Shown: positions 1 to 40,082 of the stretch, one piece after another
Layout: every line of letters begins with the position of its first letter
Position numbering within the stretch: the first letter of the stretch is position 1
From: a virus
Taxonomy: Duplodnaviria; Caudoviricetes
Reading direction: 5' to 3' (one strand)
DNA: 40,082 nucleotides
Virus record (IMG/VR): IMGVR_UViG_3300030397_000885
Location: 1 to 40,082 of that record
Translations under genes and position numbers: made by a program
Notes under the pieces: model-generated
Told to the model about the DNA's origin: nothing
The model's database searches: none
The model's input: the letters and a program-made list of their open reading frames with translations, nothing else

Positions 1-22
1 TTTCGTGGCCTTAAAATTTTCC

Positions 23-343
23 CTCGCGTATATATATATATTTTTTTTTTGGCGAAGTTGTGACGAAATATGTCTAAGTTTTATATTTACATATAATTAT
101 CGCTGTCACAACCCCGTCACAACCCTGCAACAATGCTGTCACAAGCCGTCACAAAGTGTTGCAAAACGAGTCACAACCCTCGGTAGTAAAAAAAGCGGCC
201 GTCACAACCCCGATGAGGTTGTGACGGGGTTGTGACGGGGTTGTGACGGGGTTGTGACAGCATGTATGTTGTTGTTTTTATTGTTTATAACTACACAAAT
301 ACAGGTATTTGTCACAACTTTTCCGGTTTTCTCTATACGCGAG
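23..343. repeat. Putative replication origin with GTCACAA iterons
   Basis: GTCACAA occurs 12 times: + strand at 105,116,138,148,170,201,311 and - strand at 58,219,230,241,252, the last four with 11-bp period. An AT-rich tract lies at about 29-100. Flanking inverted repeat CTCGCGTATA (23-32)/TATACGCGAG (334-343). Sits directly downstream of the primase-helicase. Confidence 0.75.
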
Positions 344-349
344 AACGAA

Positions 350-3300
350 TCATTCATTATTCTTGGCTTTCCCTTTTGGGCTTAAGCAGTAATAAGCATC
401 TTTAATTATTTCGATATCCAGTTTTAAGATATCCGGCAATTTCTGGCAATCGATCGCCAGGAAATAATTCCTTTTCCCAAAGACATTCTTGAATATTCTA
501 TCTGTCACTATGTAGGGAGAATTAATAATGATATTCCGGATATAGCCGGATTCGTAAGGAAATAAACCGCCTTTTTTCTTGTAATCCTGGATGACCTGTA
601 AATGCAAGTTCCCAATGTTTAGCAGCATAAAATCCCCTTCCCGCATGTTGCCGTTATCATCCTTTACTTTGTCGGCAAAAGCCAGCATTTGCTCGGTACC
701 TTCATTGGGGTAGAGATAATTCACCCGTTTAAAGAACATGGCCATGGGATCTGCAGCGCTCTGGTAATCCTGATTCCTTTCGATCAATACTCTGATGCCA
801 TCCCAAAAATCATCTGGCAGTTGCAAGCCATGGATTAAGTGCAAAGCAGCACACGGAATTGCATAATTAAGAGACAGGCGAAGATCAAATCCCATATCGA
901 CGAAACGGTTTTTGATCTCCTGTATCTTGGTCTTGAGTAAATAAATGCTGTCCTTATTCCTTTCCAGTATCAACTGGCGAGTGACTACGGATAATTGCCG
1001 GGTATTCTGATTTAACCACTGAAAGGCTCTTTTCCTTACTTCATCCGGTTCTTTGAAAAGAGCGAAGGTAATCATGCGGCTGGTAAATGCGTCATCGACC
1101 GGCAGCACGTTGGAGTCTATCCAGTTAACCCCATTGATGACATATTGCAAGCGACCTTTTTTCGGTACCGCCCCTTTCCCGGCAATGCTGCGATTATAGA
1201 CTCCTTTCATTACATCCTTAAGGGTCTTTTCATAGGTTCTCTGGTTGAACTCGTTGGTCCAGAACGGCAAATTACTAAGCTGCTGCATTGCCTGTAAATA
1301 CCCCGGCTCGGTCTGAGGCTCGAACAACTCACCCACCCCCTGGAAGCCAAAACAACGCAGCATTTGTGCCAGGCATTCACTTTTACCGGTCCCCTTGACC
1401 CCATAAAAAAACACAAATGGAAAAGCGTTTACCGCCTGAACGATGATATCACTATAGAGCGTGGCGGGCAGGAAACCGAAGAACAGCAAGCCGGCATAAC
1501 CGTCATTGAGAAGATCGTTGAAATTAAAGGCGACATTCCGAGCCAATTGGGCTGTATATTGATCCTCAAAATTCAGTTCCGGCACTCCCCCACCGTAAAC
1601 TTTCACATCTTCACTTTTATACTTTACGCTTTCGACTGTAGAAACACCATTTTCATCAGCTTTAAAATATTGGTGGTCTTTAATGACACCATTCCCAAAA
1701 AGCCAAAGATCTCGCTCTTTTAAATACCCCGCTTGCTGAACATGGTACGAACGGGTACCACCTTGATGATAATCAATATACTCCCACATCTTGTCCATAT
1801 CTTCTGCGTTGCCCAAAAAAGAGAAAACACCATATTGTTTAATTTTTCTCTTGAAAGCGAGAATCGTGGCGCGATCATCACTGGTAAAGAGAGCACCTTC
1901 TCGTTGCTCATTATTCTTGCCGATAATAGTGCATTGATAGATAAAATCATCATCTTTAAAAATACGTTCATCAATAATGATCTTGAAGTTTGATATCCTT
2001 TTTGAATTCCCATTCGGGGATTTGTAATAGTAAACGCCATTTTCTTCAATTATTTGAAGATTGTAATCCTTGGATGTGTCTATCTCCCGCATCCTTTTGA
2101 GTATGATTTTTTTTGCAGCGCCTTCCACACGCGGGTTAGAAAATCGATCTTTAATGTTTGATAGGGCTATATCATTGATAACCGTGTCTCCGGCATCCGC
2201 TAGTTTTTCAAGATAGGGGCGCAAGAAATCCATCTGCAGACTGAGGTCTTCAATTTCCGGAACGGAATGATTAATAAGATAGCGGAATACATCCTGGGAG
2301 CTTTTCCGCAGATCTTTAACCGCCATCTCCGGATCGCTGGAACGGCGTAGATATTCATCGATGTCGGTCCTTTCTGCCCCCCAGTCCAATACACGAATCT
2401 GGCTTTTTCCGAACAACAGATTAAACAGCATCTCAGTGTATTTCCTGCCTGCCTGATCCAAATCGAATGCGGTATAAACGGTTTTATCTGCCAAATATTT
2501 TTTAAGGCAGTTGAGTTGATCCTCGCTGAGCATTCCGGTTGTGGCCACTACATTACGCTTCCCTAACGCCCGGCTAAGCTGGATGGCATCGTGTTCCCCT
2601 TCCACGACAAAAACTTCATCATGGTATAGAGCATCCTGATTCATAAAAAGGATATTTCGCAGCCGATTCTCCGTGCGAAGACGGTAATTGATGATATCCT
2701 CCCCCTTCTTTTTCAGGTGTTTCCGGGCATCCTTGATGGTAAAATCGCACACCTGGCGGCCGAGGATGTGCGGGAAAGTAAACAGATTCGGGATAAAGTA
2801 GTCGCTACTTACCTGGTTATTGGCATCAGCAACTTTTATAAGATCACTGCGGTTAATGCTCTGGAAGGCAACTTTCCCCAGGGTTTTTTCAATGAATGAT
2901 AAGAAGAACCGCTCCGACTTAAACAGCTTATTGCGGAATTTCCCCAGGGCTGTTAACTGCTTTTCTGCTAACTGTTCAGACTTGCGATCCTGAAACCACG
3001 ACAGAACCTTATCCGATATCTGGTATTGTTTCCGGATTACCAGCAGTCCGCTGGCCAGCAGATCCTTCTCAGCAAATCCCGCTTTTAACAGGTGTGCCTT
3101 TAACAGGTCCGGTTTACTGCCGGTAAAGCCAATTTGCCACTCTGTTAATACTGTTTCATCGTATTTACGGGTTGTTTTAAGCACCTTCTTTGCGTTAGGG
3201 GATTTCAGCAGCAACTGGTTGTAATATTCAGCTGCGGTATTAAATATCTTTTCCCGCATATCGATTTCAGCAGATTTTTTTTCAACCGTCCCATTTCCAT

Positions 3301-3589
3301 TTAACTGGTAGCCAATCATTTCAGCATTTTTCCGAAGCACTTCCCCCCAATTGGCTATACCAAGATATTCCCGGGTAAAGTTATGGGCATTCCCGGAACG
3401 CTTACATTTAAAGCAATGGTATTTGCCATCTTGCGGCCATATCCGGAAACCCTTGGTGCTGCTGCAGTCATCGAAAGGGCATGGTGATACACCATAAAAT
3501 TTCCCAATCTTTTTAGGCTGCTGATTGGTCAGTCGCTGGATATGTTCCAGTATGTCGGTCTGCTCCAGTATGTTCTGAAAATCATTCAT
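350..3589 (-). CDS. DNA primase-helicase fusion (Zn finger + DnaG-type TOPRIM + P-loop helicase)
   Basis: Zn finger CPFDDC...YHCFKC; TOPRIM motifs VVEGEHDA and AFDLDQAG; Walker A GVKGTGKS; Walker-B-like LPFWTNE. Confidence 0.88.
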   Translation of the reverse strand: MNDFQNILEQTDILEHIQRLTNQQPKKIGKFYGVSPCPFDDCSSTKGFRIWPQDGKYHCFKCKRSGNAHNFTREYLGIANWGEVLRKNAEMIGYQLNGNGTVEKKSAEIDMREKIFNTAAEYYNQLLLKSPNAKKVLKTTRKYDETVLTEWQIGFTGSKPDLLKAHLLKAGFAEKDLLASGLLVIRKQYQISDKVLSWFQDRKSEQLAEKQLTALGKFRNKLFKSERFFLSFIEKTLGKVAFQSINRSDLIKVADANNQVSSDYFIPNLFTFPHILGRQVCDFTIKDARKHLKKKGEDIINYRLRTENRLRNILFMNQDALYHDEVFVVEGEHDAIQLSRALGKRNVVATTGMLSEDQLNCLKKYLADKTVYTAFDLDQAGRKYTEMLFNLLFGKSQIRVLDWGAERTDIDEYLRRSSDPEMAVKDLRKSSQDVFRYLINHSVPEIEDLSLQMDFLRPYLEKLADAGDTVINDIALSNIKDRFSNPRVEGAAKKIILKRMREIDTSKDYNLQIIEENGVYYYKSPNGNSKRISNFKIIIDERIFKDDDFIYQCTIIGKNNEQREGALFTSDDRATILAFKRKIKQYGVFSFLGNAEDMDKMWEYIDYHQGGTRSYHVQQAGYLKERDLWLFGNGVIKDHQYFKADENGVSTVESVKYKSEDVKVYGGGVPELNFEDQYTAQLARNVAFNFNDLLNDGYAGLLFFGFLPATLYSDIIVQAVNAFPFVFFYGVKGTGKSECLAQMLRCFGFQGVGELFEPQTEPGYLQAMQQLSNLPFWTNEFNQRTYEKTLKDVMKGVYNRSIAGKGAVPKKGRLQYVINGVNWIDSNVLPVDDAFTSRMITFALFKEPDEVRKRAFQWLNQNTRQLSVVTRQLILERNKDSIYLLKTKIQEIKNRFVDMGFDLRLSLNYAIPCAALHLIHGLQLPDDFWDGIRVLIERNQDYQSAADPMAMFFKRVNYLYPNEGTEQMLAFADKVKDDNGNMREGDFMLLNIGNLHLQVIQDYKKKGGLFPYESGYIRNIIINSPYIVTDRIFKNVFGKRNYFLAIDCQKLPDILKLDIEIIKDAYYCLSPKGKAKNNE

Positions 3590-3651
3590 CTTAAACCCTC
3601 ATTCAGTTTTTAAAATTGGCAAATAATCCCCTGTCCACTTCGGAAAGGGGC

Positions 3652-3673
3652 AAAAAAAGCCCGGCGCCCGGGC
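3652..3673 (-). terminator. Intrinsic terminator after cassette 1 ORF
   Basis: On the minus strand, GCCCGG-gcg-CCGGGC is followed by T7. Confidence 0.6.
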
Positions 3674-3712
3674 GGATGGTAATTGCCCGGGGCGGGTGTT
3701 GTGTTGATGGGG

Positions 3713-3970
3713 TCAGGATTTCTTTGTAAGCTTATCCGCAAATTGCAGCAGCTTTACAATCTGTAAATCCAGATCAAAATAGCTATTGCGCAATGCTTCG
3801 GCCAGGTGTTCCCTCTCCGGTAATCTCCGGCGTCCGTGCCCATCTTCCATGACAATGATCGATCCACTCACCAAGCCCTGGTGAACATCGATTTTCCTGT
3901 ATAACTTTTCTTTAATCTTTGCCAGTCTACGCTGGTCTTTCGTGAGGGTATTACGGTTGGAGTTAGCCAT
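3713..3970 (-). CDS. Small orphan protein of antisense cassette 1 (paralog of 23999..24253)
   Basis: 85 aa, strong SD AGGAGG. Similar to 23999..24253: MANS..LT..Q..L.KI...LY..D.H.G.VSG....ME......EA...LR.S...LD..IVK.L.F..KLT. Confidence 0.85.
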   Translation of the reverse strand: MANSNRNTLTKDQRRLAKIKEKLYRKIDVHQGLVSGSIIVMEDGHGRRRLPEREHLAEALRNSYFDLDLQIVKLLQFADKLTKKS

Positions 3971-4006
3971 GATGGCCTCCTAGAAATTTTAGCAGTACAT
4001 AAAAAT

Positions 4007-4101
4007 AGCCGAGTTTTGCTAACGCTCTCTAGGAGGCGCTCCACCCCTCACGGATGCCTTACGGCACGCCCCGGGCGACCGGGACAGCGGAAAACTCGGC
4101 T
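4007..4101 (-). ncRNA. C4/CI-like antisense RNA, copy 1
   Basis: Closing stem AGCCGAGTTTT/AAAACTCGGCT with internal hairpins including CC-GTAA-GG and CC-GTGA-GG. Unpaired boxes GCCTCCTAGAGA and TTAGCA are complementary to sites at 3975-3994 (SD) and 4161-4176. Confidence 0.8.
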
Positions 4102-4125
4102 TTATGAATTAATAGTGCTGTACAT

Positions 4126-4210
4126 AAAAAAGCCGCGAGATATTGCGGCGGATTATTCCGCCTAGAGATATTAGCACTTTGAAATTAGCAAAGTTTTTTG
4201 TTGATAGCAA
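4126..4210 (-). promoter_or_regulatory. Cassette 1 promoter, operator, upstream antisense target and attenuator
   Basis: TTGCTA-17-TAATTT; operator CTTTGA-N5-GCAAAG at 4177-4193; hairpin GGCGG/CCGCC overlaps terminator GCCGCAA-tatc-TCGCGGC-T6. Confidence 0.7.
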
Positions 4211-4211
4211 G

Positions 4212-4646
4212 TTATTTGTCCCCCCAGTCAGCGTTAATTAGGGCAATTTGCCTTAATAGATTAGAATCCCAGGTAGTTGGGTATTTTAAATCTGTCCAGT
4301 GAATGAGCTTCCCCACAAAATCTTTATCAAACCACTCAAAAAACTCGGCGACACTGGGGAAACCATCCCAAGAGGCCAGCAGCTGCAAGTCATTTGCGGA
4401 TAAATTTTCGCCATCCACGGTTACCTGGGGTGTCCAGAAAGGATTGGACGAATATTTAATCGATATTTTCTGCACAGATACGCATTCGTCGATCATAAAA
4501 CAGTCATAATTCGGCGTTCTAACGCCTGTTGCAAAATGAATCACCCGCCCCGCTTGCCAGCGATTATTCCGGTCTTGCCTGATGGTATGAATTTTTATCC
4601 CGGCAAGTATTTGAGGTTTAAATTGGTTGTAAAATCCGAGTATCAT
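4212..4646 (-). CDS. ASCH/PUA-like domain protein
   Basis: Start reassigned to MILGF. Contains the ASCH-type motif F.P.IL.G.K.HTIR and later LASWDGF. Confidence 0.7.
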   Translation of the reverse strand: MILGFYNQFKPQILAGIKIHTIRQDRNNRWQAGRVIHFATGVRTPNYDCFMIDECVSVQKISIKYSSNPFWTPQVTVDGENLSANDLQLLASWDGFPSVAEFFEWFDKDFVGKLIHWTDLKYPTTWDSNLLRQIALINADWGDK

Positions 4647-4647
4647 T

Positions 4648-4911
4648 TTAATTTTCCACCGAAATTGTATCATCGAATTCATCTTCAAGCTTAATGGCAT
4701 CATCCAGAACCGAAAAGATGTTTCTGGCAACTTGATCTAAAAGCTCTATAATCTCTGTCAGAAATCCTTTTATTTCCTTAGGGTCTGTTTCGGTTTCTAA
4801 TGCTTCGCAAGCCTGTAATGCATCACTCATGTTACTTTCATATTGCTGGATACCTTCGGATACGACCTCCAAAAGTATTTGATTGACTTTCTGTTTTTTG
4901 ACCTCATTCAT
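4648..4911 (-). CDS. Hypothetical acidic helical protein
   Basis: Tightly packed in the early operon; start probably MNEV. Confidence 0.55.
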   Translation of the reverse strand: MNEVKKQKVNQILLEVVSEGIQQYESNMSDALQACEALETETDPKEIKGFLTEIIELLDQVARNIFSVLDDAIKLEDEFDDTISVEN

Positions 4912-5119
4912 CCGGCTGCCCCTTTGAAATTTCGATTTCTGTATCTTGCCATTCGCCATCTATGGCTGTTCGATCAGTCATGAAATCACCGATAAGATCA
5001 TCAAATTCCTGCTCCGACAGATATTCTGCTTCTTGCAGAAGTTGTTCATATTCTGCCTGGCACATCTCTACATATTTGACGTGCCGTTCAACCTTCGTAA
5101 TGCTCATTTTGACTATCAT
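4904..5119 (-). CDS. Hypothetical protein
   Basis: SD GAGGAG; overlaps the next gene. Confidence 0.6.
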   Translation of the reverse strand: MIVKMSITKVERHVKYVEMCQAEYEQLLQEAEYLSEQEFDDLIGDFMTDRTAIDGEWQDTEIEISKGQPDE

Positions 5120-5136
5120 GGTTCACTCCTCTATCG

Positions 5137-5544
5137 TTATTTGTTGGTGGTTGATTGTTGATCGTTGGTTATCACTCCATTAACTATTATTTTAAAGGCT
5201 TTGCCGCCGACGCTTGATTGCATTGCTTTAAAAACTCTTGGAATCATTAATTTGAATTTATGGGCACGTTTCATTCTTGCGAAAATGGCTATCAATTGAC
5301 ACCCATTTTCGTTGAAAATTCGTGTAACTTGCTTCCCACCATTCGAATCACTTTTAACCAAGGCTGAACACCTTTCAAGTGAAAACTTGTGCCGTTGAAA
5401 TATTTTATTTATTGCAATTCTCGGATGGCTATATCCTATTACTTGACCAAGTTTTGCAGATGTCATCCAAAACTCACCTTTATACAGAATAAAATATGAG
5501 TCTGCCAAAAGTAGTTCCTTTGTCAAATCGCAATTGTCTTGCAT
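5137..5544 (-). CDS. Bro-N domain (antirepressor-type) protein
   Basis: FWMTSAKLGQVIGYSHPRIAINKIFQRH...GGKQVTRIFNENGCQLIAIFAR. Confidence 0.75.
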   Translation of the reverse strand: MQDNCDLTKELLLADSYFILYKGEFWMTSAKLGQVIGYSHPRIAINKIFQRHKFSLERCSALVKSDSNGGKQVTRIFNENGCQLIAIFARMKRAHKFKLMIPRVFKAMQSSVGGKAFKIIVNGVITNDQQSTTNK

Positions 5545-5649
5545 ATGACCGCTCCCAATTGATATAATATCCCGGGAGATGCCCAGCCCCCGGTGTGTTC
5601 AAATAAAGGTTTTTATTTAGCTTCCCGGCGGGCAACACCGGGAAGTTTT

Positions 5650-5868
5650 TTACAGCATAGCTTCCTTTATTGCCTCCAATTCGGGAGCCTTATCAAGGCT
5701 ACGTAAATACCGCCTGAAAATCCCCTGGCGAACGCCTTCACGTAATACAATGACAACCTTTGGGAATGTCCTCTCTACTGTGCCGGTGTGCAGAACAACT
5801 TCCTTTTTCCCATTGCCAAATTCAACCTGGAGCCACTTCACCGGCTGGCCCTTGATGTAATCACTCAT
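5650..5868 (-). CDS. Hypothetical small beta-rich protein
   Basis: Start MSDY forms an ATGA overlap with the upstream stop; SD GGAGG. Confidence 0.55.
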   Translation of the reverse strand: MSDYIKGQPVKWLQVEFGNGKKEVVLHTGTVERTFPKVVIVLREGVRQGIFRRYLRSLDKAPELEAIKEAML

Positions 5869-6122
5869 GATGCCTCCGCAGTTAATTTGTGGACAATTCT
5901 CTCGCGAGTTAATGGATACGCCATAGTGCGTGAATTGCGGGGTATAATTATACACCCGTTCAATAGCGGGTTAGTATTAATCATCGCCTGAGCTTCCTGG
6001 CGGCTTATAAATAGCCGGGCATTCAAAATATTTGCGGATAATATGACCTGCTGCCGTTCATATCGCTGAACTTTTACAAAATATCTCCGCACTCTATCAA
6101 CGGTTTTTACTATGACAAACAT
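5865..6122 (-). CDS. Hypothetical protein
   Basis: SD AAGGA; operon packing. Confidence 0.55.
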   Translation of the reverse strand: MFVIVKTVDRVRRYFVKVQRYERQQVILSANILNARLFISRQEAQAMINTNPLLNGCIIIPRNSRTMAYPLTRERIVHKLTAEAS

Positions 6123-6144
6123 GATTCCATCCTTTTTTAGTAAG

Positions 6145-6441
6145 CTATAAATCCTTTTTAGAAGCGTTATTTAAGACGATTTCCAGAACCCTGGCCAGTG
6201 GCTTTTCCAGGGCACACAGCTGGCAAACAATAATATCCTTTTCCGAGGAGACCGCTTGCGCGGCATCGCTGCCATCGCCCATGACGGTTGCTAATCCGGG
6301 ACTACCCAGCATCGCGGCTAAGCCGGCATGTTGTTGGATGACATTAAAATTAATCAACATATGCTCAATGCTGGCCCGGTAAAATGCCGGGGCGATTTTT
6401 CCCCCGCAGCAGTCGCAGGGTCTAATATCTGTTATATTCAT
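6145..6441 (-). CDS. Hypothetical Zn-binding protein
   Basis: CDCC and CQLC motifs; ATGA overlap with the HNH gene. Confidence 0.65.
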   Translation of the reverse strand: MNITDIRPCDCCGGKIAPAFYRASIEHMLINFNVIQQHAGLAAMLGSPGLATVMGDGSDAAQAVSSEKDIIVCQLCALEKPLARVLEIVLNNASKKDL

Positions 6442-6881
6442 GGCGCCTCCTCGAACAGATCCCGCACGGCCAAAAACTGGTTTTTCTTTTCGCGCTTGCG
6501 GCGCTGGTTGTCTTTCCGGTCATGATTTAAATGGCAGCGCTGGCAGAGTGCCGCCAGGTTGGCCGGGTCGTTGTTTGTGGTGTCCTGGTCCAGGTGCGCC
6601 ACCGTCAGAATGATCACTATGTATTTGGGACCGCCCGTCTCAAAACGGTTATAGTAAACAGCCAAATTTCGCGCCAGTTTATAGGGCAGCTCTCCCTGCC
6701 CCGCGGAAAACGTAATGTTATCTGGTCCTACAGCCGGGATAAATTTGCCGGTAAAATCCCGGTAGCCCAGGGCATAGTTAGGCACATTGCAGAATTTGCA
6801 ACGATTGCCTTCCCGCTGCCGAATGGCCTTGCTAATTTCACCCCAATTTTTCGGGTATTTTTTTAGTTGATCTTTAGTCAT
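6438..6881 (-). CDS. HNH endonuclease-like protein
   Basis: Start reassigned to MTKDQ (SD AAAGGA). YP.NW..IS..IR...CKFC ... LTVAHLDQDTTNNDPANLAALCQRCH. Confidence 0.8.
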   Translation of the reverse strand: MTKDQLKKYPKNWGEISKAIRQREGNRCKFCNVPNYALGYRDFTGKFIPAVGPDNITFSAGQGELPYKLARNLAVYYNRFETGGPKYIVIILTVAHLDQDTTNNDPANLAALCQRCHLNHDRKDNQRRKREKKNQFLAVRDLFEEAP

Positions 6882-7066
6882 GTTAATTCCTTTAGGCTCC
6901 CCGGAGATCATCCCTCCGGGAGCATCTCTTTTATCGTCTATTGGGGCAAGCTGCTCATTTCTGGCATGAGTGCCTCGAGTGTTTTTAAGGGCCCCGTTCC
7001 CCGTTTCCATAAGGAGGATGATTCCTGGAAACTAAACCCAACAGCTTGTTATCCCCTCTCTGGGGT

Positions 7067-7152
7067 TGGCCGACTGGCAGGACTTGAACCTACGACCTCT
7101 GGGACCCGGTTTCCCGTGACCCAGCGCTCTACCCAACTGAGCTACAGCCGAC
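7067..7152 (-). ncRNA. tRNA-like RNA with no anticodon loop (extended arm capped by GAAA)
   Basis: Acceptor (G)TCGGCTG/CAGTCGG(C); D arm GCTC-AGTTGGGTA-GAGC; T arm GTAGG-TTCAAGT-CCTGC. The anticodon stem CTGGG/CCCAG encloses 16 nt (TCACGG-GAAA-CCGGGT). Confidence 0.8.
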
Positions 7153-7166
7153 AGATGATATATCAT

Positions 7167-7655
7167 TCATTCCCTGTTTTTACCTCGTAAAATGTGGTGA
7201 TTGTCGCTCAGCAGCGCATCGAGCATGTCTTTAAACCCCTCATTATCCGATTGCTGCTGCCATTTATTATTTTTCAAGCGGGCGAACCGTAAGTATTGAT
7301 CAGAACTCAACGGGCATTCGGATATCTGGAGGATCCTCACTGCCGAATATGAAGTTTTATGATACTGCGCCGTATTGGCATATTTTTGCTGCTGAATCTG
7401 GTAGAGCAGTATGTCTATAAATCTTTCCTGCCCGGCATGGTCTAAATCCTTCATCCAATATCCGATGACATGCTGCATACTGATATCCTCAAGGTTGCCC
7501 CGGAACAATTCCAGGCACTGTACTGCGGTGTAATCCGATGATATTGTTAAGTCGCCATGCCGGTAATAAATTTTGTCGGCAGCTGGTTGCTCGGCGCTGC
7601 ATGAAGCGAGAACAAAAAACAAAAATACAATGCAGAACTTTTTCATTTTTGCCAT
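7167..7655 (-). CDS. Predicted lipoprotein
   Basis: MKKFCIVFLFFVLASC: basic N-region, hydrophobic core and lipobox LASC. Confidence 0.7.
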   Translation of the reverse strand: MAKMKKFCIVFLFFVLASCSAEQPAADKIYYRHGDLTISSDYTAVQCLELFRGNLEDISMQHVIGYWMKDLDHAGQERFIDILLYQIQQQKYANTAQYHKTSYSAVRILQISECPLSSDQYLRFARLKNNKWQQQSDNEGFKDMLDALLSDNHHILRGKNRE

Positions 7656-7834
7656 CCCTGGTTTTGTTGTTAATAATGACCGGGCCGAAGCCCGGTGCCC
7701 AGTCCGTAAATACAGTAAATTGGGGTTTACGATTAATTAGGGACTGGTATATTTTCAACACTCCCCTGCCCCGCACCGCCTACCAATTAGTTAATTGTGC
7801 GGGGCAGGTTTGAATTATCCCATCGACTGAGGGT

Positions 7835-8038
7835 TTAAGGGGAGCGTTTATTTCTGCTCAATTGCCAGGCCAGGTAATTCTTGAAGTTCAGATACGCCAT
7901 CCCATTGTTGAAGATGATCGCCAGCATCGTGCCGTGGCCTTCCGGAGGCGCCTGGTCGCCCAGGGCCAGGAAAGCCACCGCAGCATCGGAAAGCAGTTTC
8001 GTGTCTACGCTATGCAAATTTTTAAAATCATCCATCAT
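7835..8038 (-). CDS. Hypothetical protein
   Basis: SD AGGAG; 67 aa. Confidence 0.55.
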   Translation of the reverse strand: MMDDFKNLHSVDTKLLSDAAVAFLALGDQAPPEGHGTMLAIIFNNGMAYLNFKNYLAWQLSRNKRSP

Positions 8039-8098
8039 CTTGCTCCTGATTATGCCACCCGGACCCGAGGCCGAAACCCCAGGTCCAGGAGGGAAATT

Positions 8099-8416
8099 TT
8101 ACACGTCGAATAAATCTCCAGTCCGGGGACATGGCACATTATCCACATCCCCGGCGCTGGAGAGGAGGGTCTTTTCTTCATAATTCAATTTTTCCACCAA
8201 CCATTTGTTTTTGCTGATGGTGTTATATGTATGGCTCCAACGCTTGCAGCCGGTGCAGTAAATATGATATTCCACATGCACCCGCTCGTTGGGCTTGGGA
8301 GCGGCAATCACCTTGTTCAGATAGGCCTTTCCCCCACCCTGGCAGTTGCGGTGTTTGCAGTTGGCGCTAATCGGTTCTAATGGCACATAAATGACCGGAT
8401 CGGAGATATTAGACAT
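8099..8416 (-). CDS. Hypothetical Cys-rich (Zn-ribbon-like) protein
   Basis: CKHRNC and CTGC motifs; SD GGAGGG; overlaps the upstream gene. Confidence 0.6.
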   Translation of the reverse strand: MSNISDPVIYVPLEPISANCKHRNCQGGGKAYLNKVIAAPKPNERVHVEYHIYCTGCKRWSHTYNTISKNKWLVEKLNYEEKTLLSSAGDVDNVPCPRTGDLFDV

Positions 8417-8819
8417 TACGCCAGCCCTCCCCTTTTAACGGACCGAACATCTCAAAAACCGCCGGCGTGGTGTTCACTCTGCCCGCTTTTTCCAGCAGGT
8501 GCGCCCAGCCAAATAGCTCTTGCAAACTGATGCGCCATTGCCGGGCAATCTCGCGCAGTTTTTTCCCTTTGTTTAAAGTTAGTTCGATCATTAACTGGTT
8601 AATGAATATGCTGGCCTTAGTGCCGGCAGTTTTGAAAAGTATCGTCCTGGCGCAACCGGCGGTTAAGCGGTGCCTATCCGGATTGTAGCCCTGGGTGGAT
8701 GCAAAGCCATCCCCCGGGCCAGTGTAATTAACCAACACCAGTGGCACGCTGGTATTAATCCGGTTTTGCAGCCCGAGAAAGACACAGTTCGGTTTGGATT
8801 GGTTCGGCTGGTTCATCAC
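8409..8819 (-). CDS. Hypothetical protein with possible C-terminal HTH
   Basis: LREIARQWRISLQELFGW segment; overlaps the recombinase stop. Confidence 0.55.
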   Translation of the reverse strand: MMNQPNQSKPNCVFLGLQNRINTSVPLVLVNYTGPGDGFASTQGYNPDRHRLTAGCARTILFKTAGTKASIFINQLMIELTLNKGKKLREIARQWRISLQELFGWAHLLEKAGRVNTTPAVFEMFGPLKGEGWRNV

Positions 8820-9553
8820 TGCCTCCCTGAGTGTTTGCCGCTCATAATGGCTTGGTACTCTTCATGCGTTATATTGAGCGTTAGATGCTCATACCAGAGC
8901 AAATTGTTGATATTGCGATGTCTACTTATTTTGCGCACCTTCTGAATTGGCATCCCTTTTTCCAGTAGGTAGGTTATCGTTTGGTGCCGGAATGTTTTCG
9001 GCGATGCCCAGGGCTTCCCGCTTTCCGGATCTACGATGTTGGCCAGCTTTAGAAAGTGTTCCATTTTTTCCTGCACAAAGCGCACGGAAATCGACTTGCC
9101 GGCCCGCCGTGGAGAAGGAAACAACCAGAAGCTATCGGGATGCCGGGCGATCTGCTGGCGGATCGGCAATGCCAGTTCCGGGGTAAAAGGCACCTTGCCG
9201 GAAAAGCTGTCTTTTTCCGCATTTATGAAGACATTGAATAAATTAAAATCGAAGTCGGTCACCTTAATATTGACCAGCTCCCCCACTCTCACGGCCGTGG
9301 CCAGCAACAGGCGGAAGATTAATTCCATTTGTGGGTCTTTATCAGCTGCGACCGCCACAAAAAAGCGCTGCAGTTCATTCTTGGTGAACAGCCGCGGTAA
9401 TTTGCGCGGATGCCGGCTTTTCTTAATCCCTAAAACCTGTCGGGCATTTTGTACTGCCCGGGCAATATCATCGTAAGACAGATCGTTTTCACGGGCCTGC
9501 CTTACGATGTATTTGGTCATAGTGTTAATGATGTCTGATTTATTAGCTTGCAT
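8816..9553 (-). CDS. Short tyrosine recombinase (second recombinase)
   Basis: Box I TAVRVGEL; box II PKTFRH (K in place of H); SRH...LLWY with catalytic Tyr. The N-terminal region is only about 50 aa. Confidence 0.8.
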   Translation of the reverse strand: MQANKSDIINTMTKYIVRQARENDLSYDDIARAVQNARQVLGIKKSRHPRKLPRLFTKNELQRFFVAVAADKDPQMELIFRLLLATAVRVGELVNIKVTDFDFNLFNVFINAEKDSFSGKVPFTPELALPIRQQIARHPDSFWLFPSPRRAGKSISVRFVQEKMEHFLKLANIVDPESGKPWASPKTFRHQTITYLLEKGMPIQKVRKISRHRNINNLLWYEHLTLNITHEEYQAIMSGKHSGRQ

Positions 9554-9576
9554 GGACCTGACCCCTTTTCAGCTAA

Positions 9577-10317
9577 TTAAAGACTGTTGTTTAGATTTGA
9601 GTAAGTGATATCATCGTCTGCCTGCTGCTTCTGATGTCCGTTTTTGCTCATTTCATTTAAGTAATTACGGACAGTCTCTTTGGCAACGCCAACAGCATCA
9701 GCCACCTCCTGCAAACTGGCATCTGGATAGGCCGTTTTGTAGTTCCTAACTGCGGCCATTCTAGCTGCTTTATTGTTGGCGATGGTTTTTCGACCTTTTC
9801 CCTGGGCAGCAATTAACGGATTGGCCGCCACTACCACAGACTGCGGCTTAATTTCCGGCTGCCTGGCATTCTGGCGAAGCTCAACCAGGTTACGGGTGCC
9901 GATAGTATCGCACATGACATAAGCCAGCACCGGAAAGATGACCGTGCCGGTAAGCCACTGGGTAATGATTAACCAATCCTGTTTAATAAGATTTGCGTAG
10001 GTTAGCTGAATGCCATAGGCAGAAACGAATCCCTCCGCCATGTTGGCAACGCCGGAAGCGATTAAAACCAATGCAGTAACTACGCGGACCATCCAGGCCA
10101 ATTCGCCATCCTTGATTAGCTCATCTTTAAAAATCGACATGGCCACCACGCCGGCATCGATGGCGAAAGCGGCGACAGCGCCGAGAACAATCGAGCCATA
10201 AAAAAATTGACTCATAAAAGTGGTGCTGTGCATGAATGTGGCGGTAAGTATGCCGATTAAACAGAGTGCCCCGGCCCGGTATTTCACCAGCTCCCGGAAC
10301 TTGGAATTTTTGTTCAT
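9577..10317 (-). CDS. Multi-pass membrane protein with C-terminal HTH (DUF2637-like)
   Basis: About 4 TM segments (AFAIDAG...ASGVANM), then SLQEVADAVGVAKETVRNYL. Confidence 0.65.
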   Translation of the reverse strand: MNKNSKFRELVKYRAGALCLIGILTATFMHSTTFMSQFFYGSIVLGAVAAFAIDAGVVAMSIFKDELIKDGELAWMVRVVTALVLIASGVANMAEGFVSAYGIQLTYANLIKQDWLIITQWLTGTVIFPVLAYVMCDTIGTRNLVELRQNARQPEIKPQSVVVAANPLIAAQGKGRKTIANNKAARMAAVRNYKTAYPDASLQEVADAVGVAKETVRNYLNEMSKNGHQKQQADDDITYSNLNNSL

Positions 10318-10338
10318 AATGCCTCCTGGTTATGTGTG

Positions 10339-10536
10339 TTATTTGGATTTATTCCGCGCGAAATGCGCTTCCAAGTCTTTCCGATCGATAAACATCTTGC
10401 CCTTCTCCGTAAGGCAGGTTGCTTTTAATTTTCCCTTTTGCACGGCCCGGTAGATGGTGCTGGGGTGGTACCCCAGCTCGATGGCCAATGTTTTAATATC
10501 GAGATACCGCTGGCTCACTTCCCTGGTGTGCCCCAT
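10339..10536 (-). CDS. Excisionase-like HTH DNA-binding protein
   Basis: YLDIKTLAIELGYHPSTIYRAVQKGKLKA...IDRKDLEAH. Confidence 0.75.
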   Translation of the reverse strand: MGHTREVSQRYLDIKTLAIELGYHPSTIYRAVQKGKLKATCLTEKGKMFIDRKDLEAHFARNKSK

Positions 10537-10538
10537 GG

Positions 10539-11324
10539 TTAGCTCCTTGCTACATAGCCATGGGTTCGTAAACTGATAAAGTCGCTGATGGCCTGTTGAG
10601 GAATTCTGTTTTCTCGGGCAATTTTTTCGGGAGTTTCGCCGCCTAACGCCATTTTAGCTGCTGCCTTCAACGTGCTAACAGTTACCTTTTCCGGTTCTTC
10701 CTCCTGTTCGCTGGCAATAGCCCATAGTAATTTTTTGATATCAGATGACGAGACAAGATCATCGCCATCAACCGCAGACCAAATATTCTTGTCGTTGAGA
10801 AATTCCTGGTGCAATACCGGGTAGAGCTCCACGATATGTTTAACTTTTGCCGGGGAAATATTGTAAATCTGTGCAATATCCTTTGCTTTCATGTATTCTG
10901 AAACCATGAATATTTGGCGGCACTTAGCAATATCCAGGTGGGCAGTGTTACGCAGGATGGACTCAAACTTCTTTCGTTGGTTTTCACTTCTGATTTCAAC
11001 CAAGAAATTGGAAATCGCTATCCGGAAGATTAGTGCCTGCTCTGTTTTTGCAAACATCGCCAGAATATGACACCCATGATCTTGGAAAACACGCACCAAT
11101 CTCCGCTGCCCCTGCACTATTATTTTCATTGTGCAGGTATATGGTTCTAGCTCCCTTTTATTACGTTCATAAAGTTGGCTAATACTTGCACCAGGATTCT
11201 GATATCCGATCAATTCCCCGAGCTTCGTAGATTCCATCCAATACTTGCCATTTTTGTAAATAAAATCATCAGTGGTTAACACCAAGGCTTCCATTAAACT
11301 TTTTTGAGGTTGTTCATTACTCAT
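10539..11324 (-). CDS. Bro-N antirepressor-type protein with C-terminal HTH-like segments
   Basis: YWMESTKLGELIGYQNP...LYERNKREL...RVFQDHGCHILAMFAKTEQALIFR; later AKDIAQIYNIS and PEKIARENRIP. Confidence 0.75.
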   Translation of the reverse strand: MSNEQPQKSLMEALVLTTDDFIYKNGKYWMESTKLGELIGYQNPGASISQLYERNKRELEPYTCTMKIIVQGQRRLVRVFQDHGCHILAMFAKTEQALIFRIAISNFLVEIRSENQRKKFESILRNTAHLDIAKCRQIFMVSEYMKAKDIAQIYNISPAKVKHIVELYPVLHQEFLNDKNIWSAVDGDDLVSSSDIKKLLWAIASEQEEEPEKVTVSTLKAAAKMALGGETPEKIARENRIPQQAISDFISLRTHGYVARS

Positions 11325-11338
11325 TACAATTCTCCTTC

Positions 11339-11689
11339 TTAATGTTTCTTATTGCTAGAGTTAAAAACGTTATTAAAGATTTCCATCATTTTTTCGCGGC
11401 CCGTTAAATCCCAAACATCTTTTCGGAATAATGTTCCTTCCGCTGTTCTAGCCTGCAACGAGAGCAGCAAGCAGCCGGTAATGTTGTAGCACCTGACCGT
11501 ATTAATTACGACCGAATACTCCTCCACTTCCCCGGCAATCTCCGTGTAGAATTCCCGAATTTCTTCTACTCCTTTCATTTTTAGTTTTTCTGCAAGCACG
11601 TCTTCGCGCATCCAATCTTGCCCTTCGTGCTCGAAGAAACCATTCGGTTCAAAAATCAGATCATTGATTAATCTTGATTGAAACTCCAT
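11339..11689 (-). CDS. Divergent Bro-N-like protein
   Basis: Start MEFQ (SD GGGAG). EGQDWMREDVLAEKL...RCYNITGCLLLSLQARTAEGTLFR parallels the other two Bro-N proteins. Confidence 0.6.
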   Translation of the reverse strand: MEFQSRLINDLIFEPNGFFEHEGQDWMREDVLAEKLKMKGVEEIREFYTEIAGEVEEYSVVINTVRCYNITGCLLLSLQARTAEGTLFRKDVWDLTGREKMMEIFNNVFNSSNKKH

Positions 11690-11777
11690 ACAATTCTCCC
11701 AATTTAGTGAAAGCGATCCCATTAGCCATTCTGCCATGGCAATCTTTTTAGTTGACTAAATCAATTTTATTAGTTTA

Positions 11778-11794
11778 CTTTGATGGGATCAAAG
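11778..11794. promoter_or_regulatory. Palindromic operator CTTTGA-N5-TCAAAG
   Basis: Perfect half-sites; the same motif occurs at 32101 and 33858, with variants at 4177, 24460 and 12173. Confidence 0.65.
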
Positions 11795-11828
11795 TCTTGC
11801 TTTTTGTATGCACGGAAAAGATCTTTGA

Positions 11829-12143
11829 TCATTGGAAAAGCGGGTGCATAGCCATCATCAAATATCTGATGTCTTTTGGAACTGTGTCAGGGAAAGAAAA
11901 ATTCTCAGGGAATTTAGGGTGATGTCTGCATTCAAGGTAAACCTGATCTAAGGCGTAGAGATACTTCAAATAGTCAGAAGCTCCCAAAATCACTGCGATT
12001 CTATCAAGTGTATCTGGTTTAATAAACCTATCACCTTTTAAAATTCGGGAAAGCGTATGAGATGAAACTATGTCGGTAAAATCACTATATCTTTTACCGC
12101 TTTTTTTCATGAGAATACGGACTGACAATTGTTCGTTTTTCAT
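11829..12143 (-). CDS. Cro-like HTH regulator
   Basis: Start MKNEQ (SD GGAGG); VSSHTLSRILKGDRFIKPDTLDRIAVILG; divergent from the repressor. Confidence 0.7.
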   Translation of the reverse strand: MKNEQLSVRILMKKSGKRYSDFTDIVSSHTLSRILKGDRFIKPDTLDRIAVILGASDYLKYLYALDQVYLECRHHPKFPENFSFPDTVPKDIRYLMMAMHPLFQ

Positions 12144-12232
12144 GTAACCTCCATTTTTTTTGCAAAATGTTTGTTCGATAATAGCAAAATAATCATTCAT
12201 TGTCAATATAAATTCTTTATTTGGGAGATTTT

Positions 12233-12598
12233 ATGAAAGAGATATTAAGAGAAAACGTATCTAACAATTTGAATCTATTATTGTTACATCTAAAAGAAGA
12301 ATTGAACATCTTTCAGGAAAAACTTATTGAGGAAACTGGTATAAAGAGTTCTTCATTGTGGCGTTGGAAAAACAAGGAAAGGAGTATCTCACTAGCTAAT
12401 GCAAAAACCTTAGTTAATTATTTTAACGACAAGCTGGCCTTGCGGCTAACAACTGAAATATTTATTAATGAAAAGATCACCGACATTGAAGAATACCGAG
12501 TAGATTTAGATGACTGGGATGAATGGCGGAAGCTCATTGAAGGGATGAATGCGGAACAGCGGCGGAAATTCAGGGATTACTTAATCAGCCTACAATAA
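12233..12598 (+). CDS. CI-like XRE HTH repressor without peptidase domain
   Basis: QEKLIEETGIKSSSLWRWKNKERSISLANAKTL; co-oriented with the integrase. Confidence 0.75.
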   Translation: MKEILRENVSNNLNLLLLHLKEELNIFQEKLIEETGIKSSSLWRWKNKERSISLANAKTLVNYFNDKLALRLTTEIFINEKITDIEEYRVDLDDWDEWRKLIEGMNAEQRRKFRDYLISLQ

Positions 12599-12628
12599 AG
12601 TTCCACGAATGACCCACAAGGAGTGAGC

Positions 12629-12781
12629 ATGCCTAAGGATAAAGGCAAGTTTCATGAGGCTAAGGAGGCCTCAGAGGTTTCGGAGATTATGGAGAGGTTG
12701 AAGCAGCTGAACAAATCACAAAGGGCGAAAGTTTGGCAATATATCCAAAGATTGAAGAATGAGCCAGTTATACGAGAATAA
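12629..12781 (+). CDS. Unannotated 50-aa protein resembling the repressor C-terminal helix
   Basis: SD AAGGAG at 12618-12623; MPKDKGKFHEAKEASEVSEIMERLKQLNKSQRAKVWQYIQRLKNEPVIRE; overlaps the integrase start. Confidence 0.7.
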   Translation: MPKDKGKFHEAKEASEVSEIMERLKQLNKSQRAKVWQYIQRLKNEPVIRE

Positions 12782-13805
12782 CGGCCGTTACTACATTGCT
12801 TTCTATTATCAGAAAAAGCAATATCGGCGCGCGTTGGGTTTCCGGTCGCGCTCTGGGGAGAGACCGATCAATAAGCATCACGCCGAAGAAATACAGTTGA
12901 CGATCGATCTGGATTTAAAGCGGGGCAAATGGCCTGCTTATTTCTCGCAAGTATCCGCTGGCCGCTCAGTAGCGGAGTTCAAGGATTACTATATCCGGAA
13001 CTTAAGCAAGCAGCGCCACAAATTCAGCGCAAACACGTTGCGGAACTACGGCTATGCCTTCAACCGCCTGATGGAGGTTGTGGATCCACAAACGGATATT
13101 GGGAATATCGATACTGCGCTGGTGCATCGGGATCTGCTCCCCCACCTCGAAGAAAACTATGCCTGGAATACCATTCGGGGATCTCTCATTGCCTTAAAAG
13201 CCGCCTGGAACCGGGCAATACAGTGGCAGCTGGTCAAGGTGAATCCTTTTGAAGGATTGAATACCAAGCCGAAAAAGCGCATCCCGAAATTTTACACCGT
13301 TGAAGAAATTCAGGTGATCCGGGAGTATTGCGCCAACCCCGCAATTCCCGCCTGGCTGGGTGATATTGTTTTTTTGGTGCTTAATACCGGCTTGCGCCGG
13401 CACGAAGTGGTAAACCTGTTCTGGGGAAACATCAACCTGGCCCTGGGCAGCATGACCTTTTCCGGTAAGGGAGATAAGGAGGACGTGGTGCCGCTAAACC
13501 CTGCCGCATTGGAGATATTACGCGCGCGCCCCCGCAAGCCGAATAACCGCCGGGTATTCTGGGAAATAGAAAACTTCGAGGCCTTTGCCACTGGCTTTAA
13601 ACGCCTGCGGCAGCGTACCGGGCTTGGTGGAAATATCCACCAGCTGCGGAAAACATTTGCCTGTCATTTTATGATGAATGGCGGCAGCATTTACGACCTG
13701 CAGAAGCTGCTCCGCCATGAAAGCCTCGACACGCTCAGCGTCTACGTTACCCTCTCCCCCGATTATCTTAAGTCCGCCGTAGAGAAAGTAAACTTCGGCA
13801 AGTGA
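12759..13805 (+). CDS. int: Phage integrase (tyrosine recombinase)
   Basis: N-terminal arm-binding region; TGLRRHEV, GKGDK, HQLRK, LRH...YV motifs; adjacent attP. Confidence 0.92.
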   Translation: MSQLYENNGRYYIAFYYQKKQYRRALGFRSRSGERPINKHHAEEIQLTIDLDLKRGKWPAYFSQVSAGRSVAEFKDYYIRNLSKQRHKFSANTLRNYGYAFNRLMEVVDPQTDIGNIDTALVHRDLLPHLEENYAWNTIRGSLIALKAAWNRAIQWQLVKVNPFEGLNTKPKKRIPKFYTVEEIQVIREYCANPAIPAWLGDIVFLVLNTGLRRHEVVNLFWGNINLALGSMTFSGKGDKEDVVPLNPAALEILRARPRKPNNRRVFWEIENFEAFATGFKRLRQRTGLGGNIHQLRKTFACHFMMNGGSIYDLQKLLRHESLDTLSVYVTLSPDYLKSAVEKVNFGK

Positions 13806-13806
13806 A

Positions 13807-14048
13807 TTTATCTTATAATTATCTTGCAAAGTGCGAAATTATGCAATCATGCGCAATGGTGTGCGAAATATAAGTATATTTAATTATTCGCAATTACAGG
13901 TAAGCGTTATACTTAAAGAAAGCCTTAATTCCACTTCGGGACGGTGAGGCCGGAGGTTCAAATCCTCTCGCCCCGACTCAATAAAAACAAAGACTTAAAC
14001 CCGCAAAGAGATTTGCGGGTTTTGTCGTTTTATCTTATGCTTATCATG
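13807..14048 (+). mobile_element. attP: tRNA-Pro(CGG) 3'-half core flanked by arm-type repeats
   Basis: Core 13935-13976 is TTCGGGA-CGGTG-AGGCC-GGAGG-TTCAAAT-CCTCT-CGCCCCGA with no 5' tRNA half. Paired TTATCTT/TTATCAT repeats at 13808, 13819, 14030 and 14041. Confidence 0.85.
13997..14023. terminator. Bidirectional terminator between int/attP and the late operon
   Basis: AAACCCGCAAA-gaga-TTTGCGGGTTT. Confidence 0.75.
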
Positions 14049-14052
14049 AATT

Positions 14053-17000
14053 TTATTGAACTCTGGAATATTGGAGGGCTATTTCGGTAGATTTTAACGC
14101 ACGTTTGTATATTGCTATTTCATCCATCCACCCTTTAAAATTGTTCGATGAACCCCCAAATTTACCAATTGACAAGGCTGCAATATTGGCACTTGTTCCG
14201 GAAACAGATGAATAACTTTTCTCGCCCACAAAGACACCATCAACAAAAACCATCATTCTTTCAAAAACATCTTCGTAAACGACATGGAGCATATACCACT
14301 GGTCAACATTTAGTGTGTAACTGCCAGGGGTATCCAACGCAAATGATGAACCATCACCATAAAAAGTTTCGAATTCGTCGGTCCCGGAATTAATTGCTAT
14401 TTGATATCCGTCTGTTCCTGACCGTTTAACACATATTTGGTGCGCTCGGCTGAAACCTACGGCATCGTCAAATTTCACAACCATTGCAATAGTGAAAGAG
14501 CTATCAAAGTCCACGGTGGATGTATCCGCTAATTCCAGGTAGTCCGTGGATCCATCAAAATACATTGCTTTAGAGGTGGTATTGTCAAAGTAACCATTGG
14601 CATAACTCGGCGTGCCGTTTACCGTCAACACATGCCCGCGCTCCTCTTTTGTCGTATCCTCCAGTAGTAACTGAAAAACGACACTGTCACCATCAAAGAA
14701 CTCATTAAAAACATAGGTTGGCGTTGCTTGGTATAGTGATTGTGGATAAACCATCCGCTCGTAATCGTCGACTATTGTCTGCCGAGATCTTAAAGTATCC
14801 CAGGCAATCACTTCTGCAATTAGTCCCTTAAAATAAACAGTAGTTCCCGAACTTCCCAGAAAGAAGTCTCCGGAGTTGTCCATCCCCCCGGTTACATTCG
14901 AAAAAGATGTCCGGGCAAAAAATTGACTATTCGTGTATATCGTAATACTGTCCGCAGTTTGGTCAACGACCCAGTGGATCATTTGCCAAGTTAAAGTGTC
15001 GCTTAGAACTCCAAAAGCTGTCTTCGTGTTTGTTCCATCTCCCAAAAAGGCTTCTGGTCGCCCATTGGTTGTATTAAGACTTAAATGGTAGCCATCATTA
15101 CCTGATCTTTTCCAAAATATTTGATGGTTGCCACTCCGAAAAGGTTTGATTATTGCCGCAACAGTAAAATCGCCGGTAAAATCTAAAGCAGGTGGATCCG
15201 TTATTTTTATATAGCTAGCATCATCAAAGTATAAAGAACGGGTGCCACCGGTTGGGCCATCTCGAAAATCATCAAGTGGTCCGATACCTGTCAAGGTATG
15301 GCCCTGGGTTTCGATGATTTGGTTGTTAAATGTAAAATGAACAACAGTGTTTTCATCATCATCCCAGATTGAGTTTGCTTTATTAAGCAATCCCTGGGGG
15401 AAAGCCCGAAATTCCTTATTTATATATTTTACCAGAGTATCCGGGGTATCAACTGTGCCAGGCTTGAAATATTCAGCCCCCTCTTCCCCGCCCAGGGCAG
15501 AAGTAGAAATGCGTTTGGCGTTGAATTTACCCGTTGCCATTCTTGGAAATAATGGGGCATTCCTCACCCTTAAAATTCGACTGTTACGGTCAACACCTGA
15601 AGCATCAGTACTTATAGTTGTTGCTGAAGACCAGGATTGCATTCCGTTCGTAGAAATGCCATAGTGAAGGCCATCACTGCCACCAGTGATTAAATCATCT
15701 GCATAAAGATGGTATAAGGTATCTCCGGATATGTGAACGATTTCAGGCCCCTCGTATCCAGTACCAAAACCACTAATACTTCCCTGGTAGCTATAACCGT
15801 GATCTATGTAAAGCGACGTTGAATAACCGATAGTTCCTGTTATCGCAGCAGAATAATCGTTGTAATACAGATAGTAAAGGCTATCTTTTTTAATAATAGT
15901 GCCATCCTGCCAGTGCTGGGGAAAATCCCCAGATATCATCTGAAAATCTGCCCATTCAGTAAGATCAGCAGTAAGCGGCTGAGTGATATACATCCGAAAG
16001 TCTGTCGAATTTACCCTGCGCACACCCACAATGATGTATATATCGCCATTGTCATCGACAAAAAAACGCGGAGACCATGTTTTTTGCACATCCGTCCAGG
16101 GAACACTGATAGTATCATGCTCCACCCAATTCACAAGATTTTCACTTCTTGCAATGGCAAAATAACCATTTGAACCAATACTCCCAGCGGTGAAACATAT
16201 ATAAAAATTCCCATCCTGGTATTGAATCGGCGAAGGATCACGTAGATCATTGTCCCCGAATCCAGTTTCTGATACTACTTTCCAGTTTATAGCATCGAAA
16301 CTATGAGATATACGCAGGTTCTGAGGAGAACTAAAACCGAACATTAAATAGGAATCAATCGGCTTGTAACCATAGAAAACACGTTGCAATGAATCAAGAT
16401 AAGATGTGTGTATCTGGAGTGAATCATCAACTACCTGAATGGTGCTATTGTCTGCTGGCGACCCTCCCCCACTTCCGCCTGTTGAATTAAAATAAACTGT
16501 ATCGTTACTTGTCGTAATGGTGGCATTACTACCATTCGCGAAAACCAAACTATCCGCGGTGATATTCGTGGCATTTACCCGTATGTTTTTAATCACCTGG
16601 TTATCCCCAATATCCGCATTGGTAATGGATCCATCGGATATCTCAGATGTACCCACCGCGTCGGCGGATATCTCGTTACTGCCCACGGCATCATTGGCGA
16701 TCTGAGCGGCATCCACTGCCCCATTGGCTATTTTTGCCGATGTTACAGACTGGCTTTGCAGCTTTGCGGTAGTAACAGATAAGGCTGCCAGCTGGGCGGC
16801 ATCTACCGCTCCATCGGCAATGTGGGTGCCGCTTACCTGGTCATCGCCGATCATCGCACCGGTAACCGCATCATCGGCAATATGGCGGGAGATTATGGCA
16901 TCATCCGCGATCTCTGGTCCCTTAACGGCTCTGTCGGCTATATTCGTAGAATCGATGGCATCATCGGCTACTTTCGCGTTGGTAACGGCATCAATGGCCA

Positions 17001-17700
17001 GTTTGGTATTGTCAACAATGTTATCCTGCAACTCGGCACCACTGATACCATCGTCAGCAATATCATCCGCCGTCAGCGATTCATCGGCAACCATTGCGCC
17101 GGTTATATCATTAGCACCAACGTAAAGAGAAACATCCCCGGCGCTGCCGCCACCGCTAAGGCCCGCTCCGGGAATAACAGCGGTAATATCCCCTCCCCCA
17201 CTGCCGCCGCCGGTGGATGATATGGTGAGCGTATCCGAACCGTTACTGGCAATGCCCACCCCTGAGCCAGCTGCCAGCACCACATTATCCCGCAGGCTGT
17301 TTATAGATTTTACCACCTCACTGCTGGCAATTTTCGCCCCGGTAATGCTGTTATCCTCATACCCCTGGGTATCGATCTGGTGATTACCATCCGGATCAAG
17401 ATTGACGATGAAATCATAAATGCGGTTGGTAGCAAAAAACTGGGAGGTGGTCTGTAAAGACCCATTGGCATAAATCTGATATTTTCCAAAAGGCACATTA
17501 TCCCGGCGATACTCCCCCACCTTGCCGGATACCGCGGATAGATTAAACGTATCCGAAGTGGACATATGCTGAATATAAACGTTGGTGGCGTTGGCGCCGG
17601 TGCCATCCAGATTACGAATAAATATCTTAAAGCGGGTATCTTCGGTCTGGGCTGAAAGCGCACCGCTGAGCATCAACAAAATTAAAATTAAATATCGCAT
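14053..17700 (-). CDS. Large fibre/adhesin-like protein: signal peptide, decapeptide-repeat stalk, GH43-like propeller, two LamG-like domains
   Basis: MRYLILILLMLSGALSA|Q; 17 decapeptide repeats; SFDAINW, LRDPS, WSP, WQDG and YEGP propeller motifs; two LamG-like C-terminal domains. Confidence 0.75.
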   Translation of the reverse strand: MRYLILILLMLSGALSAQTEDTRFKIFIRNLDGTGANATNVYIQHMSTSDTFNLSAVSGKVGEYRRDNVPFGKYQIYANGSLQTTSQFFATNRIYDFIVNLDPDGNHQIDTQGYEDNSITGAKIASSEVVKSINSLRDNVVLAAGSGVGIASNGSDTLTISSTGGGSGGGDITAVIPGAGLSGGGSAGDVSLYVGANDITGAMVADESLTADDIADDGISGAELQDNIVDNTKLAIDAVTNAKVADDAIDSTNIADRAVKGPEIADDAIISRHIADDAVTGAMIGDDQVSGTHIADGAVDAAQLAALSVTTAKLQSQSVTSAKIANGAVDAAQIANDAVGSNEISADAVGTSEISDGSITNADIGDNQVIKNIRVNATNITADSLVFANGSNATITTSNDTVYFNSTGGSGGGSPADNSTIQVVDDSLQIHTSYLDSLQRVFYGYKPIDSYLMFGFSSPQNLRISHSFDAINWKVVSETGFGDNDLRDPSPIQYQDGNFYICFTAGSIGSNGYFAIARSENLVNWVEHDTISVPWTDVQKTWSPRFFVDDNGDIYIIVGVRRVNSTDFRMYITQPLTADLTEWADFQMISGDFPQHWQDGTIIKKDSLYYLYYNDYSAAITGTIGYSTSLYIDHGYSYQGSISGFGTGYEGPEIVHISGDTLYHLYADDLITGGSDGLHYGISTNGMQSWSSATTISTDASGVDRNSRILRVRNAPLFPRMATGKFNAKRISTSALGGEEGAEYFKPGTVDTPDTLVKYINKEFRAFPQGLLNKANSIWDDDENTVVHFTFNNQIIETQGHTLTGIGPLDDFRDGPTGGTRSLYFDDASYIKITDPPALDFTGDFTVAAIIKPFRSGNHQIFWKRSGNDGYHLSLNTTNGRPEAFLGDGTNTKTAFGVLSDTLTWQMIHWVVDQTADSITIYTNSQFFARTSFSNVTGGMDNSGDFFLGSSGTTVYFKGLIAEVIAWDTLRSRQTIVDDYERMVYPQSLYQATPTYVFNEFFDGDSVVFQLLLEDTTKEERGHVLTVNGTPSYANGYFDNTTSKAMYFDGSTDYLELADTSTVDFDSSFTIAMVVKFDDAVGFSRAHQICVKRSGTDGYQIAINSGTDEFETFYGDGSSFALDTPGSYTLNVDQWYMLHVVYEDVFERMMVFVDGVFVGEKSYSSVSGTSANIAALSIGKFGGSSNNFKGWMDEIAIYKRALKSTEIALQYSRVQ
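16606..17115 (-). repeat. 17 tandem decapeptide repeats (D-x-A-V/I-T-x-A-K-I-A type)
   Basis: ANDITGAMVA, DESLTADDIA ... DGSITNADIG. Confidence 0.85.
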
Positions 17701-17725
17701 GATGACATCCTTGTCGTTAAGTCCA

Positions 17726-18187
17726 TTAAGTTACGACTATAATCTCTCCGGATACCGTAACCTTGCTGCTCTGGTTGGTTTCAAAAAAGGTGATGGATTC
17801 CCGGTCCCCACCCTTGTTGTAGCCACTAAAAAAGCTGCCGGCGATAATATCCGGATCGGCATTACAATCGTAGTAAATTGTGTCATCATCCTGCCAGACA
17901 GGATGGACGCGCACGGTGCCACCATTTATCAGGTGCGTGCGGAGAGTAATCAGCTTACCGACTGTGCCATTCCCATGGATTCGAAAATCCACATTAACAG
18001 AGTGAAACGGGTTGGAACCAGTAGCGCCTTGCATGAAGATTACCGTGTTTCCTTTTTGGGTGCGTTTTTGCACAGATGCGACCAATGGCCGCACATCCAC
18101 ATTGGTGATTTCCTGCTGGCTAAAATCCAAATTGGCCGTGGGGGATCCCCCGCTATCCAAGAAACTGATTCTAACTGCCGTTGCCAT
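17726..18187 (-). CDS. Putative tail-associated protein
   Basis: 153 aa, beta-rich, within the tail operon. Confidence 0.5.
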   Translation of the reverse strand: MATAVRISFLDSGGSPTANLDFSQQEITNVDVRPLVASVQKRTQKGNTVIFMQGATGSNPFHSVNVDFRIHGNGTVGKLITLRTHLINGGTVRVHPVWQDDDTIYYDCNADPDIIAGSFFSGYNKGGDRESITFFETNQSSKVTVSGEIIVVT

Positions 18188-18198
18188 CTCTTATTCCC

Positions 18199-18638
18199 CT
18201 ATTTATGCAATAACTCTGGAACATCGTTCGATTTGGACGGCTTTTTTGCCAATCCGTGATCATATAACCAATTAAATGTTAGTGTCCAAACCAAAGCCAT
18301 CATTGCGATCGCTGCGCCAAAAAGTAACAGGCCATTTGGCCACCACTGCCCCAGGCTTTCGCCCATTTTTAGCGCGGCGCCTGGCCAATATCCGCCCCTG
18401 GCCACGGCCAAAAACAGACAGAAGAGCATCAACCTTTTGGCTGTATGCCAGCCGTCCATTGTTTCAATGTCCAGAAAATCTTTTCCGCCAACCAGGCACG
18501 AAACCACAAGGGCTTAATGCGGGCAAAAATGGACAGTGGCCAGCGATGCTTTATCACATCCATCACGGCATTAAAAAACGCGGCCAATGCAATTAACCCG
18601 TAAGTAATCAAGGCGTCTACTGTAAATAAAAAACTCAT
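18199..18638 (-). pseudogene. Membrane protein apparently split by a 1-nt frameshift
   Basis: SD GGAGG before MSFLF. Frame 1 ends at 18429; the hydrophobic continuation DGWHTAKRLML... is in the -1 frame. Confidence 0.55.
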
Positions 18639-18654
18639 AACGACCTCCGTGTCA

Positions 18655-19065
18655 TTATATCCCAATAGCTAAAAAATCAATGTCAACCTGGTCATTTATA
18701 CTGGCTGCTGCCTCCAGGTCTATTGTTATTCTCACCTTGGTTTCATCTGAAGTAGCATCATAAACCGGCTTTACATTAATCACTTTCCCGGCTACGGGGC
18801 TGGCCGCCCGAGTCGATTGCCAGGCAATTAAAAAAGGCGTTTGGGTAAAGCCCGGGTCGCCCCAGTCGGAATCCGTGGCGAAAGTAATGGTTTTCGTCTC
18901 AGTGGCATCAGCAGATGACCAGGTAACCACTACGCTGCCGGCGGCAAGCTTTAAATTCTGCGTGGTTTTCGTGCGCGGACAGTGGCTTTGGTTCTCTTGT
19001 AGCTGGTTGATATCTGCGGCCAGAATTGCACCGAGCGCATTTACTGAAACTTCTTCGTAAGCCAT
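18655..19065 (-). CDS. Short tail-tip/fibre-type protein
   Basis: ILAADINQL N-terminus and ITF...FTQTP.....IDFLAIG lectin-like C-terminus. Confidence 0.6.
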   Translation of the reverse strand: MAYEEVSVNALGAILAADINQLQENQSHCPRTKTTQNLKLAAGSVVVTWSSADATETKTITFATDSDWGDPGFTQTPFLIAWQSTRAASPVAGKVINVKPVYDATSDETKVRITIDLEAAASINDQVDIDFLAIGI

Positions 19066-20831
19066 TAGAAATAAACCTTTCCGGAATCGTAATTATCCAC
19101 ATCGTAAAAGCCGACATCGCCCCAGGCATGTTGGGTATCAAAGGCTTTTACATCGACAATTCCTTTATCCTTGTTTTTGGATAAATCAAAGATTAGCACC
19201 GGCACGCCCGATAGGGGAGGGTTGTGGCTGCTTACCTCAAATCGTTCCGCCAGCGCCAGGGCAATGCCATGATTAAACAGCACCTTAAAGCCAACAATCC
19301 GACCGCCGCGATTCCACATGGCATAATAGCGTTCTGCCGCGGCCTTCGCCTGGGAGCGAGTGAGGTAGAACGGCATCTTTAGTTCCACCGCATTGGCCTG
19401 GGAGTTTTCCGGAAACGTGTAGCTGTAGGCAAATTCGCCGGTGGTGTAGCTGTAATCATAAAGCACCTTTACCGCATCAATTGGTTGGCGGTAGCTGACC
19501 TCCAGCTCATCATCGGTAATTTCCGTGTCGCCGTCGAGAGTGGCAGGGCTGGCGTTGTAAATCGGTTGAAAGAAGGAATAATCCAGCTTGCCATCTGTGC
19601 CGATATACATCGAAAGATTGAGATGATGGCAAAACACCGCAGCGGCTTGTAAACAGGTAATCTGCCGTTTGAAGAGTCCCACCGGTGCGATGCTGTGCAT
19701 CAGCGGCAACCAGTTGGCAATCAGGGTGTTGCTGGCGGAAGAATCATAAAAGTCACTGCTGAGGCAATTACCAACGACCTGGTTTAAGCCTTCCGCCAGA
19801 TGAGTGTGAGCGGATGGCTGCTGGTAAAATGTCTCGATGATAATTTTGTCGCCAATCTCGAAGGTGCCGGACCAGTCGCTGGTAAGGATCTCCAGGCTGG
19901 AATAATCCGAAAAACCCTGGGGATCGCTATACCAGTGCTGGGTTGAGCTGCCCTCCTTCGTGCGCCCATCCGGCATTTGCACGGAAAACGAGATTGTGGA
20001 TCCGGCCACCTTGGTAATTTCAACCTCCCAGCTGCCAATGTGCGCCTTGCTCCAGTTTACATTCGTCTCATCGATTGAGAGGGTGCCTTCGCTGGCATCG
20101 GCGCGCTGGTATTCTTTTACGGAGGCGGTATTGGCGCCCAGGTTATCGCTGAGCAGGTTGCCAAGCGCGTCTTTTAGCCGGATTTCCGCTTCCCCCATGC
20201 GGAAGTCCGGCAAGCGCTCGATGATATACTTACCAGCGGTAAGTTTTTCGCCGGAGTCGTTCAGAATATATTCCAGCGTGGCCGGCCGGCCAATCAAATC
20301 ATTAATGGTAAATACGCTGCCGATCGGCATGGCGTAATTCGGGGAGAAAATACTGGTAAAAGTGAAGCGGTGCCGGGTATTACTATCCGTCGGTGCCACC
20401 TGGGAAATAGTGCCGGTCCAGCTCACTTTGCCATCACTCAAGGTCGCTTTGTAACCAATCAAATCGTAGATACTTGACAGCCCCAGGGGAACGGTAGAGA
20501 TAAACGGCACTTTCACGGATAAAGCGCCCTGGGAGATCGTGGTAACGGTGGCGGTCCGGAAGACATTAAACAGCGCACCGGCCTTTTCCGCATCAAATTT
20601 GCGATCTTCATTTAGCAGCTTCACGCTAATGCCGCCCACGGTAAACTGCTCTATGGATTCATCCAGATCAATGCGCTTGGACATCCGCGGCGCATCCACA
20701 CTTATCAGGTCATCTTCCAGCACCTGGTCGCCATCATCGGTGTGCAGGGTAAGGCGGTAGTAAATCGGTTCAATGGTCGCCTTATCCAGCTCGGCCTGCT
20801 GGCCAGCGGTTAATTGAGCAAGTTTGGCCAT
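19065..20831 (-). CDS. Tail tip / hub-like protein
   Basis: 588 aa directly after the tape measure gene, TAATG coupling. Confidence 0.6.
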   Translation of the reverse strand: MAKLAQLTAGQQAELDKATIEPIYYRLTLHTDDGDQVLEDDLISVDAPRMSKRIDLDESIEQFTVGGISVKLLNEDRKFDAEKAGALFNVFRTATVTTISQGALSVKVPFISTVPLGLSSIYDLIGYKATLSDGKVSWTGTISQVAPTDSNTRHRFTFTSIFSPNYAMPIGSVFTINDLIGRPATLEYILNDSGEKLTAGKYIIERLPDFRMGEAEIRLKDALGNLLSDNLGANTASVKEYQRADASEGTLSIDETNVNWSKAHIGSWEVEITKVAGSTISFSVQMPDGRTKEGSSTQHWYSDPQGFSDYSSLEILTSDWSGTFEIGDKIIIETFYQQPSAHTHLAEGLNQVVGNCLSSDFYDSSASNTLIANWLPLMHSIAPVGLFKRQITCLQAAAVFCHHLNLSMYIGTDGKLDYSFFQPIYNASPATLDGDTEITDDELEVSYRQPIDAVKVLYDYSYTTGEFAYSYTFPENSQANAVELKMPFYLTRSQAKAAAERYYAMWNRGGRIVGFKVLFNHGIALALAERFEVSSHNPPLSGVPVLIFDLSKNKDKGIVDVKAFDTQHAWGDVGFYDVDNYDSGKVYF

Positions 20832-23800
20832 TAGAACAATCCCTCCGTGCTGCTGCGCCGCTGGCGGTTTTTCTGGTTTCGGTGCGGCTCCAGGATTTTA
20901 TCTTCGACCTCAATGTGATGGGCCCGCACGCTAGCGCCGTCCGCCTGAATTAATTCCAGTTCGGTTTTAACACGCACCGGCACTTGCTGCACGGTGTGTA
21001 CTTGCTGAATAATCCCCGCGCCGGCAGCGCCGCCAGGCATAAAAACGCCGGGAGCGATTGGTGGGGGAGTAAGCGGCCCGGGCACTGCCGCCTGAAAGGC
21101 TGCCTGCACCATCGGCAATGGTTTACCGGCATGGATGGCATCGAGGATGTGCCCATAGCGCGCCACCTCGCCGACGGTCATTACATCCTCACCGACCTGC
21201 AGCCCGGCAAGACCATCGTCTCCCTTTGGTGTAAAAGGTGATGGAGTTAAATCATCCCGGCGCACCCGCCCGCCCTGGGCTTTTCCCTTAATGCCTTTTA
21301 AGGTGGACATCATTGTCGCAATAAAGCCGAGCGCCAACGCCAGGCCGACAAAAGGAATTTTCGAATGGGCGGCAATAAACCCGCTGGCCGCTTCCGATGT
21401 GTTGGCCGCAGCTTTAGCGCCACTACGGGCGATCTCCGCACTGTCATGCGCCGTTTTCTGACCGGCGGCGGCAGTCTCGATGGCCATTTCAGTTGTTTTT
21501 TGAGACTGAAAAACGGCCGTCTCTTTCAGGGAGGCGAGTATCCGCGCTTTCAGGGCATCAAAAATGGCATTTTTCAGGGCATCGTAAAAGCTCATGAAAA
21601 TTTCCATACGCTTCTCCGCGCCGGTTTTTTCCGTGTCGAGCAGATTGGCGGCAAAAGTGTCGTAACTGGCCTCCAGGCCGCTCAGGATGCCGTTGCGGTT
21701 GATCATGTCCTGCACATAGATATCCGCCAGGTGGTCGGCCAGCGCCTGGTTTAGCTGGGCGATATCTTCGGTTTTCGCGGCCTCAATGATCTTCAGCTGG
21801 TCGGCATTGCCGGCAGCGAGGGCCAGCTGCTCAGAATAGAACTGGTTGAGGGCAGCCATCATCCGCTGAAAGGATGCCAGCACATCCGCCTCGGTATCTC
21901 CCAGGTCAATCTCCAATTGAAACTGGGCTTTCAGGGAATCGTTCAGACGCTTAAGATCAACCTTTTTCAGCGCGTTGACCAGTTCCTGCTCTTTCAAGCT
22001 GGCCAGTTCCGCGCTCACCTTGCGGGCCTCGGCGATCTCCACGGCATAGCGCTCCCGCAGGGCCGCTTTTTCCCGTTCGTATTTGCCCAGGGAGGTATCC
22101 AGCTCGATGCCGTCTAAAGCAAGCTTCTGCCGCAGGGCGTCGGTGGCAGCATCAATTTCCGCCTGCTCCTGCTGGTTGATCAGCGCCAGCTGGTTATCCA
22201 GCTCTTTCTGTTTCAGGTCGGCCAGTGCCGCGCTTTTCGTGCGGGCGGTGTTAATCTCCGCTTCGTAACGGGCAGTGACCGCTTCGCGCATTTTGTCGTA
22301 TTTGGAGAGCTCGCCGTTTAACTCTATTTCATCGAGGCGTTGTTTTAGCTTACTGGCTTCCAGCTGCTTTTTGATCTGGTCATCAAGGTTTTTGGTTGCG
22401 TTGCTGCCACTGGTGGTTTTTGTAGCTTTTTTTCTGGTGGCTTCCAACTCTTTGAAACGGTTGATTAGCTTCCCGGCCAGTTCCTCGGAGATGTCCAGTT
22501 CCGCGCTCAGGGTTTCCGGGGTTGAGGTGGTGAGATCAAATAAAGTGTTTGCAGCAAAAGCCATACTATTAAGAGCTTTACCTGCTTCTGCGGCCTGGTC
22601 TTCAAGCTCACTAACTTCTGCCCTGTATTTTGCAATTGCCTGAGCATTGGATAGCGTTTGAGTATTAGCACCACCAACGGGCCCAAAAGTCTCAGATTTC
22701 CCGGAGTCTTTCAGCTCCTTGATTTTCTTTTGGCGGATATCCGTTTCCAGATTAAGCCTCTGAATTGCCTTAGTGCTTTTCTCAACCGTATCCTTTATAT
22801 CAAAAATACGGTCGGCTTCCCGAAGTTTTAATAATTCTCGTTGCCCTTTAATAAAATCCTCGACCAATCCTAAATTAACATCCAGCGCTTCACCATAATC
22901 GCCGAACTCAGTAGAGACACCATCCACAGCACCGGAAAGCTGCTTCACAATTCCCTTTAACTCATCCTGTTGCTCTAAGGTAGGGGAGGCAATCGATTTC
23001 AGTTCCTTATACCGATCAACCATTTTCTGCAAAGAATCCGTCTGTTTGTTGATGGCATTTCTCGATGTTACGAATTCCTCGGTGAGCTGTTGAATACGAC
23101 TGCCGCCACCGACGCCGAGGCTGTCCAGAAAAGTGTTGGCGCCAGCAGCTGCCTCTGCAAAAAAGTTGATAAAGGCATCGCCGGACTCACTCAAAAACTG
23201 CCCGATACGCACTTTCAAATTCTCTACTGCCGCTGCATTTGCGCGTATTTTTTCCGCATTGGTTGTGGCAATTTCCCCGGAGGCGGCCAGGCGTTCGTTC
23301 ATCAATTTTACAACGGCGCTGGCCAGCAGATTGCGGCGCTCCACCGCGCTGAGGGCGTTGGCGTTTTTCCCCAGGGCGCGGGCCTGATTTTCAATTTCGC
23401 CATTTACCTGGGCAAGGGAGAATCCAAAATTATCCAGCAGCTCCGTGGATCCACGGAAAACACCACCAAGGATGTTATTAAACACCTCCAGCGTATTTGA
23501 TCCTTTCCGAACACTTTCCAGGCGGGCAAATTTAGCGAAGGTTTCCAACTGTTCATTGGTGCCACCCAGATCGATTCCGGAAAGGGCAGTACGCATCAGC
23601 TCCACATCGGGAACAGCGCCACGCACATTGTTACGGAGGTTTGATAATAGCTGGCTGGAATTATCGAGCTTGTTAAAGGCATTGGCGACATCAGTAGCTT
23701 CCGCACCGATCTTGGCCAGATTATTAGCTATCCGGGCGCCCTCGATGAGCGCAGCCACGCTGACAAAACCCGCAACGCCCTTGGTAAGAGTACTAAGGCC

Positions 23801-23926
23801 TTTGTCGGCCTTCTGTCCGCCATTTTTAATACCATCCATCTCATCCTGGAGTTGTTCCAATTCCCGGAGTGCTTGCTGCACATCGGCGATGGCGGAAATT
23901 ACAATATCGTTGCGTCTGCGTGGCAT
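20831..23926 (-). CDS. Tail tape measure protein
   Basis: About 1031 aa, Ala/Leu-rich helical with hydrophobic segments; follows the chaperone pair; start probably MPRRRND. Confidence 0.88.
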   Translation of the reverse strand: MPRRRNDIVISAIADVQQALRELEQLQDEMDGIKNGGQKADKGLSTLTKGVAGFVSVAALIEGARIANNLAKIGAEATDVANAFNKLDNSSQLLSNLRNNVRGAVPDVELMRTALSGIDLGGTNEQLETFAKFARLESVRKGSNTLEVFNNILGGVFRGSTELLDNFGFSLAQVNGEIENQARALGKNANALSAVERRNLLASAVVKLMNERLAASGEIATTNAEKIRANAAAVENLKVRIGQFLSESGDAFINFFAEAAAGANTFLDSLGVGGGSRIQQLTEEFVTSRNAINKQTDSLQKMVDRYKELKSIASPTLEQQDELKGIVKQLSGAVDGVSTEFGDYGEALDVNLGLVEDFIKGQRELLKLREADRIFDIKDTVEKSTKAIQRLNLETDIRQKKIKELKDSGKSETFGPVGGANTQTLSNAQAIAKYRAEVSELEDQAAEAGKALNSMAFAANTLFDLTTSTPETLSAELDISEELAGKLINRFKELEATRKKATKTTSGSNATKNLDDQIKKQLEASKLKQRLDEIELNGELSKYDKMREAVTARYEAEINTARTKSAALADLKQKELDNQLALINQQEQAEIDAATDALRQKLALDGIELDTSLGKYEREKAALRERYAVEIAEARKVSAELASLKEQELVNALKKVDLKRLNDSLKAQFQLEIDLGDTEADVLASFQRMMAALNQFYSEQLALAAGNADQLKIIEAAKTEDIAQLNQALADHLADIYVQDMINRNGILSGLEASYDTFAANLLDTEKTGAEKRMEIFMSFYDALKNAIFDALKARILASLKETAVFQSQKTTEMAIETAAAGQKTAHDSAEIARSGAKAAANTSEAASGFIAAHSKIPFVGLALALGFIATMMSTLKGIKGKAQGGRVRRDDLTPSPFTPKGDDGLAGLQVGEDVMTVGEVARYGHILDAIHAGKPLPMVQAAFQAAVPGPLTPPPIAPGVFMPGGAAGAGIIQQVHTVQQVPVRVKTELELIQADGASVRAHHIEVEDKILEPHRNQKNRQRRSSTEGLF

Positions 23927-23998
23927 AACCCGTCCCTGGGCAAACACTTACCGGGCAGTTGCCCGGCAAGCGGTATATTGAGTGGGGGATGGGGAAAG

Positions 23999-24253
23999 TT
24001 AGCCGGTCAGCTTTTCGGTGAATTCCAGTATCTTAACAATACGGTTATCCAGCTTCTGGCTGCTAATCCGCAGGCCTTCCATAATTGCTTCCTGGTCGTA
24101 ATGCCTGCGGACGACCTTCGGCCCATCGTTATTTTCCATGTAAAGAAGCGCGCCACTCACCATTCCGTGGTGAATGTCCAAAGATTCGTAAAGCTGTGCG
24201 CGGATCTTCTGGAGTTTTTCCTGCTGCCTGGGGGTTAATTTGGAGTTTGCCAT
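23999..24253 (-). CDS. Small orphan protein of antisense cassette 2
   Basis: Paralog of 3713..3970; SD AGGAGG. Confidence 0.85.
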   Translation of the reverse strand: MANSKLTPRQQEKLQKIRAQLYESLDIHHGMVSGALLYMENNDGPKVVRRHYDQEAIMEGLRISSQKLDNRIVKILEFTEKLTG

Positions 24254-24288
24254 GATGGCCTCCTGTAGATTTTAGTAAGAAGTAAAAA

Positions 24289-24383
24289 AGCCGAGTTTTA
24301 CTAACGTCCCACAGGAAACGCTCCGCCCCTCACGGTCACCTTACGGATCGCCTGGCAATGCCAGACTAGCGGAAAACTCGGCT
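24289..24383 (-). ncRNA. C4/CI-like antisense RNA, copy 2
   Basis: Same closing stem and GTAA/GTGA hairpins as copy 1. Boxes TTCCTGTGG and TTAGT are complementary to ACTAA...CTACAGG upstream and at the SD. Confidence 0.8.
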
Positions 24384-24407
24384 CTATAATTTAAATGCTG
24401 CGTACAT

Positions 24408-24493
24408 AAAAAAAGCCGCGAAATATTGCGGCGGATCGTTCCGCCTGTAGGTTTTAGTGCTTTGATAATAGCAAAGTTTTTGCCTTTTTTCAA
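24408..24493 (-). promoter_or_regulatory. Cassette 2 promoter, operator, upstream target and attenuator
   Basis: TTGAAA-17-TATTAT; CTTTGA-N5-GCAAAG at 24460-24476; GGCGG/CCGCC hairpin overlaps GCCGCAA-tatt-TCGCGGC-T7. Confidence 0.7.
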
Positions 24494-24525
24494 GAAATTT
24501 CTATTTCTACACATTTCTTTATCCT

Positions 24526-24804
24526 TTAAGCCATCCCCTTAAAGCGGGGCTTACCCGGCGGTTGTGCCGCTTGCTGCGCGCTGGCGGCAATCCGCCGCTG
24601 CTGCGCATTATAGGCGTTGAGCATGGCCACCATCGTATAGAGCTGAATAAGGTTCACTTCCCGGTAGAAATAATCCGGCGATTGGTGCAGGTGGACGGAA
24701 AGTATGATTAATGTTTCGCCCCAGCTGCTGCTGAGTCCGGAACCGGCAGATTCTCCAGAAAATTTCTGATGAACTGAATCTGATACAGATTGGACTTTTT
24801 TTTT
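24526..24804 (-). CDS. Tail assembly chaperone, -1 frameshift extension (gpT-like)
   Basis: The open -1 frame continues from slippery GTA AAA AAA AAG at 24795-24806. Confidence 0.75.
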   Translation of the reverse strand, partial: KKKVQSVSDSVHQKFSGESAGSGLSSSWGETLIILSVHLHQSPDYFYREVNLIQLYTMVAMLNAYNAQQRRIAASAQQAAQPPGKPRFKGMA

Positions 24805-25211
24805 ACCGCGAGGTAAATTTGCAGCAGACATTCCTGGTATGCTTCCTTCTGGTGCAGCTCAATGTTGCCAATCCGTTCGTAAATAGCGGCGTTCAGCTGC
24901 TCGGAGCTAATGTTGGCCATGGTGGCATCGCTGCCGTTTTCCAGGAAATAAATCACCGCGCCCAGCTGCGCGATGTCATCAAAATTCACCTTTTCGATGC
25001 TGCCGAAGCGCCTGTTAATCATCATCTCGCTCAGCAAGGTCGGCAAGGGCAGCTGCACCTCGCCAACGCTGTGGAAACGCGCGGAAAGATCGTCCACATT
25101 AATGGCGCGATCTTTCGCAAGTTGTTGCTCACGCTGGTTCGCTTCCTTTTCCTCCCGGATGCGTTTCAGATGACCGATCTGTTCATTAATGTCATAATCA
25201 CTCGATGGCAT
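24708..25211 (-). CDS. Tail assembly chaperone (gpG-like)
   Basis: Lies between tail tube and tape measure; SD AAGGAG; contains A AAA AAG. Confidence 0.75.
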   Translation of the reverse strand: MPSSDYDINEQIGHLKRIREEKEANQREQQLAKDRAINVDDLSARFHSVGEVQLPLPTLLSEMMINRRFGSIEKVNFDDIAQLGAVIYFLENGSDATMANISSEQLNAAIYERIGNIELHQKEAYQECLLQIYLAVKKKSNLYQIQFIRNFLENLPVPDSAAAGAKH

Positions 25212-25219
25212 TTTTCTCC

Positions 25220-25945
25220 TTACGGCCAGTATTTCTCAAAATCGCCTGCGTTGCTGACCACAATATTAGCATCAAAGCCAGGCAAGGCAAAATCGCGGTT
25301 GCCGGCAGCAAAGCCAAACTCACTAATGCGATCACATTTGGCGGCATAAATAATTACATCATTTTGGTTGCCATCATACGGGTTATAATGGCGTAACGAT
25401 CCCCACATCTCAAACTGGCTGGGCAGTGTGGACTGCGAGAAGCGGCTGGTCGTGCCATTGGCGGCATCGGTGTAGAAGTAAGTCACATCGAAATCATCTT
25501 CCGATTGCGAGGCATTTAAGGTAATCGTGGTGCCGCTCACCGTGTATTCACCGACTGCCGGGGAAGATGACACGCGCTTCAAGGGGTTTTTGTTGGCTCC
25601 GGCTGGCACTACCATCAAGGTATTCTCAACGTAGGTAGCATCTGCAATGGTTAAATCATTAGTGCTTTTCGTGAGCGTGTTAGAGCGTTTCCGCTTAACG
25701 GTGCCAACAACCGCAGTTGCGCCCGTTATAAGATTAAAAACTTCAGGAGTTAATCCGGCAAATTCCAGGCGGGCAGTAAGAATACTACCAGCGGGAACAA
25801 TTATTTGTCCGCCACCATCGCCGCGCACACCTTGAATGGTGTCCACACCGAAATTTACTCCTAAGTTCTGCACATCAAAGGCCTGGTTGCCGCCCAAAAA
25901 CAAACGGCCTTCCCCCCAGGACCATCCAGGTGTTAAAGCGCCCAA
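25220..25945 (-). CDS. Major tail tube protein
   Basis: TTG start with SD GGAGG; Gly/Thr beta-rich; syntenic position. Confidence 0.75.
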   Translation of the reverse strand: MGALTPGWSWGEGRLFLGGNQAFDVQNLGVNFGVDTIQGVRGDGGGQIIVPAGSILTARLEFAGLTPEVFNLITGATAVVGTVKRKRSNTLTKSTNDLTIADATYVENTLMVVPAGANKNPLKRVSSSPAVGEYTVSGTTITLNASQSEDDFDVTYFYTDAANGTTSRFSQSTLPSQFEMWGSLRHYNPYDGNQNDVIIYAAKCDRISEFGFAAGNRDFALPGFDANIVVSNAGDFEKYWP

Positions 25946-25970
25946 AATGACCTCCTTGTCATTTTAAATT

Positions 25971-26255
25971 TTACTTGTAAACGATTGTATAAATATTGCT
26001 GGCCAGATCCTGTCTGGCCAGCTTAATAAAGCGTTCGCAGGGAGCTTCAATAATCGTCCCGGCGGGTTTTTCTTCTGCGTGATGTTCATAAAGCACAATT
26101 GCCTGGTGCTTTAAAACAATTTTTGCCACCTGCCCCGGTGTTTCCGGTGGCGGGGATTCCTGCTGAATAACCGGTAAATTTTCCGGGTCAATATTCGGTT
26201 CTTCCTGAATCACATCATCCAGGAAAACATCTTCATTTTTTTTACCTTTAGGCAT
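25971..26255 (-). CDS. Hypothetical protein
   Basis: SD AGGAG; operon packing. Confidence 0.6.
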   Translation of the reverse strand: MPKGKKNEDVFLDDVIQEEPNIDPENLPVIQQESPPPETPGQVAKIVLKHQAIVLYEHHAEEKPAGTIIEAPCERFIKLARQDLASNIYTIVYK

Positions 26256-26706
26256 CTGCGACTCCTAAATTAATTTGTATTACCATGCTGACGGTAAACT
26301 GCAAATTTGAATCATCCTTAAATGCCGGCAGCAGGGTAGCGCTTTCTACTTCGATCTGGGATATATCCTCAGAGATCGGGCTATCCGTAAAGCGGGGCGC
26401 TGCCGCTTTTATTTCATCGATCAAGTTCGATGAAATCTCCTTCACCAGGGCATCCACCGCGGCAACATCGCCACCACGATGAACAACCTCCAGCACTGCG
26501 GGTAAACTGTCCAGCCCATGGGCTTCGGGGGAGTAACCCACAGACTGAACCCCGCAGGCAGGAAGTTGATCATTGCGGTACTGCCGGATATCATCCACCA
26601 GCTTTTCATGAACATGCTGTAAAGCACCGGCATGATAGAGCGTTGCCGTTTTCGATTGGATAAAATTCACCAATAAACTTTCGATGGCATTAAATTTATT
26701 GTCCAT
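26248..26706 (-). CDS. Putative tail terminator/completion protein
   Basis: Size and position; DQLPACGV motif. Confidence 0.55.
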   Translation of the reverse strand: MDNKFNAIESLLVNFIQSKTATLYHAGALQHVHEKLVDDIRQYRNDQLPACGVQSVGYSPEAHGLDSLPAVLEVVHRGGDVAAVDALVKEISSNLIDEIKAAAPRFTDSPISEDISQIEVESATLLPAFKDDSNLQFTVSMVIQINLGVADA

Positions 26707-27307
26707 TGGCACCACTCAGATGTTTAACAATTTGTTTCCGCAAAAAATTAACATCGGTGGGATCCTCGAAATACTGAAACGGACGCATCGCATGTTGAGC
26801 ATCCGCATAAGGAACCGGGGTGTCCATCGTTAAAACCCTTCCTCGGCGGATGCGCATATCAGTGAGCAACGCCTGGCGCAGGCGGCCTTTATCGGCCATT
26901 AACGAACTGCCTTTGCTGACCCGTTTTTTCGATGCGCGCAAACGTCCTCGCACTTTACCGCCGGTGCTCCGCTGGCCACGCAACTGGCGGCTTTTTAAAT
27001 CGCTAAAAGCGCCCCTGGTCAGTCCCCCACGGGCATTACGGGCACTACGCCCGGCCCGGATCCTATCCACACCGCCCCAGGCCGGCACGGTAACGCCATC
27101 GGTGGCCCGGGTATACTGGTCCGCCCAGGGTGCCCAGGTAGCGGAGCGAAAGGTGCCTCCCTGGCGTAAACGGCGAAACATCAGCACCGTGCGGCGGATC
27201 ATGTAGGCATGAAAATCATTAAATGCCGGCGTTAGATCGCTCAAACGATCGGCAACGCCCTGTATCTCAATGACCCCGATCCGGGTGTCTGTTTTCAGCC
27301 GGATCAT
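26696..27307 (-). CDS. Virion morphogenesis / neck protein (Mu gpG-like)
   Basis: DLTPAF...WAPW...LMADKGRLRQAL...VPYADAQH..RPF. Confidence 0.7.
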   Translation of the reverse strand: MIRLKTDTRIGVIEIQGVADRLSDLTPAFNDFHAYMIRRTVLMFRRLRQGGTFRSATWAPWADQYTRATDGVTVPAWGGVDRIRAGRSARNARGGLTRGAFSDLKSRQLRGQRSTGGKVRGRLRASKKRVSKGSSLMADKGRLRQALLTDMRIRRGRVLTMDTPVPYADAQHAMRPFQYFEDPTDVNFLRKQIVKHLSGANGQ

Positions 27308-27783
27308 TAAAATTTATCCAACTCGGCTGGATTAAATATCGCCTTCTGCCCCGGTGTGTTACGATCTGCATATTGCGGATCTTCCACACTTTTCAGTTTG
27401 CTGTTGTAAACGGAGGTGCCATCGCTCAGAACTACATCGGTATTCCCTTCGCGGATACCTTCGAGAATGGCTTCTGCTTTATCTTCAAGGATTGTCCGCT
27501 GATTGGCATCTTTATCATGGAGCTGTCCCATGCGCTGGTACTGCCGTGCCGCCGCCAGATAGATTGCCGCCAGCGCCACAATTCTCGGCGTGGCCGGCGA
27601 GTCGGTAATATCCGGGAATTTTTGGGCGCCGCTGTTATATGCCAGGGGAAAGGCTGTGCCTACCCCGGCCTCTACCAAATCGGAAGCGTGGGCAATATCG
27701 ATCGCGATATTATCCGTCACGCTCGCCGGGGGAGACGGCGGCAGCTCCAGCAATACATCGGCGGATGTGCAGTAAGTTGGCAT
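27307..27783 (-). CDS. Head-tail adaptor (Mu gp36-like)
   Basis: YCTSADV...IAHASDLVE...AIYLAA...AILEGIREG. Confidence 0.7.
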   Translation of the reverse strand: MPTYCTSADVLLELPPSPPASVTDNIAIDIAHASDLVEAGVGTAFPLAYNSGAQKFPDITDSPATPRIVALAAIYLAAARQYQRMGQLHDKDANQRTILEDKAEAILEGIREGNTDVVLSDGTSVYNSKLKSVEDPQYADRNTPGQKAIFNPAELDKF

Positions 27784-27951
27784 TTACTTAAGCACTCCCC
27801 GCTTTCTAAGGTTGGCAGCTTGCTGTGCGGTTATTTTGTCCCTGGGAATAGTGTCGCCGGGGCCATAAGCTACCCCGTCATGCTTCACATTCTCAAGGAC
27901 TTCGTAACCGCCTTTATTTCCCGCAGACTGCGGTTTATTCTGGTTGGCCAT
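27784..27951 (-). CDS. Small head-associated protein
   Basis: YEVLENVKHDGVAYGPGDTI...AANLRKRGVL directly after the capsid gene. Confidence 0.6.
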   Translation of the reverse strand: MANQNKPQSAGNKGGYEVLENVKHDGVAYGPGDTIPRDKITAQQAANLRKRGVLK

Positions 27952-28025
27952 TACAATATCCTTTTTATTTACAGACAAAAATCATTACTGCCCATTTAAA
28001 GGCGACTGAATGAAATCAGCCGCTA

Positions 28026-28988
28026 TTAATTGAGCGCGTCTACGTCAATAATCAGATAGCCGTAAGTATTGCTAATCAGCTTAACCTGATAATCCCGCTG
28101 CACCATAAAGTGTTTCCGTAGTGCATCTTCCCAGGTCATAACCCTCGGGTAACCTAATTTGTTAAAGGTTGCCGTGTGCGGGGTCGTCCCTTCGACCAGT
28201 TCATCCTGTTCCGGAACGTAAAGCAATGCCACGCTGTCGCCCCACAGGTCTGTAAAAGTGCTACCATCGCTGGAATAAACAGACTTACCGATGCGCACAT
28301 TGGGGATTTCCAGAACATTGGCGGCAATTTCCGGCGTTACAACGGCCCGTTGGCTGTATTTGATCTTGTCCAGCAGATCGGAGTGACGTTTAAAAGACGC
28401 CCAGGCATTATAGCCAAAAACGATTGTATTTGGCTCCACACCCATTGCAGACCGAGCCTGGTCTATGCCGACCTGAATGTCCGCGATAGGGGTTGAAGTG
28501 CTACCCTGCCCGCCGCCGGCGACACGCCATTGATCGTTTCCGGACAATGTAACCTTGTGGTTCGCATGGTAATTACCGGCGCCAAAGACGCTATCGGCAA
28601 CAGCCTTTTCTTTCCCCAGTTCGAGGGAATTTTGCACCAACATTACCGCCTTGTTTTCCATGTCGAGTACTGCACCAGCGCTAATGGCCCGGGCTTCTTC
28701 GATCTCACGATGATCCAGCATCGTACTCAGCGCATGTTCATCAGTAACGTAGGAATCTTTACTGAGTGCAAATTCTACCCGCTTCGGGTCCGCCCGCAGT
28801 GCGCGTTCGGTGTTGTAGACGCGAAAGCCCTCTTTGCCAAAAGAAAGGATCGTGCCTTTTGTCGTAGTAACCGACACTGACGGAGCCACCAGACCACCAA
28901 TCAAGTTTCGCTGAGGCTTGAAGCCAATGGCGAAATTGGTTAAAACCGGATCCACCTGCGCCCGTATTTCAGAAAGTCTTTCAGGCAT
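28026..28988 (-). CDS. Major capsid protein
   Basis: 320 aa; VDPVLTNFAIGF N-terminus, PNTIVFG, IKYSQ and GYLI motifs; syntenic position. Confidence 0.88.
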   Translation of the reverse strand: MPERLSEIRAQVDPVLTNFAIGFKPQRNLIGGLVAPSVSVTTTKGTILSFGKEGFRVYNTERALRADPKRVEFALSKDSYVTDEHALSTMLDHREIEEARAISAGAVLDMENKAVMLVQNSLELGKEKAVADSVFGAGNYHANHKVTLSGNDQWRVAGGGQGSTSTPIADIQVGIDQARSAMGVEPNTIVFGYNAWASFKRHSDLLDKIKYSQRAVVTPEIAANVLEIPNVRIGKSVYSSDGSTFTDLWGDSVALLYVPEQDELVEGTTPHTATFNKLGYPRVMTWEDALRKHFMVQRDYQVKLISNTYGYLIIDVDALN

Positions 28989-29050
28989 TTTTATCTACCT
29001 CCATGTAGATTTTTAAAATGAATTATTTACAGGGTTAACGAAACCGGTTT

Positions 29051-29410
29051 TTAGAGCGGTTTCAGTTCCACGGTAATAAAATCACCGTCGGCGCTGGCTG
29101 CATCGATGGCCCGGCCGCAAATTTTCATTACATCCGCAACCGCAGAAACCGTCAAAGAGACCGCTTTGCCATCGGCATCGCTGGAAACAAACGCACCGGC
29201 ACTAATGGCGCCACCGGCTTCCACTTTTACCCGGCCAATGGATTCCACCGTCACCGGTTTACCGCTGTCCTGGTCGAACAGGGCAACACCGCTGCAAGGG
29301 ATGTCCACGGTATGTTTGCCGTCCCAGGTCACAAACCGCTGCTTGGTAATCGCTTCCGTAGCGACAATGGTCAGTGGCATAACGCCTAAAGTTTGATATT
29401 CTTGTGCCAT
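29051..29410 (-). CDS. Capsid decoration/cement protein (DUF2190-like)
   Basis: GVAL...G...VEAGGAISAGAFVSSDADGKAV...GRAIDAASADGDFI. Confidence 0.75.
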   Translation of the reverse strand: MAQEYQTLGVMPLTIVATEAITKQRFVTWDGKHTVDIPCSGVALFDQDSGKPVTVESIGRVKVEAGGAISAGAFVSSDADGKAVSLTVSAVADVMKICGRAIDAASADGDFITVELKPL

Positions 29411-29466
29411 TTTCTACATCCTTGTTAAATGGTTATGATTTAAAATGTCTTAACAAATTTCAGCCG

Positions 29467-29973
29467 TTAAGCGACAACCAGTTTAATCGCTTCGTTATAA
29501 GTAAGCTTTGGGTTTTCCTTCATTTTACCCAGGGCGGCTTCATGCAACTCGGCACGCTCAGTGTCTTCCGAAAAGGCCTTCTGGTTCGGGTTGCCTTTAT
29601 CCTTCGGCGTATCGGCTTTTTCATCGAACGGCACAAGCAGCTTGTCATCTTTAGCAGCTGCTACCAGCGTTTCCACTAATTTTTTGGCGGCGGCCAGCTG
29701 GTTGGTTTTACCATCGGAAAATTGGTGATCGGTTTCAGCATCCAGGCATTCCAGGAACTGCTGCAAGGATTCATCTACCAGCGCCGGGGCGATGCCATCC
29801 TTTTTTAACGCATCACAAAAGGCCTGAATATCTTCCTTGCGTTGCTTTTCGCGGAATTGGGCCATTCGGTCATCTGCGGCAGTTGCTCTTCTTGCCGCTT
29901 CTTCCGGGGTCATCCCATGCGTTGCCTGGAACTGGGCAGTGTATGCCGCCTGATCAAATTGAACTTCGGACAT
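29467..29973 (-). CDS. Internally initiated scaffold protein
   Basis: In-frame ATG (MSEVQ) preceded by TAAGGAG-N6. Confidence 0.65.
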   Translation of the reverse strand: MSEVQFDQAAYTAQFQATHGMTPEEAARRATAADDRMAQFREKQRKEDIQAFCDALKKDGIAPALVDESLQQFLECLDAETDHQFSDGKTNQLAAAKKLVETLVAAAKDDKLLVPFDEKADTPKDKGNPNQKAFSEDTERAELHEAALGKMKENPKLTYNEAIKLVVA

Positions 29974-30654
29974 CTTGTTCTCCTTAAATTTATTTGCTGC
30001 GTCACTTAAAAGATTGGTGCCATCATTCAGCACCGCTTTTATATTTTCACTTTTATCAGCATCGGCATCATCGCCGCGCAAAATTTTTTCGATGTTTTCC
30101 ATCATCCGCCAGAATATTTCCCGGATCCCGGAGAGCTTTTTGTCGGCATCTATTTGCAACTCCAGATTAACGCCGTCAAAATGCAGCCAGGTTTTCCCAT
30201 CTTCCGGGGAAACCGTCTCGGAGAAAACCTCCATCACGGGCAATTTATGATAGGGAGATGTGCCGCCCAGCAGGGCAAGTGCGGAAAAGCGATGATCTTG
30301 GGGATTTACAAACTCAACAGAACGGTGGGGATATTCTTTTTTTCGCAGGCTTTCAAATGTTTCCGGATGGATATTGGTAATATCAGCAATCATCACATCG
30401 CCATTCAGCCGGATATTTTCCAGAAATCCCCTGCTGGGTTTTTCTTCGCCGCCCGGCTGGTTATGCCCGATAATTACAGATGGGCGGTAACCATTCTCCT
30501 GGAGATCGGCATGATTAGCAACCGTAGCTTTGCCCCAATCATCGGAGTAATTAAAGCCTTTGTGCTTCCCCAGGCGAAAAATTTCCACGCCCTGTATATT
30601 GTAGGTGCTGTCATCGTTCTGAGTGGTTGGATATTCCTTAAAAGCTTTCATCAC
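29467..30654 (-). CDS. Prohead protease-scaffold protein (Mu gpI-like)
   Basis: VEIFRLG, VIIGH, YPHRSVE and ALALLG motifs; helical C-terminus. Confidence 0.8.
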   Translation of the reverse strand: MMKAFKEYPTTQNDDSTYNIQGVEIFRLGKHKGFNYSDDWGKATVANHADLQENGYRPSVIIGHNQPGGEEKPSRGFLENIRLNGDVMIADITNIHPETFESLRKKEYPHRSVEFVNPQDHRFSALALLGGTSPYHKLPVMEVFSETVSPEDGKTWLHFDGVNLELQIDADKKLSGIREIFWRMMENIEKILRGDDADADKSENIKAVLNDGTNLLSDAANKFKENKMSEVQFDQAAYTAQFQATHGMTPEEAARRATAADDRMAQFREKQRKEDIQAFCDALKKDGIAPALVDESLQQFLECLDAETDHQFSDGKTNQLAAAKKLVETLVAAAKDDKLLVPFDEKADTPKDKGNPNQKAFSEDTERAELHEAALGKMKENPKLTYNEAIKLVVA

Positions 30655-30746
30655 TACATCCTTGTAGTAAAAAACTTTCCTGCGGATATGGCGCCGCAGG
30701 AAAGTAGGGAGTTGGAACTGCGGTAAATAGGATCACTTTCGTCTAT

Positions 30747-30795
30747 AAAATAGAATCAATTTTTAGCCATGTCAATATTTTTTATTGACTTGGCA
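30747..30795 (-). promoter_or_regulatory. Late-type promoter with bipartite operator (protease/capsid operon)
   Basis: TGCCAAGTC-N12-TGACATGGC; TTGACA-17-TATTTT. Confidence 0.7.
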
Positions 30796-30798
30796 TTT

Positions 30799-31098
30799 CT
30801 ATATCAGCACCGTGGCCGCGGCGATCATCGCGCCGAGAACATCCCCAAAGGCATCCAGGAAGAAATGCTGCCGCGGGGAAAGGAGCTCCGCTATGCCATA
30901 ACCGGATTGCCGCCAGCCCCGGATGGTATTGTAGAGAAACTCTACCACCTCCCAGCCAACTGCGGCGATAAAGACATTTAAAAAGCCGTCCGGTCCTTCG
31001 GCGCCCAGCCAGAGAGAAAATTTTGCCAGAACAGCGCCGCCCAGGATGTGCAACCATAGCCAGACGTTGCGCAAAAATGCATATTGAATAAAAGCCAT
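30799..31098 (-). CDS. Small membrane protein
   Basis: Start MAFIQ (SD AAAGGA); 3 hydrophobic segments with H..GG, WEVVE and D...D motifs. Confidence 0.65.
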   Translation of the reverse strand: MAFIQYAFLRNVWLWLHILGGAVLAKFSLWLGAEGPDGFLNVFIAAVGWEVVEFLYNTIRGWRQSGYGIAELLSPRQHFFLDAFGDVLGAMIAAATVLI

Positions 31099-31132
31099 CA
31101 GGAATCCTTTCCTTAAGTTTAATCCTGGCAGT

Positions 31133-31181
31133 ATGATAGGAAATGTTTTTTGACAAGGCAATAAAAAATCCCGACATGGCA
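31133..31181 (-). promoter_or_regulatory. Late-type promoter with bipartite operator
   Basis: TGCCATGTC-N12-TGCCTTGTC; TTGCCT-17-TATCAT. Confidence 0.65.
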
Positions 31182-31221
31182 ACCATATCGGGATTGGGGG
31201 AGGGAATGGAGAAAGTGTTTG

Positions 31222-31602
31222 TTATTTTTCTCTTAAGGCCTTCGCTTTCTCAAAGATTGGCAATATTTCATTTTCAATTTTTTGAAACTCATCTTCGGGC
31301 AAAGAATCCAACCAATGCAAATTCCCAATCGTTTCCCTTAAGTTTACAATCTGAGAATGAATTGAATCAGGGTCGATGTAACGCCCTGCATTTTTGGGGG
31401 AAAAATGTTCCAAAGCTTCATTAACCCAAAAAGCATGTAACTGCCTGGGAGAATAGTTTTTTAGTCTCACCATATCCCTTTCTCCCAGGCTTTCCAAATC
31501 CTCGGCCATATCGGCCAATGGCACATCATTCATATCTGGGAAAACGGTGTGAGCAATATTGAACATAAACTGATACAATGTCAAACGATCTAAGTTTTTC
31601 AC
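31222..31602 (-). CDS. Hypothetical protein, second gene of cassette 3
   Basis: GTG start with SD AAGGAG. Confidence 0.7.
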   Translation of the reverse strand: MKNLDRLTLYQFMFNIAHTVFPDMNDVPLADMAEDLESLGERDMVRLKNYSPRQLHAFWVNEALEHFSPKNAGRYIDPDSIHSQIVNLRETIGNLHWLDSLPEDEFQKIENEILPIFEKAKALREK

Positions 31603-31613
31603 AGTCTTCTCCT

Positions 31614-31916
31614 TTATGACTTCCGGTTAAAGTTTGGAATTTTCTCCCGCAGATCGTCAATATTCTGCGCGGGCGGCGGGGTAATATCTTCCAGGAAATT
31701 TTGGGTTTCCGTAATCAAATTACTTAAATCTTTGGTGGCCCACCAGAGTGCATCAAAATCTTCTTGTTTTATCTCGCCGCCGGCTTCGTTGTAGTGGGTC
31801 ATTAAGCAGACCAGCTGCGAAACAACCACACTGCGGTGGGTGAGCTTTTCGTGGAGCGTTTCCACGTATTTCTTTTCGATGATGCTTTTCCGGGGTGATG
31901 GGTTAATTGCAGGCAT
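31614..31916 (-). CDS. Small orphan protein of antisense cassette 3
   Basis: SD AGGAGG lies inside the antisense target; helical; at most remote similarity to the other two cassette ORFs. Confidence 0.8.
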   Translation of the reverse strand: MPAINPSPRKSIIEKKYVETLHEKLTHRSVVVSQLVCLMTHYNEAGGEIKQEDFDALWWATKDLSNLITETQNFLEDITPPPAQNIDDLREKIPNFNRKS

Positions 31917-31949
31917 AGTGCCCTCCTATTGGTTTTTTCATAAATAAGT

Positions 31950-32012
31950 TGCCAGGTGCTGAAAACGCCCAATAGGAACGCCCCGCGCCTTACGGAAACG
32001 GGACACCTGGCA
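31950..32012 (-). ncRNA. C4/CI-like antisense RNA, minimal copy 3
   Basis: Stems TGCCAGGTG/CACCTGGCA and CCCG/CGGG, hairpin CC-GTAA-GG. Boxes TTCCTATTGGG and TTTCA are complementary to TGAAA...CCAATAG upstream and at the SD. Confidence 0.75.
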
Positions 32013-32038
32013 TTTTTATAGTCGTATCCGCTATAAAC

Positions 32039-32117
32039 AAAAATGCCGCATTACGGTGCGGGGCCGCTATTGGGTTCTTTCATTTGTAATATATCAAACA
32101 CTTTGATACTGTCAAAG
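32039..32117 (-). promoter_or_regulatory. Cassette 3 promoter, operator, upstream target and attenuator
   Basis: TTGACA-16-TATATT; CTTTGA-N5-TCAAAG at 32101-32117; CCGCA/TGCGG hairpin with T-run. Confidence 0.7.
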
Positions 32118-32123
32118 TGAAAT

Positions 32124-32735
32124 TTATATGGATTCAGTAAATATAGCCGCAACAACCCATTTTTTATTGTAATTGGTCAGGCATATTTGCACTTTCTTGA
32201 TGCCATAAACAGTCTCTACCCTGTAGTAATACCTGCGAAAAGGGGCTATTTCATAATATTCAATCCTTTCTAATTCTTCATTATGTCTAAAACCAGGTTT
32301 GCCTTTGTAAGCTGTTAGATTAAAATCGAGATATTCTTCATAAGTATCCCAGGCACCCGAAAAAGTTGATTTGTAGTAGGGTTCGCTTATATCATGCATC
32401 CTCCATGATTCATTATCTTCACTTGTAGTTTCTAAATGTTCGTAGGATTTTATTCCTTTGGGTAGATTGAAGTATAAGGGTAAAAGAGCTTGTTTTTCAT
32501 CATGGCTCAGCCCCTTGCTTCTTTTGGCCATCAATCCTTCAATTAGGAGAAAAGTATTAAGTCTCTTGTCAATAATAATTCCGCCTATAACAGCGACATC
32601 CCCATTCTTCAAATCTTCCATGATAGAATCTGCCAAGTAATCGGTTGAAATTGCAAAGTAATAAAAAGCATATCCAGCCAAGATGACAATTGCAGGAATA
32701 GCGATAATGGCGGAATATTTTTTAAGATTATCCAT
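32124..32735 (-). CDS. Membrane-anchored hypothetical protein
   Basis: N-terminal TM helix; AT-rich; SD AAGGAG. Confidence 0.7.
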   Translation of the reverse strand: MDNLKKYSAIIAIPAIVILAGYAFYYFAISTDYLADSIMEDLKNGDVAVIGGIIIDKRLNTFLLIEGLMAKRSKGLSHDEKQALLPLYFNLPKGIKSYEHLETTSEDNESWRMHDISEPYYKSTFSGAWDTYEEYLDFNLTAYKGKPGFRHNEELERIEYYEIAPFRRYYYRVETVYGIKKVQICLTNYNKKWVVAAIFTESI

Positions 32736-32831
32736 AGCACACTCCTTACAGTTTAATGTAAAGCGACTTACTTGTCACGGTTGTTCGTATAATATACAGG
32801 AAGGATATATTGCAAAAATACCACTTTAAAT

Positions 32832-33374
32832 TTAAACCAGAGAGAGTCTTTCCGGGGGAATGATATGCCGCATTTTATGCTCCGGCACATAGGAGAGGGT
32901 AATTACATAGCCTTTCAATTTCCCCAGGAACATTAAAATCAGTGCGATCGGTACCAGATAAATAGCCCAGGCGCCGTGGTTCGCCAACAATATTTTTGTG
33001 GAGATCAGGGCAAACTCCTGCTGAATTTCCCAGACTTCCCCCAGCTGGGCCTGGCGGAGCATCTTTTCTTTTTTCTCGATTTGCCTGCTGATCTGCTTGT
33101 CCTTTTTGGCTTCATTCACCCCTTTAAACAACAAACCCAGGTCAATTTTGTGCAGAAAGGCAATCGCGTTTGTAACCGAGCGGTGCAAATATTCGAAGGC
33201 GTCATCTTTAAACATCTCCGGCGCTTCGTATTTAAGCAAGCGAATACGGTCCCTTAACTCAAACAATTGAAACCGCAGCGATAAGCGCAAAGAAGGCAGA
33301 ATGATGGCCTCGTAAACGAAATGCCAGATACTGCCAACAATCAGGATGGTTATTAAAATTGTCATCTTATTCAC
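32832..33374 (-). CDS. Two-TM hypothetical membrane protein
   Basis: Hydrophobic N- and C-terminal segments; overlaps the upstream gene. Confidence 0.7.
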   Translation of the reverse strand: MNKMTILITILIVGSIWHFVYEAIILPSLRLSLRFQLFELRDRIRLLKYEAPEMFKDDAFEYLHRSVTNAIAFLHKIDLGLLFKGVNEAKKDKQISRQIEKKEKMLRQAQLGEVWEIQQEFALISTKILLANHGAWAIYLVPIALILMFLGKLKGYVITLSYVPEHKMRHIIPPERLSLV

Positions 33375-33744
33375 TCGTTTCTAACTTTTTACCCAATGCA
33401 ATTTCCTGCCATTTGGTTTTTTCCCGGCCCATCCGGGCCATTTCCCGGTTGATTTTCCGGCGCTGCCACTTGGCATGAACAAACCAGCTAAGTGCCGTTA
33501 TTCCAAACAGCACATATCCAATTATACCGTTATTCGCCAAATCGGTTGCATAAGTAAATACCAGCCTGGAAACATCTTCCCCGGGCATTTTGTAAAGAAC
33601 CGCTAATGTAATCAAGGCCAACAATGCCAACGGAAATTGGCCCTTATTCATCGAAGCAATCAGAACATCCCGCACACTTTGGGCAATACCGACCTTTTGA
33701 GGGCGCTGATTGCGATTACCGCTTTTCTTTGCCATGTCTCCCAA
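33367..33744 (-). CDS. Two-TM hypothetical membrane protein
   Basis: Two hydrophobic helices and a basic C-terminal tail. Confidence 0.7.
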   Translation of the reverse strand: MGDMAKKSGNRNQRPQKVGIAQSVRDVLIASMNKGQFPLALLALITLAVLYKMPGEDVSRLVFTYATDLANNGIIGYVLFGITALSWFVHAKWQRRKINREMARMGREKTKWQEIALGKKLETSE

Positions 33745-33844
33745 CTACCGTATATAATTAACAGAATGAACTAAACCCATCCCCACAGATAGCCCCGGTT
33801 TCATTTCTGAATCGGCGTCAAATATTGTCAATTGAGTATGTGTA

Positions 33845-33874
33845 AATATATCATCTTCTTTGATGATGTCAAAG
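33845..33874 (-). promoter_or_regulatory. Promoter with CTTTGA-N5-TCAAAG operator for the membrane-protein pair
   Basis: CTTTGACAtcATCAAAGaagaTGATATATT, nearly identical in layout to the cassette 3 promoter. Confidence 0.65.
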
Positions 33875-34156
33875 CATTTTTCTTGACAATGGTATTCGAA
33901 GGAGTTTGGCCAGTTTTGCATCAAGCCTTTCCATCCAAGCATTGCTGTAAGATCGAGCTACTTTTTGACCGCGGCCTTTGATCTTTTGCAGTAGACCTTC
34001 CATTTTTATCAGAATAAGTCGATCTTCCTGGCTAATTTCCGAAGTGAGTCGATGCCGCCCTAATTCAGCAATCGACTCTGCCGAACAACCAACATAATGA
34101 GCGATAGCAATGTTCGAGATATTTCTGCGGCGTAATTCATTAAAAACATCCTTCAT
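33869..34156 (-). CDS. Small HTH-like protein
   Basis: ELRRRNISNIAIAHYVGCSAESIAEL. Confidence 0.55.
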   Translation of the reverse strand: MKDVFNELRRRNISNIAIAHYVGCSAESIAELGRHRLTSEISQEDRLILIKMEGLLQKIKGRGQKVARSYSNAWMERLDAKLAKLLRIPLSRKML

Positions 34157-34174
34157 CCTGAATCCTTTCAGTTA

Positions 34175-34894
34175 TTAATTCACAAACTCAAACCCGCGCC
34201 CTTTCAGGGTCGGGTAGCGGCTTTTCGGCCAGGGCTTCAAGCCTTCGTCTTTATGCACCAGGGTGCGAGTACAGCGGCAGCCGTGCGAAAGTGGCACGCG
34301 CAGGCGTTTCCAGATTGGATCTTTGCGAGGGGCAGTAAACCCATCGATGGCGGCATGTGCCCCACGCACCCGCTCATCGCCCACCGTTAGGAACTGCATT
34401 AAAGGGAATTCATCTTCATCGGTCTGTGCAAAGATGGCATCCTTACCGGCTGCCAGGCTTTCCTGAATGGCGTTCTGCAGCACCAGCTCGTAGTAATGAG
34501 GGTTTTCCGGCGCGATGCCTTCCCGCACGAAAAAGCCGAACAGCGCCGAGATAAAAGCCTCCGGCTCAAACTCCCCGGCCAACTGAGCAGAAACAAATGA
34601 CTTGATCTGTGCCAGCAAGTGTTTGCGGGCATCCGACGCGAGCGTAAATGACTTGCGCCGGATGTCCGCGGCCAGCGCCGCAAATTCCTTTTTGCTGATA
34701 ACGTCCTTGTTAAGGAAAAACTCAATGGCCTCATCATAGGCTGAGGGGATCCCCAAATCTTCCGCAAAATATTGTGCCCTTTTTCGATGAATGCTCCGTT
34801 GCGCCAGGTAGCGGCCCGATAAATGGCTCAGTATCGACGATCTTGCCATGGCATCGCTAAACAGCGTCATGTCAGGGACGATCTCTTGCGACAA
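34175..34894 (-). CDS. Head morphogenesis protein (Mu gpF / SPP1 gp7-like)
   Basis: FLTVGDERVRGAH...DG...DPIW...P..HGCRCT. Confidence 0.85.
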   Translation of the reverse strand: MSQEIVPDMTLFSDAMARSSILSHLSGRYLAQRSIHRKRAQYFAEDLGIPSAYDEAIEFFLNKDVISKKEFAALAADIRRKSFTLASDARKHLLAQIKSFVSAQLAGEFEPEAFISALFGFFVREGIAPENPHYYELVLQNAIQESLAAGKDAIFAQTDEDEFPLMQFLTVGDERVRGAHAAIDGFTAPRKDPIWKRLRVPLSHGCRCTRTLVHKDEGLKPWPKSRYPTLKGRGFEFVN

Positions 34895-34899
34895 CCGCC

Positions 34900-36351
34900 T
34901 TAACGTTCGTTTAGCAGGCTTTTTTTTTTAACTCCCTGCCTTATTTTTTCCATGCCGGCAGCGGAAAGGCGTTTAAACTCGCGAAGATGGCGCATTTTAA
35001 GCAGTTCCACCTCAAGCACTTCATCCTGGGCTTCCGACGGCAGCTCTGCGAATGCCGCCAGCATATCCTCGCCAAAATTTTTGCCGGATGCCCGGTTATC
35101 CAAACCGGCAATTCCGCCGGCGCCTCCCTGCGCCGCCGTTAATACCGGCTCGCCGTCCCTGGCTTGCGGAATTCCGGTTAGTTCATGGATATAGGAAATT
35201 GGTATCCTCATCCCGCTATCGGCGAGAATGCCCAACGACTGGGCAAAGCTGATCAAGGCGGAAATGCTCATTCCGGACCATTTAAATCGGGGGTAGTGAT
35301 CTGTAACGTAGTTGAAATCCACCAGGCGTTTGATGATCTGCTCATTTATCGCCGCCTGGGTCATTATTGAATCGAAAATGGTATAGCTTTCCAGAACATC
35401 GGAGTGGGTGCTGCTCATGGCGTAGCTGCCCTGGCCGCGTTTGCCTTCCTCGCTAATCAAAGTAGCGCCCAGAACCAGCTTGCTAATCTCCTTGTTGCAA
35501 CGCTCAATAAAATTGTCATAGGTGATATCCCCGCGGCGGAGTGCTTCCAGAAAAGCAACTTTAAACCCCTCAGGCACAACAATGCCGGCGCGGGTTTGTA
35601 TATCCGAGATTAACTGTTCGGCTTTTTCCTGATCTTCTTTTTTCGCATTGCGGGGAATTTCCACTTCTGTTAGCGGCATTCCAAAGCGCTCATTAAAGAT
35701 GGCCCAGAACTTTGCCTGGTTCTTTTTCAGCCAGACCCAAAAGGCGCATTTAGCACTGAGGGAATCGCCGTAAGGATTCTCATCATCCAGGCCGTTAATG
35801 ATGTGCACAAATTTAGAAAGGGGCAGGGCTATGCCGTTGGGGTTGGGATCGATCTGGCGTAATCCATAGTAGCCATGCGCGCCATATTTGAAGGAAAAGT
35901 ATTTGGCAGGTTTAAAGCGGATGCTCCGCAATCCCACTTTCCCGGCCAATGCGCCACGGGTTTCAGGCTTATAAACAATCTCGGAGATGGAAAACCCTTT
36001 CCCCAGGGCATCGAGGAAGCCCTCCACATCTTTCTCGAAAGCGCCGGTCATATTCTCAATCGCCCATTTCACGCTATCGGCAATTTGCTGATTGCGGGCA
36101 GTTACTTTACCATTTGGGGAAACATGCGGCTCAATCTTCCAGCCTTTTTCAATCAGCTTCTGCCGGCGGGTGGCCAGAACACTGGCAAGATGGGTGTCTC
36201 TTTCAATCTCTTCAATATACGCCATGCCCTTAGTGGCCAGCAGCCGGTCCGGATTCTCGCCGGATAGACCATACTTGAAGGTAATATCGCGACCGGCGGC
36301 GGTAAGCTCGCCCTGGCGCGGCTTTGCGGGTTGTCTGTTATTTCTTGCCAT
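34900..36351 (-). CDS. Portal protein (Mu gp29 / DUF935-like)
   Basis: D.HL...L.TR, LDALGKGFSISEI, WAIFNERFGMP, EISKLVLGATL and LVDFNY motifs; start probably MARN. Confidence 0.88.
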   Translation of the reverse strand: MARNNRQPAKPRQGELTAAGRDITFKYGLSGENPDRLLATKGMAYIEEIERDTHLASVLATRRQKLIEKGWKIEPHVSPNGKVTARNQQIADSVKWAIENMTGAFEKDVEGFLDALGKGFSISEIVYKPETRGALAGKVGLRSIRFKPAKYFSFKYGAHGYYGLRQIDPNPNGIALPLSKFVHIINGLDDENPYGDSLSAKCAFWVWLKKNQAKFWAIFNERFGMPLTEVEIPRNAKKEDQEKAEQLISDIQTRAGIVVPEGFKVAFLEALRRGDITYDNFIERCNKEISKLVLGATLISEEGKRGQGSYAMSSTHSDVLESYTIFDSIMTQAAINEQIIKRLVDFNYVTDHYPRFKWSGMSISALISFAQSLGILADSGMRIPISYIHELTGIPQARDGEPVLTAAQGGAGGIAGLDNRASGKNFGEDMLAAFAELPSEAQDEVLEVELLKMRHLREFKRLSAAGMEKIRQGVKKKSLLNER

Positions 36352-36511
36352 CCCTGGAAATTCCTTTTCCTGCCACCGTAGTATTGACATTTTGCATATC
36401 TAATTCCTTCTGCAAGCGGTGGTTTTCCTCAATTAATTTTCTCTGATTTTCCCGCATGGCATTAATATGGCGTAATAACACTTTAGCGAAATCGTCATTA
36501 TTCTCGATCAT
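36338..36511 (-). CDS. Unannotated 57-aa coiled-coil protein
   Basis: ATGA-coupled to 36508..36762; MIENNDDFAKVLLRHINAMRENQRKLIEENHRLQKEL... Confidence 0.55.
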   Translation of the reverse strand: MIENNDDFAKVLLRHINAMRENQRKLIEENHRLQKELDMQNVNTTVAGKGISRDGKK

Positions 36512-36762
36512 CCCCGATTCTCAGCCATTTTGTTGGCAGCGGCGGTAAATCCACCATAACCGAACAACAGCAGCAGAGTGTCCCAGCTGGCGACTGCCGG
36601 CGGCGGGGTATCAACGCCTTTGAGATATCCAATGGCTGTAATAGCTGCCTGCCCCAGAATAAGCAGAAAGCCTAAGAAGACTGCGGCGGTGGTTTTCAAC
36701 CGAGTACTGCTTGGTTTACCATTTTTTTCGGTTAGGAAACCGGCTTCAAGATTGGCATCCAT
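36508..36762 (-). CDS. Holin-like two-TM protein
   Basis: FLTE.NG..SSTRL followed by two TM helices; SD AAGGAG. Confidence 0.55.
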   Translation of the reverse strand: MDANLEAGFLTEKNGKPSSTRLKTTAAVFLGFLLILGQAAITAIGYLKGVDTPPPAVASWDTLLLLFGYGGFTAAANKMAENRG

Positions 36763-36794
36763 TTTTCACTCCTTCTAACATCCTTGTTATCAGT

Positions 36795-36843
36795 AAGATA
36801 TGGAAGCAATAAAGCCATGTCAAACAAAAATAACGACATGGCA
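36795..36843 (-). promoter_or_regulatory. Late-type promoter with bipartite operator (portal operon)
   Basis: TGCCATGTC-N12-TGACATGGC; TTGACA-17-TATCTT. Confidence 0.7.
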
Positions 36844-36850
36844 ATTAAAT

Positions 36851-36883
36851 AAAAAGCGCCCATAACAAACAGCTATGAGCGCT
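36851..36883 (-). terminator. Terminator after terL
   Basis: AGCGCTCATAG...TTATGGGCGC-T5. Confidence 0.6.
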
Positions 36884-36935
36884 CCACATAACCACGAAGG
36901 TTTTCTTAAGATAAGAAAATTACCGAGAAGAGGCA

Positions 36936-38522
36936 TTAAAAATCGTCGAAATCTGCATCATTCCCAATGCTATGCAAACGGCTGATGCCGCTACCGTGTA
37001 AATGCGCAGTTTGCATTGGCGGACCGCTACTTTTCACCTTGCTAAAATCTACATTGTAAAGCTGACGGTCATTGGCGCAGCCCAGGGCCATGTTGATGGC
37101 ATCAAAGGGATCATCGCCCAGCTCCTTCTTAATAATCTCCAGACTGGGATAACTGGCATTCGTTATCTTTATCCGGATGTTCAGCATGCAGCGGCGTAGG
37201 CGCCGGAACATCTGGGCAATATTGCGCCCATCTTTCCGGTCAAAATACGGGAGCATCACTTTCCCATTTTCCAGCTTGGTTTTCAGAATTTCACCCCACA
37301 AATATTTTGCTTTTCCTGTATTCCACATCGGGGCAAAGTCCCAGTGGCGCCAATCTGCGGGCGTATTTTCCGGAAAGCGAGTGCGATCTACCCGCACAAG
37401 GCCACGCTCAAAGAGGGCGTCGTTGATGTCTGCAATAGAATTGGATTTCAGGGCGTCGCCATAGCCGGCGCTCACTTTGTAAAACCGCCAGATGTCCAGC
37501 ATGTCCGCCTTGATTTTTTGCGGGTCAGTATTCGCTTCCCACTCAAAACCATTGAGCCACATCGCGGTTTCGCCGATCATTTCAATCAGATCCAGCCGGT
37601 AGACCGAGTGCACCTTCTTTTCCCCGGAATGACCGCAGTCAAAACCGGCGTAGACCACGCCGCGCGGATTGTATTCACCGCCTTTTTTATAGGGAATGCC
37701 ATCCCACTGTGCCTTGAACCCCGCCTCAATGCACTTGTTTACCGATGCTTCCCAAATATAATTTTTAGCCTCAGTGTATTGCAGCAGGTATACTCTCAGC
37801 CATTCATCATCACTCATATCATGCCGGACTACACTTATCGCATTTTCATCATAAATACCAAATTCAATGCCATCATAAATGTCAAATTTAGTCACTACAT
37901 GATAATTCCCGCTCATTTCCGTTTGAAACATATTGCCCTTGCCTTTTTGAATCGTTCCGGAAAGCCGGTAACGTGTCGGCAGCCCAGAACGGTTGGCGCG
38001 GCCACCACGGGCGAGTACCCGATTAACCCAGATATCCATATCCATATCATCCCATTCCTCCCCGCGGATGATCGATCCTTCCTCCGAATCAAAATGCCCG
38101 AGGATGCCGAAGGTCTTGGCCCGGCTGCCGTTCACAAATTCGTATTTAGTATCGGAAAGTTGCCGTTTCCCACGTCTGTAGGCAATGTATTCCCGCAGTA
38201 TCGGAGATCTCTCTATCCAATCTAAATGTTCCCGCAAGGCATTATTGGCCTGCTCTTGTTTAGGCGCGAATATTAATTCCGTTTCCCGAACATTGGTTGC
38301 CAGTTCTTCCAGGCAAACCGCCTCCATGCCCCAGGTTTTCCCGAAACGGGGCGGCCACACCACCAGGGTGTTGGGATTGGCTTTTATCTCCGCCATCTCA
38401 ACCACCTGCCAGGGGTCCGCTACCTCTCCGGTAATATGGCGCATCCAGGTCGGCGTATCGCCGGCATATTTCATTATTTCCCGCTCAGCGCGATTAACGA
38501 CTCTTATCTGTTTTGCTTTCAC
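36936..38522 (-). CDS. terL: Terminase large subunit
   Basis: DPWQ, Walker A PPRFGKT, Walker B IIRGEE, LSGT motif, nuclease GFDCG and DDPFDA. Confidence 0.85.
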   Translation of the reverse strand: MKAKQIRVVNRAEREIMKYAGDTPTWMRHITGEVADPWQVVEMAEIKANPNTLVVWPPRFGKTWGMEAVCLEELATNVRETELIFAPKQEQANNALREHLDWIERSPILREYIAYRRGKRQLSDTKYEFVNGSRAKTFGILGHFDSEEGSIIRGEEWDDMDMDIWVNRVLARGGRANRSGLPTRYRLSGTIQKGKGNMFQTEMSGNYHVVTKFDIYDGIEFGIYDENAISVVRHDMSDDEWLRVYLLQYTEAKNYIWEASVNKCIEAGFKAQWDGIPYKKGGEYNPRGVVYAGFDCGHSGEKKVHSVYRLDLIEMIGETAMWLNGFEWEANTDPQKIKADMLDIWRFYKVSAGYGDALKSNSIADINDALFERGLVRVDRTRFPENTPADWRHWDFAPMWNTGKAKYLWGEILKTKLENGKVMLPYFDRKDGRNIAQMFRRLRRCMLNIRIKITNASYPSLEIIKKELGDDPFDAINMALGCANDRQLYNVDFSKVKSSGPPMQTAHLHGSGISRLHSIGNDADFDDF

Positions 38523-38793
38523 GGTTCCTCAATATCTGAAAGAGCATTTTTAACAAAGTCATATCGCCAAGCACAAAGGCAACCAGCATAAAAAGAGATT
38601 TTATCGCAACTGGGGAATATCCCTCAATAATAACCGTGTAAACGTCCACACCGGTAAGGATCATCCAGGATGTCGACAACAAGCGGATATGGCGCATCCG
38701 GGGATGGCCTCGGTAATGATTCAGAATAATTATATAGCAAGGGACAACAATTGCCACCTGTACCAGCCAGAGGTTTTTAATAACCGCGATCAT
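38494..38793 (-). CDS. Three-TM membrane protein
   Basis: Hydrophobic; ATGA-coupled. Confidence 0.6.
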   Translation of the reverse strand: MIAVIKNLWLVQVAIVVPCYIIILNHYRGHPRMRHIRLLSTSWMILTGVDVYTVIIEGYSPVAIKSLFMLVAFVLGDMTLLKMLFQILRNRESKTDKSR

Positions 38794-39044
38794 TGTATTT
38801 TGTATTTCTTTTCTAAATATTCGATAATTGCCAATGCCCGGCCAAGCAGGTGGGAAACGGATTGACTTAATTCTTTATAATCGGCGCTAATTTGCCGTTC
38901 ATTCGCTTCATATTTTTCGGTGAGTGTTCGAATAAACTCCCGGTCTTCTTTCAGATACTTCAAAAACCAGTAAACGAGTACTGCCAAAACAATCAGTGAT
39001 GGCACCTGCTTGGCAGCTTCCAGCAATGGACCTTCCATGTCCAT
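38790..39044 (-). CDS. Holin-like single-TM + coiled-coil protein
   Basis: SD AAGGAGG; dual Met start MDM; TM helix followed by a charged helix. Confidence 0.55.
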   Translation of the reverse strand: MDMEGPLLEAAKQVPSLIVLAVLVYWFLKYLKEDREFIRTLTEKYEANERQISADYKELSQSVSHLLGRALAIIEYLEKKYKIQ

Positions 39045-39050
39045 ACCTCC

Positions 39051-39917
39051 TTATTTATCATCCTGAATTTCTTCATATTCGATTTGCTCTTTATGCCGCT
39101 GTAGTGCGGGATCTGCCTGCCGGGCTAAATTGGCTTTCTGGATTTGCATTTTTAGATCGGTAACAGCCTTAATGGACCTGGTGCGATGTTCTTCCAGGGA
39201 AATCTGCTTTTTCCCTTCACTTTTCAAATATCCCTCAATATTCTCCTGCTCCTGTTGCTGCTGCGGCGTTATCGCCAGCTGCTCGGCGGTATGCCCCAAA
39301 TTCTGCATGTATTTGGGGATAACATCGAGTAAAGGGTTTTTTTGCCATTCTAATATCTCCTCAACAACGCCATCTTCACCATTAATGGTGCGGATATGCT
39401 TAGGGACCAACACGCCCTCTTTCATAATCCGGCGAAACATCATTTGCAGCACATGATACTGTTTAGCCGCATTATATCCGGCAATCTCCCGCACTTCATT
39501 CACACGGCCTTGTGCGTATGCCTGGCTAACCCGCAGCAACGGCCCAACAATTACCGGACACCAACTGAATGATGCCTTGCATTCATCCAGAAATTCGCAA
39601 CTATCGCATTCCGGATAACGCCCGGGAAATGCCGGGGCCAGGAAATGCATCACTTTTGATGCCCGGCCATCCTTGTAACTATTTAAACGACTGCGGGCTT
39701 TCCCCTCAGGCGTTGTCGGGCCGGATTGCACTAACCAGGCCTTTGCCAAACCCAGGTAACTGCGGGGCACCTCCACCCGGGAAATATTGCAGGCCGGGCA
39801 GACTGCCCAGTATTTTTCATCTTCACCGAGGGCATATTCGTCCGTTTCCCAGACATATTTATCATGCAGGATGTTTTTGCAGTAGAACACCTTGCTTTCT
39901 TTTTTCTGCCGCGCCAT
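39051..39917 (-). CDS. Putative terminase small subunit with Cys clusters
   Basis: GPTTPEGKARSRLNS..DG and KNPLL motifs; CPAC and CDSC...C...C clusters; first late gene. Confidence 0.65.
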   Translation of the reverse strand: MARQKKESKVFYCKNILHDKYVWETDEYALGEDEKYWAVCPACNISRVEVPRSYLGLAKAWLVQSGPTTPEGKARSRLNSYKDGRASKVMHFLAPAFPGRYPECDSCEFLDECKASFSWCPVIVGPLLRVSQAYAQGRVNEVREIAGYNAAKQYHVLQMMFRRIMKEGVLVPKHIRTINGEDGVVEEILEWQKNPLLDVIPKYMQNLGHTAEQLAITPQQQQEQENIEGYLKSEGKKQISLEEHRTRSIKAVTDLKMQIQKANLARQADPALQRHKEQIEYEEIQDDK

Positions 39918-39923
39918 AGTCAA

Positions 39924-39972
39924 AAAATACGATCTTTTTGTTGACAAGTCAAAGTTTTATAGCAACTTGGCA
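39924..39972 (-). promoter_or_regulatory. Late-type promoter with bipartite operator (terS; probably leaderless)
   Basis: TGCCAAGTT-N12-TGACTTGTC; TTGACT-17-TATTTT, then 6 nt to ATG. Confidence 0.65.
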
Positions 39973-40065
39973 ACAAATTTTGTTTTTTTTGAAAACATTC
40001 TGTGCGCCTTTCTCCCTGAGGGGGAGATAAGCCCCCCACCCCTTGAAACTCAAAGCCCCCACCGT

Positions 40066-40082
40066 GATCGTGACTGGGAAAC
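40066..40082 (-). other. Random-amplification (SISPA-type) primer remnant
   Basis: Reverse complement is GTTTCCCAGTCACGATC, located exactly at the contig end. Confidence 0.85.

What the first reader, a model, noticed from the sequence alone, without database searches (positions are those of the whole stretch)
3713..32117. Three dispersed, apparently orthogonal C4-like antisense-RNA-gated gene cassettes in one phage
Seen: 3713-4210, 23999-24493 and 31222-32117 share one layout on the minus strand. It runs sigma70 promoter, target 1, competing hairpin/terminator, structured RNA with a CC-GTAA-GG hairpin and a two-box unpaired bulge, target 2 over the SD, then a small ORF. The boxes co-vary at all three positions in each cassette. 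Cassette 1: TGCTAA..TCTAGG vs CCTAGA..TTAGCA. Cassette 2: ACTAA..CTACAGG vs CCTGTGG..TTAGT. Cassette 3: TGAAA..CCAATAG vs CTATTGG..TTTCA. Known: this matches the P1/P7 C4 (a1b1/a2b2) and P4 CI (seqA/seqC) logic, which gates icd-ant or kil. Inference: each RNA silences only its own cassette. That would give a multi-channel RNA lock allowing a transient burst of orphan proteins in cells lacking the matching RNA, usable as kin recognition, superinfection response or addiction. The cargo is not recognisable as Icd, Kil or Ant.
Basis: partly seen in the sequence, partly recalled or inferred. Interest (0 to 1): 0.88.

Follow-up and report, generated by a model that had tools for sequence, protein, structure and literature searches.

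The report
Three self-specific RNA locks, one phage
A temperate phage carries three small gene cassettes, each with a folded RNA whose two exposed boxes match only its own cassette and which likely lets a tiny unknown protein be made briefly on entry into a new cell before shutting it off, a known phage P4/P1-type switch that is unusual here mainly in being present three times with different keys.

Summary
All three minus-strand cassettes have the phage P4 CI / P1 C4 layout: promoter, target 1 overlapping an anti-terminator hairpin, terminator, three-stem RNA, target 2 over the Shine-Dalgarno, small ORF. A covariance model built from three non-window relatives finds exactly these three. About 40 relatives keep the structure and co-vary their boxes with their own targets (own downstream target best or tied in 19 of 24, and 15 of 16 held-out copies). 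The RNAs are a divergent branch of Rfam c4-2: cassette 3 scores 25 bits (cut-off 41), a relative 47.5; cassettes 1 and 2 have an extra two-arm insertion. In the 3x3 pairing model the cognate pair wins in every row and column, but shared anti-SD pairing leaves room for leak. Several copies with different boxes per bacterial genome are common, and phage or island precedents exist, so the boxes likely diverged between elements and the phage collected three morons. Cargo are orphan two-helix proteins; a P4 epsilon-like derepressor is only a lead. No expression data. The scan earlier noted a single c4/IsrK lock on other DNA. New variant of a known kind.

The parts
4182..4210 (-). cassette 1 promoter-like site (TTGCTA, 17 nt, TGn-TAATTT), weak match
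   Evidence: sequence; not listed by the consensus scan
4161..4176 (-). cassette 1 target 1 (b1 TGCTAA, a1 TCTCTAGG), seqA-like
4147..4162 (-). cassette 1 anti-terminator hairpin H1, overlapping the a1 box and the terminator's 5' arm
   Evidence: folding
4126..4149 (-). cassette 1 intrinsic terminator (P4 t1-like)
4007..4101 (-). cassette 1 antisense RNA, 95 nt, expanded P2, P3 loop CCUCCUAGAGA, bulge UUAGCA
3976..3994 (-). cassette 1 target 2 over the SD (TGCTAA..TCTAGGAGG), seqC-like
3713..3970 (-). cassette 1 ORF, 85 aa, predicted two-helix hairpin, 44% identical to cassette 2 ORF
   Evidence: no family hit
3652..3673 (-). terminator after cassette 1, before the primase gene
24465..24493 (-). 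cassette 2 promoter-like site (TTGAAA, 17 nt, TGn-TATTAT)
   Evidence: sequence
24444..24458 (-). cassette 2 target 1 (ACTAA..CCTACAGG)
24409..24445 (-). cassette 2 anti-terminator H1 and overlapping intrinsic terminator
24289..24383 (-). cassette 2 antisense RNA, 95 nt, expanded P2, P3 loop UUCCUGUGGG, bulge UUAGUA
24259..24276 (-). cassette 2 target 2 over the SD (ACTAA..TCTACAGGAGG)
23999..24253 (-). cassette 2 ORF, 84 aa, orphan paralog of cassette 1 ORF
23947..23970 (-). hairpin after cassette 2 without a long T run, at the start of the tape-measure gene
   Evidence: sequence only
32088..32115 (-). cassette 3 promoter-like site (TTGACA, 16 nt, TGn-TATATT)
   Evidence: sequence
32067..32082 (-). 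cassette 3 target 1 (TGAAAG..CCAATAG)
32039..32068 (-). cassette 3 weak H1 and overlapping terminator
   Evidence: switch margin small
31950..32012 (-). cassette 3 antisense RNA, 63 nt, compact c4-2-like form, P3 loop UCCUAUUGG, bulge UUUCA
31922..31940 (-). cassette 3 target 2 over the SD (TGAAAA..CCAATAGGAGG)
31614..31916 (-). cassette 3 ORF1, 100 aa; 73% homolog P0003 on an unseen 40.8 kb contig; feature-level lead to the P4 epsilon (Derepression) family
   Evidence: lead not confirmed
31222..31602 (-). cassette 3 ORF2, 126 aa, orphan, likely co-transcribed
31160..31195 (-). terminator-like hairpin with T run closing cassette 3
   Evidence: sequence

Best explanation
Each of the three cassettes is a self-contained copy of the phage P4 CI / P1 C4 layout whose RNA boxes match its own two targets best, and each likely works as an entry timer that would give a short pulse of a small helical protein, most likely a derepressor or growth modulator, and then silence itself. 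Shown by sequence and comparison: the layout, the three-stem RNA fold and the cognate box matching. Inferred steps: (1) the cassette promoter fires when the DNA enters a cell; (2) with no RNA present hairpin H1 forms first and hides the terminator's 5' arm, so transcription reads through the RNA and the ORF; (3) the RNA is processed out and accumulates; (4) its P3 loop and bulge bind target 1 on new transcripts, strip two pairs from H1 and let the terminator form, which sets the RNA's own level; (5) they bind target 2 and cover the SD, so the ORF stays off in the lysogen and in any cell that already holds the same key. The keys most likely diverged by selection between mobile elements (as P1 versus P7), and this phage collected the cassettes as morons; cassettes 1 and 2 share a recent ancestor. 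For the cargo I put an epsilon/Ant-like derepressor of resident repressors at about 35%, a Kil/Icd/SymE-like growth inhibitor at about 30%, other or inert at about 35%.
For: Same anatomy in the P4 record, down to target 1 ending in AGGCG before a T-run terminator and the second target over the kil SD. Family structure: 16 of 22 pairs with double-sided changes, 96.6% of cells paired, 0 of 500 shuffles as high (alignment fitted to the model). Own target best or tied among 24 elements in 21 of 24 (upstream) and 19 of 24 (downstream); in 16 copies outside the model's training set 11 of 16 and 15 of 16. Window 3x3 model: cognate pair best in 6 of 6 rows and 6 of 6 columns. Blocking target 1 weakens H1 from -10.9 to -3.9 kcal/mol in c1 and c2; it weakened the early hairpin in 14 of 16 hand-picked leaders with a clear target 1. 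Same RNA gates AntA and Bro-N antirepressors in other phages. Moron signs: c1/c2 identity 78% in leader+RNA, 61% in the ORF, 52-56% in the flanks; relatives sit in a tail module, beside IS1595 transposases and a type I RM gene; four related records hold one copy each.
Against: No expression or processing data exist for this phage. In equilibrium folding the terminator forms about as well without the RNA (c1 -12.8 vs -11.8, c2 equal, c3 -6.7 vs -6.6), so the switch relies on folding kinetics, and in c3 H1 is weak. Non-cognate pairing at target 2 is substantial (c1 RNA on c2 and c3: -13.6 and -12.5 vs their own -18.2 and -16.6). The c1 promoter is a poor consensus match. The epsilon lead is one score of 0.89 and was not confirmed by the family HMM or profile comparison. 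Cargo families in relatives are not detectably homologous to the window's. L004, L207 and L117 lack a clear downstream target.
Confidence: 0.72

Rival explanations
1. The three locks are a coordinated three-checkpoint immunity system: because they are co-oriented inside the lytic transcription units, just upstream of the primase, the head protease/capsid genes and the tape-measure/tail genes, their RNA-dependent terminators would also stop read-through into replication, head and tail modules in lysogens and in superinfecting kin.
For: Positions: c1 directly before the primase, c3 shortly before the head protease and capsid, c2 directly before the tape measure, all on the same strand. In P4 the CI circuit heads the operon that ends in the alpha primase (PMC4825925 passage). 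No long T run follows the hairpin after c2.
Against: c1 and c3 end in their own terminator-like sites, as morons do. The phage has a CI-like repressor and integrase. A 40.8 kb contig carries a c3 ORF homolog while no c1/c2 ORF homolog was found (that contig was not seen). Related phage records have one copy.
Confidence: 0.12
2. The cassettes are selfish type I toxin-antitoxin-like addiction modules: the RNA is the antitoxin, the helical protein the toxin, and different keys let several coexist.
For: Of 15 ORFs picked behind canonical C4 and sRNA-Xcc1 RNAs, 6 are SymE-family type I toxins. Copies are dispersed and multi-copy in chromosomes. P4 kil and P1 icd are growth inhibitors (recalled).
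Against: No toxin family matches the window's cargo. The circuit makes the ORF mRNA mainly when the RNA is absent and terminates it otherwise, so a long-lived silent mRNA pool needed for post-loss killing is not evident (inference).
Confidence: 0.25
3. The locks cross-react and act as one pool, the box differences being drift.
For: All loops share CCU anti-SD pairing; c1 and c2 b-boxes differ at one position that G-U can bridge in one direction. Two copies in G108 have identical boxes, so orthogonality inside one cell is not obligatory.
Against: Changes are compensated at three sites per cassette; cognate pairing is 4-15 kcal/mol better; a 4-nt difference separates P1 and P7 (PMC5320573 passage citing Citron and Schuster).
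Confidence: 0.12
4. Some or all cassettes are decaying remnants with no present function.
For: c1/c2 ORFs have no homolog outside the window; weak c1 promoter.
Against: All stems, boxes, SD sites and ORFs are intact in all three; c3 ORF is 73% conserved in another contig.
Confidence: 0.07

Closest known systems
Phage P4 immunity circuit (seqA/IsrK-like leader, terminator, CI RNA, seqC, kil, epsilon)
   Same: Order of parts, RNA downstream of its own terminator, loop plus bulge boxes, second target over the SD of the first ORF, target 1 ending in AGGCG (passages).
   Different: No sequence-level match of model R2 to P4 CI; boxes on the targets lie 2-4 nt apart rather than being split by a hairpin; three free-standing copies rather than one at the head of the replication operon; cargo is not Kil/Ash.
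P1/P7 C4 RNA (Rfam RF01695) with a1b1/a2b2 targets gating icd-ant
   Same: P1/P2/P3 topology with tetraloop, a' loop and b' bulge; specificity set by a few box nucleotides.
   Different: RF01695 does not hit the window; the RNase P GGW start described for C4 is not evident; P1 has one lock (recalled).
c4-2 RNA (Rfam RF02944, clan CL00128; Weinberg 2017, PMC5737381)
   Same: Same topology; c3 hits at 25.3 bits (E 1.1e-4 for one genome); 4 of 16 relatives hit, one above cut-off.
   Different: All three window RNAs are below the cut-off; c1 and c2 have a roughly 30-nt two-arm insertion in P2 and are not hit. The paper's supplementary text on c4-2 could not be read, so what it says on targets and gene context is unknown to me.
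Multi-copy C4-type RNAs: 21 in Acinetobacter baumannii AB5075 (PMC5320573); sRNA-Xcc1 (RF02221) and C4 clusters in Xylella (PMC12189769 Table 4); APSE phages with c4, isrK and an extra sRNA-Xcc1 (bioRxiv 2020.03.17.996009)
   Same: Several C4-topology RNAs in one genome, island or phage, with variable a' loops.
   Different: Those passages do not analyse each copy as a lock on its own adjacent gene nor test mutual specificity; here three complete circuits with distinct keys lie in one 40 kb phage.

Membership tests
C4/CI antisense circuit (works like) | Three-stem RNA with tetraloop P2, loop a' and bulge b' | tested here: met
C4/CI antisense circuit (works like) | Two complementary target sites, upstream and downstream of the RNA, the second over the ribosome-binding site | tested here: met
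C4/CI antisense circuit (works like) | Intrinsic terminator between promoter and RNA, switchable by target 1 | tested here: inconclusive
   terminator and overlapping H1 present; equilibrium margin near zero, so kinetic
C4/CI antisense circuit (works like) | Mature RNA processed from the precursor (RNase P) and repressing in trans | not testable with these tools
   no RNA run listed
C4/CI antisense circuit (works like) | Gates Icd/Kil/Ant | tested here: not met
   window cargo has no family hit; relatives gate AntA and Bro-N
Rfam C4 RF01695 | Score at or above 45 bits | tested here: not met
   no hit at E<=1; R2 does not hit P4 CI or four canonical C4 loci
Rfam c4-2 RF02944 | Score at or above 41 bits | tested here: not met
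   c3 25.3 bits, c1/c2 no hit
Rfam c4-2 RF02944 | Homology by transitive search (shared model with above-cut-off members) | tested here: met
   R1/R2 hit both the window RNAs and L118, which scores 47.5 bits on c4-2
Rfam sRNA-Xcc1 RF02221 | Score at or above 53 bits | tested here: not met
   c3 25 bits, E 1.1
P4 epsilon / Derepression PF25738 (cargo) | Sequence or profile match | tested here: not met
   no HMM candidate in the genome; hhalign probability 0.1-0.35; language-model features 0.89, 186 of 256 shared, lead only
Type I toxin-antitoxin | Cargo toxic, neutralised by the RNA | not testable with these tools
   needs expression test

The most novel reading that the evidence does not exclude
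The three orthogonal RNA locks are a coordinated system: each places an RNA-activated terminator ahead of one lytic module (primase, head, tail) and releases an epsilon-like derepressor pulse on entry, so the phage reads three independent keys in the host cell to tell kin lysogens from naive cells and to wake or bypass resident prophages.
Probability: 0.12. Interest if true: 0.8.

Novelty: new variant of a known kind. Interest (0 to 1): 0.42.

Why it matters
It extends the P4 CI / P1 C4 circuit, studied in a few enterobacterial phages, to a divergent c4-2-like branch that Rfam mostly misses, and shows it as a portable moron that gates antirepressors or small helical proteins in phages and beside transposons. 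About 40 natural loop/bulge key pairs with compensating targets, three of them coexisting in one genome, give a ready test of how few nucleotides make antisense locks orthogonal and a compact 63-95 nt riboregulator set for synthetic biology. It also points at an open question: what the many small two-helix proteins behind C4-type RNAs do.

Tried and rejected
Protein routes to relatives failed: c1 ORF, capsid and c3 alignment in IMG/VR and GTDB contigs; only P0003 in 1.84 billion representatives, plus one repeat protein rejected as artefact; no c1/c2 homolog in the 90% clusters (length-limited). Narrow DNA patterns found nothing. Pattern hits rejected as chance: 3 of 7 viral, 89 of 90 genome (L075 weak and without targets), 75 of 87 metagenome loci (the 12 strong hits collapse to 8 elements, 5 new), and 6 of the 9 hits of the second viral pattern (the other 3 were loci already found). 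blastn of cassette 3 against 50,697 phages: no match. R2 found nothing in 5 single genomes or 151 genomes of the phylum of G160 (only 33 candidates scored per genome), and 3 of 151 in the phylum of G001. My first target-1 window for c3 was misplaced; one search replaces it. Structure search of the helical hairpin gave only generic coiled coils; Atlas search for c2 ORF gave scores of 0.77 only. Cargo groups A2, A10, A11 are not detectably homologous. Complex prediction of c3 ORF with the phage's CI-like repressor: no answer. No RNA holder listed among sequencing runs; laying contigs showed no box variants, only c1/c2 cross-mapping. The RNA tree is mostly unresolved; c1+c2 join at 87/76, unstarred. 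The host could not be assigned. Literature searches found no paper analysing several mutually specific C4-type locks in one phage; the library lacks most subscription papers, and Citron and Schuster 1990 and Briani 2000 were not read.


Full report
Context. The window is a whole virus record of 40,082 bases, estimated 98% complete, from aquatic metagenomes of one study. It is a temperate tailed phage: integrase at 12759-13805 with a tRNA 3'-half-like sequence beside it (read by eye), divergent HTH regulators, Mu-like portal, head protease, major capsid, tape measure, primase. The host is unknown. Cassette 1 lies between a gene of unknown function (phrog_8581) and the primase, cassette 2 between the genes that follow the tail-tube-like gene and the tape measure, cassette 3 between moron-like genes and the head protease; all are on the same strand as their neighbours.

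Observation. The layout and all box sequences are as reported. A pattern over the conserved core matches three times in the window and never in 100 shuffles, though it was derived from these copies. It found true relatives elsewhere. A covariance model made only from three of those relatives (R1) recovers exactly the three window RNAs; a 22-sequence model (R2) gives them E 2e-12 to 9e-9 with the next hit at 0.74. c1+c2 and c2+c3 each lie on single contigs of public runs that may be the window's source.

Anatomy. Each RNA has a 10-11 bp closing stem P1, a P2 arm ending in CC-GNRA-GG, a 4-5 bp P3 hairpin whose loop is the a-box, and a 5-nt bulge that is the b-box. c3 is the compact 63-nt form; c1 and c2 (95 nt) carry about 30 extra nucleotides in P2 that fold as two further arms. 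Across 22 family members 16 of 22 pairs show double-sided changes and 96.6% of cells pair, above all 500 shuffles and all slid controls (the alignment is fitted to the structure). Target 1 begins at the predicted start of transcription; its last two G residues are the first two pairs of hairpin H1, whose 3' arm overlaps the terminator stem. Blocking target 1 drops H1 from -10.9 to -3.9 kcal/mol in c1 and c2; in c3 H1 is weak either way; at equilibrium the terminator is as stable without the RNA, so the switch must be kinetic. Blocking target 1 weakened the early hairpin in 14 of 16 leaders that I picked for a clear target 1. The P4 record shows the same order of parts, a seqA ending in AGGCG before a T-run terminator and seqC over the SD of the next ORF, as described in passages of PMC4825925 and PMC3632133. 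That P4's first terminator autoregulates CI is recalled from Briani 2000, not read.

Specificity. With a simple two-box score, an RNA's own flank was best or tied among 24 elements in 21 of 24 cases upstream (mean 12.1 vs 9.0, sd 1.2) and 19 of 24 downstream (12.8 vs 8.0, sd 2.0); in 16 further copies outside the training set, 11 of 16 and 15 of 16. In the window, summed loop and bulge duplex energies favour the cognate pair in all six rows and six columns (target 1: -20.8, -16.0, -11.0; target 2: -23.5, -18.2, -16.6 kcal/mol), but c1 RNA still reaches -13.6 and -12.5 on the other two SD targets through its anti-SD loop. These are duplex estimates, not kissing-complex measurements. A 4-nt difference suffices between P1 and P7 according to a passage of PMC5320573.

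Family. Rfam gives no C4-clan hit in the whole-library scan, but c4-2 hits c3 at 25.3 bits (cut-off 41) and 4 of 16 relatives, one above cut-off. R2 does not hit P4 CI, four canonical C4 or four sRNA-Xcc1 loci. So the RNAs work like C4/CI, are not members of RF01695, and are best filed as a divergent branch of c4-2, which PMC5737381 calls a likely distant homolog of a described RNA (passage; supplement unreadable, and it may already describe targets or gene context). Relatives occur in phage contigs, in a prophage tail module of a MAG deposited as Bacteroidetes, in 7 of 151 genomes of its class and 12 of 21 genomes of one order, up to five copies each. Not found in 151 genomes of another phylum.

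Cargo. The window's ORFs match no Pfam, PHROGs or NCBIfam family. c1 and c2 ORFs are 44% identical, c3 ORF1 24% to c1; c1 is predicted as a two-helix hairpin (pLDDT 81) with only generic structural matches. The one outside homolog is P0003 (73% to c3 ORF1) on a 40.8 kb contig that I could not see; no c1/c2 homolog turned up. The Atlas ranks the Derepression family PF25738 first for c3 ORF1 (0.89, 186 of 256 features). P4's helper derepression protein epsilon has the model's length, 95 aa, and lies just behind the CI circuit; that the family is epsilon's is my inference, and neither the HMM nor hhalign confirmed the link. In relatives the same RNA gates AntA and Bro-N antirepressors or 70-100 aa proteins with a Pro/Thr-rich tail and two predicted-looking helices that form at least two families not detectably related to the window's. 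Behind canonical C4 and sRNA-Xcc1, of 15 ORFs picked, 6 are SymE toxins and 1 AntA, and 5 are XAC0095 family.

How special is three in one phage? The four related records searched whole hold one copy each (two are 62-64% complete). In bacterial chromosomes several copies with different boxes and paralogous cargo are common (G158 three, G108 five, two of them 5.5 kb apart around IS1595 transposases and two sharing identical boxes). Canonical C4 and sRNA-Xcc1 behave alike (up to 11 per genome; two C4 333 nt apart). In print: 21 C4 RNAs with variable a' loops in one Acinetobacter genome (section read); five sRNA-Xcc1 in 1.6 kb and two C4 plus one sRNA-Xcc1 within 11 kb in Xylella (table passage); c4, isrK and an extra sRNA-Xcc1 in two APSE phages (passage). 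I did not test box specificity in those published cases. I found no paper treating several mutually specific locks in one phage. c1/c2 similarity falls from 78% in leader+RNA and 61% in the ORF to 52-56% in the flanks, as expected for inserted modules.

Verdict. Real, well supported, mechanism known in kind. The best reading is three independently keyed entry-pulse morons of the CI/C4 type (0.72); rivals are addiction modules (0.25, partly compatible), a coordinated three-checkpoint immunity (0.12), cross-reacting locks (0.12) and decay (0.07). New variant of a known kind; interest 0.42. Papers seen: PMC2864571 passages and supplement passages; PMC5320573 passages and one section; PMC5737381, PMC12197685, PMC12189769, PMC7067206 (not used), PMC4825925, PMC3632133 and bioRxiv 2020.03.17.996009 passages only (74, 103, 104, 105, 119, 142, 108).

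Noticed in passing
L236-L265 (G462, G482, G533, G549, G572, G579): sRNA-Xcc1 (RF02221), described as a trans-acting virulence sRNA, has C4 topology, and in most copies read its loop and bulge match a two-box site upstream, before a T-run terminator; the downstream ORFs include SymE toxins and XAC0095 proteins. It may be an unrecognised C4-type lock with mainly an upstream target.
   Followed up: partly
L273:1635-1835: A canonical C4 RNA with both targets sits directly on a SymE-family type I toxin gene.
   Followed up: partly
L114-L125, L213-L228: In one bacterial order the family's P3 loop pairs with the start codon region instead of an SD (targets such as GCACT-ATG), matching the absence of SD sites in these genes.
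   Followed up: partly
L229, L230, L231, L232 (G108): Cassettes lie beside IS1595 transposases, a type I restriction R gene and an IrrE/DDE module.
   Followed up: partly
window 13806-14053: attP-like stretch with what looks like the 3' half of a tRNA next to the integrase; a full tRNA-Pro(CGG) is at 7068-7151.
   Followed up: no
window 5137-5544 and 10539-11324: Two Bro-N/Ant antirepressor-like genes that are not preceded by this RNA.
   Followed up: partly
window 8816-9553: Second, short tyrosine recombinase in the early operon.
   Followed up: no
window 100-260: Run of about 11-nt GTCACAAC-type repeats in both orientations downstream of the primase, a likely replication origin.
   Followed up: no
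window 4125: All public contigs have one more A here than the window, so the cassette 1 terminator T run is probably one base longer.
   Followed up: yes
window 9577-10317: Membrane-plus-HTH gene of which several diverged copies exist on other contigs of the same samples.
   Followed up: no
window leaders 4176-4126, 24458-24409, 32082-32039: The terminated leaders (about 45-50 nt) correspond to P4 SeqA / IsrK and could act as sponges or trans activators (inference from passages).
   Followed up: no
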